A stretch of 62,911 bases of DNA, filler included, from Kipferlia bialata (taxonomy: Eukaryota): NCBI GenBank assembly GCA_003568945.1. It is 5 parts of 5 records of this genome, joined end to end, with 100 filler letters (N's around TTAATTAATTAA, not from the genome) between each part and the next. Parts side by side here need not be neighbours in the genome. Positions count along the whole stretch, not along the records: positions 1 to 17,993 come from BDIP01000498.1; 4 more parts are not named here. The stretch is one strand, 5' to 3'. Under the pieces are notes generated by a model that was not told the origin of the DNA, made no database searches, and saw only the letters and a list, made by a program, of their open reading frames with translations. The position numbers were made by a program, and so were the translations under genes. Of this stretch, positions 1 to 62,911 are shown piece after piece (the stretch's first letter is position 1; the number at the start of each line of letters is the position of its first letter).

Positions 1-20
1 GGGGGGGGGGGGGGGGGGGG

Positions 21-57
<37 letters not shown>

Positions 58-83
58 GCTTCCACCATTATAGCACCCCTCAC

Positions 84-443
84 CCTGAGCGTTGACTCTG
101 CGACTGTGGTCTGCTGTCTCTGCTGACCTGAGAGGGCTATGGACGTCAGCTTCTTGATCAGTGCCACGTTGTCAGACACAGAGGGTACAGGCACATCAAG
201 CAGGGCCTCCCTCACATCAGCACCCGAGGACACTGCATAGAGCACGTCCCCCTCACTGGCTGTGTCCACCAGAGACAGACAGGACAGGTGGGGGGAGGTC
301 AGCTCGGCATGCATGTACAGCCGGGGGAGGGAGGGAGGGGCCTCCGCCATTGCCTCACACGCCTCGGCAACCCCAGTCCCCAGCTGCAGGGCAGCGGTGA
401 GGGGGGTCACCACGGGACACGACCCAAACAGATCGCTGTTCAT
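84..443 (-). CDS. First exon of a hypothetical protein (gene runs off the contig start)
   Basis: ATG at 443, then 120 open codons (MNSDLFGSCPVV...AESTLR) and a GTGAG donor. No recognisable domain. Confidence 0.55.
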
Positions 444-722
444 GGCTCTGGAAGAGTGGGGTTTCCGCTGAGAATAGCTGACTCGAACTAAACCCTTTAG
501 TGCATATGTTTGTGATACACGAGTCTCGAGACTGAGAGTCTCAGAGGTTACACTGTGACAAGTATGAGTGCAAAGAGATACAAGCTCCTACCAGAGTCAT
601 AGTGTAGAGTGAGCAAAATCGGGAAACGCAACCTTCACCCAACAACCAGTGTCTATATTCTCTCTATTCTACCGTGCATGACCATCCGTCACCTCCTACA
701 CCTCCTGCTATTAGGGAGCCAT

Positions 723-3095
723 CTACCACGCCCCCAGCTGGCTGGCCCCGCTCTTCTTGATTGTCTTGTACACATACCAGCAGCACCCAGCCACCCCCCC
801 GATGACCAGAAGGGTCCAGAGGGCAGAGTGCTTGGACCGGGCCTCAACCTGGGGTGAGGGGTACATATATTGCGATAAGTAGTATCGACTCCACAGTCTC
901 TGCCTACCTGAGCCGTGATTGCCTGGAACGCTGCCTCGAGCGTGGCCATCCTCCTGAGCAGCAGGGTGAGCCTGGCCTCCATGTCCTCGGCACCCTGCCT
1001 CAGGGTGGTCAGCTCATCCTCCTGGGCCTCGTACTTGGACGCCATCCTGCGGTGGGGGGTGTACAAGGCTGATACACAGGTACTGTTCCTATATATATGA
1101 GACTGTCCCATACCTAGCGTGCTTTGCTGCAGCTGTGTCGAGCCTCTTGGTCAGCAGGTCCACCTGGCTGGTGAGGTCTCTCTTTGTGGCCTCGTAGCTC
1201 TTGTCAAGGGCACTCTGGGTGGCAGCCTGGTCCTTCAGCTGGGGTCAGGGGGGGGGGGGTATACATACACAGTGTATACACTAATAGTATCACCCTCACC
1301 TTAGCCTCTGCCTCTGCCACCTTGGCAGCCAGGGAGGTGGCTGTCCCCTGCACTGAGTCCAGTCTCTGTGCCATGGTCTCTAGAGAGGCCTCGAGGTCTG
1401 AGGTGTCACACACACACTCAGAGGCAGTGGGTGTAGGGGTGGAGGTGGATGGGGTCTCTGCCTCTGCCTCAGGGGTGGGCTCAGGCTGCCACAGGTTCTC
1501 TCTGTCTCTCTCCTTCTGCCTCTGTCTCTCCTCCTCCAGCAGTCTCTGCCTCTCTCTCTCTTTCTCTGCGGCGGCCTCTCTCTCTGCCCTGGTGGGTGTG
1601 GAGGCTGTGTCTCTACTTCTCTCCTCCACCTCTGTCTCCCCCCCAGGCACCAACAGATCCTTAAGCCTATCCTTGGAGTATGACCCCAGTCTGGATGACC
1701 TGCCCCCCCTGCTGCTGGTCAGAGTCACACTCATAGAGGCCACGTCCATGGCATCCACAACACCCCCAGTCATGGCAGTCACACCGAAGTAGCCAGTGCC
1801 GGGTAACACAACATTCTCAAAGTACAGCACGTTCTCCCAACGGCCGGTGGTCCTGGAGTGAGGGTGGCGGAATAGACACAATGGATTGAGCCTGATAGTA
1901 CCTGAGGGTTCATATCAATGACATATGTATACTAGACACTGATGTACCACCGCTCTCTGCCACTGGTACCTGAGGTCCATGTCGACTGTGAGCACCCCCT
2001 GCTTGTATGTGATCAGGACATGGAAAGGGGCCTTGGTGTTTCTATGGGTTAGAAAGGGTAATAGCGAGAGAGACACTGATACTGATACACACTGACTGCA
2101 CCTGAACCGTATCTGCTTGGACCCCAGCTCTGTGAGTGCCCCGTCTGTGGAGTGGTCATAAGCAATGGTGCCGTCATTGACAACGGCAAGAACCGGGGGG
2201 GGGGGGGAGGAGTGTTAGTAGAATGAGAGAGCAAGACACGGGGTATACATATATACCTTAGGGTTGTCTCCGGACATGTCGTTGTCGAATGTCTCGAACC
2301 CAATCATCAGTCCCTTCCACATGTCAGGGGCGCCGTACACAGGACCTGGGGGTGAGGCATGAAGATAGAGAGAGACTCACAGAGAGAGAGTTCACTCACC
2401 GTCTCCTGCCTCCTCCACAAACCAGAATGCCATTCCGTCTGCCCCTATGCTCCTCTGGCCTGTGATCTGCATGGCCAGCTCAACCTGGGGTGGGGAGAGA
2501 GAGAGAGAGACGTGTCATGACGATAGAAGAGAGAGGCAAGTGTCCCTACCTCGAACCCGTCGGCATGGGCAAGGGCCTTGGTCCACACACCACCCCTCTT
2601 GCCCTTCTCGGCAGGGGTCAGCCTGGGGGTCAGACACACACAGAACAGCACTCAGACTATATACACATGAACGCATGGTTGATCTCAACAAGAGAGAGAG
2701 ACCCACCTGATCTTGTCGTCTGACACCACAGCTGACCCATTGAGGGTGAGGTGGGCTGTGTTGGACTGGGACAGGAAGGGGGGGGAGAAGCTGGGTCAGG
2801 ATGGGGAACGGAGTACAAGAAACTTGTCATTGACAAGTGATAGGATGCATTGTCGGTGTGACACATACGGAATGGATACATCAAGAAACGGAACACTGAC
2901 ATTCCAACACCTATCCCCTTGTATCATGTGACCATTAGCATTGGTATAAGTGAAAACGCAAGACTCGGTACCGGTACCGGGACCGGTACCAACTCCATGT
3001 CATAACCCCTACCTGTGTAAGGCAGACTCACAATGGACACCAACAGCTAGCAGCAGCACAAGGGCCACACACAGTGGCGCCACGTGACTGTGCAT
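723..3095 (-). CDS. L-type (legume-like) lectin cargo receptor, ERGIC-53/VIP36 family, multi-exon
   Basis: Spliced product: signal peptide MHSHVAPLCVALVLLLAVGVHC, then SFSPPF, RLTPAEKGKRGGVW, GADGMAFW, GPVYG, FETFDND and GYFGVTAMTG motifs, a coiled-coil stalk, a C-terminal TM (LWTLLVIGGVAGCCWYVY) and tail KTIKKSGASQLGAW; TAG at 723-725. Confidence 0.85.
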
Positions 3096-3460
3096 ACTCA
3101 GTTGGGGTCGGGGGTCGGTGTCTTCTTCAGAGAGTCAGTGTGTCCAGGACGGAATGAGTTAATATAAACCCTTATGTGTACAGAGCAAAAACCAGCTCTG
3201 AGTTAGCGGTAGCCGCTTACGTCTCCTATTTAGTTCCCATCAGCGAGACAAACCATTGTCAGTGTACTAAATACAATCTCTCTATTCTCATTCACTCTCG
3301 CAACTTGTACTGTTAGTACTTATTCTACACGGGGCATCCGTTGTAACTGAACACTGCCCCTCCCTAGCACATGGTACTGACTCCCATATCGATATAGATG
3401 GAAGGTCAACGGTGTAGGGTCTGATCGCACTCAGGCTTCTCTCTCTCCCTTCCATCGATG

Positions 3461-6400
3461 TTAGACAGTGGCCGTGGGCACTGTGATGACGGGGCTGGGG
3501 CGCTGCCTGAGGTTGGCGTGTCTGACTGCCATTCTGTTGGTCCTCTCCTCCACAGCCTTGTCGTACTTCTTCTGCTTCATCTTGGCATCCAGGATAAGCA
3601 CCGCAGACAGGATGGACAGACCCAGGGACAGGATGGCGTAGTTGGCACTGGGGTTAGAGAGATCAGAGTGAGAGGCCGGTTGATACATATACATATATAT
3701 AAGTGTATTGCACTCACCCGACGTCTGTGAAGTACTGGACCACGGAGTAGGCTGGCTTTCTGAACCTCTGGTAGGTGTCGACCAGGTCCAGCCTGACCTC
3801 GATCTGGGCCTCATTGGCCAGAGCGGCAGGGAGGTCGTAGACTAGGGGTCAGGGGGGCATAGGAGTATACAGATATCAATAGTATGACAATAAACAGTGA
3901 GGAGTATTATGATGTGCTGCACTCACCGACGACCTCTGCCTTGGAGTGGATGTCGAACCGGTAGATGTATGTGAACTCGATGGCGTCCATCCTGTAGATG
4001 GGGGTGATTGTGATGTCTGACCGAAGGATGTACTTCTTGCCGGGCCTCAGCAGCAGCTTGTGCAGGGGCCCTCCCTGGGACATGTTGGAGTCCTCGTCCA
4101 GCAGCTCTCCTCCAACACCAGAGATGTCCGAGAAGGTGAGGTCGAACCGCTCTGCCGTGGCAATGGCGTCCTCGGCACACATGGTGGCATTCATGCCAAA
4201 CCAGTTGAAGGGCATGGCGTTGAGAACACCATTGTCCCATGCAAAGAAGTAGTTGTTCTCGTCCTGGTACAGTGCCCTGGTCAGGTCCATGTCCTGCAGC
4301 AGGTAGGGGTTGAAGGCGAGGATGGGGGCAGCGGCGGGGATCACGATGTCGGAGGTGATGGCGGGGCAGTCCTCGTGGGTGCCGGGGGTGGAGTCGCCAA
4401 AGAGGTCCGAGGACAGCGTGAAGAAGAGGGTCTCGTCGTTCTGGTTGACGTTGTCAGACAGAGAGTGGGCAAGCTGGGCAAAGGAGCTCTCGCGCTCAAG
4501 GTCTGCCTCGACATACTGGGGGTAAGGGGGAACAGGGAGGGGATAGAGTGAATATATGAATAGGTAGGTGCACCCACTCACGTTGAAGTGGAATGCCAGC
4601 TGGAACCAGATGGACATGGCCGCATCGGCTGCTGTCTCGTCTGCATCGGCCCACCGGTTGGTCAGGGGCAGGGACACCGAGTCTCTGAACCTGCCCGTCT
4701 CTGTCATGCTGCACAGACCACCGTCACTGAACTCGTTGTAGACGGTGTCGGGGTTGGAGGGGAGGCCAATGATCTCATCTAGGTAGGCACCAGCAGCCCA
4801 GTCCTCGCTGGGGCTCAGCTCCCTGCCAGCTCTGATGTTGTACTTGATCTCATCGGTGTCGCCTGGGTGTGAGAGAGTGGAGAGAGAGAAACAGAGACTG
4901 ACTGTCACTGAATATATATGCCTATAGCTGCCCCCACCTTCCATGATGTTGACTGTGCCCTGTGCCCTCACCTCCCTGGGGCTGAGGGGGATGGTGTCGG
5001 GGTTGTGGGGGATGGTGTACATGAAGGCCTCGGCCTCCAGCTCGGAGGGCTGGTCGCTGTTCCTGGCAGTGGCGTAGTAGGTGGGTCCCATTCCCAGGGT
5101 GGTGACTGTGACGTCTGTGAAGTAGTTAGGCTCCATGTCCTCAAAGACCTGGGGGTGGGGCAAAGTGACACACGAGGGTGTAGATATATATATATATATA
5201 TTCATATACTTTGTATATATATACACAGCCACCCTTGCATACCTGGGGTGTCCAGTGGCTGCCAAGGAGGTCGTCCCCGGGGGTCAGACGCACCGTGGGG
5301 TTGGAGTCCACTGTGATGTAGTAGTCGTCAGAGGCAATGGCGTACAGGTAGGGGCGCATGACACCGTCGTTCACCATAGCGTCCAGGGTCCACTCTCCAA
5401 CAGACCGAGCGCCATCGACACTGACGTCACAGTAGTAGAACCTGCCATCTCCGTCAGCGGTTGGTGTGTGGAGGGTGGTTCCATCCCAGACTGGCTTGGC
5501 CTGAGGGGCGTAGACACCATCAGCATAGTTGATTCCACAGGAAGGGTCTGGGGTGAGAAGGAGACGAGGTGTGAGGGTGGGTTCACCATCTATACATGGC
5601 ACTGACCTGATGCAGGGTGGGTGCTCTTGTCTGGCATGCATGCACAGACACCCATGTCCCAGTAGTGTCCAGCATCCACTGTGTTGTAGCCCTGGGGGTC
5701 GATGGGGGCTGTGCCCGTGGGGTCAGAAGCAGCGGCAAGGATGGAGGTGGCAGAGGCAGCAGTGTGCAGCCACCACCTGGGAGTGAGAGGAGGACGCTAT
5801 ACGCCATACTATGAACAATCAAACCACTACACACCTGCTGGCCAGAGGGTGGAAGTCAAACTCCTCCCTCACAATGGGGTAGTCGACTGGGATGGCGTAG
5901 ACCTGGCTGTCTGCAAGGGCCCCGTCGTTGCAGGACAGAGTGGAGGAGGTGTACTCGATGGCCTCGACCATGATGGCATCCCCTACAAGAACATCGGCAA
6001 CTGGGGTGAGGGTATACGGGGGGGGGGGCTCTACCAAACTCTAATTCCCACCTGTGACGCTGAGTGTCTCGTGCCAGGGGTCGGTGGTGGGGGGGAGAGA
6101 GTCTCCAGCGGCCACTCTCAGCAGCTTCTCGTACTTGTTGATGTCGGCAACGGGGTTGTTGACATCCCTAAGGGTGAGAGAGGGGTGGTTGGTATCATGC
6201 ATCTGACTGAGAGTATACCCTACCTCCAGAGTCCAGTCTTCTGGATGCGCAGGGGGTCATCATCGTTGGGGCACTGGGTCTCCAGGAACTGCACAATGTC
6301 ATCATCATCAGTGGATGGCTCCATCCTGAATGACTCTGCGTATATGGACTCCTTCGAGTCCTCCTCAAAGTCTCGGGGGATGACGTGGATGCGGCCGGGC

Positions 6401-8945
6401 TGGGGTGAGAGGGATATTAACCAACAGATTTGAGTGCGTGGGTGTGTGCACCTGGCTCTGTCCGATGTCTGCAAAGGTGCAGTCCTTGGACAGCAGGGGC
6501 AGACCGAGGGTGATCTCGCTGAACCCTCTGTCGAGCTGGGCAAACTCCACATATGAGGAGCAGACGGGGGTGGCGAAGCCTGTGGCGTCGTCCCCGTCTG
6601 TGTCGAGGTGGAACTGGATGCGCAGGGTCTGCTCGGCACTGCCTGGGACCTCCTCAGAGAAGTGGTAGTCCACCACCTCCAGCACCTTGGCATTGGCCAC
6701 ACGGCCATCCTGAGGGTGAGTACAGACAGATAGGGAGGGGGGGCAATCACTGAACTCCAAAACACCAAACCAGGCCCCACCTGAAGGGTCAGGGCGACGT
6801 TGACCTCGAGGTCCTCATCAGAGGCCTTGATGAGGTTCTTGGGGTAGTTGAGCAGCACGTGCATGTTGTAGATGGCATCTCCGTTGCCGTCAGTGTCCAC
6901 CTGAACGACATCCAGCACCTGGGGGTGAGAAGCAGAGAGAATGCTGAGAAGTGTAACAGGGATATATATACGTTACTTCTACCCACCTGTCCACCTGGGG
7001 CCACTCCACAGTAGGGGGTGCCGGCCAGGATGAATGGCTGCTGGTGGTTGGCGGTGTCGTAGGGACAGAGAGGGGCGTCCTCAATCACAGGGGGCTCATC
7101 ATCGGCATCAAGGCCAGACAGGTTGGCGGGGTCCTCGAAGAAGCCAGTCACAACCTAGAGTCAGGGGGGTGGGGTATATACTCTGACCCAAGTAACATGC
7201 ATCATTGCTCCGTACCATCTCGCCGGGCTCCTTGACGATGCCGCATGTCTTGGACAGATACATGGGCTCCTCCACCTGGGTGGCCTGGCACCCGCCCTCA
7301 GCGTCGGGGTAGGGGAACTCCTCGGTGCAACCTGGGAGTGAGTGTGTTGAAAGAGTGAGTACACCTGTCAATACTGTGTACGAGACACCCACCGTTGACC
7401 CTGGCCCAATGGGTGCCACAGGCGGGGTCCAGAGCGCCACAGCCTGTGTCGCAGTCCTTGTCTGTGTAGTAGGAGGTGGGGCATGTCCAGGAGGTGGGGG
7501 CAGAGGAGGAGCATCCAGAGATGGCGGGGCCGGTGAGGTCCCAGAGGTCCACATCATTCTCGGCCTGCTGGATGGTCATGGAGTACACGCTAATAGTCTC
7601 TCCTCCCACGACTTCCGCACTAGACAACACTGGCTTGGTCTCGATGACAGCCAGTACCACTGTGGAGTCCTTGCCGCTGAAGATGACTGTCTGCCCATCC
7701 TGCAGAGCCTCGAGCTCACTGGCAGCATTGGTGGGGGAGTCACCATCCAGGGTGAACGTGACAGTGGTGGGTCCGTCCGTGGTCTGCCCCACGGGGTGGT
7801 CGGCCTGCAGCCACTCGTAGTCATCGGAGGTGAAACCCTCGTCAGCACAGACGGGGTCGACGCTGATGTCCACAAAGGAGTTGACGTATGTGGGCACAAA
7901 CACCCAGTTGAGGAAGTCGGAGTCCTCGACAGTAGAGTCAGAGGCAGGGGCGGTCATAGCCTCGAAGGCATCCCTGTCATCCTGGGGTGAGGGGGGGGGG
8001 GGGCATTCCCAGATATAGAGGGAAAGGGGGTATGAGTATGAAGGGGCTCATACCTGTGTGTATGTGCCCTGGAGGGACAGGATGTTCCACTCATCATGGA
8101 TGGCAGTGCCGTAGGTGGCCTCATCACTCAGCACAACAGTGAGACGGGACTGGGGTGAGGGGACATCACAGGGAGAGAGGAATACTACCCTCTGTCTCCT
8201 CGCTGCCTCTCACTAGAGGGTATCCTGCACTGCCCCACCTGGTAGTCCACGACAGATGCGTTAGGGGTCCTGTCTCTGTACTCCCCAACACCTGCCATCT
8301 CTCCTCCGTTGACAATGGCCAGCTGCAGCTGGTCTGTCAGCACATCCACCCTGTCGGTGGCAGGCCTGGGGGTGAGGAAGGGGGGGGGGGGGTAGAGAGG
8401 GTATATGACATCGCACTTACATGCGGATGTGTGCGTGGATGTCGTGGTCGGCAAACCCGTCCCACAGCATGTCACAGCCCTTGCCACTCTGCAGATGGAG
8501 CATCTCCATCGAGGCCAGAGACATAGAGTCGGCCATGGACCGGATCAGCTCCTCACGGAAGCCCTGGGGGTGAGTACAATACAATACACGCGACACAGGG
8601 ATGTCAGTACAGTGTGGAGTACTACATGTGTAACACATGCCGCTCACCATGTCCATGGATGTTGTGTATGGCTCGACGCTGGGTGTGGTGTCGAAGAAGG
8701 GCGTGGCGGTGAAGGATCCAAAGGGGATGGACCCAGGGGCCAGCACAGACGACACCAGGGGGACCTGCTCGTCCACACCCACGACGTCATCCACCACCCC
8801 CCACATGTCTGTGAACTCTACATTCAACAGGGTGGAGGACTCGGGGGCACCGAACATGACTATGTCGTAGTCAAAGTGGAAGTCCATGGTGGGCACGTCC
8901 AGGTAGTTGGTGGCGGGGTTGCCTCCATTGTCCCTGGCATGGTAC
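3461..8945 (-). CDS. Large type-I membrane/surface protein, 5'-truncated, multi-exon
   Basis: Chain of acidic exons with canonical CCCAG acceptors, a Cys motif CPTSYYTDKDCDTGCGALDPAC, and a single C-terminal TM (YAILSLGLSILSAVLIL) with a basic tail. The first visible exon starts at an acceptor (8945); no start codon found. Confidence 0.7.
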
Positions 8946-9035
8946 CTGACAGTGAGGGGGGGGGGGGGGGGGGGAAAAAAAAAAAAAAAAATAATCCTGC
9001 CCCCCCCCCCCCCCCCCCCCCCCCCTCACCCCCAG

Positions 9036-10414
9036 GACACAAGAGCATCACGTCTTTCTGGGTGCACTCCCTATCAATGCCAAAGGTGTGTGGTCTGTTG
9101 CTGCATTAATCACTCTGCCTAGACACTCACACGAGCGTGTGTGTTGTATCTTCCGTTTAGTTCAGTCACAGGGTTACTTCGGACCTATGTCTCTATCTCT
9201 ATCTCTATCCCTAACCCCAGGCTGACCGTGCCAACCCCCTCTCTAGGGGTGACAGTGAGAGGGTGTCCGAGGCAGAGGACATGAGGGGGAGGGAGGAGTC
9301 GACAGAGACCGAGGAAGGGGTCTTTGCGAGTGAGTCGGAAAGAGAGAGGGAGAGAGAGAGAGAGGGTGAGACTGGCACTGGGTTGGAGAGGGAAGACGGG
9401 AGAGAAGGGGAGAGAGAGGAAATGCAGCGCAAGAGAGACATATTTGTCAGAAGTGCCGCTGGGTACTGTGTGGCCACATTCCTATTAGGTGCGTATATGT
9501 GTATTTGGTGTGCTGTTGGTGGCCCAACTCATCATCTTGCCTCTCTCTCTCTCTCTCTCCCTGTCTCTTATGTCCAGGCATTGGCGACCGTCACCTTGAG
9601 AACCTCCTCCTCGACTATGAGGGCAGACTGTTCCACATCGACTTTGGGTTCATACTCGGTATGTGTCAGTCTATATTGTAACTGGTTACTTTACTGTATA
9701 CTGGCTAGGCATACTCTAGTGCACTTTCTTCGAGTCAATTGCCGATATTCTTCACCATCTGACCCCCAGGCCGTGACCCGAAGCCCCTCCCCCCGCCCAT
9801 GAAGATCAACAAGGACATGGTGCTTGCAATGGGTGGACCCACCAGCCAGGTACCCGCTTGTATATACAGTGACTTGTCTATATTTGTTTATGTATTACAT
9901 ATATGTGTCTGACCCCCAGGGCTATGCCCGCTTCCTGTCCCTGTCCTCCGAGGCCTATAACATCCTGAGGCGGAATGCAGGGACAGTGGTGGCCACGCTC
10001 AAGCTGTGCGCCGCAACAGGTATGAATGCCACATTGCAATCGCTTGAGTGTGCACATGTGTCTCCCTGACCCCCAGGCATTGAGACTCTGCAGGCCGAGG
10101 ACGCCTCGTCCTTCCAAGATACGGTGGGTAGATACAGACTGGAGCTCAGTGACGAGAGAGCAGGGGCACACTTCAGAACAAGGTGGGGCAGATACTAGTG
10201 TGTATCTACCCATGATTGGACATTGTGGACGTAAACATCCCCTTCTCTCTCTCTAACTGCCAGGCTGAAGCACAGTGTGGATGCCCTGTTCCACTTTCTC
10301 TCTCTCTCTCGTTCTCTCTCTCTGACTGCCAGGCTGAAGCACAGTGTGGATGCCCTGTTCCCTGTCATTCTGGACCACTTCCACAGGCTGGTCCAGAACT
10401 ACTGGAGGGCATGA
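9036..10414 (+). CDS. VPS34: Class III phosphatidylinositol 3-kinase, C-terminal part of the kinase domain only
   Basis: Spliced: [54 protein letters not shown]...AYNILRR...[11 protein letters not shown]...[14 protein letters not shown] and the C-terminal YW are Vps34 signatures. Confidence 0.92.
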
Positions 10415-10655
10415 GGTGTATCACTGTCACTCTAATTGAGCACTTGTGGAACAGCGATACTTATACTGAAACAGGTCCAGAACTACTGGAGGGCATGAGG
10501 ACGCTATCCTTTTAGTATAACTCTAATAGAATACAGCTCTTGGAACATGGTAACATTATGATTCTAGTTGTACAGATCATTCACTTCCTGACACGGTAAC
10601 AAAATGAATGCTTTTCTACAGTATGAAATTGTGCTCTCTAAGAGGCCACATGATG

Positions 10656-10785
10656 TGCAGCTCCAGGTCTCCTACCCATATGGTTCACAGAGACCCTGGG
10701 CATCAACAGTATCTGATATACAGATACATGTATATACATCAACTGGCAAGAGAACCCTGGTGAGTCACCCACCTTCAACGCTGCA
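10656..10785 (-). promoter_or_regulatory. Candidate type II SECIS element, split by a predicted 77-nt 3'-UTR intron (10696-10772)
   Basis: After splicing: UGCAG-CGU-UGAA-GGGUCUCUGUG-AA-CCAUAUGG-GUA-GGAGACCU-GGAG-CUGCA. This gives stem I UGCAG/CUGCA, a GA/GA core, an 8-bp stem II, AA 11 nt above the core and an apical mini-stem. Confidence 0.7.
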
Positions 10786-10809
10786 TGCTGTTTGATGGAC
10801 CAATCTCCT

Positions 10810-11091
10810 CTACTTGAGTAGTTCCCTGATGGTCTCTACTATCCTACTTGCGGTCGGGTACCGATTGGAGGATCCCTAGATGAGCAGACAGAGAACATCA
10901 TATGAATTCAACTCCCTACTACTCAATCAGTATCCCAGTCTGAATGTATCGCTCACCCTGGAAAATACTGTCTGGCCGTCACATGATATGTCAAAGACAC
11001 CATAAGCGTCAGTCTGGGATGTAGTGACCTGTGGTGGGGGAAAGCAGGAGGGGTAATGTGGAGAGAGAGAACCAGTAGGAAGAGAGAAGAT

Positions 11092-11126
<35 letters not shown>

Positions 11127-11352
11127 TGCCGACCTCCGCCTCAGGGAACTCCCCCCTCAGAGTATCGGCAAGGGTATAGACATACCGACTGACACCTCAG
11201 GAGAAGGTGAACTGAACGTGAGAGATGACTCTTACTAGATAAGAGAGAGATGGTTAGAGAGAGAGGTGGGTGGGAGGGAGGGGGGGGGGGGGTAATGTAG
11301 ATTCATATATGCCCTGATACAACTGGCTAGGTACCTGAATATCAATGAGCAT
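10810..11352 (-). CDS. SelW/SelT/SelH (Rdx) family selenoprotein, 77 aa; exons 11352-11335, 11211-11134, 11028-10957, 10875-10810
   Basis: Three phase-0 GT-AG introns give MLIDIQFTFSUGVSRYVYTLADTLRGEFPEAEVTTSQTDAYGVFDISCDGQTVFSRGSSNRYPTASRIVETIRELLK*, with TGA at 11197-11199. Matches the Rdx pattern xxxUG...L...FP...GxFxIxxDGxxVFS...YP. Confidence 0.88.
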
Positions 11353-11687
11353 CTCTGTTGCGCACTCCGCTAGGAGACAGTCAAGGCCATCTCTATTCGT
11401 GTCTGCTGCACCCCTAGCCAAACACAGCTGAGGGGGGTCTCACATGCTCGACGAGCAGAATGGACAATTCACCTTTCTACTGTATACGTGCTTCTGACTG
11501 CGAGAGATACCCTCCAGGCGGTATGGAGCTGGGATGCATCAGCCTGGACAGTGTATGCAGTGTCTCCTTCACTCATCACTGTCTGACTACCACAGCACTT
11601 ACCCCCGTATCTGGAGAGAGTAGGACACCCTAGCTGACTGACCTCGTGGCACCCTTGGTGTATCTGTACCAGCATTACCAGTGAGAG

Positions 11688-14509
11688 ATGGTCCACAGGA
11701 CAGTGGTCGTGACTGGGGGCTCAGGGTTTGTGGGCCAGTATGTATGTGCCGCAGTACACAATGCAGGTGAGGGCTGACCCCATGTATATCGCGTTAGTAT
11801 TCCCTGTTAAGAGACTTCTCTATCCCCCCCCCCCCCTCCTGTCAACCTTCCCCTCATCCCTAGGCTACAGACTGAAGGTGCTTGTCCGCCCCACCTCCGA
11901 CACCTCCCGCATCCTAGTCCCCTTTGAGCCAGTACTAGGCAATGTCAACGACACAGAGTCGATGCAGAAGGTATGGATATGCACAAGGATGTATTCTATT
12001 TAGTTGTAGGTACCCTCTATTCTCTCTCCCCTCCCCCCTCGCCCCAGGCCTTCTCCGGGTGCCATGCTGTCATCCACCTGGCCTGTCCCTCGGCATGGAG
12101 TATGCTCAGCAGCCCAGGGGTGGTGGACGTCATACAGGTATGCTATATAGCGTGTGTACACTAATTAGCCAAGTAATTTGGGGTTGTCCATGTCATACAG
12201 GTATATACAATATATATATCTACATATTTATAGGACGTTGGCAACTGGAGGAGACATGTGAGTACTATGGGCTATCACCATGTGTATTTTCACCCTCAGG
12301 TTGGGACTGAGAATGTCATTGCGGCATGTAAGGCAGTGGGGGTGCCCAGGCTGGTGTACATGTCATCGGCTGCGGCAACAGGTACGTACATGATGTATCC
12401 ATTATATATAAGTATACACAGATCAGGACTCGCTTTCTCTCACGGTAGGAGGCTCAGCCGAGCCCTGTCCCCAGCTGCCAGAGAGGCCTGACCCTACGCG
12501 GTGTGGGGACATGTACTACGCTAGAGGTATATATGTATATCATGCAACATATGTATGTGATATATTCATTGTACTACAAGACAGACACTCCCCTATCTGA
12601 CATACTCCTTACCCCCAGGCAAAGCCCTTGCAGAGCTCTCCGTGCTAGAGTATGCCAACTCTCTCGGGGACCTTGCTGGTGAGTAGCCATATATATATAT
12701 ATGCAGCATACGTGCATTGATACCTCTTGTCCTACTCTCTGACCCCCAGCCCCCTCCGACACCTCCAGCGACTATGTGGCCCCCAGCGTCATAGACAGTG
12801 AGGACAGTCAGGCACCCAGGGTGGTCATCATTAGGCCTGGGGAGGTGTTCGGTCCACATGACACAGGTGGGTGGGTATATATATATTAATATTTATACTT
12901 CAGTATGTAATACACCCACTCCAGGCCACATCACGTCCTCTGACTTTGTGTCCCTGGTCCCCACCTCCTCCCCCCCTCTGCCTGTGCTGGTGCCAGACGG
13001 GGGGGTCACGGCGGTGGATGCTAGGTATACCTATGTACATATCAATGACTTAATAATAGTGACTCACAGCGGTGGATGCTAGGTATATACACATATATAC
13101 ACATATATACACATATGTATAAACACAAAAGTGTGCAACGTCTCCTATCTGACCCCAGAGATGTAGCCCAAGCCACAGTTGCAGCCATAGAGAGGGGGAG
13201 GCATGGTACCATATACAATCTAGGTATAGGGGTGTGTCAGGATACACAGATGTCTTAGGGGCATAGACTATCTACGCTAATAGCTTACATATAGGGGGAG
13301 AGAATGTGACCATCCGCGAGTTAGCCAGACGCAGCCAGTGCCTCATGGGTGTCTTTGGGGTGGGTGTCCATACCCTTGACCTCTCTGCATGTTTATCCAC
13401 TCTCTGACCCCCAGCTCATTGTGGTGCCCAGTCCATGGCTGACAAGGACAGTCATCAGGGCAGGTATATAATCATACATTCTTATGGTATGTATGGTGGT
13501 GTATAGGTCTGATACCCAGGAGAGTCAGGGCAGCTACACTACTCTATTATATGTGTATACCATGTGTATCTTTGTATAACCAATGCTTATATGTATCCAG
13601 TCACAGTTATGGTCATCCACCTCTTTCCATGTTTCTCACCCTCTAGGCATGGCCCTCCCATGGCACCCAGCATGGGCCGTGACAGGCCACTATGCACAGA
13701 GGTATTTACAGATGTATATCACTATATCTGTGTTGACAGTCTCACCCCCAGATACTGGCTACTGGACTGCACCTCTAGTTACAGAGACCTAGGCTTCTCC
13801 CCGAGGTCTCTAGACCTAACCCTCTATGACACACTCTCCTGGCTGTGTGAGAGTGGGGGGATGGGCAAGAGGTAGATAGTTACGGATATAGATATCAAGT
13901 GTATATACAAAGGGTCACCTTCTCTATTCACTCAAACTAGGTTCCGCTCCCGCAAGCCCTCTGCATCCAGTCTGTCCAGACACTCCCAGGCAGCGTTGAA
14001 GGTGGGGCATATGTATATGTGTGTATATATATATATGTGTATACGTATATATAGGGATCGACTAGATTTACCAGTCTGTCCAGACACTCCCAGGCAGCGT
14101 TGACGCTAGGGGTATGTCATAGGACTCTGGTAGATCTTGTCTACCAGTCTAGTGTCCATCTGTATGTATGTCTGCTTCCCGACTTACTCCCAGGTGCACC
14201 TGAGTGCCGGGTCTGTCCCCCCCACCCTGCATGGGCCATCAGTCGGTATCACAGATGTCACAACACTCCCTCTCAACACTGCAGTGCACAAGTTCGACCC
14301 CATCAGGTGACAGTGAAGGACTACACTATAGTGATGTTATTGATATGTAGAATTGATTTGGTTGGGCAACCTCAGCCGTTGACTCATTACATTGTTGATA
14401 TGTATTATGTATTAATGATATGCACATATATGTGATACATATGCATATCCCTCTGATACCCAGGTCAGTGGACGAAGAGGAGGAGGGTGGCAGGGGCATC
14501 GGGAGGTAG
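11688..14509 (+). CDS. Extended SDR, NAD-dependent epimerase/dehydratase (HpnA / dihydroflavonol reductase / 3-beta-HSD-like), many introns
   Basis: MVHRTVVVTGGSGFVG Rossmann motif, GCHAVIHLA, GTENVIAACKAVGVPRLVYMSS, YARGK (YxxxK), RPGEVFGPHD, VDARDVAQA, RDLGFSPRSL. Confidence 0.85.
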
Positions 14510-14781
14510 AGAGATATGAGTTTATGCCCGAGACAGTCAGAGTCAATAGAGATTCCACATACTCTAAGGATAGTACTATCGTCCACTAGCAGTCCATCCT
14601 ACCCAGCGTGGAGAGGAGAGGCACCTTAGTAATAGATGCAAGGAGTACTAGGTTCCCCGTGACAGGTTTCCACACAAACTGATGAAACGTGTGACAAGTC
14701 CTACTTTGTCAAAAGGGTGCAGCGTTTTGTCTCTTCTTCAAGTGTGCCATCTCGCAGACTCTTTATCCACACTTACTGAAG

Positions 14782-17240
14782 ATGGGAGATTGTACGTGGG
14801 AATGGTACCATTATATGTTGAGTTTCATGTGCCGCAGTAGAATATAAGTGTTTGTGAGCACATACCTGTTGTGTCTGTCGTTTGTGGTTGAGATTAGTGA
14901 CATCAAGTATGACGTGGTCAGGCAAGTCCCTCACCCCCAGGTGCTAACTGCCCAAGCAGAGGAACATGCGGAAAGGCCCAGGGTATGTGGTGTTGTACCC
15001 TATATGTGATGTTGACGGTCTAATAGCCCAGTCTCACAGGAATCAATAATCTGCTTCATTTGATGTGGGCCATTGATTATATTGATCCTTGTCTCACAAC
15101 CAGCCCAGGACGCCAAGCCCGACCCATGTGCTGGATGCCCTAGCAGGAGCGCCTGTGCCTCTGCTGGCAAGGGATGTGGAGGCAAGCCCCAGGTATGTGA
15201 GCCCTGTATCGATGTGTTGTCTCTTTGACACTGATGAGCATCTGAGACGCCACTCTCATGCATCAATGTACATCGACACAGTGTTATCTGTGCTACAATA
15301 CACTACCGTATCTTACCCACAGGAGCCTGCCTGTGAGAACGCCGGGTCCGACAAGTGTGCAGGGTGCCCCAGCAGGTAACCATTAGATGCATTAACTATT
15401 TATCGAAATACATATTGATTTCATATTTCTACTCCTGTCTCACCCTCAGGGCCACCTGTGCCAGTGCCAAGGGTGCCGCTGCCGCCGCCCCCAACCCCAT
15501 CCACGCCAGGGTCGCCGAGCGCTTCGCCAACGTCAAGGTACACATTCATATTACTCTCTCTCTATACATATACATATTACCTATCCCATTGTATGTTCTA
15601 CTATTTAGTGTTGCTCTGGTTCAGGGAACCAATACCCCCCCCCCCGTTGGCTAGTATGTCTATCTCTCTCCCTCACCCCAGAACGTGATTGTCGTGCTCT
15701 CCGGCAAGGGAGGTGTTGGCAAGTCCACCGTGGCCGCACAGCTCGCATACCACCTCGGAAGGGCCTATGGTGCCCAGGTATATTCTCTCGCTTCTGCGTA
15801 TATGTGTAAACTAGCCTCTCTCTCTCACTGCCTTTCGGTGCCTCCCCTTACCCCAGGTCGGTCTCCTTGACATCGATATCTGCGGACCCTCTGTGCCCAC
15901 CCTCACCAGCACCAAGGTATAGCATCTCTCTCTTTCTCTCCCTCCCCCCCGCTCTATCTCTGGTTCTTAACCCCTTACCCCCCTCTCTTCTATTCTTTCT
16001 ATCTCCCCCCTAGGGCCACGAGATCCACAACTCCGGCCTCGGCTGGGAGCCCGTGATGGTGAACGAGAACCTCAGCGTCATGTCCATCGGATACATGCTG
16101 GCAGACGATGACGCCGCTGTCATCTGGAGGGGACCCAGGTAGACAAGCGAATGAATATATACAGTGTATAAATATATATATATATATACATGTGTGTATA
16201 TCCCTCACTCCCAGGAAGAACAGCATGATCCAGCAGTTCGTGACCGAGGTGTGGTGGGGTGAGCTCGACTACCTCATCATCGACACCCCCCCAGGTACAC
16301 GCCTAGTGCATATATATACATTTATATAGCAACTATCTCATCCCCCCCCCCCAGGTACAGGCATAGTGCATATATATACATTTATATAGCAACTATCTCA
16401 TCCCCCCCCCCCTCACCCCAGGCACCTCCGACGAGCACCTGTCCATCCTCAACCTCCTCACCCCCTCCCTCAAGAACAAGCCCTGCGGAGCTGTCATCGT
16501 GTCCACCCCCCAGGTACACACACTGCACTAGCTGCCCCCTTTCTATCTCCCCCCACCTCTCTCACTCCCCACCTCCATTCACCCCCCTCTGCCTCTCTCT
16601 ATATCCCTCTCTCCATATATATCTCCCCTCACCCCCAGGAGGTGGCCCTTGCCGATGTGCGCAAGGAGATCAACTTCTGCCACAAGGTGACCCTGCCCGT
16701 GTTTGGTGTCGTTGAGAACATGTCTGGCTTCGTGTGCCCAGGCTGCAAGACTGAGACCACCATCTTCCACCCATCCAACGGAGGTGAGGAACAGTGTAGT
16801 GTGCATACCTCTCTCCCTCACTCTCTCTCCCTCACCCCCAGGTGCCAGAGGCATGGCCGAGCGCATGTCTGTGCCTTTCCTTGGCAGACTCCCCCTTGAT
16901 ATGCACCTGGTTAGGGCATCCGAGGAGGGCAGGTACTACTATCATAGTATATACACACACCTTCATCATGGATTTGTATTCTATCCACTGACCCCTCTAG
17001 GTGCTGGGCCGGTATGGTTGCCCAGATGTCCGACATCCCAGCCGACGAGGCTGCCCAGAAGGAGCAGGTATGGCCCATGTGCCTCTCTCTCTCTCTCTGT
17101 CTGTCTCTCTCCCCCCCCCCCTCTCACCCCAGGTCGATGACTTCTACGGCAACCCAGGTCTTAGGATGTTCTCCGAGACCGTGGACAAGCTCCTCATCAA
17201 CCTGCATGGCGTGGCCCCTGAGAAGGAGCAGGCCTGCTAG
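14782..17240 (+). CDS. NBP35: Cytosolic Fe-S cluster assembly scaffold, Mrp/Nbp35 P-loop NTPase
   Basis: N-terminal Cys motifs, [86 protein letters not shown] at 17238-17240. Confidence 0.95.
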
Positions 17241-17590
17241 GCAGCACTAGACCAAGAGCACCACTAGGGTAGTGGGATAGAGGCATATATGGACTCTAGT
17301 CACTAGCCTGGGTGCCGCATGATTATTATAGCCATTCCTAACCGTTCGAATAGAGAAGTGTGGAAGTGATATATCATAGTGACGGCTGTAGGTTCTGTCA
17401 TGGAGAAGAAATCTGTTACCCCTCCTGTCACGGAGAGAAGGGTTTATCTAATAGTCTTTGGCGGATTGATCGAAAAGTCCGATCAATTTCGTAAGTCCGA
17501 CAGCTCGATTCCCAACTTGCTTCCTTCGGCTGTAAGGGCATTGAAATGGCGGGTCATAGCGGCCCAGGCCCTGACAGGGTCATAGTCACA

Positions 17591-17643
17591 ATGGCCAGGG
17601 TGAGGCCCATGGAACAGGACGGAGACAATACCCTCAGCTGCAG
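17591..17643 (+). CDS. Possible first exon of a gene cut by the contig end
   Basis: ATG, a short open frame and a CAG|GTATG donor, with an upstream AAGGGTTTA motif. No homology cue. Confidence 0.3.
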
Positions 17644-17941
17644 GTATGTGCTAGCTCGTGACTGCTGCTATACTACACAGAACTTGCTTTGCCTAGTGTA
17701 ACTCCCATCCTAGCTGTCCCGACTCTACATACCCAGTTTAAATAGGGTATATGTCCCTTTAGTGCCGTATCTGACTCCAGTGGCTCGAGTGTAACCATCA
17801 CACACCCTGCACTGAGGGAGAGCACAGAATTCCAATTCGATAAGGTATGTGGTGATAGTACGCCATTCAGACTGAATTGGTTCCCAGTATGTGTGCAAGA
17901 TATCATATATTCCCCCTGTGTAGTGGATAGACGGAGATGTA

Positions 17942-17993
<52 letters not shown>

Positions 17994-18093
17994 NNNNNNN
18001 NNNNNNNNNNNNNNNNNNNNNNNNNNNNNNNNNNNNNTTAATTAATTAANNNNNNNNNNNNNNNNNNNNNNNNNNNNNNNNNNNNNNNNNNNN
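17994..18093. other. Artificial contig spacer (N44-TTAATTAATTAA-N44)
   Basis: All-frame stop linker flanked by Ns. Confidence 0.98.
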
Positions 18094-18115
18094 CAGACGT
18101 GTGCTCTTCCGATCT
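18094..18115 (+). other. Illumina TruSeq adapter remnant
   Basis: CAGACGTGTGCTCTTCCGATCT at the contig start matches the 3' part of the TruSeq read-2/index adapter sequence. Confidence 0.95.
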
Positions 18116-18161
18116 CAGTCAATGTGTCCCTCTATGTCTTTCCCCCCCCCCCCCCCCCCAG

Positions 18162-21100
18162 TCAATCTCACCCGAGGACTCTCTTCATGGTCACTCTGGG
18201 ACCAGCTCCTTCCGTCGCGATGACTTTGGCACCAGCCTAGCCATCGACGCCCACTCTGACGGGTCTGCCCGACTGTTATGCGGCAGTCCCAATGGGGTGG
18301 GGGTGTTCACTAGGGGTGCTGGGGCAGACGGTGTGTGGGCTGAGGTGTCCTCCCCATTCAACAGTGCAGCAGAGGTGGTAGGGGTGGCTGTGTACGGGGA
18401 CTGGATGACAGCAGGTGGGTGCATATCTCTCACACTATCACTATCACACTATCACTATACACACATATATATGTGTATATATATGTGGGTACATTACGTG
18501 ACTGGATGGCAGCAGGTGGGTATATACACATGGATATGCATGGGAGTAAATTATGTCCTCCTATAGAGAGATATTCTGTATACATGTCATTCACAAATAG
18601 TATTAGATAGTATAGAGATGGCATATATATATGGCATACACATGGCATATTCTTACTTTGATATAGGGGGCAAGGCGGGTGGCAATATGTATGTGAGTAA
18701 CAGGACTTTCTTTTGTACATGTTTCTATGTATCCATAATCCATGTCAATATCTATCCGTATATATATATATATATATATATATCCATAGATTTATATCTA
18801 AGTACATATATACTGTATATATGCCTATATCTACTTCTCATCCCAGTCGGACCCAAGGGTGGACGCACCAAGTTGGCTGGGGGGTATAGGGCAGACTTCT
18901 ATGGAGACGTGTCAGCTGTAGCTCTTGGAGAGGTGGATGGCAAGGTATGTATATATATCCATTTGTTGCTATTAGTATGTGTATATATACTCTTTCATTT
19001 GTGTATATACTATAATTATGTCTCTATACCTGAGGTGGATGGCAAGGTATTATAGATAGTAATGTATATATATGTCTCTATACCACTTATATCTAGTCTG
19101 TACTAGAGGTGGGTGGCGCAGTATTAAGAAATGTATCCATATATGTCTGTGTGCTGGGGTGTGATCATAGCCTCCACCCTTTGTGCATTACATATTCTGT
19201 CTGTTTTGGTCCTACTATGACTCCCTTTCACCCCAGATGACAGCTGTGTATGTAGCGAAGGAGTATGGCAACTACGTTGCCTTGACCTGGCAGCAGTGGC
19301 CAGATGGATGGGAGTTCCATTCTAGGGTATACTATGGTAGGAGCTATAGTGCCCTTCTGCTACCCCATGACCACATGCTGTTTGGGGACACCCTCAGGCT
19401 GCACTCTCCCAACACCCTGACAGAGGAGGGGGACCCCATAGCAGGGACCGGTAGCTGGGTGGAGGTGGCTGAGATAGACACGGGCTGCTACTCCAGAAGG
19501 GAGTGGGCCTACTCTCCCTCTGTGGCTGCTGATACCTTCCTAGTGGTGGGTGACCCTTATGCAGAGGAGGCTGTGCAGTACCAGGGGGTAGTGGCTGTGA
19601 GGGAGATATCTGCCCCTGGTGTTGGTGGTGTGACTGCAGTGATCGAGGCCACCCCAGGCGAGGTGTGTGGGGAGACCTCTGTCACAGTCTCTCTGTCTGA
19701 CACTGCGTCTGGTGCATATGGGGGCGATGTGCTATCTGCACTGCTAGGCCTAGTGGTCACAGTCAACGGGGCATCCTTCCACGCACCCACACCGACGGGA
19801 GAGACAGGTACCTATATACGTGTGCGTCTATTCTGGGACAGTGTAGCTATATATGTGACATGGAGTAGAACATGAGCCATTGCAGCATTCTATCACATCA
19901 AGAGCTTGCTTCTTACAACAGGTGTGTATTCCGTGAGTCTTCCCCTGCCTAGCACCCCAGGCCCCCATTCCATCTCTGCTACCATCAACGGTGCCCAGGT
20001 TGGCAGCACCTCCCTCTCCCTCTCCCGTACCGTGGACGTGGCACTCTCCTCCCTCCACCTGCCGTTAGAGGTAGCAGTAGACACTCCATTCTCTGCTAAG
20101 GTTGTACCAAGGGATCACTGTGGGGCCATGCTCACCGGACTCTCCCTTACTCTCTCCACCGAGGCTGATGGTGTCATTAGTACTCTCTCAGATGCCTCTG
20201 GATACACAGTGTCGGGTCTGACCGTGCCCAGTCCCCAATCTTTGTGCTACACAGCCACTGTGGTAGGGTCTCCCTCTGACACTTGGTCCAACTGTGTATC
20301 TGGGGTGTCTGGTGTTGTCTCAGAGCTACCGACAGAGCCATACCTAGACGCGGATGTTAACGGAGAGTGGCTGGCCTTTGCCTATAGCGGTAGGGACGTG
20401 TCCCTGTTCCACATGCTTGATGGTCACTGGGTACCACACAGCACACTCCCAGAGACTGTGCACCTGTCATTCGCCAAGGACATATATCTGTTCACCCACT
20501 CACAGGAGACCCTCTCTGAGTATAGATATGACGCGGAGGGTGATGTGTGGACACTGATGTCGACAGGGCCTCTCAGAGGAGACAACTTTGCCACCAACGG
20601 AGACTCAGCTGTGGGGTTCTACAACTACGATGCCGATGACCACTCCTCCTGGGGCCAGTACGGACACGCCCTGGACAGGTACATGTATATGTATCTATAT
20701 ATGTATATCTATACTTGTGGATATGGATATATCATGTCCCCTTTCTCCTCTGCCGATTCCTTGTATATCGTCTGTCTGTCAACATATATGTCCCCAATGC
20801 TGTCTTGTCTCTCAGTCTCTCACCTCCAGGTATTACTCCGTCAGATTCGACCACCCTGAGGTAAGAGTGGTTTGCGTAGCAGAAGTATCCGACTGATATA
20901 CCCTTGAGTGCCAAATGCTGTCCTGATATTTCACCATTGATCATTCTTTACCATCTCAATTCCTGTATGTTTCTCTATCCAATACTGACACTCACTGCAG
21001 ACAAGCATAAGCGGGATAGACTCATACAACCGTATCTATGGGGCCGCTGCTGGTGCTGGGTGGTTTGTGCTGACGGCCCGCAACTCCTCCACATCTTCAT

Positions 21101-24100
21101 CCACGTCGTCTGACCGCCAAGCCGTGGTACAGCTCTACGAAGACGGACAGGTGTGGCGGGACGAACCCTATGTCTATTACAATGACCACACCGACTCACT
21201 AGGGGATGGTATAGCGCTCTCGCCAGACTCTCTGTATGTGGCGTACTCCAACACTGTATCGAGAGACCAAGGGAGAGTGATCTTGAGGAAACGCGCAGCG
21301 TGTGGATTTGGAGGCGAGGACTGGTGCTGGGGGTACGACGGAACCGTCTACAGCCCATCGAAGATGCCCTTTGCACGCTTTGGTGAGCGTGTGGTTATGG
21401 GTCAGGGTGTGGCGGTGGTGACATCTCTCGAGAACAGAGCCTACGTGTTCTCTGAGCCTGTGTTGGGTAAGGTCTGGGAGTACATTACACGTCTAGACGA
21501 CGTTGGTTCTGTGGAGACAGACGGCGTGTCCCTGCTCATTAGCTCTCCCTCTGTCTCCCCTGCGGGTACTAGGGTCATACCGCTAGTGGCAGAGGTTCCT
21601 GATGGGATTGTGGGTACCCTTGACACCAGCCTGCTCACCTATGCCGGCGAGTGTGCCGAAGTGACTGTGTCTGTGGTAGATGCAGAGGGAGACGCATACA
21701 CTCCCGACATAGCTACGCCCATCTATGGCCTCAGGGCTGTGTGGTCGAGTGCTGACAACGATGACATGGAGTGGTACGGGGCTGAGATCACTAGTGACCC
21801 TGGTGTGTATCAGATGAGGGTGTGTGCTCCAGACGAGGCAGAGGTGGCACACACACTGCATGTGTACATTGGCGCCACTCTGCTAGTTTCGGCTGATGTT
21901 ACCCCTTCGGACACGCCAGATTCTGCGCTCTCTGAGATATATGTACACCCCACACAGTCGGTAGGGGTGCCCATCTGGATTCATGTTGTCAACCATGCAC
22001 GTACATACCCGCGTCTATCTGTGTATAACGCAGATGGTGAGAGGGTGGGGGAGTGCACTACGGCGTCGACCGGGAGGGACTACTCACTCACACTGGGGGA
22101 GGAGGGGACATACACTGCCTCGCTGTACAGGTCATACTGCGACCCTAATGAGTGTTCCGCATACACTGTGGTCTCCTTCACAGTCTCTGCCTCAGTACCC
22201 TTGCATTCGGTCCCCATACCCTCAGAGTACCCGCAGTCCATCGTTGCGTATGGTGCTAGCGATGATTCTGACTGGTTGATTGTCGGTGTCTCTGACGTTG
22301 CGAGTGATACATCCGCATCTGCAGTCCTCGCCTTCCAGAGACTGACCAACACGTACTATCAGTTCCACTCGGCGTTTGATGTCGAGGGAGTGACAAACAT
22401 AGTACTCCATGAAGAGACAGTGGCGCTTGGTGTCTCAGAGAGAGTGGTAGGAGGGGTGGCTGGGGCTGGTGCAGTGTATGTACACAGACTAGACACGGAC
22501 TCAGACACCTGGCCTCTCCTGGCAGTCGTCGTCGCAGCAGACGAAGACCACCAACCCGTGGCTCCTGGTCTAGGGACAATCATTGGCGTCCATGATGACA
22601 CCCTTTTAGTGGGAGGCACCTCATGTCTCATCTACAGGGCTGACCTGTCAATGGCTAGTGATGTGTACGGGTCGATCATCCTCACTGAGGACGACCAGCT
22701 GTACCTCAAGCCCCCTTACTCCTCGAGAAAACCACTCTCGGCTGTGTCTATTGATGCCTCAGGAGGAGCCTTGGCACTTGGACTGTCGGCAGACAAGAGG
22801 GCTCTTCTGATGGACACGACCAACGGGGACACGTGGTGGGACGAGTACTCCCAGGTACCCATACTGATATGTTGACATATAGCTGTGGAATGTGGAGTGT
22901 GTCTGTATGGAACCCAATTTCACACCAGGAACTGTTTAGGAGTGCAAGCCACACCGGAGGATCACACGTTGCAGTGAATGGCGACAGACATTTAGTATTC
23001 TGGACATACGAGACAGAGGCCTTCTGGGCCGACTATGAGTATGCGGATGACACCAGTTATGACATTGGCAGCTACTACCTGGCCGCTGCGTCATACACAC
23101 CAGGTGCTAATGTGACTTATACACGTGATGTAGCCTTGGAGACGATCCTTGCCGGGCCAGTCAGGCAGGTTCAGAGTGAGGGAGATATGCTTGCAGTGAT
23201 CTACGAGAGTGGTACCTTGGATGTATTCACTATCCAAGAGGATGGTGAGGGGGGGCTGGTTCTGAGTGACCCTTTCCCCTTGTCTGAAGTGGTTGGCTCC
23301 TGTTCTCATGTAACTGCCTTGGAGGACACCCTCTATGTCCTGGCAGACGGGGTCCTCTCTGCCTTGCCATACTCCGCCCTTCCCACTGATTCAGAGGTCA
23401 CTGCCTCCCTCACCCAGCCTGATGTCTCTGGCGGCACCTGCTCCTCTAGTGATGTCACATTCAGGCTGTCTCTGGACGGAAGTCCCTATGGTGAAGTGGT
23501 AGATGTCAGTAGGCTCGGAGTCTCAGTCGGGGATCAACTATTCCCCGCTGTGTATACGGGAGGCTCCACCTATACCGCCACTGTCCAGTACCCAAGTGCT
23601 GGAATAACCTATGATCTGGAAGTGAAGAGAGGGGAGAGCGTGATCGCATCGTCTACAGTGACCCTTGAGGCCGGTGTAGTATCTGCCACCATGTCTAGAG
23701 TGCTTGTACCTGATGTCACTAGTGTCGCTGGGTTCTCCTTCGTGACCCAGCCGTCCAACGCTTGTGGGACTCTACTGCAAGGCCCTGATGTGTCTGTGAC
23801 TATCGAACAGTCAGGCACAACCCTTCAGACTCTCTCTGCCACTAGCGCCAGTGGCTACAGCGTTCACTCCGGTGCTCTCGAGGCTGGTCTCTGCACCATC
23901 AGGGCAGAGTGTGGGGGTGTCAGCTGGGGGGTCGAGGTTACAGTGGAGGAAGACACTGCCGTTGGCACCCCGCTTGCACGAGCAGACTCTACTCACTACC
24001 GCATAGTTTCCTCAGCTGCTGATGGAGAGTGGCTGGTGGTCTCCTACGAACAGCCACATAATGACAGTTGGAAGACCGATCGCACCGTCTCTGTCTACCG

Positions 24101-27100
24101 CTGTCCAGAGGGCAGTGCATCCTGTGTGTGGCACTCCTCCCTGACGTCACCCTGTCCATACCACAGTGTCTTTGGGGAATACATAGCCCTCTCAGGTGAC
24201 TGGATTGTGACGACACTGTACCAGAACCCGAGTGTCATTTATAACCGAGATATGAGGGAGATGCGAATGGCCGCATACAAGTACAACGCCGTGTCTGACC
24301 AGTATGAACTCCTAGACAGGCCTTTCCTCCGCTCGCCTACCACAGATGCCCTGAGTCCTCTAGTTGCGCTGTCAGAGGCGGATGATGGGGATTCTCCAAC
24401 GCTCTTCTTGTCATACAACCAGGTTGTCTATGAGTTCGCTATTGACACCAATAATGAGTGGCAATTTCTCAGCGGAGTGGTGGGTGAGTACACGAGTACA
24501 GATGCCTATACCATGGCTATTGGTGGACCGTCGGTGGCTTTAGCGTCTATTGGTGAGGGGTCTCTTGTGGTTTCATATGGAGACGTACAACAAACGATGG
24601 AGTGTCCAGACAGAGCAGAAGAGGCCACTTTTGGAACCTCAGTAGCCCTCAGCCCAAGTGGGCTCCTGCTTGCTGTCTCCAACGCTGACCGAGTTCATGT
24701 CTACTCCCTCGCTAGTGATGCATTCTCCTATGTCCACTCACTCCTTCTTCCTGAGGGATACGAGGTCTCGGACTATCAGGCCTTGGCCTTCGGGAGCGAG
24801 ACCCAGCTCGCCATTGATGTGAACACCTGCATATTCACAGCCTTCCTTGGGTCAGACCAATGGTATCTATCACACACCCCTACTTCCCTGCCGTCCTGTG
24901 TGGGTGGGTGTGAGGTGGGTTCAGGACATGATATGTTTGGACACAATGGACAAACCATCATTTCCATGCAGCGGATAGATGGAGGGAGGGGCGCTGTCTA
25001 TGGCCTACCCTTTGTCACCCCTCTAGTCCTACCCACCCTGACAGCCACTCTTGTGGAGGTGTCAGAGGTCGCTGAGTGTGTCCCATTCACTGTCGAGTTC
25101 ACTTTGTACCTTGAGGATGGGTCCCAGTACCGAGATGACGTCTCACCCTCCCTGTCTGCCACCTTAGGGTCAGATGTCTTCCACCCCTATTACCGCACAT
25201 CCTCTGGAGACTATGCTGTAGACCTGACTGTTTCAGCATCAGCGACCACTCCCACTGTGTCCACACTACTGGTGTCTCTACAGGGTGCGAGTGTGGCCAC
25301 TACTGACATCAGTGTTGTCAGTCAAGTGGCACCGTGTGCCTTAGAGTCTCAGTACCTGTATGATTACTCCACCTGGATAGAGCTCGCCCCCATCCATGAC
25401 ACGTGTGGTAGAGACTACACTGCAGAGGCTACCAGTGTGGTTGTGCGTGACCTTTCTGGAGAGACAGTCATGCAGTCGTCGCCATCCTCCTCCCTACGCA
25501 AGTCCCTTGACGACTACTTGTTGCAAGGGGAGTACACTGTGACTGTTACGGTGGATGGCACGGTTCAGGCGGGTCTGCCGCTGTACGTGTACAGAACTGC
25601 GGTTCCTGGACTCAATGGAAACCCCGATGTATACTGTTCTGCATCCAGTGTGACCCTGACATGGGCTGCACCCTCATTCCCAGCTGGTGGTGCTGTCAGT
25701 GCTAGTCTGGTACTGACAGACATGGCAACGGGGGTGGTGGTGGACTGGGACGCCGATGTCAAGTGGAGGCTCAACACCGACTACGTCTGGTCATCTGCTA
25801 CTCGGGATGGGGCTGCCTTTAGCCTGGGTGGTCTCACCGCTCCATCTGTTCTCAATAGCGGCCGCTTCGTACAGGTCTGGGTCTCAGGTGGACACCTCCT
25901 TTCAGAGGTCATCCCGGTCGGTATAGAGGTTGACCTAGTTGCAGGGGGGAGAGTGGTCCTGACCGGCGTTGATATGGATCCCATCACAGAGTCATCCAGC
26001 TGTGGGGACACACCTGTCTCTCTGTCTCTTCAGGGTGTTACCGTTGACACCCCTCTGGCTGCCGAGGTCGATGTCTGTGTAGAGTATGTGGGTGGGGACG
26101 GATGTGCAGACCTTTCACTGGAAGATGGCCGGTACTATGGGGTGCTCCGGTCCCCCGATGTCCCTGGGTCCTACGTCTTACGTGTATCCGCAAGTGGTCT
26201 GACCCTGATAAGTGACAGTACAGTGGATGTGGAACAGTCAATGTCCTCTTTCACCATCATATCGCAAGACAGCACCTTCTCAGAGAAGAGAGAGAGAGCG
26301 TACTTCACTGTAGAGCCAAGGGATGGGTGCAACAATCCCATGGCCAGTGAGGGTACTGTCATTGTCCGTGACTCCGATGGGACTGCTTACAGGTGCAGCA
26401 CAGAGAGTGGGTATACAGATGATGCGTGGGCTTGGTCCTTCTATCCCTACGATGAGTCTGTATACACTATTGAGGTGTATCCTGGAAGCACTGGTTCGAC
26501 CGACCCCATTGCGGAAGCAGTCCACTATGTCGGTTGGACAGTCACTGTAGACGATTCCACCTCCTACAACGTCGGCCCAGGCTCTGGCATCATTGGGTTA
26601 CCCGAGAGAGGCCCAGACGGTTTACAGGTGATGCTAGAGCATGGGTCCCAGGTGACCTGCAGCGTAGTGCTGTATGAATGCAGTGGGGCACCTCTAGTCT
26701 TGCCAGACGTGTCTGTCTACTGGGGCCACCTGAAAGAGGAGGAAATCCAACTTAGTTACGACGAGGAGACAGAGACCTATCCAGTGGAGATACCTGTCTG
26801 GTCAATTGCCGATGCATACTATGGAGACGGGCTCAACGTAGCCATTTCAGGTACACGACGGGTATTCTATTCTAAGTCGGAGCCTTAATAGTGTGTGTCA
26901 CTTCCAAGTCTTACACCAGGTGTACAGCTCTTTAGGTCCTCTGAGTCCTACTTCGCTGGGGTCGAGGTTGCTGGGTCTCGAATTGCTCGTATCAGAGCAG
27001 ACTCTATGATCATCTCCGCACCTGATAATAACTTCGACTTTGCACTCTACGACACGAGTGGTGATATGGTGTACAGTGCAGATGTTGCAGAGGAGTGTGT

Positions 27101-28811
27101 GGGCGGGTGGGGCAGTGACCTCTCCTTACCTGCGTCCTTGAGCGACAATGGAAGCCAGTACACCATCTCGGTACCACGTCCTTCGGAGGTAGGCACTTTC
27201 ACCTTCAACCTGGCTCTTGGTGGTGTTGTGGTGTACTCGAGGGACTACGAAGTGATAGCGCCATACGATCCCGCTAGTTCCCGTCTTCTATTGCGCGACA
27301 CGGGCTATGTGAGAGATCATGCAGTGGCTGGGGAGCCCTTCGACGTATCTGTTCAGCTGGTTGATGCCAACGGTGGGTACGCCAGCGCTGAGACAGTCAG
27401 TATGGTGGTGTCGGACCCAGAGGGAAACAGTGTGTCGGTGGTATCGACAGTGGCATCAGGCTCTAGTGGTTACTACGAAGGGGAGGTCACCGTGCCTTCA
27501 GCCGGGGAGTACACAATTAGTGCTGAAGTTGCGGGCAGCACTCAACCTCCTATCAGTGACTCACCTCTAACTGTGTATGCTGGTGACTTTGGCCTAGACA
27601 TTGGACACTACGGCACTATGTGGATGGCTGTCCTAGAGAGTGGGTCCTCCCTTGTCGCCCCCACTGCGGCTCTTCCAGGTACTGACACTGACCCTAGCCG
27701 GCTTTATACCGCTGCTGTGAGTTTTGTCGATGCAGAAGGTCTCTATCCTGACTCGTCTATGCGGAGAGCCACTGTATCCGTCGACTTCTTCTCTGTTGAT
27801 GCCGTTGGAGACATGGAAGACGTTGTTGCGTCCCTGTCCTGCGACTATGATCAGTCTGGAGACGGTGTGCTCACCTTCACTGGGTATGCCCCACAGGATA
27901 TGGCCCAGTACACCCTGGCTGTCTCTGTTGGCGATGCTGCTCCGCTCTTCACCCAGGGTGTGGCCGTGTCTGTACCACTGACAGTCGGGGGCGTTGATGT
28001 CGCAGTCGCCGGTGTATCATGCGAGGAGGGCGATGATCCCCTTGAGATCACTCTCACGCAGGCCAGCTCCTCCCAGACTGTCACGTTTGTTGTCGATGCC
28101 TTCAGTCCAGACTTCACTGATAGCACGCCATTCAGCACCGGTAGTAAGGAGACTGTACCGTGTGAAGTTGACCTTAGCGATCACATCTGCGGCACGTGGA
28201 ACGGGTCTGGGTGTCAGCACCCAGAGTATCAGGGGGTTGGTGTGTACATGATGGAAGTCACAGCCCCTAACGTGTCGTCTGAAAGAACTCTCTTGTTTGA
28301 GATTAGTTGTGACGATGAGCCCCTGTTCTCCCAGAGTGTACAAGTGGCCCCTACCCCTACAGACCCTGAGTCCTCTCTTCCTATTATGCCCATAGCAGTT
28401 GGGGCGGTTGGAGTTGTGGGTGTGAGTGTGGGTCTGTGTGTGTGCTGCTCTGGGGATGACGAGGATAGTGTGAAGGAGGAGGAGGAGGATAAGAGTCAGC
28501 AGAAACAGGAGGAGGGTGTCCACGTGCCCTTCCCCCAGCCAGTACCCGTGGGACTGATACCCATACAGCTTGTGCCGGTGGAGCAGATGCCAGTCCCTGG
28601 GTTGGTGTATCCTCCCTCTGACCTCTCCAACCTCTCTCATCTCTCTGGTCCTGCCCCAGTGGCACTGGACCCCGGCCTGGGTGACGCTGGTGACACTGGT
28701 ACTGACACTGGTACGGAGGGGTGTCCGTCAGAGGCCGAGACTGAGGCTAGTCAGGTCACTCTGTACTGCAGTGATGTGGAGGGAAGCGAGACAGATACGG
28801 TGTCTGAGTGA
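18162..28811 (+). CDS. Giant type-I surface protein (about 3000 aa) with FG-GAP-like propeller repeats and Ig/filamin-like domains, 5'-truncated
   Basis: Repeated blades (DDFGTSLAI, SLGDGIALSPD, FGERVVM, FGEYIALSGDW, FGTSVALSPSG, GAGAVYVH) alternate with T/V/S-rich beta-sandwich segments (PRDxCG, VDANG). C-terminal TM IAVGAVGVVGVSVGLCVCC. Joins ORFs 19183, 19906, 21067, 22833 and 26895 via short introns. Confidence 0.8.
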
Positions 28812-29382
28812 GGTATTAGGAACTGAAATAGAGGTATATGAACGTATACTTCAAAGATGGGGAGTTGAATATGACCTTATCACATATATGCTCTGGCGAT
28901 CCATTCTTGTGAATTGTTGATGTTGCAGAACCAAAACCTACGATCTTGTAGTGATCGGAATTTCTATATACATTCCAATGACTTGGTGATATATAACCTG
29001 AGGTACACAGGTAGGAGCTGAATAGTCCCGAGTGCCAATGTGAGGAAGACAACGTATGACATGGATGAGGGAGAATGCTTTGTTTTGTAATGTATCCTAT
29101 TTCTGAGTCCTCTCTCATTACGATACTGAAGATCATATTCCCACACTATTATGGAGAGTTTCTTCTTATACATAGGGAGTGGGCCATTCTGGCTCGTACA
29201 AGAGTGTTCATCAGATGTAAAGCTTCAGAGTTGGAGCATGTATGTGACAGTGGTTGCGTGTGTTGAGATCGCAGAGAACTCTCTAGTTCCAAACCTAGAC
29301 CAATAATGATACGTCAATGACACTGAACTGTACTGGATACTGAAACTGATCACTTCTGGACACTGACTGGCTCTTTTTAGTG

Positions 29383-32300
29383 ATGATTCTATTAGTCCTC
29401 GCCCTACTCTTGGCCGTACTGGTGGGAGGCATTGTGTGCCTATGCCTGTACGGTAGGTTCAAGCCGTCCCCCTATCTGGTTGAGTTCCGGTCCCCCTCCT
29501 TTGCCTCTGCCTCCTCCTCCCGAGGGAGGGTGGGCGACACAGGGCTCCTCACCCACATGGAGTGTGCACAGACACTCTCAGAGGACCTTGCAGACGTATA
29601 CGTCAGGGGCAAGAGGAAGGAGAGGCTTCGCGTGTATGTCTCACCCGCCTTTGACCCCCGCATCAGACGGTACTCATACAGCCCATACCGGCTGTCTGAC
29701 AAGCTCTCTCTCTCCCTGGCATGGAGTGCTGATGTCACCCAAGTGACAGTGGATGGTATGGAGGTGCGTATGGAGGCCAAGGTGGAGCTCCTGGCCTCCA
29801 ACCACGGGCATGAGGTGGAGATTGTGGGTAGGACTGCAGATGGCAGACAGGCCTCATACTCTGTGGTCATCATGCCCTGGTTCATGCAGCCCATCTGCAA
29901 TGAGGTGCACCAGGTGGACCAGGTGGCACCCGGCATCATGACAGGTAGGGGGTGCATAGCCTGTGTACAGGAGGATCTCAATACTACTGATACTGATACT
30001 GATACTGCACCCGGCATCATGACAGGTGGGTTGCACAGGAGGAGACATGGGTATTGGCTTATCTCTTTGCCCCCCCCCCTCCCCCACTCTACCTTCCTTC
30101 TCTCTCTCTCCCTCTCCCCCCCCCCCGATGTGTCTGTCTCTCTCACTGCCATCTGTCTCTGAGTTATCACTGGTCTCTCTCTCTACCCCCCAGGCATGAG
30201 CTCTGTGTGCACTGTGCTGAAGCCATTCGGCATGAAGAGGATGCTGTGGAACATGCTCAACACAGTTGGGTTCAGAGGTAATTATGTGACATGTGATTAT
30301 ATATCCCAGGGCACTGATCTTCAGGCCTCCTGCGTATACTCAAGAGCCGCAGGAACAGTCCCTTCATGGATATTGGTGACCCCTTGGTGCAGAAGTACCT
30401 GGACCCAAACAGAGTGTACTGTCCGGGTATGACACACATACTCGTGTATAAACCAACATCTCTCTCTATATATGTACCCATGTATATTTGGATGTATGTG
30501 TGTATTCACTGGTACCTTGTGTGTGTCTCTCCCCCCCCCCATACCTCTCTCTGACCCCAGGCTCTGCCTTTGTGCTGGACATGTACGGCACACCCCTGCA
30601 GTACACAACAAGGCACGAGGGCAAATGTTTCTCTTCTAGCATTCTCAGTGCCACATATATAGACATACATATGTTCGTATACAGATTCGTTTAGAGATGG
30701 ACTGAATGGGACTATATGTATGCATTGCTTACAGTCAGAGACCTTCGCATGATCACCATACCCTATGCTCTACCCAGTGGCACCGGGGGTACCCTGGTGC
30801 CAGAGACAGGTGTGTAGTATAATATAACAGTATAACTCAATTCGCGTGCTAGACTGTACAATACCGTTATACATTCTCGTGCCTGAGACAGGTAGGTACA
30901 CAGTATGCATTATCTCTCTGTACTTCGAATTAATGCAACCCCCCCACCCTCCAACCCCCCAGGCTTCTTGTACAACACACCTGTGCAGGATGACCTCCTC
31001 AACTTCGCAGAGGCACCCTCCCGCACATTCATAGCAAACAGGTTTGTGTTGCATTGTGTGTATATTCACTCTTCATGTCTCCATTACATGTCTTTCTCAC
31101 TAAGTATGTTACCTCTTATACCTCTAACCCCGCCAGGTCTCTAGAGGGTGCTGTGGAGCTACCCCGTGTGCTTGAGCAGCATGACGACTCCCACGAGCTG
31201 TTCATCACCCCTAGGGGCACCCTCATGACCACATACTACAGGATGTACGAGAAGGGACACGTCCTGAACAACGGGGAGGTGGGGCTGAGAGTATGAACCC
31301 TTACCCATTTGTCTTCCCGCTGTCTCACCCTAGACCCTCGACCTAGCCGTAACCTCGTGCTACCTGGTGGAGAGGGACACTGAGGGACAGGTGGTGTGGG
31401 AGTGGGACAGCATCGACCACATCTACCCCGACCCAGACCCTGCCGTCTGCTACCAGCCCACAGAGGGGTTCAACTACCACGACTACTTCCACTGCAACGG
31501 GGCAAGGTGGGTATATATACTATTGTCAATGGTATTATATATATATATATTATACATTTCGTTTTATGTTTATGACTACCACGACTACTTCCACTGCAAC
31601 GGGGCAAGGTGTGTTTATGAATGCATGCAATGTTGTATATATGTGTAGTGTATGACTGCTTTCTTTCACTGCCACAGTTACACAAAGTCTCAGTATAATC
31701 GCGTGATGCATGCATGTTGCTATGATTCTACCACTGCTCTGACCCCCAAGGTTCAATGAGACGGACCCCAACGAGATGCTGATCACTGGTAGATACCTCA
31801 GGGGGTGCATCAGTGTAGACTATACAACAGGTGTACACTCCATATACACAGCCTCCTGACCTGTTGTATATATATTGTATACATATATTGAATACATATT
31901 GAATATATATGTATTATCGTGTCAATCTCCCTGTCTCTTACCCTCTAGGCGCTGTCAACTGGATCCTGGCCAACCCCTCCAACCCCCTCAACCAGTTCAC
32001 ATTTGTCAACGACCCCCTCGAGGGACCTGGCTCCTGCCATGCCGGACTACTCAATGGCAACACTCTGCTCCTGTTCGACAACGGTATGTCACCATATATG
32101 TATCCACAGTTGTTGCAGTAGAGTGTGTCTCTAGCCGTTGGTTATGCCTCACCCCAGGTGACTACCTGACCCCTGAGTACAAGGAGGGAGAGGAGGGATG
32201 CAGGCTGTTTGGCAGGGCCCCCACCCCCTGTGTGCACACCTACAGCAGGATGGTGGAGTACACCCTAGACATAGAGGCACGCACTGCCACATACGTCAGG

Positions 32301-32589
32301 GAGGATACATGCAAGGAGAGGATGGCTCGCATTGCAGGTACGTATCGATGACCCACGGTTGTTTGCGGTCATTCCACACTTGCTCACTCCAGGCTACATA
32401 GAGCGTGTCCCCCGGCCTGATGGGCAGTGCAATGTGTGTGTGACCTGGGGCAGTGCAGGCACATACACGGAGAGGGCACCCGACCACACCCTGGCACTCA
32501 CCCTGTCCACAGAGGGGCTCAACTACCGTATCTACAAGACAGACCCGGACTACTGGTACCAGGCAGAGACCACAACACAGGCCATATGA
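29383..32589 (+). CDS. Arylsulfotransferase (ASST-like), N-terminally membrane-anchored, multi-exon
   Basis: N-terminal hydrophobic anchor; DDSHELFITPRGTL, VERDTEGQVVWEWDSIDH, DYFHCN, LLLFDNG, SRMVEYTLD and VTWG motifs typical of the arylsulfotransferase propeller. Confidence 0.8.
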
Positions 32590-32805
32590 GTGAGAGGGGC
32601 GGGGATACCGTATGATACCATGAGAGAGAATCTATGTTAACAATTTTGTATTTACCATCCATTCCGAAGTATAGAATAGATCTAGAGGGTTCAGTGTGTT
32701 TGTTATGAAACTGTCTGCAATTCTGAGTGATGGTATCAACCACGTTCAATTGCCTCTCTTCCTCAAGTACACCAAGATTATGCCCCCACCCGTACAGGTA
32801 TCCAC

Positions 32806-35203
32806 ATGACCCCGACCCCTCCAAGGGTCATCACTACAGAGTTGTTCCAGCGGGTGCCCCCTGCTGACTTGTCTGACAGAGAGAGTGGCTCTATCCCTGT
32901 TGCCGTAGACCTCTGCTCAGGTGCGGTGGCAGGGGTGTACGCAGGGCTGATAAGAAGGGCAGCCCCAGGTGGGTGCAGCAACACAATGAAGTCAATCCTC
33001 GTGTCCACCCCTGGCACCATTGTGCGTCTGTTGCTGCTGGGGTTGAGTGATGGCCGGCTTCGGACAGACACCCCGCCCGTGGCAGGCGAGCCCCTTGCCT
33101 TCGGGCTCCCTGTCCTAGAGTACCTTCTATCCACTGAGCAGTCTGACTGGGTCAACCTGGATGAGCTGCTGTTGGTATACAAGGCCAATGGGATTGCTAC
33201 ACCAGTGTCGGTTAAGGTGCCCGATCCAGTGCTTGTCAGCGGCGAGTGGACACAGACGGGTAGTGACAGGTACATGTGCCTGCTGTCCGCAAAGGGGGCT
33301 GCCTCCAGGCCAGATCCAAACACAGCCTACGCCCAACGTGGATCTGGGAGTGGAGGTGATATTGATGTGTTACTAGGCATATGGTTCAGAGGCAATGGGA
33401 CGTTTGTGGCAATTGCACCAGCAGGCCATGGCGACTTGGCTTTGTTAGAGATGGGTCACCATGAGGTGAAGGTGAACGTTAAGGGCCAGAAACTCGAGTG
33501 CACTGGGATATCGGTCCAGCCACAGTTTGAGCCAGTGTCGCCTGAGACCACCACCGAAGACATCATATCCTGCACACAACACACGGCACCAGTGAGTGCT
33601 GCTGGTACCGCTGTCGTCAAGAGTGTGTCATGGGTCCCAAACCATCGTGTAAAGATGGTGTGCTCCCTCCCCACTCCCCTTAAGGCATGTACTCTTGTGC
33701 ATGTGTCAGACTCAGACTCTGACACCGGACCATCCCACACCCTAGCCCTGGAGATGACTGACGGGACTACCAAGACCATCCGCTGTTGTGAGCCAGTGAC
33801 TACTATTGTCTCGGTGTCCAAGGCAGAGCAGACTATAACGGTGGCACTAGCCCCTGTGAGTGTGACCCCTCAGGTCCTGAGTGTGCCCAACTGTATCACA
33901 TTGAGACCCGCCCACCCTGACTACCTCAGTGCCGCCCTTAGCACCCAGATGCCCCAGAAGTACCAGGCCGCCACAGCCAGGTTACGGAGGGATACCCCAT
34001 ATGTGGCACACATCCCAATGATGATGGCGTCTGGGGCCACGCAGCCCCTCTTGTGCTCAACTGTGCCTCAGGTGGTGGATAGGGTGCCCCTCCAGGAGTA
34101 TACCGGACCCATGCCGTATATCAGGAGAGCCCAGACGGAGTGGGCCTTCTCCCAGCTGCCCCCCCAGTCCAATGAGAGACAGCTGCTGGAGCTGCATGAC
34201 GAGATCGTCATCATGATCACTAGCCTGGTTGAGGCTGGCGGCAAGGATGTGGTCACTCTAGTGAAGTGCAGGGAGACAGGACTGGCCGAGGGAGTGCTTG
34301 TGCTCAGCCCTGAGCTGCACCACTTTGCCTCGGGTGCTGGTCTGATGCGCGGTGTCGCATACTGCCCCCCTATACCCGAAGACAGGGCAGAGAGGTCCAA
34401 GGTGGTGGCATCTGTCAATGCTCTCTACAATGCATTACAGTCACCCAAGGTGGTGTGTAGGGAGCAGACATTCGAGCTCCGGAACGTTGCACGCTCCTTC
34501 GCCACCATCATGCACGACACCTATACATGTGTGCCGCATCTCTTCCGCGGCTTCAGGACTGGCACGATGGTGCCCAGGAAGAAACTCAACGCAGCCGTAC
34601 CTGAGTGCCTAAGGGGGTGTCTACAGCCCATAGCGCTGACCTGGCGGCCTGTGAGGACATGGCAGAATATGCAGTCATCGCTGGCTGGTGTGAGTGGGTG
34701 GGTGGGGAGGATGGCCAAGGGGGGGACTCAGGATGACCTTGGGAAGACGGTGGCTGAGATGATGGGAGACGCGTACAAGGAGGCGACGGAGGGGCTGTAT
34801 GTGCCAGAGAATCACAAGGGCAGACAGGTGAATAGGGACCTGGTTGCACTTCTGAGGCAGCCACAGAACAGGTATCACAGAGTTTGCTGCCCTAGTGTCC
34901 TCTATCTAATGACGCCGGCTTTCATGTAATAGTATACATCAATATGACACATTGCTCGATGATGTAACTGAGTCAGTTACTGACAGCAGGCAAGAGTCGT
35001 TAGTGATGTGGTCCCTGTACAATGAGAGGGAGATGCAGGCCACTCTGGTTGATGACACTACGCATTTCTCCGCAAGGTCTACAACTGCTGAAGGTACAAG
35101 ACCCCGACAGACAGGTCAGAAGAAGAGGAAGGGACAGGGACAGGGGAAGAAGGGGAAGGGGAAGAAAGGGCAGCTGAAGTTCCACTTCGGCCCTAAGAAG
35201 TGA
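32806..35203 (+). CDS. Hypothetical protein (about 760 aa), one intron (34872-34989), Lys-rich C-terminus
   Basis: 707-codon ORF spliced in phase (AG|G) to the terminal exon ending KKGKGKKGQLKFHFGPKK*. Confidence 0.7.
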
Positions 35204-35420
35204 AATAGACTCACATGCTGATGATTTACGTCTAGAGAATCAAAGTCTGATCCAATGGGTGAGTCTGGACACTAATAGATGATGACTTTCGTCTACACTG
35301 TTAAGTCTACCGTTTTTGAGTCAAAAGGGTTCACTCACATTCGGTGCATGTGCTTGGCTGTTCTGCCGTCTTGATCGCTGCGACCCGTACATCAAGCGTC
35401 AGCTGTGATTTCAGGCTTCC

Positions 35421-36025
35421 ATGTCCGAGGGCGAAGGGCTCGTGGAGGGGCTCCTTGCCTATATGGACGCCTCTGTGATCCAGGTAGGCGATAATGGGTC
35501 TATATTATCAGTATTGACACTGCCGCCACTCCTGTATCTATCCACTGTGTAATTGACACAATCACGTGTGGTGTCATCAGCAAGCAAGGCATCAATTCAA
35601 CTGCTGTTGTATCAGCCACCGTTTCTGTGATATGGAAGGTCATAATTGTGGCTTTGGTTTGGATTGTCAGCTGTCTATTCATTTGAGTCAGAATGAGACT
35701 GACCTTCAGGGCGAGATAGTGCCTACCCTCATCACAGCTGCCCTCTCGGCGTGTGTGGCCATTGTGATTCTGACGGACAAGGTACACTGGTCACCCACCC
35801 ACTGTCACTGTCACTTTCATCACTTTGCCTCTCTGTGCGTCTCACCCGCAGAACATGCGCTCCTCGCTCTACTTCCCTGCAGTGGCATTCGGTACGCACA
35901 CCTGCACCGCAATATGAGTCTCCCATATGCATATCGCTTGGCCCCTATTAGTGACTCATATTCTCATAGTGTCACTGCAGGTACCATCTTTTGTAGTCTC
36001 ATACCAGCACTACTGGAGAACGCAG
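35421..36025 (+). CDS. 5' part of a hypothetical membrane protein, cut by the contig end
   Basis: Four phase-compatible exons: MSEGEGLVEGLLAYMDASVIQ / NETDLQGEIVPTLITAALSACVAIVILTDK / NMRSSLYFPAVAF / GTIFCSLIPALLENA. Confidence 0.55.
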
Positions 36026-36065
36026 GTGCTCTCAGTACACGACTGATCAAGTTTGGTGCTCCAGC

Positions 36066-36165
36066 NNNNNNNNNNNNNNNNNNNNNNNNNNNNNNNNNNN
36101 NNNNNNNNNTTAATTAATTAANNNNNNNNNNNNNNNNNNNNNNNNNNNNNNNNNNNNNNNNNNNN
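36066..36165. other. Artificial contig spacer
   Basis: N44-TTAATTAATTAA-N44. Confidence 0.98.
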
Positions 36166-36217
<52 letters not shown>

Positions 36218-36372
36218 ATCTCTCTCTGTCTCTCTCCCCCCCCTCAGCCATACACTCTCTTCTTTCTCTCCTGTCCCTACTGCCAACGTGTCCATTTTCT
36301 GCCTCTCTCTCCTTCCAGGGAACCCCCCTCTCTTTCTCCTGCCTCTCTCTTTCTCTTGTCTCTCTCTTGTAG

Positions 36373-39300
36373 GGGCAGCTATGTTACTGGCCCTGGACAC
36401 AGAAGAGCTCTCTCTCTCTCTCCCTCTCTCAGCCCCAGGGCACCCTCCGCAACAGACCCAAGACATGGCACATGGGGGGCATGGCAGGGGTCATGGCACA
36501 GACAGCTCTCAACAGACAGGTGGGTGGGTGTCCCATACACTAATACACTCACATGGATATGTGTAGTCCCTGGGAACGACTGACCATGGACGTATATACC
36601 CCACGTCTATGATGTCCCCTCCCACCCCCCAGGTGTATGACGCCTCTGTCTCCCCCTTGATCCCCTCCATTGTGGAGGGGGACACGGCATGCTGCTTCTG
36701 CTACGGACACACAGGTGCTAACACACAATATCTATATTCTTATCAATAGCACAGATATGTCTCCTCTCATACCTAGAGGTGCTGACAAGACCCGCACCAT
36801 CATTGGATAAGCAGTCTGTGTATTTAAGACTTATATTGATATTTACTGCACATATTTGTCTGATTCAGGTGCTGCCAAGACCCACACCATCATAAGTAAC
36901 TAAAGTGCAATATGATATACTATACTAAGTGTATAGCTATGTATTCTACCACATACTAACTTAGTATTACTAAGCATCACTAAGTGTTACTAAGTATTAC
37001 TAAGTACATAGGTGCCGGCAAGACCCACACCATCATTGGATACAGTACCATACCTTACTCTACTAAGTATAAATATCTCTATATATTTCATACTACTTCA
37101 TACCATATACTAAGTATAGGTGCTGGCAAGACCCACACCGTCATGGGCTACAGGGGTGAGCCAGGCCTGTACTCCCTGGCCGCAGCTGATCTGTGTCACG
37201 CAATTGGGCAGAAGGTATTAGTATTGTAGCATATGGTAGGTGGGGGGCAGGTTCAAACAGTACCAATCAATATTCCCCCCCTATCAACTCACAATCACAT
37301 GAGACATAGGTTTAGCACACTACCAGAGAGGTATATTTTCCCTCCGTAACTCTCTTATGTCTCGGTCTCACCCCAGAATGCTGGCCTTTTGCTCCAGATC
37401 AGGTTTGCAGAGATATACAACGGGAAGGTATGGTGACTCTCTCTGCTCTCTTCCTCTCCCCCCACCTTGGGGTACTGACCATATACACACAGTATTCATT
37501 GATGCCATCTATACTGACCTCCAGGTGTATGACCTTCTGCGTGGCAGGGCTGAGTGCACAGCCAGACAGGCCGAGGACGGCAAGGTATGGGTATATGGAC
37601 TACACTCTGTATGGATATATTGTGTACATGTGTACATGTATGTGTTGACAGGCCGAGGACGGCAAAGTATATGTATATGGACTGTACTATGTATGACTAT
37701 GTGTTATAGAGTAGTATTTGTATCTGTTGACAGGTCAAGGACGTCAGTTTCATGTATACAAGACATACTATGCATCACTCATCGCCACTTCCCCCACCCC
37801 TTAGGTCCACATCCGGTCTGCTGCCCTCAAGGACGACAAGGGCCGTGTCACAGTACATCCCCTCCATGCACTGACCACAGACACACAGGAGGGTATGTCA
37901 CTTGTGTATATATATATATATGGTATATGTATATAGTATACATATATAGAGAGTGTATCAACTCTGCATCCCCTGCATGCACTGACCACAGACACACAGG
38001 AGGGTGGGGGGGGTGGCTGAATAACAGGCACAGAATGTATACAGAATGTAGTATACAATCCCTCCCTCTTATTCCAGGCCTCGATGCCATTGTTTCCCTG
38101 GTCATTTTCTATAGATAATATATAGCGTACGTGTTATATGCATATACAGTGTATATACCTTATCCCAGGCCTCGATGCCATTGTGGCCCAGGGCATGGCT
38201 GTCAGGAAGGTCGGGTCCTCCTCCCTACACGACGAGTCGAGTAGGTCACACGCCTTGCTCTACATAGAGGTATGGACAGATGCACATGTGCTACCGTCCC
38301 ATATCACGAAGTGTATTTGAGTAGGGAGGCTTGTCCCTCCCTCTCCAATCCATATTCGTAGTGTTGGTGTCCGTGTGTGGTGTTACTGTTAGTTGTATAA
38401 TGTGAATAGCACTACCGTATCTCTAACCCCTAAGGTTGTGAACCGTGCCCTGCTGTCACTGAGGGAGTCCATCATAGCACAGGAGGGCGAGGTGGCAAAG
38501 GCAGGTGGGTGGAGGGTGGTGGATGTCTATATATCATATAGTTGAGGTGGATCTCAGTACGGGATACTATTGGATGTTTGTGTAGTCGTCTGCCTGTACT
38601 TCACACACTGTCAATTGGCTACATTGTTGCCTCCTCACCCCCCAGGCCTCCCCTACGATGACCTGTATCTCAAGGAGCAGCACAAGATGTACAAGCTGGA
38701 TGAGGAGACAGGGCAGGTGCGGGGATACTGTACAACCACCCCAAACGGGCAAGTATGAATGTCTTGTTCTCACTCTACCAGTCCCATACTAACCCTAGTG
38801 GGGCCCTGCACCCCTGGCAGACTATGACTCAGAGGGTCTGGCAAGGCTCAAGGTGGGTCGGTACTGACGCCATCTCTACCAGTCATCTAGAGCGTAGTGG
38901 ATGTAGTTGTGTTAGCAGTTTACTGTATACTATCCTCTCTGTACACTGACATCAAGGTCGTGGTTGACAGAGAGGCAGCTATCCTGGCTGACTTGCAGGC
39001 TCAGGAACAGACAGTCGTGGAGGTAGGGGAATCCCTATATAGTCTCTCTCACACAGACTAATAGTATCACTCAATACACTAATACCATCAGGAGTGCCGT
39101 GCCCTTGGCCACACTGTGGGTGGCACCCTAGTGCTGATAGACCTGGCAGGGGCAGAGTATGGGATCACGGGCGGTAAGCAGGTAATACCTTGGTTTCTAT
39201 TAATACGCGTTGCATTCTATGACTATGTATGGGTTTGTACCTGACCTATAGGTGACCCCCAAGCAGAGAAGAGAGGGACAGGAGATCAACAAGACACTGC

Positions 39301-39791
39301 TGGCACTCAAGGAGTGCATCAGGGGAATGCACAGGTTAGAGGCACATTGGATGTATATCGACATTGCCACTTTTCTGCTAGAATTCTCTCTTTCGCCAGT
39401 GATGGTAGCCGTTCTTTCCGATCTTTCCCATGTTTCTGTGTCTATCCCTCTAGATACTCTCTATCTCAATTCCTCGACATATATGTGTGTATCTTTCCCT
39501 GACGCAGTGGTGCCCCCCATGTCCCCTTCAGAAACAGCACCCTGACACTGGTACTCAGACAGCACCTACAGGTACAGCATGATACATGTGTAAGTGTGTC
39601 TGCAGTGTGACTACATATCCACTGATACTCCACTATCTGTAGTGTCACCAGACGTGGCCTAACCTGTCTAACCCTAGGCCGAGCACAGTCGCACTGTCAT
39701 GGTGACCAACATATCCCCCTCTGCCAAGCACCTCCAAAAGACAGTCAACACTCTGCAGTATGCTGCACTCGTCGCAGATGCCAGTAAGTGA
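36373..39791 (+). CDS. Kinesin motor, divergent kinesin-13-like, 5'-truncated
   Basis: YGHTGAGKTHT P-loop, FAEIYNGKVYDLL, HDESSRSHA (switch I), LIDLAGAE (switch II), EINKTLLALKECIRGM, HVPFRNSTLTLVLR, RTVMVTNISP; TGA at 39789-39791. Confidence 0.9.
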
Positions 39792-40595
39792 GTGCTGTTA
39801 GTAGCAGCACCGTTACATGATTAGAACGGGTTGATAGCCGCTAGGACGTCTTTTCATATGGAGAGTAGTTGCAAATAGGGTGACCTATCAGACACTTGAG
39901 AAGCCAACACTTGGATACTACAAACCTTAAAGTATAGAGACTCCCTGTTAGTAGTCCAAAATAGACATCACTCAAAGCAATTGTGTTGTTGTTGTCAAAA
40001 CCTGTCACCTACTATGGTAGATGGATACAACTGGGTTACTTGTTAAGTATGAGATACAATACTGGAGACGACCATTCGACGACAATATGCATGTGAACTC
40101 CAGCTACAGTAACGCATTCAGTCCCAAGACTCTGTACACAGTGCTACGTCTCTCGGTACTTGTTCCCGGTGAGCTCATCAGTATTAGTGACGCAAGCAAC
40201 CATGCGCATGGCAAGGAATACTGCAAATGTGTGGTGTTATCAGGTCTTGTGATGATTGGCGTTCCACTCCTATGGAGTCCACACTCTTCATACGGTGTCT
40301 CGGAGTCAAAAATGGACATGCCTTACGAAAACAAATCCCTGTTACACTATGATATATCAATTAGTCAGTTTTATACAGTCACGATGATATTACTACCGAC
40401 AGAGTTACAGAACTCTGCTAGTGTATGACGCCCTGTGGTCAACTATCTAATCGAAGACCATTCTTCTATTCTACGGATATCCAATCTCTAATCTTTCCAT
40501 TCTAGAGCACTGCGTCGTCCAGCCGTGTTTACCCACAATATCCATCCGTAGGAACCTCTGATACCCTGGCTGGCAGCGTGAACCTGCCCCCAAGG

Positions 40596-43446
40596 TCACG
40601 CTTCCCCTAACTCCACCTCCTGCACTGTCACATAGTCCAGCTCTAGGGCCACGTCCTCACCACCCTGGCGGTAGTTGGCTATGATCAGGGACTGGGGTGA
40701 GGGGCTTGGACGTTCGGGAGTAGAGGGGCACAAGTTGCGCGTATGAATATATTGCATACGTTCTTATAGATCAAGGTAAATGGAATGTGGTACAAGTGGG
40801 GTCTGACAGGCGTGGTACAGTGAATTCTCCCCTTGCCATACACAGCTCCTGGGTACCACATCTGGTTGGAGTGCAGCACCCCGTCAGGCCTCTCTGGGTG
40901 AGTGTACGAGAACACTCCCCGCATCACCCCTCCCCTTGGGTTTGTTGGGTATGTCGTGGGTGTTGATGGGACCCTGACAGCAGAGGCTGACGAGTAGTGC
41001 CAGGTGCCTCCAGCCCTAGTGTCAGTGTTAGTACATTCTCAGCAGATCAAATACCATGTATGTATATACTAAGATACTATTCTGACACTGACCTCATCAA
41101 TCGCACACCCGTTCCCACACCCAGGGTCTGAGTGGGTGTAAGGGGAGTTGGGCTGAGGTGACTCGCAAGTGACACACACCACTCCCCCTCCTTAACCCTC
41201 TCCACACCCCTCACAAAGGTAGTGGTGGGATCCCATGGATCCTTGTCGGGATCACCAGTGGGTGTCCTGAGTCTGTTTGGGAGGTCAGAGAGGTCAGACC
41301 TTGCACCAAAGGCCACACTGACATGGGTGTTAGGGGTAGGTAGCACCCACTGAGACCCGTCTGCGATGTATATCCTGGTGTCTGTGCCACAAGCAGGACG
41401 TGAGAGAGTGGTGATGGGACTGATACACTTCACATCGGAGCAGGATATGAGGCGCCTCTCGCTGTCGCAGGATACCACACCCAAGTAGCACATGCTCAGA
41501 CACGTGCCAGCCGACCTGCGGGGTCAGACTATTCTGTAATACTGTCAGAGACTCTGACTCAGAGTACATATACATGAGTATGGGTGTCACACCCTGTGTT
41601 GCCCTATATATAGGTCTATGTGGGTGTACATATATGTACCTCATTCTCCCCACCACCCTGTACCCCTTGGCTGGGTCTACCCTGAACAGGCCTCTCGACA
41701 TCATGCCACAATGTGCTCTCTGTATCACTCCCTTGCCATCGGGTGCTCTCTCTACATCTCTGTCCCACTGTGTGGTTGATAGGGGGGATCCCGGGTGCAC
41801 ATGTGCTGGACGTCCATCAGGGTCAGCTGACTATGAGAGACAACGTCTATGTACATGAGTCTGAGTTTGTAATTGATGGAATAGTATGAATATGTCAGTC
41901 ACACACAAACAGCGTTCAACGATGCACATGTCACACAAATACCTCAGCGCCACATGTGTGACAAGGGGCAGTGGTTGTGGCCATACCAGTACCCTCGGTC
42001 CCGTGGCACAGGACGAGAGTGTCAAGGTACTCAGAGGAGACAGGCCCATGGGAGAGGAGCATGGCCACAGACATATCTGAGGGTGAGGCTTGTATACTAG
42101 ACGTGTCCAGAAGTATAGTAGATCTATTAGTATTCATGGTGTATACATGATGTGTACTGTGAATAGGTATTATGTGTAAGGGAGATGAAGATGGTCATAC
42201 ACATGTCCGGGTGTGAGATGGTACTACAGTGCAGTAACTGCACAATTATAGTGTGCATGGGCCATGCTCAAAGCATGGGCATAGCCACAGCTGAAAGCGA
42301 CGCAGTGAGTAGACATGAACATTATGATGAGGTCTAGTGAGCTATGGTAGAACCATAATGGTACAGTGTGCCATGTGTCACACATGACCCAAGTGTGTAA
42401 ATTGTATTGTATAAACCTTCGGACAGCTGCACTGCAGTACCCGACCCTCTGCAATGGGGTAGCTGCAGCACCCCCCTCCCTCCTTCAGCACATGCATCCT
42501 ACATGCTGCATCGTGTGTTGTGTCCACCAGTACAGTGGTCACTAGCATGGGGGGTAGAGACACACTGGGTATGGGACCATTGGTACACCCAGCTGGCATC
42601 ATCCCCACACCCACTCCACCCCCACACCCCATCAGTCTGTACATGTGCACAGTGCCAGTGTCACCAAGGGGTAGGGTGGTGGTGAGGGTGGACAGCCAGT
42701 GTAGCCTGGGGTAAAGGTGGGCTGGCAGTGGCAGAAAGAGAAACCAGCATGTATGTACTAATGCATAGTGAGTAGCCTGCTCTCAGAGTAGATGTCACCT
42801 GCTGAACACACCACCGCAGTCAGTATTGCCCCAGGACTGTACCTCTGGGGCTGGGGCAGAGGGTGGGTTCGCACAGTCAGAGAGAGGTCTGGAGATCAGG
42901 CGTGGATGTGTATATCATTATAATATCGTTTTTATACTAGAAGAAGACACATATATAGTTTAGCTACTAGAAGAAGACTGAGATGAGTGTCACATCTTAG
43001 AGGGTGACAAGTGACTGGTAAGTAGCTGTAGACAGAAGTGACCTTCAGCATGATGACATGCTTCTAGCATGACGCTAGTAGTTCAGAGTGATGCTCTACA
43101 CCTGACATACCTCTTTGCGTCTGACGAGTCTGTCTCTCCCTCTCTCTCCTTCTCTGTCCCTTGTGTCTCAGGGGCAAGTCTCTTGGTGACAGAGTCTACA
43201 GTCGCTGGGTCCACTACCTCCTGTCTCTCAGGCAGATACGTGTCTGATGGTGAGTGTAAGGGCCATAAAGAACACCGGTAGCATACAAATGCATCTGATT
43301 GAGGGCGATATAGAGATCGTGTATTGTACTGATGAGACCCCTACACGGAGTCAGAAGAAGACCAGGCACCCACCAGCTCTGACTATCTCTCCTAGGGCAT
43401 CGTCTTCAAGGCACACAGGGCCAGTGTCTCTGGGGGCAGGTGCCAT
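40596..43446 (-). CDS. Hypothetical protein(s), multi-exon; may be one gene or two
   Basis: Phase-consistent exon chains 43446 to about 42417 and about 42077 to 40596. I could not bridge 42100-42400 without a stop. No recognisable domain. Confidence 0.45.
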
Positions 43447-44390
43447 GTCAGACTGAGGCCAGGGTTTATATTCAGTGTGAAAGAGAGACTGAATGCATGT
43501 CACGGTGACCGGACCCTTAATCCACAAAGAATGAACATCACTTCACTGGACCCTGTCATTCTACTGACGACGCAGCTCCTGGCAGACTGAGACAAATGTA
43601 TTCGAGACTGACGTGTGTTAAGTTACAAATTGTAACTTACAATCATTGCACAGACTCTCTGTCACTGTGACTCACAGACTGTGACTCTGTCCAAGAGTTA
43701 GTTATGACTCCCACTAAACCCTTAACTCTCTGAGAGCTCTCTTGCCCTCTATGCATTGTGACTTAAGCTCTTCACAAGAGGGCTTTGCAGTGTGGGAAGT
43801 AGAGAACACTAGGTCTAGGCCAGTGGTAGAGCCTGGACACCGCTACCAATCCCCGCAACGCAATGACTATGAGCCATACGAGACTTGCACACTGGCTAAT
43901 AGGTGTTTCGTCACAGTACCTATATTGAAGTGAGGGTGGGTGCTAATACTGACTGCTAAATTGTTCCGACTTCAAATGTTTATGCGTACTGCTATCATCA
44001 CAAATACTCACAAACAGGTTCTCCCTAGTAGAGTAGCTGGTTACATACCAGAGTAAGCAGCCATAACTGTATACACTCTGTCTCAGTCCCTAATGAAGTC
44101 TGCAGGACCGATAATGCCAGTATCGTCCGTGACGCTATGGGTGTCCAGAGACAGGATGAACCAGGGAGACTGCCACTTCAGACGCTCGATGCTGAGGTTA
44201 ACACTGAATGCCTTAATATACTATGGATTTGGATAGGTTACAGACAGAAGAGGAACCACATATGAACCGATGTACGTGTATTGCACTCAAATCACTACAA
44301 TTAAGAGACATCCACGAAAACGCGAAAATCCCCCACAGTGAGGTAAGACTCTCAAACTCCACCTCATACTCTCAATATGAACACATGATA

Positions 44391-46707
44391 CTACTCTAGA
44401 GAGACCATTCGCTTAGGGTGCTCCATAGGAATCCACACATGGAAGATACATGAACACCAGTAGCAGCGTATATACCCATACCTGCTGTCTGACAGTCTGA
44501 CCATGAACCTCCCCCCGTCGAGCTGTGCTGCCCAGCCCAGCCACATGGAGGTGTGGCAGCAGAGGGTCCACTCCCCAGTGACCCAGTCGTATACCCAGAT
44601 GCCGTAGTAGGCACCGTCCCTGCTGGACTTCCTCGCCTTCTGGGTTCAGAGAGAGAGAATAGGAGAGAGGGGAAGAAGGGCTGGACAGAGAGTATGTGTT
44701 CCTTAGATGGACATAGAGACAGATGTACTATAATAGAAAATTGAATGAACATACCTTGGTCAGCAACCCCCACACGAGGGATTGGGTAGGGGACACGGCT
44801 AAGGCACGCACAAGTTCCTCACAGCTGCTTGGAAGTTGCCCCGAAGCAGGCACCTCAGCATAAGTATGTATATATACAATGATATGTGGATATACTGACA
44901 TCTCAATATATATACACTGAGAGTGATATACATAGTGGGTCATGATTGCCTGAAACGTGTATCCCTAGACTCTATGTGCTACACACTGTACCTCCTTCCA
45001 TCCTTCCTGGAGACTGAACTGCTGGGATATCCACCCCTCCTTCCTGTTACGGATGGTCCCAGACAGACGAAGCAGCCTGGGGTGAATGGAGTGTGGTGTG
45101 ATCAACACCAGCTTAACGGAGACTGAGCCCACCACCCACATCCCTGCCTACCCTATATCATGCACTGTACTGTATGCACACACTCACCTGTCCCCGTTGG
45201 TCATGTGGAACACCCTCAGGAACTGGTCTGCCTCCAAATCCTCGTGGTCATCCTCATCCTCATGCACAACACGCCCAGCCCGGCAACGCCAGCGCCCACT
45301 CTCCCCCTCCCCCTCCCCCTCAGCGGCGGGATCGAACTCCATCGTGTGTCCATCCTGGCCCAGGAATATGAGGTGGCCCCCCAGGACAAAGAAGTTCTGA
45401 GTCAGGTTGAGAAAGAATCAGAGACCCCTTCACTTAACATATATATGCTGGCATATGTATACACAGAAATCTCACATATCATACAGTACACAACACACTA
45501 TATTCTATATCATAAAATACACAAAGAGAGTTTTTAATATTCTATATCATATAAAATACACAAAGAGAGTATTAAATATTCTATATCATATAAAATACAC
45601 AAAGAGAGACAGAGAGCATGGGATTGGTGAAGCACACACCGAGTGTCTCCTGGGGTCCCAGTCCCCCTCTGTCTTGGGAAGGGTGCCATACACACCTGGC
45701 AGTGAGGACGTGACAGGGGGTGACATGATACAAGGGTGAACTGCATTCAAAGCTACCTTACATCTATGACACAGGCAGGTGTCCATGCTATAATACAGTG
45801 TATAACACAAATCCAGAGGAAGAGAGAGAGAGAGGTAGGAGAAGGAGTCGACATACCAATGTTCTAACACCCCTACATCTGATACCCCAACAGCCTACCT
45901 ACATCATCGCACTGGCAATACTTGACCGTCAGAGGGGCCCTCCCTCCCCTGAGGATCTTCTGTCTGCAGAACAGCACCTGGGGTGGGGAAATCAGTATCA
46001 GTACCAGTACCAGAGGGACAATGCAACGCACACTCTCAATGTCACGTGAATGTGTAGGTGTCTACATGTTGAGTGTAGAGAATCTCCCGAGCATAATACT
46101 CAATACATGGGTCTCAGATACCGAAGCTCACCCCTTCTAGTTTGGCCTATGAAATGACATTCATATTGAGACATACTTCGGAGGGGGGGGGTAGAGAGAG
46201 AGAGAGAGTGCCTACCTTATCGTCCATTCTCAGAACAGTGGCTGTTGCCCACTTGTCGTAGGACAGGTCGATACCCTTTCTGCGGCACACAAGAGTGGCT
46301 TCAGTGCCTGTGGCGTCATCACGAGGGGTGATGTGATACACACCGGCGTCTGGGATAAGATACAGCCAGGGGAAGGGGGAGAGAGAAAGAACGGAGATAC
46401 AGACAGCGTGCCAATGCCATATACATATACATATACATTTGACGCACGAGTACATATGATACCAATATGAGGAAACTTGAAAGAGGTGGAACTATCTCAT
46501 AAATGCCTCTCCTCAGTATCTGATACTGATACTGCATTGAATTCACTCCGTACCATAGTTGATGACGCTGTCGTTCCCCATGAATGTAGGTCTGAACCTT
46601 CTACTCTTCATTGGCGTGTCCAGCTCAGGGGCCAGGGTCAGGGGCTCCAGGCTCAGGAAGTAGTCGTGGTTGTTGAGGAAGTCATCGAGGCTCAGGGTGG
46701 GGTACAT
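44391..46707 (-). CDS. Hypothetical protein, possibly kelch-like beta-propeller; 5' end uncertain
   Basis: Spliced exons include FFVLGGHLIFLG, MEFDP...W and IWVYDWVTGEWT, which resemble blade-end motifs. Confidence 0.5.
45501..45608. repeat. Intronic tandem repeat, about 3 copies of a ~38-nt unit
   Basis: TATTCTATATCATA(T)AAATACACAAAGAGAG occurs three times. Confidence 0.9.
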
Positions 46708-46910
46708 CTTATGGTGAGGGCCCGGTGACGTTAGGAGAGAGCACAGGTGTGTATATAGTGAGAGGGTGAAAGAGATGACAAAGGATGTCCAGGGTGAGGG
46801 GGAGAGAGAGGCAGGAATGTGGCGTAAGGAGCAAGGTGAAGACGGTTGCATATGGTAGGGTGTGTGGCATAGTGAAGTGTGTAGAGCAGAGTGGGTATAA
46901 GGCTTGTGTG

Positions 46911-46950
46911 GAGATTCTGGGGGATTCTGGGGGATTCTGGGGGATTCTGG
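46911..46950. repeat. (GGGGGATTCT)n decamer repeat
   Basis: About four tandem copies near the contig end. Confidence 0.85.
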
Positions 46951-46990
46951 GGGGGGGGGGGGGGAGGGGGCCAAAAAAAAGACAAAAAAA

Positions 46991-47090
46991 NNNNNNNNNN
47001 NNNNNNNNNNNNNNNNNNNNNNNNNNNNNNNNNNTTAATTAATTAANNNNNNNNNNNNNNNNNNNNNNNNNNNNNNNNNNNNNNNNNNNN
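46991..47090. other. Artificial contig spacer
   Basis: N44-TTAATTAATTAA-N44. Confidence 0.98.
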
Positions 47091-47098
47091 CCTCCTTC

Positions 47099-47130
<32 letters not shown>

Positions 47131-47155
47131 TTCATCCTCTCCCCCTAACCACCAG

Positions 47156-50100
47156 AGCCGCTATGCGCATGTCCAGGAATGACCCCCAGATCCTCAACTG
47201 GAATGCAGATCTCTGCATGTTCTGGCGGAATAACAGTGTCCACGTGTCCACTTGGCCGAGAATAGGGGCTAGGTGTGGTAGCCAGCTGTCATATAGTATT
47301 AATCCTTGCGTACATATATATTGATAATGATTATATATATACATATGCGGGTTCCGTCTTATCATCAGGGATGTGGATCTCTACCAGCTGTACAGGGCCA
47401 TATCAAGTGAGGGCGGATTGAACAAGGTGAGATGGGGTCTCATGTCACCTCACAGGCCTATCCTATACCAACCTACTCAGCTCTACTGGTTCATTGTCTG
47501 ATGCTTCTCTGTAACCCGTAGGTGCTGCTAGACGGTGGCTTCCCCAGGATAGCCAGACAGCTGCGGTACAGTCATCCCGAGCACTGCCCAGGTGAGAGGG
47601 CGCTGGTATTCATCTATCTGTGTGTGTGTATTCTGAGTATGCATCCAGCATATCTGACCCAAGGCCAGCTGATCCGCATCTGCTACGAGAAGACCCTGTT
47701 TCTCTTCGAGCAGCAGGCCCTCTTCAGCCAAAGGGCCTCGCAGGAGCAGGTGGGTGGGTGACATGGATGTGTGGGGAAGGGTATGCGTCAGATTCAGAGC
47801 GAAGTCTCAATACTGTTTAAGTGTCCTGCTGGTGTACTATTCAGCCACTATCATTGGTCCCACCCCAGATCCGGTATGTCAGGATGGTGTGGCTCAAGTA
47901 CCCAAGGGACTGGACCTCAGACACCCCCTCCGACCCCTCGGAGGCACAGGTGCGGCAGAAAACTCTGGAAGCAGTGCTAGAGTCAGTCGTGGAGTGTATC
48001 TGTTGCGTATGGGTATATATTGATATATATATGTATATACTATTACTATTACTATGACTGTTCCCCCTAACTATCCTAGGCCATCCGTGAACTTGCATCC
48101 ACGGCCCCTTTCAACGACCACCGTGCCACCCCCGTGCCCACCCATGTACTGAGTGAGGAGGCAGCCCAGGTGGGGGCATGGCAGATAACAGATATCAGTA
48201 CATCAGATATCAATGAAACGGACAGCGGGTGTTGGATGTATACCATTCTCGTCTCACGCCAGACCCGTGATGTCCTTGCGCCCTCCCAGCTGAGGACAGT
48301 GATGGACCAGTGTCAGACGGCAGTGGCCTGTGGCAGCCTGAGGGGACAGGTATGATATCTATATATATATATTCCATATGTGGGAGTGTGTGTTATAGCT
48401 ACATTAGCCCTGTGTATCTAGAGAGTGTCTCGCCCACCCCAGGCCGACGTGACCTCTGCGCTAGACAGGGTCGAGGCCTGGTTGGCCGGGGGTGCCGCCC
48501 GTGCCCACCCCTCCACCCTCCGGAGGGATGTGCTGCCAGACAGTGTGGACGTCACCATCAGGTGAGGGGCAGCGGGGTGGTAGTTGCCCATTGGCTGGTG
48601 TGTATCTCATCAGTCATCTCTACTCAATGCAGAAAGGGTCCAGGGCGGAGACCAAAGGGTGCTAGCAAGTTTGCCACAATTCCTCCCATTGCGCCAGTCC
48701 CAGCCGTTGGTCCCCATCTACCAGGTGCCATATGTGTGTATACCGTGATGTGTATATATACCGTGTGTATATCACGTATATGTACCATTGCCTGCCTCCT
48801 CCCTCATTGGACACATCTTCTACCCACCAAACCTAACCTTACCTTACCTTACCTTACCGTACCGTACCTTACCTTACCTTACCTTACCTTCAGCGGATGG
48901 GTTGACGGGTACAGCTGGGCTGGGCTCCCTTGGCGTGGCTCTCCTCAAGGAGGCCGTGTCCTGGGTGGCCGATGCCTCGGACGCCCCTCCCCTCTCCGTC
49001 CCCCCCGTCCCCCCTGTGCCCACAGCAGACAGGCACCGGTGGGTGGGGGACACACTGCTAAGAGTGGTCAGAGTGGCTGGGGCACTCGGCACCGCCACCC
49101 AGGCAGCAGTAGGTGGGTGACCATGTGCGGGTAGTGTATGTATAGCGGGTAGTCACTGCAGTCTCAACCCACCCCTCTTATTACGATGATGACCCACCCT
49201 CACTGTTAGTGAAGGATACCTCCCTAATCGGGGTTCTGTTCTCCCTGGCGTCTGGTATATCCCACCCTGCCATCCTGCAGCAGCGCACCCCGTGCTCCGT
49301 CTTCCCCCCCTCCCTCCCCCACTCCCTCCCCCCCTCTCTGGGTGAAGAGGCCGTCCTCGCCCTCATCCCCCTGGCCCCTGCCCCCATCCACCTCGACTCC
49401 CTCCCTATCGACCCAGGTGAGTAGTAGTGGGGGATGGGTCACGTGGGTCTGTATGTGTTATCTTGCCCGATTGACCCTGTTTCACCTACACTCTTTCCAC
49501 TACACCGTCCCAATAGCCCCTTCACCCTAAGGAGTGGTCTTGAAGTCTCTACTGGCGCCCCCTTTCTCCCTTCCTAGAGTGTATCTACTGGCCCAGCTGC
49601 TGACCTCTACCCGTAACCTCCAAGCGTTGCAGATGGGCACCCGTCCGCATGTGGGTACATAGGTGTATAAACTTGGATGGATGCATTTTCTCACTCGCAG
49701 GATATGATTTCTGGGTTACGCTCTGTCCTCTCTCAGTGTGCCCCAGACTCTCTGTATGCCCAGCGTGCGTACCTAGACTGCAAACCAGGCCAGGGTGATG
49801 GGGATGGGGAGACCGCCCCTGCCGTCCCGCCTTTCCACCCCCCTGGCTATCCACCCCATGGCTCTGGGGCACCCTCCCGACTCAGCGTGCCCTGCCCCCC
49901 TCTACCCCTCTCCCAAAGGGTCCAGGCCGTCCTGTCCTCAGCTGGGCCCCTCAGGGAAGGGGTGGGACCGAATAGGGGCTGGGTCGGCCACACGCGCACG
50001 GGTCTGGCCCACCTGCCAGTACCGCTCCACCCCCTAGCCTCGCACCTGGCCCTGTCCCGCCTAGCCATCCAGTGTATGCACGGCATGTGCCAAGATAACC

Positions 50101-50530
50101 AGGTGGGGGGGTGCATATGGATATGCGCATTTCAGATCTATCAATGTAGATGAGTGATGCATTCCACACTATCCTATGCTATCTGTGAGATTTACAGGGT
50201 TCTCACAGCAGAGTCGGCGTATAGGCAACCGAGACACGTCTAGCATCTATGCCTCCCTTCTTGCCACTGACACCGTCCTAGTGGAACGGCTGACACGGTG
50301 TGTGGATATGGGGACAGACGCCATGGTGCCCACGCTCCACTCCGTCAGACACCTGTACCTGGCCGACATCCACCTGGGGCCCAAGGGGGGAGGGGTGGGG
50401 ATGGGGGGGGCAACCTTCATCGCACCAGTTACATCCACCCGCACTAAGCTATGCTACTCCTCGCCTGACGCAGACCTCGCACAGCTGTTACTGCCCTTGC
50501 GACAGGACGCGGCGCTCATGGTCGTACAGG

Positions 50531-50567
<37 letters not shown>

Positions 50568-62911: not shown

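What the first reader, a model, noticed from the sequence alone, without database searches (positions are those of the whole stretch)
10256..38184. Window-wide pattern: introns contain tandem copies of their own splice junctions
Seen: at least 14 cases in six genes where 13-39 nt of exon edge, usually including the splice dinucleotide, recur 60-110 nt away inside the adjacent intron. Examples: 12129/12192, 13006/13064, 13967/14071, 18399/18500, 18930/19032/19106, 29926/30007, 30798/30880, 31473/31575, 37565/37647/37729, 37856/37967, 38074/38165. Most copies end in AG|GT and they range from identical to decayed. Known: tandem duplication across an AGGT proto-splice site is a proposed but rarely documented route of intron gain. 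Inference: an active local-duplication process is creating or lengthening introns, which could help explain intron richness relative to intron-poor diplomonads.
Basis: partly seen in the sequence, partly recalled or inferred. Interest (0 to 1): 0.8.

Follow-up and report, generated by a model that had tools for sequence, protein, structure and literature searches.

The report
Introns carrying copies of their junctions
In this Kipferlia bialata sequence about one intron in ten holds a second copy of its own exon edge and splice signal 58-143 bases inside the intron; these copies likely arose from small duplication-insertion mutations that lengthen existing introns rather than create new ones.

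Summary
All listed coordinates hold, at 15 loci in six genes. Exact non-simple repeats of 16 nt or more occur 11 times at offsets 60-119, against 2 over offsets 500-3999. Of 126 predicted introns, 11 hold a copy of their own 5' junction and 3 a copy of their 3' junction, each scoring above every control intron. Copies always lie on the intron side. Independent DNA contigs carry them at the depths expected for real copies, so they are not an assembly artefact.

The outer copy is the working splice site. One RNA contig, the public gene models and Pfam coordinates support this. The exception is an annotated 27-residue insert in the arylsulfotransferase that bacterial homologues lack.

Affected introns are about twice as long as the rest (median 162 against 85 nt). 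Only 5 loci are true tandem duplications. The others are an exon-edge copy plus unrelated TA-rich filler with sharp borders. Every event abuts an existing intron, and no intron shows a birth signature. So the evidence supports intron lengthening with a decoy site left inside, not intron creation.

The mechanism is inferred: error-prone repair or replication, filtered by selection. Why borders sit at the junction is unexplained. The window is five unlinked scaffolds joined by linkers.

The parts
10238..10361 (+). 3'-junction duplication in the PI-kinase gene. Polypyrimidine tract, branch motif, AG and 29 nt of exon head occur twice (10238-10292 and 10307-10361), 69 nt apart. The predicted intron 10183-10332 uses the second copy.
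   Evidence: junction query scores 64, null maximum 17; offset -69
10390..10500 (+). 27-nt perfect duplicate (10390-10416 and 10474-10500) covering the last codons and stop codon of the PI-kinase gene. The second copy lies 84 nt downstream of the coding end. It is an exon edge, but not a demonstrated splice junction.
12117..12299 (+). SDR gene. Exon tail plus GTAT at 12129-12141 is repeated at 12192-12204 (63 nt apart; 21/25 if extended to 12117). The intron 12138-12299 is spliced from the outer donor in the public gene model.
13006..13158 (+). SDR gene. Exon tail plus GTATA at 13006-13029 is repeated at 13064-13087 (58 nt apart). Intron 13025-13158; the public model uses the outer donor.
13967..14193 (+). 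SDR gene. A 33-nt exact exon-tail copy (13967-13999 and 14071-14103, 104 nt apart). The inner splice dinucleotide is destroyed. Intron 14002-14193; the public model uses the outer donor.
16286..16421 (+). NBP35-like gene. A true 60-nt tandem duplication (16286-16345 and 16346-16405, 97%), bounded by C7 runs, inside intron 16295-16421.
   Evidence: ParA profile 96-121 before the intron and 123-146 after it.
18399..18846 (+). Exon tail plus GTGGGT at 18399-18420 is repeated at 18500-18521 (101 nt apart), inside the 432-nt intron 18415-18846.
   Evidence: an RNA contig joins 18411 to 18844, GT..AG, cut +3. Also.
18930..19236 (+). Three serial copies of exon tail plus GTAT (18930, 19032, 19106). 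The filler between them is weakly related, so this is an older tandem array. The intron runs from 18945 to 19236 on the simplest reading.
   Evidence: empirical p 0.006 and 0.013; a DNA contig spans 18796-30069 with no differences.
29926..30193 (+). Arylsulfotransferase gene. A 21-nt exon tail plus GT is repeated 81 nt downstream (29926 and 30007). The public model uses the inner donor at 30026 and so translates a 27-residue insert.
   Evidence: (insert absent from two homologues)
30798..30962 (+). Arylsulfotransferase gene. A decayed exon-tail copy (30798 and 30880, 82 nt apart) in intron 30810-30962; the public model uses the outer donor.
31473..31750 (+). Arylsulfotransferase gene. A 44-nt copy (31473-31516 and 31575-31618, 102 nt apart) in intron 31507-31750; the public model uses the outer donor.
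   Evidence: the repeated part has depth 1300 against about 500 for the flanks, and a 125-nt contig at depth 600 bridges the filler.
36775..37153 (+). Kinesin gene. Four copies of 3' splice site plus P-loop exon head. Copies 1-3 are decayed pseudo-exons inside intron 36715-37119. Copy 4, at 37116, is the real exon start.
   Evidence: Kinesin profile 58-84 before the intron and 86-115 after it.
37565..37804 (+). Kinesin gene. An 82-nt unit (exon tail, 5' splice site and intron start) occurs three times in tandem (37565, 37647, 37729), with identity falling down the series. Intron 37585-37804.
   Evidence: empirical p 0
37856..38196 (+). Kinesin intron 37893-38168 carries both kinds of copy: a 5'-junction copy (37856-37894 and 37967-38005, 111 nt apart) and a 3'-junction copy (38068-38093 and 38159-38184, 91 nt apart). 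They flank a 74-nt core that looks like the original intron.
   Evidence: scores 52 and 48 against null maxima 20 and 19
17994..18093 (.). Artificial linker (44 N, a 12-base stop-in-all-frames word, 44 N). The same linker occurs at 36066, 46991 and 58171, so the window is five separate scaffolds.

Best explanation
These are real short duplication-insertion mutations in the Kipferlia bialata nuclear genome, likely made by error-prone break repair or replication slippage. Each placed a second copy of an exon edge with its splice signal 58-143 nt inside the adjoining, already existing intron.

Shown:
- The outer copy stays the working splice site, the inner copy sits in the intron as a decoy, and the intron is about twice the usual length.
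- Five loci are full head-to-tail duplications. One of them (16286) is bounded by C7 microhomology.
- The other loci have only the exon edge duplicated (13-55 nt, mostly 95-100% identical), separated by 19-83 nt of unrelated, mostly TA-rich filler.

Inferred:
- The sequence after the inner copy is the original intron, and the filler plus edge copy was added.
- Selection removes any event that does not leave an intact outer junction, which is why copies are seen only on the intron side.

Not explained:
- Why the copy border sits 1-10 nt past the junction.
- Where the filler comes from.
For: Reality of the copies:
- Offset-specific excess of repeats.
- Excess of own-junction copies over control introns.
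- A DNA contig built independently from reads spans 18796-30069 with no differences. At 31473 the repeated part has about 2.6 times the flank depth, and the filler is at full depth.

Outer site in use:
- RNA contig joint 18411>18844.
- The public AUGUSTUS models, built with transcript hints, use the outer donor at 5 of the 6 events in the two genes retrieved.
- Pfam profile coordinates run on without a gap across introns 16295-16421 and 36715-37119.

Lengthening: 13 affected introns have a median of 162 nt; 113 unaffected have 85 nt; p = 5e-6.

Original intron lies after the inner copy:
- Its lengths (71-99 nt in 5 of 8 events) fit the normal distribution better than filler plus remainder, log-likelihood difference 6.9.
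- Beyond the shared bases, the sequence after the inner copy still matches the 5' splice consensus, combined p = 0.005-0.008.

Insertion is the derived state: the 27-residue insert made by the 29926 event is absent from two homologues.

Two classes of event.

Continuing process: identity ranges from 100% down to about 70%, and the older inner donors are degraded.
Against: - No mechanism was observed directly.
- Random events plus selection do not explain two things. Purely intronic duplicates, which should be neutral, are nearly absent. The copy border lies within the first 31% of the copy in 9 of 9 edge-only 5' events, P about 2.5e-5 under a uniform model; this is a post hoc test.
- Only one event has direct RNA support.
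- Intron coordinates come from my own gene finder. It matched 4 of 6 RNA joints exactly, matched all introns of the SDR model, and differed at 2 exons of the arylsulfotransferase model.
- Without an outgroup, direction is inferred for all events except 29926.
- Events are uneven: 5/63, 6/18, 2/18, 0/20 and 0/7 introns on the five scaffolds, chi-square p = 0.008. This is unexplained.
Confidence: 0.6

Rival explanations
1. Classical intron creation. Tandem duplication of an exon segment across AGGT makes a new intron between the two AGGT sites, and this process drives intron richness.
For: - Ten of 11 outer 5' junctions are AG|GT.
- Unit sizes (median 84 nt, range 58-143, 19 spacings) match the normal intron length (median 85 nt).
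- At 16286 the inner AG is an excellent acceptor (12.6), so that unit could splice on its own.
- The model itself is accepted in the literature (review PMC3443670, passages read; PMC2891723, passages read).
Against: - Every event abuts an existing intron; none interrupts a formerly continuous exon.
- Inner acceptors are poor at 8 of the 9 sites where an AG is present.
- No excess similarity between intron start and downstream exon start, or between intron end and upstream exon end, in 126 introns (p = 0.53 and 0.88).
- In most events only the exon edge is duplicated, not the whole unit.
Confidence: 0.1
2. All events are plain head-to-tail tandem duplications. The TA- and TG-rich intron part turns over so fast, by slippage and indels, that only the complex exon-derived part stays recognisable.
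For: - There is a graded series: 16286 (97% over the whole unit); 37565 (exon part 19/20, intron part about 71%); 29926 (similarity runs about 30 nt past the copy with a 12-nt indel, then a hexanucleotide repeat); 18930 (weak filler similarity).
- Affected introns are rich in TA simple sequence: TATA density 0.094, against 0.035 for unaffected introns in the 10-38.2 kb span and 0.02 for introns outside it.
Against: - Copies 95-100% identical over 22-50 nt sit next to complex, non-repetitive filler that has no counterpart after the second copy (13006, 37856, 38068, 10390). Neutral decay cannot produce such a step.
- Left borders are sharp in 11 of 12 events.
Confidence: 0.15
3. Templated patch insertion. 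A break in the middle of an existing longer intron was repaired with a short copy of the nearby exon edge (polymerase-theta-like end joining). Filler and remainder together would then be the original intron.
For: - Copy lengths (13-55 nt) and distances (under about 110 nt) are on the scale reported for templated insertions. This scale is recalled; only search listings were seen.
- The filler looks like ordinary intron sequence and has no other source in the window.
Against: - The sequence after the inner copy keeps the 5' splice consensus beyond the copied bases (p = 0.005-0.008). A mid-intron break point would not do this.
- The implied original introns would be unusually long (median about 175 nt against 85 nt; log-likelihood 6.9 worse).
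Confidence: 0.1
4. Assembly artefact, such as collapsed haplotypes or wrongly joined contig ends.
For: The assembly comes from short reads only (SPAdes; methods passage of PMC5874029). The only DNA run found may be the same data.
Against: - Contigs rebuilt from the reads by another assembler contain the filler-to-copy joins with no differences.
- Depth is about double on the repeated part and full, not half, on the filler.
- 96% of sampled 31-mers of 10256-17900 are present in that run.
Confidence: 0.02
5. The inner copies are kept by selection as functional decoy or alternative splice sites that regulate expression or add protein segments.
For: - Inner donors score as high as outer ones at the young events.
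- Ten of 19 spacings are multiples of three (expected 6.3, p = 0.065).
- Three in-frame retained segments are open (18930, 29926, 31473).
- One is translated in the public model.
Against: - Older inner donors are degraded or lost (13967, 19032, 19106, 37647, 37729).
- Most retained segments contain stops or shift the frame.
- The open segments encode low-complexity sequence.
Confidence: 0.05

Closest known systems
Intron gain by tandem genomic duplication across an AGGT proto-splice site (Rogers model; review PMC3443670, Drosophila cases in PMC2891723)
   Same: Short local duplication, duplicated AG|GT, unit size equal to a typical intron, coding sequence restored by splicing.
   Different: Here the duplicated AG|GT is an existing exon-intron junction, so an old intron grows and no new one is born. 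In most events only the exon edge is duplicated and the rest of the unit is unrelated filler. The footprints are fresh, whereas the Drosophila paper says such footprints may already be lost.
[quoted passage not shown]
   Same: Direct repeat, then inserted sequence of unknown origin, then direct repeat. The inserts are of intron size.
   Different: The repeats here are 13-55 nt, longer than the 'short' repeats described in that review. One border is pinned just inside the intron. The events sit at existing junctions rather than at intron-less sites.
Introner elements and transposon-derived introns with co-opted target-site duplications
   Same: An inserted segment flanked by a duplication that supplies a splice site.
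   Different: The fillers form no sequence family and have no terminal inverted repeats. Duplication length is variable rather than fixed.
Tandem exon duplication giving pseudo-exons or mutually exclusive exons
   Same: The kinesin array at 36775-37153 repeats a 3' splice site plus exon head four times.
   Different: Only the exon head is repeated, not whole exons. Copies 1-3 carry P-loop substitutions or lack a donor, and they lie within one intron by Pfam coordinates.

Membership tests
Tandem-duplication intron gain (AGGT model) | The duplicated segment contains AG|GT | tested here: met
   Ten of 11 outer 5' junctions are AG|GT; 37856 is GG|GT.
Tandem-duplication intron gain (AGGT model) | The whole unit is repeated head to tail | tested here: inconclusive
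   Met at 5 loci (16286, 37565, 18930/19032, and 29926 in part). Not met at 8 of 13 5' pairs, where filler and following sequence are unrelated, nor at the 3'-type loci 38068 and 10243.
Tandem-duplication intron gain (AGGT model) | The new intron lies between the two AGGT sites in a formerly continuous exon | tested here: not met
   All events abut an existing intron. The inner AG is a poor acceptor at 8 of the 9 sites where an AG is present. No birth signature in 126 introns.
Break-repair intron gain (Daphnia type) | Direct repeats flank an insert with no local source | tested here: met
   Repeat-filler-repeat anatomy with sharp borders. The only non-simple filler match elsewhere in the window is a shared hexanucleotide repeat. 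The rest of the genome could not be searched.
Break-repair intron gain (Daphnia type) | The insert creates an intron at a site that had none | tested here: not met
   As above: the sequence after the inner copy is a complete intron of normal length with its own consensus.
Introner or transposon-derived intron | Inserts belong to a repeated sequence family | tested here: not met
   Across 77 filler-filler pairs, similarity is no higher than for 1040 filler-control intron pairs (medians 17 and 15, maxima 51 and 54). This covers the window only.
Introner or transposon-derived intron | Terminal inverted repeats and a target duplication of fixed length | tested here: not met
   Terminal inverted-repeat scores are 4-12, against a control 95th percentile of 12. 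Duplications vary from 13 to 55 nt.

The most novel reading that the evidence does not exclude
Kipferlia introns grow by a junction-anchored process. It copies the exon edge and stacks an intron-sized (about 60-110 nt) module of orphan TA-rich sequence, with its own 5' splice signal, onto an existing intron. The break or copying step is tied to the exon-intron border itself, through transcription or splicing or through the GC-to-AT transition. Genome-wide, this would be a main engine of intron expansion, and possibly of intron gain, in this lineage.
Probability: 0.15. Interest if true: 0.85.

Novelty: new variant of a known kind. Interest (0 to 1): 0.6.

Why it matters
Fresh molecular footprints of intron change are rare. 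Most proposed routes of intron gain or growth rest on old, eroded examples. Here about one intron in ten in a small sample carries a young, readable footprint.

If the same rate holds across the roughly 125,000 introns reported for this genome (PMC5874029), there would be thousands of dated events. They could be used to measure how introns lengthen, how decoy splice sites are tolerated or removed, and whether the same process ever seeds new introns.

There is also a practical side. The inner sites mislead gene prediction: one public protein model carries a 27-residue insert that its homologues lack.

Tried and rejected
- No whole genome is held for this window. A genome-wide scan and a search for the source of the filler were therefore impossible.
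- No listed run is on record as RNA. X2 behaves as RNA because it has GT..AG joints.
- The first attempt to lay reads failed on the linker N runs.
So there are no read data for 10-18 kb or 36-38.7 kb.
- The RNA table was cut (8 joints not shown). It showed no joint at 18930, 29926, 30798 or 31473.
- The first self-trained gene finder over-predicted (329 and 349 introns) and was discarded for a stricter one. That one still drew false introns across two linkers; these were excluded from all tests.
- A filler search against the window gave only simple-sequence hits.
- The search for the public kinesin model found nothing.
- Pfam gave no hit for several short exons, so the junctions at 12137, 13024, 14001 and 37892 rest on the public model or on my model alone.
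- I considered unequal exchange between alleles with unrelated introns. It would explain borders at the junction, but I rejected it because the exon copies are identical at synonymous sites as well.
- I considered reverse-transcriptase stops at the lariat branch for the 3'-type copies. I rejected this because all three copies extend upstream of the branch motif.
- A 'hot region' reading was dropped once the window proved to be five unlinked scaffolds.
- Literature searches for a prior description of junction copies found none (the word 'duplicat' does not occur in the genome paper). Supplements were not opened.


Full report
**What the window is.** It is eukaryotic nuclear DNA with many short GT..AG introns. 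Two exon translations are 100% identical to NCBI proteins of Kipferlia bialata: an arylsulfotransferase (P0001) and the SDR-type protein KIPB_002823 (P0004).

The window is not one locus. Four 100-base linkers (44 N, a 12-base word, 44 N) at 17994, 36066, 46991 and 58171 join five separate scaffolds. The published assembly is a SPAdes short-read assembly annotated with AUGUSTUS and transcript hints (methods passages of PMC5874029).

**The observation.** In all there are 15:
- 11 copies of a 5' junction: 12129, 13006, 13967, 16286, 18399, 18930, 29926, 30798, 31473, 37565, 37856.
- 3 copies of a 3' junction: 10238, 38068, and the four-copy array 36775-37153.
- 1 at the stop codon of the PI-kinase gene: 10390.

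They lie in six genes on three of the five scaffolds. Spacings are 58-143 nt (median 84, 19 spacings). The shared part is 13-55 nt, and the whole unit is shared at the tandem loci.

**More than chance.**
- Exact non-simple runs of 16 nt or more occur 11 times at offsets 60-119, once at 500-999, once at 1000-1999 and never at 2000-3999. Runs of 20 nt or more occur 8 times at offsets 60-119 and never at any offset from 120 to 3999.
- I wrote a small gene finder. It reproduces 4 of 6 RNA-supported introns exactly, with the donor right in the other two. It matches every intron of the public SDR model and differs at two exons of the arylsulfotransferase model.
- For 126 well-scoring introns, the exon tail plus 6 nt matched the intron's own interior better than any control intron in 11 cases (one marginal). 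The 3' junction did so in 3 cases (one marginal).
- Within +-800 nt of 252 junction queries, all 13 genuine copies lie on the intron side and none on the exon side.
- Among 36 exact pairs of 12 nt or more at offsets 30-250, none is exon-to-exon. The intron-to-intron pairs are simple repeats, consensus matches, one 39-nt minisatellite, or parts of the same junction events.

**Not an artefact.** Contigs built directly from a DNA run by a different assembler span 18796-30069 without a difference. That covers the copies at 18930, 19032 and 19106 and most of the 29926 pair. At 31473 the repeated part has depth 1300 against about 500 for the flanks, and a 125-nt contig at depth 600 bridges the filler. 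So the copy is present twice and the filler is not a half-depth allele. That run may be the data behind the assembly, so it excludes an assembler artefact but not a library artefact.

**Which copy is used.**
- An RNA contig joins 18411 to 18844 (GT..AG). The outer donor is therefore used, and the inner copy at 18500 lies in a 432-nt intron.
- The public models use the outer donor at 12138, 13025, 14002, 30810 and 31507.
- Pfam profile coordinates run on without a gap across 16295-16421 (ParA 96-121, then 123-146) and across 36715-37119 (Kinesin 58-84, then 86-115).
- The exception is 29926. The public model uses the inner donor and translates a 27-residue insert that repeats APGIMT. Two homologues lack this insert, and the outer-donor product aligns to them with 9 residues against 8.
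- Young inner donors score as high as outer ones. Older ones are degraded.

**Anatomy.** Call the shared part X, the sequence between the copies Y, and the sequence after the second copy Z.
- In 4 of 13 5' pairs Y resembles Z (16286, 37565, 18930, 19032; empirical p 0.013 or less). 29926 is partly so, with about 30 further similar bases, one 12-nt indel, and then a hexanucleotide repeat. These are true tandem duplications, and 16286 is bounded by C7 runs.
- In the other 8 pairs Y is no closer to Z than to unrelated introns (p 0.17-0.69). Left borders are sharp in 11 of 12 events.
- X reaches only 1-10 nt past the 5' junction. In the 3' type it reaches back just far enough to include the branch motif.
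- Fillers are TA-rich, share no family and have no terminal inverted repeats. The only non-simple filler match elsewhere in the window is a shared hexanucleotide repeat.

**Which part is original.** Affected introns are long: median 162 nt (n = 13) against 85 nt (n = 113), p = 5e-6. Taking Z as the original intron gives lengths of 71-99 nt in 5 of 8 events. This fits the normal distribution far better than Y plus Z, by a log-likelihood difference of 6.9.

Where X ends at +2, both Y and Z still continue with the 5' consensus, combined p = 0.003-0.009. Z has no reason to do this unless it was once the working intron start.

Intron 37893-38168 shows the pattern at both ends: a 74-nt core with its own signals, extended by 111 nt on the 5' side and 91 nt on the 3' side.

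**Creation or lengthening.** Every event abuts an existing intron. The AG at the end of the inner exon copy is a poor acceptor, scoring -10 to +1.1 at 8 of the 9 sites where an AG is present, against a median of 7.9 for real acceptors; 16286 is the exception. No excess similarity links intron starts to downstream exon starts, or intron ends to upstream exon ends, in 126 introns. So the window documents lengthening and decoy-site formation, not birth of introns.

**Mechanism (inferred).** Microhomology-bounded tandem duplication explains the full-unit class. The edge-only class looks like repeat-filler-repeat products of break repair, as proposed for Daphnia intron gain (review PMC3443670), but at existing junctions and with longer repeats. 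Selection explains why only intron-side copies with an intact outer signal are seen.

Selection does not explain the near absence of purely intronic duplicates. Nor does it explain why the border sits in the first 31% of the copy in 9 of 9 events (post hoc P about 2.5e-5). The stop-codon event at 10390 has the same border habit without a demonstrated splice site. This hints that the anchor may be the GC-rich to AT-rich transition rather than splicing.

Affected introns are the richest in TA simple sequence. That could be a cause or a consequence.

**Distribution.** Affected introns number 5 of 63, 6 of 18, 2 of 18, 0 of 20 and 0 of 7 on the five scaffolds (chi-square p = 0.008). Because the scaffolds are unlinked, the process looks genome-wide with gene-to-gene differences, not like one hot region.

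**Novelty.** The genome paper does not mention the pattern ('duplicat' occurs 0 times). Four searches found no description of it. It is a new variant of the known duplication and break-repair routes of intron change.

Noticed in passing
17994-18093, 36066-36165, 46991-47090, 58171-58270: Identical artificial linkers (44 N, a 12-base stop-in-all-frames word, 44 N). The window is therefore five scaffolds laid end to end. Gene models or 'regions' that cross them are meaningless; my gene finder drew introns across two of them.
   Followed up: yes
18094-18115: The first bases after a linker look like the reverse complement of an Illumina adapter (identity recalled, not tested). This would be adapter remnant at a scaffold end.
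   Followed up: no
17942-17993, 18138-18158, 46991 and 58171 flanks: Scaffold ends sit in long C or G homopolymer runs or CT repeats. This is probably where the short-read assembly broke.
   Followed up: no
29945-30025: The public arylsulfotransferase protein translates the 81-nt duplicated unit as a 27-residue insert that two homologues lack. This is either a mis-annotation or a recent exonisation.
   Followed up: partly
36959-37004: A 10-nt unit containing a branch-point-like ACTAAG motif is repeated four times just upstream of a pseudo-exon copy in the kinesin intron.
   Followed up: no
45500-45608 (- strand intron): A 39-nt minisatellite, about three copies at up to 97% identity. It is the only sizeable local repeat that is not tied to an exon edge.
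   Followed up: no
29985-30006; also 2075, 46009, 46520: A GATACT hexanucleotide repeat recurs at several places. In the DNA run, many different contigs end in it (loose ends).
   Followed up: no
window-wide, intron 3' ends: Introns end in a fused branch-point and acceptor motif (CT-N-AC, 3-5 mostly C bases, then AG). Exon flanks are strongly AG|G (93% G at -1, 79% A at -2). From memory, this resembles the conserved 3' motif of other metamonad introns.
   Followed up: partly
18666-18696: Inside the 432-nt intron, a stretch loosely resembles the tail of the next exon (18930 junction). It may be an old copy in the wrong intron, or chance.
   Followed up: no

What the first reader, a model, noticed from the sequence alone, without database searches (positions are those of the whole stretch)
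10656..10785. SECIS element that appears to be assembled by splicing of a 3'-UTR intron
Seen: downstream of the selenoprotein stop (minus strand) I find no well-formed SECIS in the genomic sequence. There is, however, a typical intron for this genome at 10772-10696 (AAG|GTGGGT...TTGATGCCCAG|G, 77 nt). Removing it joins UGAAG to GGUCUCUGUG and yields stem I UGCAG/CUGCA, core UGAA/GGAG, stem II GGGUCUCU/GGAGACCU, unpaired AA 11 nt above the core and an apical CC-AUAU-GG mini-stem. In the unspliced RNA the intron's terminal CCAG can pair with CUGG and sequester the 3' half of the core. Known: eukaryotic Sec insertion needs this GA/GA kink-turn, which binds SBP2. Inference: splicing acts as an on-switch for UGA recoding, and intron retention would give a 10-aa peptide. 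I know of SECIS removal by alternative 3'-UTR splicing but not of assembly by splicing; novelty needs a literature check. The base before UGA is U rather than the usual A/G. The junction is only 37 nt past the stop, under the usual 50-55 nt NMD distance.
Basis: partly seen in the sequence, partly recalled or inferred. Interest (0 to 1): 0.92.

Follow-up and report, generated by a model that had tools for sequence, protein, structure and literature searches.

The report
Intron splits a selenocysteine insertion signal
In a small redox gene of an intron-rich eukaryote, an intron cuts through the predicted RNA hairpin that likely lets UGA be read as selenocysteine; an assembled transcript shows the intron removed, so the signal would exist only after splicing, most likely as routine splicing rather than a regulated switch.

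Summary
Observation confirmed; the 'on-switch' reading is not shown. A five-exon minus-strand gene (77 codons, in-frame TGA at codon 11, SelW/SelT/SelH-like) has a 77-nt GT-AG intron 37 nt past its stop. An assembled contig of run X1 joins exactly across it. Only the spliced UTR gives a well-folded type II SECIS-like hairpin: 0 of 3000 shuffles were as stable, and the unspliced region has no SECIS hit. The intron lies one base behind the 5' core, separating it from helix II, the AA and the 3' core. Caveats: the element passes only the loosest of four SECISearch patterns; the contig ends 12 nt short of the element's end; one run, no orthologs, no function test. No retained form was seen, but contigs drop rare forms. 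The acceptor is weak, yet no weaker than two coding introns of the gene. Best reading: an ordinary constitutive intron sitting inside a SECIS. In a 44-vertebrate survey every described SECIS lay in one exon, and ten literature searches showed no split case. The scan's notes held no such case on other DNA.

The parts
11335..11352 (-). Exon 1 coding part (ATG plus 5 codons); inferred
   Evidence: Open frame and GT donor. Not seen directly in RNA: the contig's first 29 nt could be exon 1 or the end of intron 1.
11212..11334 (-). Intron 1, 123 nt, phase 0, weak acceptor
11134..11211 (-). Exon 2, with the T-x-x-U motif
   Evidence: its last 30 nt are the contig's loose end
11197..11199 (-). In-frame TGA, predicted Sec codon (codon 11)
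   Evidence: falls near the start of the Rdx/CXXU profiles; the codon itself is not among the RNA letters shown
11029..11133 (-). Intron 2, 105 nt, stop-free in frame
   Evidence: spliced per loose end
10957..11028 (-). Exon 3 (Rdx-like stretch)
   Evidence: Pfam Rdx E 0.021 and TIGR02174 E 0.0039 on its own; RNA cover
10876..10956 (-). Intron 3, 81 nt, weak acceptor
   Evidence: RNA joint skips 81 nt
10773..10875 (-). Exon 4: last 21 codons, stop TAG 10812-10810, 37 nt of 3' UTR
10780..10785 (-). SECIS helix I, 5' arm
10774..10777 (-). SECIS 5' core UGAA (preceded by U at 10778; followed by G 10773, the first base of helix II and last base of exon 4)
10696..10772 (-). 3'-UTR intron, 77 nt, GT-AG, strong donor, weak acceptor, predicted branch A at 10703
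   Evidence: RNA joint; scores
10665..10695 (-). SECIS helix II (rest of 5' arm 10695-10686), unpaired AA 10685-10684, apical mini-stem 10683-10676, 3' arm 10675-10665
   Evidence: RNA cover down to 10668
10661..10664 (-). SECIS 3' core GGAG
   Evidence: not covered by the RNA contig
10656..10661 (-). SECIS helix I, 3' arm
   Evidence: not covered by the RNA contig
10522..10568 (-). Two one-mismatch copies (starting at 10568 and 10527) of the window's candidate poly(A) hexamer AATAGA; predicted 3'-end region
   Evidence: inference

Best explanation
A spliceosomal intron lies inside the predicted SECIS of a likely SelW/SelT/SelH-type selenoprotein gene and is removed from the assembled transcript, most likely constitutively, so the recoding signal would form only in the mature mRNA. 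Shown: gene layout, in-frame TGA, Rdx-like similarity, the exact splice joint in RNA, and a statistically unusual hairpin that only the spliced form gives. Inferred: splicing brings UGAA next to helix II, and tandem G.A/A.G pairs close a kink-turn (helix I, 3-nt bulge GUU, G.A, A.G, A.G). An SBP2-like protein and the Sec elongation factor would bind and insert Sec at codon 11, 233 nt upstream. Unspliced RNA would stop at UGA after 10 codons and would probably be degraded, which makes splicing a passive prerequisite like that of any coding intron. Origin, inferred and untested: the intron was probably gained in an existing SECIS, whose AG|G at the core/helix II boundary matches the commonest exon-side context of this genome's introns.
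For: RNA joint of exactly 77 nt with canonical ends, in a contig that is also spliced at introns 2 and 3. Only the spliced form was assembled at depth 34.9. Spliced UTR matches SECISearch Loose+ with helix II closing on the core (P 0.985); the single contiguous alternative has P 0.0. Meets the NTGA..AA..GA spacings of PMC2375036 (12 nt and 20 nt). The fold holds in whole-mRNA context for 4 assumed 3' ends and 2 temperatures. Rdx E 3.7e-4 and CXXU_selWTH E 2.3e-5. Length 77 is ordinary (median 83 of 68), AG|G is seen in 37 of 68, and coding intron density is 7.4 per kb, i.e. 0.38 expected per 52 nt if a UTR had that density. Mammalian SelW, SelV, SelH, SelT and TR3 carry ordinary 3'-UTR introns just before the SECIS (PMC3316567).
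Against: The element fails 3 of 4 SECISearch patterns (U before UGA), and its 3' core ends in G where the consensus is KGAW. The Loose+ pattern alone is weak: 189 raw hits in the window and 965 of 3000 shuffles. The fold filter is my own and its cut-offs were set after seeing the element. The contig ends at 10668, has 27-28 nt beyond the joint, and comes from one run whose RNA status is a guess. The protein has T, not C, three residues before U, and both profile hits are below the curated cut-offs. No relatives were found, so there is no covariation or conservation evidence. The branch-point 5-mer TTGAT is not among those of the 68 reference introns, the acceptor is weak and is predicted to be paired in the pre-mRNA, which leaves room for slow or regulated splicing. 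Sec machinery of this organism could not be checked.
Confidence: 0.7

Rival explanations
1. Regulated splice switch: the weak, structure-buried acceptor makes this intron a detained intron whose removal is controlled (by selenium, oxygen or stress), turning Sec insertion on.
For: Acceptor score 1.0 against a median of 13.0, 3 of 68 lower or equal; atypical branch point; few pyrimidines. The acceptor's last bases are predicted paired at P 0.88-0.99. Splicing is strictly needed for the fold. SELENOS shows that 3'-UTR splicing can control Sec insertion (PMC3628699 abstract).
Against: No retained contig. Coding introns 1 and 3 rank equally low. The pairing is what the acceptor consensus would give anyway. 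The pre-mRNA fold shows no GA/GA kink-turn for a protein to sense (read by eye). The reference introns were chosen by a score-maximising predictor, which inflates the contrast.
Confidence: 0.13
2. The hairpin is not the working signal: a chance or decayed SECIS look-alike, with UGA recoded by another lineage-specific element, or a gene that no longer makes a selenoprotein.
For: Two departures from consensus; 6 other candidate junctions of 2557 pass my filter by chance; TxxU instead of CxxU; RNA does not show the 3' core; a diplomonad SelW1 gene is reported with UGA but no canonical SECIS (PMC2874811 passage, cut mid-sentence).
Against: It sits on the one RNA-confirmed UTR junction of the one in-frame-TGA Rdx gene examined; 0 of 3000 shuffles were as stable; AA at the canonical distance; the frame is intact and spliced on both sides of TGA; candidate poly(A) signals lie downstream of it.
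Confidence: 0.14
3. Artefact: the joined contig comes from DNA (a processed copy or an allele without the 77 nt), not from splicing.
For: The run's RNA status is a guess and no DNA run was laid.
Against: The same contig lacks three introns with exact canonical ends; the run holds 0.33 of the words of an intron-rich stretch, as exon-only cover would (inference).
Confidence: 0.03

Closest known systems
Eukaryotic type II SECIS (PMC3753652: section 4, passages, supplement S1 patterns and S4 grading seen; PMC2375036: passages)
   Same: GA/GA core, helix I and II, unpaired AA 11 nt above the core, apical mini-helix, 3'-UTR position 233 nt from the UGA.
   Different: Not contiguous in the genome; U before UGA; 3' core ends in G; no spacer between 3' core and helix I, giving a textbook 3-nt-bulge kink-turn geometry (geometry recalled, not from a call).
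Mammalian SelW/SelV (also SelH, SelT, TR3) 3'-UTR introns (PMC3316567: section 8 and passages seen)
   Same: Same protein family; a 3'-UTR intron after the stop; in SelV the junction is on average only 13 nt before the core, in SelW 38 nt.
   Different: There the paper states the SECIS lies entirely in the last exon; here the junction is one base behind the 5' core, inside the element.
Human SELENOS variant 1 (PMC3628699: abstract seen)
   Same: 3'-UTR splicing decides whether a SECIS is present.
   Different: Splicing removes the SECIS and two isoforms are documented; here splicing makes it and one form is seen.
Rodent MsrB1 3'-UTR intronization (PMC2901347: passages seen)
   Same: A lineage-specific intron in a selenoprotein 3' UTR.
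   Different: That intron excludes the SECIS and both forms support Sec insertion.
Diplomonad selenoprotein W genes (PMC2874811, PMC3916229: passages seen)
   Same: Small SelW-like protist genes with in-frame UGA.
   Different: No canonical SECIS reported there and almost no introns. Whether this window is related to that lineage was not tested.

Membership tests
Eukaryotic SECIS type II | Tandem GA/GA core (NTGAN ... NGAN as in all four SECISearch patterns) | tested here: met
   UGAA/GGAG in the spliced form only
Eukaryotic SECIS type II | Stricter consensus: purine before UGA and W at the end of KGAW | tested here: not met
   U before UGA, G at the last place; fails strict, default and loose patterns. 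Filed only as an atypical, predicted SECIS.
Eukaryotic SECIS type II | Unpaired AA 10-13 nt above the core, helix II closing on the core | tested here: met
   11 nt; inner fold -13.1 kcal/mol; P 0.985
Eukaryotic SECIS type II | Helix I below the core and apical mini-helix | tested here: met
Eukaryotic SECIS type II | In the 3' UTR, beyond the 51-111 nt minimum from an in-frame UGA | tested here: met
   233 nt (limit)
Eukaryotic SECIS type II | Whole element present in the mRNA | tested here: inconclusive
   Contig ends at 10668, 12 nt short; candidate poly(A) signals lie downstream
Eukaryotic SECIS type II | Covariance-model score (Rfam SECIS, SECISearch3) on the spliced form | not testable with these tools
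   Rfam could be run only on the unspliced DNA: no SECIS family at E up to 10
Eukaryotic SECIS type II | SBP2 binding and Sec insertion | not testable with these tools
   needs bench work
Rdx family (SelW/SelT/SelH) | Profile match at the curated cut-off | tested here: inconclusive
   PF10262 21.1 bits against 22.6; TIGR02174 24.6 against 34.2, on a read-through of exons 2-3 that includes intron 2 and lacks exons 1 and 4
Rdx family (SelW/SelT/SelH) | N-terminal CxxU motif | tested here: not met
   T-x-x-U in exon 2; called Rdx-like, not a typical SelW
Spliceosomal GT-AG intron | GT..AG ends, branch A 6-10 nt from the 3' end, removed from RNA | tested here: met
Regulated retained intron / SECIS splice switch | Two isoforms, ratio changing with condition | tested here: inconclusive
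   Only the spliced form assembled in the one run; contigs drop rare forms

The most novel reading that the evidence does not exclude
A selenium- or redox-responsive splice switch: the SECIS's own upper stem buries the weak acceptor of the intron that splits it, so controlled removal of one 3'-UTR intron assembles the recoding signal and changes the meaning of UGA from stop to selenocysteine, the mirror image of SELENOS variant 1.
Probability: 0.13. Interest if true: 0.88.

Novelty: new variant of a known kind. Interest (0 to 1): 0.58.

Why it matters
SECIS-first selenoprotein searches on genomic DNA assume a contiguous element. A SECIS cut by an intron is invisible to them (Rfam finds nothing here), so selenoproteomes of intron-rich protists may be undercounted and should be searched on spliced UTRs. 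It also gives a natural case in which UGA recoding depends strictly on splicing, with a simple RT-PCR test for regulation. If constitutive, it is a neat first-of-its-layout example more than a new mechanism.

Tried and rejected
No whole genome is held, so other selenoprotein UTRs and the Sec machinery could not be checked; no tRNA gene in the window. No run on record as RNA was listed; one guessed RNA run was. RNA data exist only for 10420-11085, so retention at this intron could not be compared with neighbouring genes, and exon 1 and the TGA were not seen in RNA letters. Protein relatives: 1 hit among 1.84 billion representatives, on the intron-derived stretch, rejected as spurious; none in PDB; 588 pattern matches but 0 confirmed relatives in metagenome contigs; the protein atlas gave no answer. 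A contiguous SECIS in the unspliced UTR: 1 Loose+ match, rejected because its helix does not close on the core. The intron's branch-point UGA as a substitute 5' core: rejected, no pattern match. Other AGs as acceptors: all 11 score below the used one. A 17-nt copy of the 5' half plus donor at 13990-14006 looked significant but 4 complex repeats of that length exist in the window: chance. Predicting UTR introns in other genes from splice scores could not discriminate (best false candidates 12.3 against 11.5). Literature: ten searches listed no report of an intron inside a SECIS; most hits were seen as listings only, the library lacks most subscription papers, and supplements other than that of PMC3753652 were not read (PMC3316567 Figure S33 may show SelV helix I touching its junction). 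'seleno' had 0 occurrences in PMC6934886 and PMC5874029; PMC8557442 and PMC2874816 passages were not relevant. The organism was not identified; a fornicate-like protist is a recalled impression only.

Full report
Gene. The minus strand carries a five-exon gene: coding exons 11352-11335, 11211-11134, 11028-10957 and 10875-10810, 77 codons with one in-frame TGA at codon 11 (11199-11197) and a TAG stop. Exon 3 alone matches Pfam Rdx weakly (E 0.021). A read-through of exons 2-3 matches Rdx at E 3.7e-4 (21.1 bits, cut-off 22.6) and TIGR02174 SelT/SelW/SelH at E 2.3e-5 (24.6 bits, cut-off 34.2), with the TGA at the start of both profiles. The motif is T-x-x-U, not C-x-x-U. Exon 1 is inferred from frame and donor only.

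Intron. 10772-10696 is 77 nt, GT..AG, 37 nt after the stop. One public run (X1, assembled contigs, RNA status guessed, 0.33 of the words of 9100-17300) was listed. Laid on 10420-11085, 2 of its 174,042 records fitted. A 310-nt record at depth 34.9 skips exactly these 77 nt and the 81 nt of intron 3, both with CT..AC ends, and its loose end is the last 30 nt of exon 2. No record lies inside the intron. Against: only 27-28 nt follow the joint, under the tool's 31-nt bar; the record ends at 10668; contigs drop rare forms.

The element. I coded the four SECISearch patterns from the supplement of PMC3753652. The spliced UTR matches only Loose+, twice; the unspliced UTR matches Loose+ once. The junction-spanning match has an inner fold of -13.1 kcal/mol, helix II closing on the core (P 0.985) and an enclosing helix I (P 0.92). 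The other match, present in both forms, does not close on its core (P 0.0). Loose+ alone is weak: 189 hits in the window, 965 of 3000 shuffles. With my fold filter (inner energy at most -7.4, a recalled threshold, and two P above 0.5, chosen after seeing the element) 2 of the 189 pass, 6 of 3000 shuffles pass and 0 of 3000 are as stable. Of 2558 candidate junctions in the window, 262 junction-spanning Loose+ hits arose and 7 passed, this one included and the only one with AA. The fold holds for 4 assumed 3' ends, 2 temperatures, UTR alone or whole mRNA; unspliced, the core halves are 77 nt apart and the intron's last bases pair with the 3' core at P 0.88-0.99. Rfam finds no SECIS on the unspliced DNA; the spliced form could not be scanned. 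Departures: U before UGA, and G in the W place of KGAW. The spacings of PMC2375036 (NTGA to AA 10-13 nt, AA to GA 15-39 nt) are met with 12 and 20 nt.

Does the mRNA reach the 3' half? Not shown. AATAGA follows 8 of 8 other gene ends; this gene has one-mismatch copies at 10568 and 10527, both beyond the element and none before it. The converging gene's contig also stops 30 nt before its own AATAGA, so a contig end at 10668 is weak evidence of a transcript end (inference).

Switch or routine intron? I predicted 68 introns in five neighbouring genes (a sixth failed; not RNA-checked, some visibly wrong, biased to strong sites). The UTR intron has ordinary length (median 83), a strong donor (50 of 68 lower or equal) and a weak acceptor (3 of 68), with a branch 5-mer not seen in the set. 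Coding introns 1 and 3 have acceptors ranked the same. AG|G is the exon context in 37 of 68, and the SECIS supplies AG|G at this very point. Coding intron density is 7.4 per kb, 0.38 per 52 nt; UTR density is unknown. The pairing of acceptor and core follows from consensus letters. The Sec codon is 63 nt before junction 2, so under the mammalian 50-55 nt rule (PMC4105750 passages; untested in this organism) the mRNA would be decay-sensitive without the UTR intron. Nothing here needs regulation, and nothing excludes it.

Known cases. [quoted passage not shown] SELENOS variant 1 loses its SECIS by splicing (PMC3628699 abstract). Rodent MsrB1 gained a UTR intron outside the SECIS (PMC2901347 passages). 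Ten searches listed no SECIS cut by an intron, within an open-access library and mostly from listings. The scan's own notes held 0 findings with all the words; one note on another genome concerns splice-like motifs flanking a SelT SECIS that stay in the transcript, and it gave the SELENOS reference.

Verdict. Real, RNA-supported and apparently undescribed layout: a new variant of a known kind. Constitutive intron inside a working SECIS 0.70; regulated switch 0.13; element not functional 0.14; artefact 0.03. No orthologs were found and no genome was held, so conservation and the Sec machinery remain open. Interest 0.58.

Noticed in passing
window 11334-11212, 11133-11029, 10956-10876 (-): All three coding introns are phase 0 and multiples of three (123, 105, 81 nt), against 23 of 68 in the reference set; intron 2 is stop-free in frame, so its retention would add 35 residues.
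   Followed up: partly
gene ends across the window: AATAGA lies within 300 nt after 8 of 8 other gene ends examined (0.077 expected each): candidate poly(A) signal of this organism. The selenoprotein gene has only one-mismatch copies.
   Followed up: partly
window 10420-10530 (+): The converging PI3/PI4-kinase-like gene (Pfam E 1.6e-9) likely ends here; a 3697-nt contig stops at 10495, 30 nt before its AATAGA at 10525, suggesting contigs of this run stop short of true 3' ends.
   Followed up: partly
window 10760-10747 (-): The UTR intron holds a degenerate copy of its own acceptor plus the start of helix II, 16 nt after the donor; seen by eye.
   Followed up: no
window 13960-14090, 16286-16412, 31470-31610, 36700-37120 (+): Several introns carry local duplicates of the neighbouring exon end and splice site; seen by eye and. 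May be a route of intron gain in this genome.
   Followed up: no
window 13990-14006 (+): Exact 17-nt copy of the SECIS 5' half plus donor at an exon end of the neighbouring 3-beta-HSD-like gene; judged chance.
   Followed up: yes
window 11390-11370 (-): A six-codon open frame just upstream of the start codon, beyond the contig's inferred 5' end.
   Followed up: no
window 17994-18115, 36046-36165, 46991-47090, 58171-58270: Runs of N with a fixed spacer show the window is several joined contigs; a stretch at about 18094-18115 looks like sequencing adapter (recalled).
   Followed up: no
window 14966-17240 (+): Nbp35/NUBPL-like Fe-S scaffold gene with a cysteine-rich N-terminus, 12 predicted introns.
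   Followed up: partly

What the first reader, a model, noticed from the sequence alone, without database searches (positions are those of the whole stretch)
10810..11352. Hidden 77-aa SelW/Rdx selenoprotein with TxxU instead of CxxU
Seen: four exons joined by three phase-0 introns give a complete Rdx-fold protein with in-frame TGA (11197-11199) exactly at the family's Sec position. It is absent from the ORF track and would probably be missed by automated annotation. Known: SelW/T/H/V normally carry CxxU. Here the motif is T-F-S-U, and the only Cys lies later (DISCDG). Inference: a monoselenol, peroxidase-like (TxxC-type) chemistry without the usual resolving Cys, and a working Sec machinery in this organism.
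Basis: partly seen in the sequence, partly recalled or inferred. Interest (0 to 1): 0.8.

Follow-up and report, generated by a model that had tools for sequence, protein, structure and literature searches.

The report
Hidden Thr-x-x-Sec SelW-like selenoprotein gene
An unannotated, spliced and transcribed four-exon gene of the free-living anaerobic protist Kipferlia bialata encodes a 77-residue SelW/Rdx-type protein whose in-frame TGA is likely read as selenocysteine, in an unusual Thr-x-x-Sec motif, and its likely decoding hairpin in the 3' UTR exists only after a further intron is spliced out.

Summary
On the minus strand, exons 11352-11335, 11211-11134, 11028-10957 and 10875-10810 are joined by three GT-AG, phase-0 introns. 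They give a 77-residue protein with TGA (11199-11197) as codon 11. A spliced RNA contig from the same organism shows two of the three coding joints and implies the third by its piece lengths. It keeps the TGA exon.

A profile of 30 bacterial SelW-like proteins aligns the spliced protein end to end (38.7 bits; best of 500 shuffles 6.9). The TGA falls on the Sec/Cys column. Thr8 falls on the first Cys, which is Cys in all 165 homologues examined, so the motif is TxxU, not CxxU.

New here: the RNA contig shows a fourth, 77-nt intron in the 3' UTR. Only the spliced UTR folds into a SECIS-like type II hairpin (UGAA/GGAG kink-turn core, 8-bp helix, AA bulge). A generic SECIS pattern finds it, with about 0.002 hits expected by chance.

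A 100%-identical Nbp35 gene in the window identifies the organism as Kipferlia bialata. Its relative Spironucleus has only SelW-type selenoproteins.

Not tested: the Sec machinery (no genome held), the 3' half of the hairpin in RNA, and the chemistry. Verdict: a real, divergent member of a known family with two unusual features.

The parts
11335..11363 (-). Exon 1: at least 11 nt of 5' UTR plus ATG (11352-11350) and codons 1-6
   Evidence: The RNA contig starts at 11363 and joins 11335 to 11211. Gene model.
11212..11334 (-). Intron 1, 123 nt, GT..AG, phase 0
   Evidence: Joint 11211|11335 in the X2 contig, absent from DNA run X1.
11134..11211 (-). Exon 2, codons 7-32, carrying the T-F-S-U motif and helix 1
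   Evidence: RNA contig piece 11133-11211. It aligns to profile columns of the CxxU motif and the following helix.
11206..11208 (-). ACC, Thr8, at the position of the family's first motif Cys
   Evidence: Aligned column is Cys in 30 of 30, 120 of 120 and 15 of 15 homologues. ACC is at least two base changes from TGY. No other letters appear in the DNA or RNA contigs.
11197..11199 (-). In-frame TGA, codon 11, predicted Sec
   Evidence: Aligned column is TGA in 41 and Cys in 4 of 45 bacterial genes. It is retained in the spliced RNA contig.
11029..11133 (-). Intron 2, 105 nt, GT..AG, phase 0, (CT)n-rich and open in frame
   Evidence: Removal is implied by contiguous contig positions 108/109 and a 72-nt piece. 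The joint row itself was dropped by the tool at the repeat.
10957..11028 (-). Exon 3, codons 33-56 (G-V-F-D..F-S-R block; Cys48 at 10983-10981)
   Evidence: This is the best-conserved block against the bacterial Rdx profile. It is the 72-nt side of the joint.
10876..10956 (-). Intron 3, 81 nt, GT..AG, phase 0
   Evidence: Joint 10874/10956 (cut +1) in the X2 contig.
10773..10875 (-). Exon 4: codons 57-77, TAG stop (10812-10810), 37 nt of 3' UTR including the 5' half of the SECIS-like element
   Evidence: RNA contig piece 10772-10874. The R-Y-P and C-terminal helix align to the profile end.
10696..10772 (-). Intron 4, 77 nt, GT..AG, in the 3' UTR, 37 nt after the stop. It separates the SECIS core's 5' strand from helix II.
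   Evidence: Joint 10694/10772 (cut +1) in the X2 contig, depth 34.9, none in DNA run X1.
10656..10695 (-). Start of exon 5 (3' UTR): helix II, AA bulge, mini-stem, 3' GGAG core strand, helix I 3' strand
   Evidence: Fold of the spliced UTR. RNA contig covers 10695-10668 only. 10667-10656 is read from genomic DNA.
10773..10785 (-). 5' half of the SECIS-like element: helix I 5' strand (10785-10780), loop with UGA (10777-10775), first base of helix II (10773)
   Evidence: The core fits UGAN of the published UGAN/KGAW consensus (passage of PMC3753652).

Best explanation
This is a transcribed, spliced five-exon gene of Kipferlia bialata for a 77-residue Rdx/SelW-fold protein, and its in-frame UGA at codon 11 is likely decoded as selenocysteine.

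Shown: the exon structure, its transcription, the homology, UGA on the family's Sec column, and Thr on the column of the motif's first Cys.

Inferred: Sec insertion would be directed by a type II SECIS-like kink-turn hairpin in the 3' UTR. That hairpin is assembled only when a 77-nt intron is removed. The 5' strand of helix I and the UGA core lie at the end of exon 4. Helix II, the AA bulge, the mini-stem and the 3' GA strand lie at the start of exon 5.

Also inferred: the motif cannot close an intramolecular Cys-Sec selenenylsulfide. The protein would therefore work through a single redox-active selenol. That selenol would be oxidised or would attack a partner's disulfide or sulfenate, and would then be regenerated by an external thiol (thioredoxin or free cysteine) or by Cys48. 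This resembles 1-Cys or TxxC-type thioredoxin-fold enzymes.
For: Gene model and splice sites.

RNA: a 310-nt spliced contig keeps the TGA exon, and no such joints appear in the DNA run.

Family: Pfam Rdx E 1.5e-4. TIGR02174 E 3.5e-6. My own HMM of 30 bacterial SelW-like genes gives 38.7 bits end to end, against at most 6.9 bits for 500 shuffles. A second HMM of 120 database Rdx proteins gives 29.9 bits.

Sec column: 41 TGA and 4 Cys among 45 bacterial genes.

The 66 codons after the TGA stay open across three exons and carry the family's best-conserved blocks.

TGA is not a general sense codon: 0 TGA against 61 TGG and 96 TGY in 4510 codons of seven long ORFs. The Nbp35 gene ends in TAG.

SECIS: the spliced UTR folds with 6-bp helix I, GUUGAA/GGA loop, 8-bp helix II, AA 11 nt after the core, and a CC/GG mini-stem. 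MFE is -23.9 kcal/mol. The z-score is -2.3 against 1000 dinucleotide shuffles. A generic UGAN..AA..GA pattern with helix rules hits it once in the 233-nt spliced UTR. It hits once in 125.8 kb of genomic sequence on both strands and 1.27 times per 125 kb in 30 shuffles, so about 0.002 hits are expected.

Lineage: exons of the Nbp35 gene in the window are 100% identical to the K. bialata protein. The fornicate Spironucleus has tRNA-Sec, PSTK, SPS, SepSecS, EFSec and only SelW-type selenoproteins (passages of PMC2874811 and PMC3916229).
Against: No Sec machinery could be searched, because no genome is held.

Rfam finds no SECIS in the genomic sequence at gathering score or at E <= 10. The spliced form could not be given to Rfam.

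The candidate departs from the consensus. U, not A or G, precedes UGA. The last core position is G, not A or U (KGAW).

I fixed the pattern thresholds after seeing the candidate. A relaxed pattern hits 135 times per window and is uninformative.

The RNA contig stops at 10668, so the last 12 nt of the hairpin are not seen in RNA. Fold stability alone is modest: 23 of 1000 shuffles fold as well.

Curated cut-offs of Pfam and NCBIfam are not reached on the only forms those tools could take.

No close relative was found anywhere, so neither TxxU nor the hairpin is supported by conservation.

The 120-protein HMM aligns residues 19-75 only, not the motif.

The chemistry is untested.
Confidence: 0.7

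Rival explanations
1. The gene is a real selenoprotein, but the spliced hairpin is a coincidence. The true SECIS would lie elsewhere, further 3', or in a lineage-specific form that no pattern recognises.
For: The core is non-canonical: U before UGA and G at the W position. There is no conservation test. The last 12 nt are not seen in RNA. No canonical SECIS was detected in Spironucleus ESTs with ERPIN (passage of PMC2874811), so fornicate SECIS may be unusual.
Against: The strict generic pattern hits exactly here, with about 0.002 hits expected. No other hit lies on the minus strand between the stop and 9900, spliced or unspliced, apart from one chance-level relaxed hit. The convergent neighbour's RNA contig ends at 10495-10500, so little UTR space remains.
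Confidence: 0.15
2. The gene is a decaying or non-coding relic. TGA terminates after 10 residues, and the transcript makes no Rdx protein.
For: Thr replaces the motif Cys that every examined homologue keeps (165 of 165). Library scores are below curated cut-offs. No orthologue is available to show purifying selection. Sec machinery is unverified.
Against: Sixty-six codons after the TGA remain open over three exons with exact phase-0 splicing, and they hold the family's most conserved blocks. The TGA sits exactly on the column where 41 of 45 bacterial genes also have TGA. The mRNA is spliced and present. A SECIS-like element follows the stop.
Confidence: 0.1
3. UGA is read as a standard amino acid (Cys or Trp), by near-cognate read-through or a variant code, giving TxxC or TxxW rather than TxxU.
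For: Some protists reassign UGA (recalled, from no call). Giardia and S. vortens carry Cys at this SelW position (passage of PMC2874811).
Against: There are 0 TGA in 4510 codons of long ORFs, against 61 TGG and 96 TGT/TGC. Three of those seven ORFs end at TGA. The annotated K. bialata Nbp35 protein matches the window's exons under the standard code.
Confidence: 0.05

Closest known systems
Selenoprotein W and bacterial SelW-like proteins (Rdx family: Pfam PF10262, NCBIfam TIGR02174). Solved relatives found with the profile: 3dex, 2fa8, 2oka, 2obk, 2p0g, 2ojl, 2ljk, 2npb.
   Same: The size is about 75-95 residues. The domain aligns end to end. Sec is at the second motif position at the start of helix 1. 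The G-x-F-[DE]-[VI], F-S-[KR] and R-[FY]-P blocks are present.
   Different: The first motif Cys is Thr, so the motif is TxxU instead of CxxU/CxxC. All 165 homologues examined have Cys there. So do all 48 Sargasso Sea SelW-like sequences in Table 3 of PMC1088965. Identity to bacterial members is only 16-32%.
SelW paralogues of the diplomonads Spironucleus salmonicida and S. barkhanus (PMC2874811, PMC3916229)
   Same: Both belong to the same major lineage (Fornicata). A SelW-type protein carries UGA at the Sec position. These are the only selenoproteins reported in S. salmonicida. No canonical SECIS was detected in Spironucleus ESTs.
   Different: Spironucleus genes have almost no introns and use a code in which UGA is the only stop. 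This gene has four introns in a standard-code genome. I could not see the Spironucleus sequences (figure only), so their motif is unknown to me.
Sec- or Cys-peroxiredoxins with the TxxU/TxxC active-site motif
   Same: Both have a Thr three residues before the redox-active Sec or Cys on a thioredoxin-type fold (Table 3 of PMC1088965; table in PMC13188914).
   Different: No peroxiredoxin (AhpC-TSA) model matched. Only Rdx models matched. The Pro and Arg of the peroxiredoxin site (recalled) have no identified counterpart. The resemblance is at motif level only.
Eukaryotic type II SECIS element (Rfam SECIS families; SECISearch3 description, PMC3753652)
   Same: It lies in the 3' UTR, about 234 nt after the UGA. 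It has helix I, an internal loop, a UGAN...GA kink-turn core, helix II, unpaired AA 11 nt after the core, and a mini-stem with a 4-nt loop.
   Different: It is split by a spliceosomal intron between the core's 5' strand and helix II. U, not A or G, precedes UGA. G stands at the W position of KGAW. It is compact (53 nt). Three paper searches found no description of an intron-split SECIS.

Membership tests
Rdx / SelT-SelW-SelH family (PF10262, TIGR02174) | Significant full-length match to the family profile | tested here: met
   My own HMM of 30 bacterial members gives 38.7 bits, E 4.6e-14 (one target), over profile 1-69 of 69; 500 shuffles give at most 6.9 bits. The library models could take only the intron read-through ORF, which lacks exons 1 and 4. 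They gave E 1.5e-4 and 3.5e-6 but stayed under the curated cut-offs: 22.3 against 22.6 bits and 27.2 against 34.2 bits.
Rdx / SelT-SelW-SelH family (PF10262, TIGR02174) | CxxU or CxxC redox motif between strand 1 and helix 1 | tested here: not met
   The second position (U) is met. The first position is Thr (ACC), where 165 of 165 homologues have Cys. The gene is therefore filed as a divergent homologue and a variant of the family, not as a canonical member.
Rdx / SelT-SelW-SelH family (PF10262, TIGR02174) | Thioredoxin-like beta-alpha-beta-beta-beta-alpha fold | tested here: inconclusive
   AlphaFold2 on alignment A1 (read-through form) gave mean pLDDT 48.3 and pTM 0.31. No fold search was made. 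The spliced protein cannot be submitted to that tool.
Eukaryotic selenoprotein gene | In-frame UGA aligned with Sec or Cys of homologues, with a conserved frame downstream | tested here: met
   The UGA is retained in spliced RNA.
Eukaryotic selenoprotein gene | [quoted passage not shown] | tested here: inconclusive
   A SECIS-like hairpin is present only in the spliced UTR. Rfam is negative on genomic DNA. The last 12 nt are not covered by RNA. No conservation or binding data exist.
Eukaryotic selenoprotein gene | Sec machinery in the genome (tRNA-Sec, EFSec, SBP2, PSTK, SepSecS, SPS) | not testable with these tools
   No whole genome is held for the window. The window holds no tRNA. Relatives' machinery is known only from papers.
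Eukaryotic SECIS (type II) | Core UGAN / KGAW forming tandem G.A/A.G pairs | tested here: inconclusive
   The core is UGAA on the 5' side and GGAG on the 3' side. UGAN, K and GA fit. The W position is G.
Eukaryotic SECIS (type II) | A (or G) preceding the quartet | tested here: not met
   U precedes UGA. The 'A preceding the quartet' feature comes from the figure legend of PMC1088965.
Eukaryotic SECIS (type II) | Unpaired AA 10-13 nt after the core, helix II, helix I, extra mini-stem | tested here: met
   AA lies 11 nt after the core N. Helix II has 8 of 8 pairs and helix I 6 bp. There is a CC/GG mini-stem with a 4-nt loop. The 10-13 nt spacing rule is recalled.
Peroxiredoxin (TxxC/TxxU peroxidases) | Match to a peroxiredoxin family model | tested here: not met
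   Only Rdx-type models matched in Pfam and NCBIfam at E <= 10. The likeness is to the motif alone.

The most novel reading that the evidence does not exclude
Selenocysteine decoding here is gated by splicing. The kink-turn core and the rest of the SECIS sit on different exons, so only mRNA that has lost a 3' UTR intron can read UGA as Sec. This would be the first intron-split SECIS. The protein it serves would be the first Rdx/SelW-fold selenoprotein with a peroxiredoxin-type Thr-x-x-Sec site, a lone selenol without the family's partner cysteine. It would also give Kipferlia, and fornicates generally, their first recognisable SECIS.
Probability: 0.4. Interest if true: 0.8.

Novelty: new variant of a known kind. 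Interest (0 to 1): 0.62.

Why it matters
Selenoprotein genes are routinely lost in annotation. The K. bialata genome paper's main text never mentions selenium (0 occurrences of 'seleno'), and no paper in the library links Kipferlia with selenoproteins. This gene would extend Sec use to a free-living, intron-rich fornicate.

It offers a concrete SECIS candidate for a lineage where no canonical SECIS was detected in Spironucleus ESTs with ERPIN.

A SECIS that exists only after splicing would explain why genomic SECIS scans miss such genes. It would also couple recoding to mRNA processing.

A natural TxxU variant of the Rdx fold is a ready-made test of what the motif's first Cys does in SelW-type proteins, whose biochemical function is still unclear.

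Tried and rejected
- Rfam on the whole window at gathering score and on 9800-11500 at E <= 10: no SECIS. This is expected if the element is split.
- Single-sequence searches with the read-through ORF found nothing. These were search for homologous proteins (2366 candidates, none at E <= 10), PDB sequences, 1.84 billion representatives (0 at E <= 0.001) and metagenome contigs (591 pattern matches, none confirmed).
- Own genome not held, so the Sec machinery is untested. The window holds no tRNA.
- No RNA holder was listed as such. X2 was recognised as RNA-derived only by its spliced contigs.
- No RNA contig covers 10509-10664, so the 3' end of the transcript and the last 12 nt of the hairpin are unseen.
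- AlphaFold2 of alignment A1: mean pLDDT 48.3, unusable, so no fold search was run. The Sec to Cys48 distance could therefore not be judged.
- Bacterial-type hairpin right after the UGA: none (z 0.15).
- Relaxed SECIS pattern: 135 hits per window, uninformative.
- Second selenoprotein in the window: I scanned 150 of 157 TGA-containing ORFs of at least 88 aa. Only the Rdx ORF matched a selenoprotein family.
- The protein-atlas search does not take a recoded reading.
- One database query timed out.
- The search of earlier findings returned nothing on this genome or relevant to it.

Full report
**What is in the sequence**

The feature lies on the minus strand. TGA is the reverse complement of 11197-11199. 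It gives 234 nt, 77 codons and TAG. The three GT-AG introns are 123, 105 and 81 nt, all phase 0. The N-terminus reads Met, five residues, then F-T-F-S-U. The single Cys is residue 48.

**Transcription and splicing**

No run is on record as RNA. Run X2, from the same sample as the likely source run X1, holds spliced contigs. A 310-nt contig (depth 34.9) lies on 11363-11335, 11211-11133, a 72-nt piece, 10874-10772 and 10694-10668. The joints 11211|11335 and 10874|10956 are listed. The DNA run shows none of these joints. The piece lengths add up to 310, so intron 2 is removed as predicted. Its joint row was dropped by the tool because it abuts a (CT)n repeat.

It spans 10772-10696 (77 nt, GT..AG) and begins 37 nt after the stop codon.

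**Family**

- Pfam Rdx: E 1.5e-4, 22.3 bits against a cut-off of 22.6.
- NCBIfam TIGR02174 'CXXU_selWTH': E 3.5e-6, 27.2 bits against a cut-off of 34.2.

To test the spliced protein I first fetched bacterial genomes through an unrelated gene of the window. I then searched them with PF10262. Forty-three of 201 genomes of one phylum had a match, in 44 rows.

I built an HMM from 29 of those rows plus one. I had first left out the row with an extra TAG. I looked at that row and the 14 lowest-scoring rows afterwards.

The spliced protein scores 38.7 bits (E 4.6e-14 for one target). The alignment runs end to end: profile 1-69, residues 3-73. The best of 500 shuffles scores 6.9 bits. A second HMM, from the 120 best of 5742 database hits to alignment A1, gives 29.9 bits. 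That alignment covers residues 19-75 only. Identity to the bacterial proteins is 16-32%.

**The motif**

The TGA aligns with the column that is TGA in 41 and Cys in 4 of the 45 bacterial genes. Thr8 aligns with the first motif Cys. That position is Cys in 45 of 45 bacterial genes and in 120 of 120 database proteins. The 120 are the top-scoring hits, so they are biased towards canonical members.

ACC differs from TGT or TGC by at least two bases. Neither the DNA nor the RNA contigs show another letter there.

Passages of PMC1088965 list CXXU for all 48 SelW-like sequences and TXXU for peroxiredoxin. The TxxU observation therefore stands and is unusual for this fold. Cys48 aligns with a variable column; one bacterial member also has Cys there.

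**Is TGA special here?**

Seven long ORFs (4510 codons) hold 61 TGG, 96 TGT/TGC and no TGA. Three of them end at TGA. The Nbp35 gene ends in TAG. TGA is therefore not a general sense codon.

Of 150 (out of 157) TGA-containing ORFs of at least 88 aa, only this one matches a selenoprotein family.

**SECIS**

Rfam finds nothing in the genomic sequence, and no unusual hairpin follows the UGA. The spliced 3' UTR folds differently:
- a 6-bp helix I;
- an internal loop GUUGAA / GGA;
- an 8-bp helix II;
- an apical part with unpaired AA 11 nt after the core;
- a CC/GG mini-stem with a 4-nt loop.

This is the layout of a type II SECIS. Its core is UGAA/GGAG. The published consensus is UGAN/KGAW (passage of PMC3753652).

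The exon junction falls between the first and second base pair of helix II. Helix I's 5' strand and the UGA core are on exon 4, and the rest is on exon 5. The element does not exist in unspliced RNA.

A generic pattern was applied (UGAN; AA at 10-13 nt; GA; at least 7 of 8 pairs in helix II; 5 pairs in helix I). It hits once in the 233-nt spliced UTR and once in 125.8 kb of genomic sequence. It hits 1.27 times per 125 kb in 30 dinucleotide shuffles. The expectation in the UTR is about 0.002.

Caveats:
- I set the thresholds after seeing the candidate.
- A relaxed pattern is uninformative.
- Stability alone is modest: z -2.3, with 23 of 1000 shuffles folding as well.
- U rather than A or G precedes UGA, and the W position is G.
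- The RNA contig ends at 10668, so the last 12 nt are read from DNA only.

Three paper searches found no description of an intron-split SECIS. That covers only the open-access library.

**Organism and context**

An exon of the window's Nbp35 gene hits 'NUBP1/Nbp35 [Kipferlia bialata]' best. Six exon segments of that protein are 100% identical to the window. The window is therefore K. bialata, a free-living fornicate.

Its genome paper reports 124,912 GU-AG introns and never mentions 'seleno' in the main text (passages). Only one paper in the library holds both Kipferlia and selenocysteine or selenoprotein, and it says nothing on Kipferlia's selenium use.

Passages of PMC2874811 and PMC3916229 report that Spironucleus has SelB, SelC, SelD, PSTK and SepSecS. 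Its only putative selenoproteins are SelW paralogues. No canonical SECIS was found by ERPIN. Giardia has a Cys form. A SelW-type selenoprotein in Kipferlia is thus expected for the lineage. The Thr and the split SECIS are not.

**Mechanism**

Shown: gene, transcript, homology and motif. Inferred:
- Sec insertion directed by the spliced SECIS.
- Catalysis by a lone selenol, because the motif cannot form the intramolecular Cys-Sec bond of CxxU proteins.
- Regeneration by an external thiol or by Cys48.

The peroxiredoxin analogy is at motif level only. No peroxiredoxin model matched. The structure prediction was unusable, so the geometry is open.

**Limits**

No Sec machinery search was possible. 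No close relative was found by any search, so there is no conservation test of TxxU or of the hairpin. Selenoproteins are poorly represented in predicted-protein libraries, and the query carried 35 intron-coded residues.

**Verdict**

This is a real, hidden gene. It is a divergent variant of the SelW/Rdx selenoprotein kind, with two unusual and testable features.

Noticed in passing
window 11029-11133, 11212-11334, 10876-10956 (minus strand): All three coding introns are phase 0 and have lengths divisible by three. Intron 2, which is (CT)n-rich, has no in-frame stop, so retaining it would insert 35 residues without breaking the frame.
   Followed up: partly
window 10331-10500 (+): The convergent neighbour has a PI3/PI4-kinase match at 9215-10195 (E 1e-4). 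It appears to end at a TGA at 10412-10414. The last ~27 bases around that stop are repeated at 10474-10500 in its 3' UTR, and contigs fit both places. Its RNA contig ends at 10495-10500, about 170 nt from the last RNA-covered base of the SelW-like gene.
   Followed up: partly
window 11491-12500 (+): The divergent neighbour starts at ATG 11692 and has a GxxGxxG N-terminus. It matches the 3-beta-HSD/NAD-epimerase family (PF01073, E 1.5e-5). An RNA contig shows four GT-AG introns. The observed 5' ends of the two divergent transcripts are only about 128 nt apart.
   Followed up: partly
window 15103-17237 (+): A multi-exon Nbp35/NUBP1 gene has exons 100% identical to the K. bialata protein. The exon I used as query is 56-71% identical to Mrp proteins of Desulfobulbaceae and other anaerobes.
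   Followed up: partly
window 19171-28811 (+): There is a run of very long, nearly intron-free ORFs (234, 327, 628, 1377 and 639 aa) rich in Ser/Thr/Val. Only one has a Filamin/Ig-like repeat match; the others have no Pfam match. They look like a tandem family of large surface or adhesion-type proteins.
   Followed up: no
window 19356-19396 (-): This is the only other hit of the strict SECIS pattern in the window. It lies antisense inside a long + strand ORF. I take it as the one hit expected by chance.
   Followed up: no
window 1117-2214 (-) and 38126-38389 (+): A legume-like lectin (ERGIC-53-type) domain matches at E 3.6e-14. A kinesin motor fragment matches at E 7e-4. Both appeared in ORFs read through TGA, presumably as exons of spliced genes.
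   Followed up: no
L126 (G189:C32:38644-38853): One bacterial SelW-like gene carries an in-frame TAG in addition to its Sec TGA. It may be broken or a sequencing error.
   Followed up: no

What the first reader, a model, noticed from the sequence alone, without database searches (positions are those of the whole stretch)
36715..37150. Kinesin P-loop intron built from serial decayed copies of the P-loop exon start
Seen: the intron splitting T-G|A-G-K-T starts GTGCT, the same as the next exon. It holds three copies of AG|GTGCxGxCAAGACCCxCACCATCAT (36777, 36867, 37010) ahead of the true acceptor at 37119. Copies 1 and 2 have the P-loop Gly codon mutated (GAC, GCC) and soon hit a stop. Copy 3 is intact and in frame, 108 nt upstream, so its use would duplicate GAGKTHT. 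Inference: the clearest trace here of intron origin or growth by repeated AGGT duplication; each copy is also a potential recursive splice point.
Basis: partly seen in the sequence, partly recalled or inferred. Interest (0 to 1): 0.7.

Follow-up and report, generated by a model that had tools for sequence, protein, structure and literature searches.

The report
Echoed exon starts inside kinesin intron
An intron in a protist kinesin gene holds three decayed copies of the next exon's start, likely left by small tandem duplications that lengthened an older intron; about one predicted intron in ten nearby carries a similar echo, so this likely shows intron growth, not intron birth.

Summary
The 405-nt intron (36715-37119) of a Kipferlia bialata kinesin-13-like gene holds three copies of the next exon's first 25-33 nt (22-23 of 25 identical). 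A putative RNA contig joins only the outer sites.

Growth is supported; origin is not. A divergent paralog has an acceptor at the same codon with an AG|GG junction and shares two more intron positions. The spacers resemble each other, not exon 2. The likely history is one acceptor-spanning duplication, then two intronic re-duplications.

AGGT is not required: 13 of 125 predicted introns in the window echo an adjacent exon end, and 2 of 3 acceptor-side cases are AG|GC. Recursion is unshown, and the inner AG|GT sites lack the usual branch-point spacing.

Three oddities remain. The intron's first 14 nt match the spliced junction at 12 of 14. Exon-derived echoes stay 95-100% identical beside barely alignable intron DNA. 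Five of 14 echoes are in frame and stop-free (1.8 expected).

This is a known kind of event (human F7 intron 7, potato RdRp). The scan noted a similar pattern before in a sea-urchin gene.

The parts
36439..39791 (+). Kinesin-13-like motor gene, 15 exons found here (5' part missing)
   Evidence: equals P0001 over 362 of 362 aligned residues; Pfam PF00225; best solved relatives KIF2C
36633..36714 (+). Upstream exon, ends in the first base of the P-loop Gly codon (phase 1)
36715..37119 (+). 405-nt GT-AG intron, removed outer site to outer site
   Evidence: X2 contig joint, skip 405; P0001
36715..36778 (+). T0: likely the original-sized intron unit (64 nt). Its first 14 nt match exon-3 head (6) plus exon-2 tail (8) at 12 of 14
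36779..36811 (+). Copy 1 of exon head; GAG acceptor, Gly to Asp, stop at codon 11
36812..36868 (+). T1 spacer, homologous to T0 (22 of 30; shuffle p 0.007; 2 of 124 other introns as good)
36869..36895 (+). Copy 2 of exon head; branch-like A at -6, Gly to Ala, then stop
36896..37011 (+). T2 spacer, resembles T3 (0 of 124 other introns as good; shuffle p 0.047); expanded by a 10-nt minisatellite at 36959-37006
37012..37044 (+). Copy 3 of exon head; 29 of 33 identical, differences synonymous or conservative; branch-like A at -9
37045..37119 (+). T3 spacer with the used acceptor (branch-like A at -7); with copy 3 it forms a 108-nt stop-free frame
37120..37214 (+). Downstream exon beginning the rest of the P-loop
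37565..37748 (+). Second echo in the same gene: 82-nt head-to-tail repeat spanning the exon-5 donor; the first donor is used
37856..38184 (+). Third echoed intron of the gene: donor-side copy (36 of 37) and AG|GC acceptor-side copy (16 of 16)

Best explanation
The intron holds three decayed copies of the next exon's start, likely made by short tandem duplications across the acceptor of an intron that likely existed already, and a putative RNA contig shows splicing from the outer donor to the outer acceptor. Inferred history: one duplication of about 100 nt copied the intron tail plus about 33 nt of exon head. Two later duplications inside the intron (T0+head, then head+T3) multiplied that single copy. 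The first event was probably tolerated because the unit is in frame and would lengthen a variable loop just after an intact P-loop. The inner acceptors then drifted off the -7/-8 branch spacing typical of this genome, so the distal one is chosen. The same local process is seen at about one in ten predicted introns of the window, mostly on the donor side, and needs no AGGT.
For: Shown: copies and outer joint. The paralog's genomic piece has an acceptor with -8 branch spacing directly before its Gly-Ser-Gly-Lys codons, and it shares both ends of exon 4 (tables 5, 5c, 7). The copies encode Ala like this gene, not Ser like the paralog, so they are likely younger than the intron position. All three copies share ATC against the exon's GTC, and two share two more sites; the close paralog P0002 has Ile there. 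T0~T1 and T2~T3 are alike, T1~T2 and T1~T3 are not. Spacers are 27-36% GC against 60% for exon 2 and do not match it. Window-wide: at 12 of 14 or better, 9 donor-side and 3 acceptor-side echoes, 0.03 and 0.11 expected. An annotation-free scan gave 22 pairs, 18 tied to exon ends, against 0-2 in 10 shuffles. Echo introns have median 220 nt against 84. Two donor echoes are plain head-to-tail repeats. Branch A lies at -7 or -8 in 87 of 101 introns with the motif; used acceptor -7, copies -10, -6, -9. Indels occur at the post-P-loop site in KIF2C and in locus L037.
Against: The intron's first 14 nt match the rotated spliced junction at 12 of 14, the best of 125 introns (0.016 expected), which pure expansion does not predict. 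The used acceptor scores below all 124 others in a window matrix, and a TAG 2 nt before copy 1 scores higher and has -8 spacing yet is not seen used. The paralog evidence is two short genomic contig pieces with 30-letter loose ends; parallel gain at an AG|G site is not excluded. Tail homologies are modest (p 0.007 and 0.047, six comparisons). In several donor echoes the exon part is 34 of 34 or 36 of 37 identical while the intron part barely aligns, which uniform neutral decay does not predict. Only the kinesin model has protein or RNA support; the other introns are my predictions.
Confidence: 0.7

Rival explanations
1. Intron renewal: the position is old, but today's donor is exon-derived. 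An earlier, outermost unit was lost precisely (deletion between AG|GT repeats, or a reverse-transcribed partly spliced RNA), leaving a decayed exon-head copy as the donor.
For: Only 1 of 125 introns shares 5 nt with the next exon start (0.15 expected); the first 14 nt match the spliced junction at 12 of 14; the donor is weak (above only 15 of 124). Metamonads are reported to lack NHEJ (PMC8516963, passages).
Against: Beyond 5 nt the intron start aligns to the heads poorly (3 to 28 of 124 other intron starts score as well). A 14-nt donor-spanning micro-repeat of CA-rich sequence explains most of the match. Only three bases (GCT) are then informative.
Confidence: 0.12
2. Intron birth by duplication of an exonic AGGT segment (Rogers model), then growth.
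For: AG|GT junction; the 12 of 14 match at the intron start; no intron at this codon in 78 of 80 outside loci.
Against: The paralog has the same position with AG|GG. Spacers do not match exon 2. A 14-nt duplication would be too short to splice and out of frame. AG|GT junctions are ordinary here (28 of 125). The outside loci are biased to intronless sequence.
Confidence: 0.07
3. The inner sites are used: as recursive steps, or copy 3 as a minor alternative acceptor adding 36 residues after an intact P-loop.
For: Regenerated donors score 7.3-7.7, above the real donor's 6.0. Copy 3 is stop-free and its differences are synonymous or conservative. Five of 14 echoes are in frame and open, 1.8 expected, p about 0.025, post hoc.
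Against: No inner joint in the X2 contigs (contigs drop rare forms). Inner acceptors have off-pattern spacing or GAG. The final mRNA junction regenerates the same donor, as do 28 of 125 junctions, so re-splicing must normally be held down; the EJC does this in flies (PMC8184009, abstract).
Confidence: 0.1
4. Whole micro-exon duplication: the ancestor had a 41-nt exon closed by a second intron, the copies are remnants of that exon, and the second intron was later lost from this gene.
For: The paralog's genomic piece leaves the mRNA sequence at the place matching 37160 with a GT; copy 3 ends 8 nt short of that place and continues with the same four letters.
Against: It needs a precise intron loss plus an 8-nt deletion; a four-letter match is weak; copies 1 and 2 end differently.
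Confidence: 0.05
5. Assembly artefact.
For: The only DNA run that holds the stretch may be the window's source.
Against: The copies are diverged, with longest exact match 18 nt, and one contig spans all of them with 0 differences.
Confidence: 0.02

Closest known systems
Human F7 intron 7 37-bp VNTR spanning the exon 7 donor (PMC1557585; abstract read)
   Same: Tandem repeats cross a splice junction and leave silent pseudo-sites in the intron; the outer site is used. This matches the 11 donor-side echoes here.
   Different: F7 is donor-side with identical units; the P-loop case is acceptor-side with decayed 90-143 nt units in a short-intron protist.
Potato RdRp intron gain by duplication across an intron-exon boundary (PMC4974935; abstract, passages and Results section read)
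   Same: The same geometry: intron tail plus exon head duplicated.
   Different: In potato a cryptic donor in the duplicate made a new exon and intron; here no such use is seen and the old intron seems only to have grown.
Rogers AGGT tandem-duplication intron gain (PMC3443670 and PMC2891723, passages; ATP2A1 case PMC3265369, listing only)
   Same: AG|GT at the junction; the intron start resembles the exon start.
   Different: The model needs purely exonic duplicated DNA ending in a copy of the upstream exon tail, and a new position. Neither holds here.
Recursive splicing at AG|GT ratchet points (listings; PMC8184009 abstract)
   Same: Juxtaposed AG and GT inside an intron that would regenerate a donor.
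   Different: Described mainly for long animal introns; here 405 nt, off-pattern branch spacing and no intermediate seen.

Membership tests
Junction-spanning tandem duplication (intron expansion) | Copy of an exon end with its splice dinucleotide lies in the adjacent intron | tested here: met
Junction-spanning tandem duplication (intron expansion) | Intron-side flanks are duplicated too (head to tail) | tested here: inconclusive
   T0~T1 p 0.007 and T2~T3 p 0.047; clear in 2 of 11 primary donor echoes; combined p 0.0002 over 13 pairs, 0.009 without those two
Junction-spanning tandem duplication (intron expansion) | Outer sites are used, mRNA unchanged | tested here: met
   X2 contig joints, skips 405 and 220 (RNA status is a guess); P0001
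Junction-spanning tandem duplication (intron expansion) | Intron position older than the copies | tested here: met
   Shared with a Ser-type paralog while the copies are Ala-type; rests on short contig pieces
Rogers-type intron gain | AG|GT at the spliced junction | tested here: met
   shared by 28 of 125 junctions
Rogers-type intron gain | Intron ends in a copy of the upstream exon tail | tested here: not met
   Spacers match exon 2 no better than other exons; only the first 14 nt of T0 do
Rogers-type intron gain | Intron begins with a copy of the downstream exon head | tested here: inconclusive
   5-nt identity, weak beyond
Rogers-type intron gain | Position absent from close homologs | tested here: not met
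   Paralog has an acceptor at the same codon
Recursive splicing | Inner AG|GT regenerates a donor | tested here: met
   Matrix scores 7.3-7.7; sequence only
Recursive splicing | Inner AG is a competent acceptor for this genome | tested here: not met
   Branch-like A at -10 (with GAG), -6, -9 against -7/-8 in 87 of 101; a prediction from motifs
Recursive splicing | Intermediates or inner lariats in nascent RNA | not testable with these tools
   Only assembled contigs were offered; they show the outer joint alone
Kinesin motor (PF00225) | Motor-domain profile above the curated cut-off | tested here: met
   218.6 bits against 29.3; nearest solved structures are kinesin-13; no tree was built, so the subfamily label is a resemblance

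The most novel reading that the evidence does not exclude
In Kipferlia, exon ends are echoed into about a tenth of introns by a junction-biased process and then kept near-identical to the exon (local gene conversion, or use of the inner sites). The P-loop intron is a case of intron renewal: an old position whose donor is now exon-derived, rebuilt unit by unit. A genome with about 125,000 introns would then hold thousands of natural tests of splice-site choice and of how old introns replace their own sequence.
Probability: 0.17. Interest if true: 0.72.

Novelty: new member of a known kind. Interest (0 to 1): 0.36.

Why it matters
As a single intron it is a clean example of growth by duplication across a splice site, not of intron birth. 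The wider pattern matters more. If the window is typical, duplicated exon ends account for about a third of the longer introns (11 of 32 at 150 nt or more) in an intron-rich fornicate whose intron history is open (PMC5874029, passages). The 11 to 3 donor-to-acceptor ratio (p 0.057), the tight branch spacing and the excess of frame-keeping echoes make splice-site choice in a reduced spliceosome testable from existing genome and RNA data.

Tried and rejected
No whole genome is held for the window, so all counts come from 62.9 kb. The run search listed no holder on record as RNA; X2 is a guess. Contigs were laid on 36250-37880 only, so the later kinesin junctions rest on P0001 and other genes have no RNA check. 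The Ser-type paralog was not among the 120 listed near-length proteins or among shorter ones (5 candidates, none at E 1e-15), so it was not placed on a tree. A first self-trained gene finder collapsed into one 294-exon gene and was dropped. The second was run on 19 hand-set regions; 2 were dropped as unreliable and 2 exon ends were edited by hand, leaving 125 introns. Three hits at 11 of 14 were dropped as likely chance and one at 10 of 14 was added from the tandem-repeat table. The first repeat scan missed known cases through its filter and was redone. Splicing copy 3 as a micro-exon into the AG inside exon 3 is out of frame by one base; micro-exon donors after copies 2 and 3 score below all real donors. 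Seven outside loci flagged as broken were contiguous on inspection. The lack of intergenic repeats (0 in 11,566 nt) was not taken as proof of junction targeting, since unanchored pairs would fade faster. Five answered paper searches bear on prior report; no listing showed this pattern for Kipferlia, but most hits were seen as listings only and subscription papers and supplements were not seen. Gao and Lynch 2009 is not held.

Full report
Gene and organism. The window is a string of short contigs joined by N spacers. The finding lies in a 15-exon kinesin gene at 36439-39791. Its product equals P0001, labelled Kipferlia bialata kinesin-like protein, over 362 of 362 aligned residues. It scores 218.6 bits on PF00225; the nearest solved structures are kinesin-13. 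Relatives at 28-54% identity occur in chytrids, oomycetes, Dysnectes and Carpediemonas (best 120 of 360 listed). The K. bialata genome has 124,912 GU-AG introns (PMC5874029, passages).

Observation. Three copies of the exon-3 start lie at 36779, 36869 and 37012, each after an AG. They match the exon and each other at 22-23 of 25 nt. Copies 1 and 2 have the Gly codon changed and stop early; copy 3 is in frame and open for 108 nt. A contig of run X2 (RNA status guessed, depth 18.4) joins 36714 to 37120 and four other kinesin junctions; no joint to an inner AG is listed. Contigs drop rare forms, so this shows the main form only. A contig of run X1 spans 36250-37880 with no difference; it may be the window's source.

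Age of the position. One search also caught a divergent paralog. Its X2 contig reads Thr-Gly-Ser-Gly-Lys across the junction. A genomic piece in X1 has an acceptor with -8 branch spacing right before those codons, so the junction is AG|GG, at the same base. Another piece shares both ends of exon 4. I infer that these pieces belong to the same paralog. The copies encode Ala, like this gene and P0002, so they likely postdate the paralog split and the intron likely predates it. Outside the organism, 72 of 80 loci had the motif and all read through; 6 of the other 8 also read through and 2 did not cover it. That set favours transcripts and intron-poor genes, so it neither shows nor excludes deeper sharing.

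Anatomy. All copies carry ATC where the exon has GTC; copies 1 and 3 share two further sites. Spacer T0 matches T1 (22 of 30, p 0.007) and T2 matches T3 (0 of 124 other introns as good, p 0.047); T1 matches neither T2 nor T3; T0-T2 is borderline (p 0.04). T2 is longer through a 10-nt minisatellite. The simplest history, inferred, is one duplication across the acceptor and two later ones inside the intron. The spacers are AT-rich and unlike exon 2, against an exonic AGGT duplication as defined in PMC3443670 (passages).

Why the distal acceptor wins. In 101 of 125 predicted introns with a CTNA motif near the end, the A lies at -8 (46) or -7 (41); no acceptor has G at -3. Fused branch and acceptor signals are described for relatives (PMC6679479, passages). 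The used acceptor has -7. The copies have -10 with GAG, -6 and -9. Against this, the used acceptor ranks below all 124 others in a matrix, and a TAG two bases before copy 1 fits the spacing. Use of copy 3 would add 36 residues just after an intact P-loop, where KIF2C and locus L037 show insertions (the name loop 5 for this site is recalled). That may be why the first event survived.

Recursion. Splicing to any copy would rebuild a donor scoring 7.3-7.7, above the real 6.0. The finished mRNA junction scores 7.3 too, and 28 of 125 junctions are AG|GT, so the feature is common. In flies the EJC blocks such re-splicing (PMC8184009, abstract). Nothing here shows stepwise removal.

The window-wide pattern. 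I predicted genes in 19 regions, dropped 2 and edited 2 exon ends, leaving 125 introns. At 12 of 14 matches, 9 introns hold a copy of the upstream exon end (0.03 expected) and 3 a copy of the downstream exon start (0.11 expected). After dropping three weak hits and adding one, the set is 14 events in 13 introns: 11 donor-side, 3 acceptor-side (p 0.057). Two of the three acceptor cases are AG|GC. An annotation-free scan found 22 repeat pairs: 18 tied to exon ends, 3 shared splice motifs, 1 microsatellite, none wholly in 11,566 intergenic nt; shuffles gave 0-2. Echo introns are longer (median 220 against 84).

What expansion does not explain. First, the intron's first 14 nt match exon-3 head plus exon-2 tail at 12 of 14, best of 125 (0.016 expected). 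A CA-rich 14-nt donor repeat explains most of it, but an exon-derived donor is not excluded. Second, exon-derived parts are 246 of 258 identical over 13 donor pairs (biased upward by how they were extended), while the intron parts align clearly in only 2. One series fits neutral decay (1 of 20 against 18 of 62 mismatches); cases of 0 of 34 and 1 of 37 do not. Third, 5 of 14 echoes are in frame and open against 1.8 expected (p about 0.025, post hoc); for three donor-side cases I cannot say which donor is used. Metamonads are reported to lack NHEJ (PMC8516963, passages), a possible but untested source of local duplication.

Comparison. Silent pseudo-sites from a junction-spanning repeat are known from human F7 (PMC1557585, abstract). 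The same acceptor-spanning geometry made a new intron in potato (PMC4974935, Results read). Exonic proto-splice duplication is described in Drosophila (PMC2891723, passages). Searches showed no listing of this pattern for Kipferlia; supplements were not seen.

Verdict. Real and well seen. It is best read as growth of an older intron, one case of a common local process. Birth by AGGT duplication is unlikely and recursion is unshown. Interest 0.36; the genome-wide version deserves a follow-up.

Noticed in passing
window 12117-12204, 13006-13087, 13967-14111, 16286-16412, 18399-18521, 18930-19125, 29926-30030, 30794-30893, 31473-31618: Donor-side echoes of exon ends in five other predicted genes (including a 3-beta-HSD-like and an NUBPL-like gene); periods 58-104 nt; most copies keep a good GT donor.
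   Followed up: yes
window 10243-10361: Acceptor-side echo (AG|GC, 49 of 50 identical, period 69, in frame and open) in a PI3/PI4-kinase gene.
   Followed up: yes
window 10390-10500: 27 of 27 copy of the last coding bases and stop codon, 84 nt downstream; the spacer begins near a GT and ends in AG, so it may be a 3' UTR intron.
   Followed up: partly
window 29945-30025, 18945-19046, 31507-31608: Echo units that are in frame and stop-free; the inner donor could be the used one, adding an internal protein repeat. No RNA check.
   Followed up: partly
all 14 echoes: No period under 58 nt, close to the shortest introns (about 50 nt), though the scans reached 25-35 nt.
   Followed up: no
X1 record 2, place matching 37160: The paralog seems to have an extra intron 41 nt into this exon that the window's gene lacks: a gain or loss between paralogs.
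   Followed up: no
P0002: The 875-aa paralog carries an unrelated N-terminal part (PF04097) before the motor; possibly two genes merged by annotation.
   Followed up: no
window 18094-18115: Contig start looks like a leftover Illumina adapter (recalled, no call tested it).
   Followed up: no
window 18162-28811: Very long predicted membrane-anchored protein with exons up to 3.9 kb, unlike the short-exon genes around it.
   Followed up: no
window 45500-45608: 39-nt tandem repeat, 2.8 copies, 94% matches, wholly inside a predicted minus-strand intron.
   Followed up: no
L018, L042: Homologs read through TAA and TAG in frame, suggesting a ciliate-type code.
   Followed up: no
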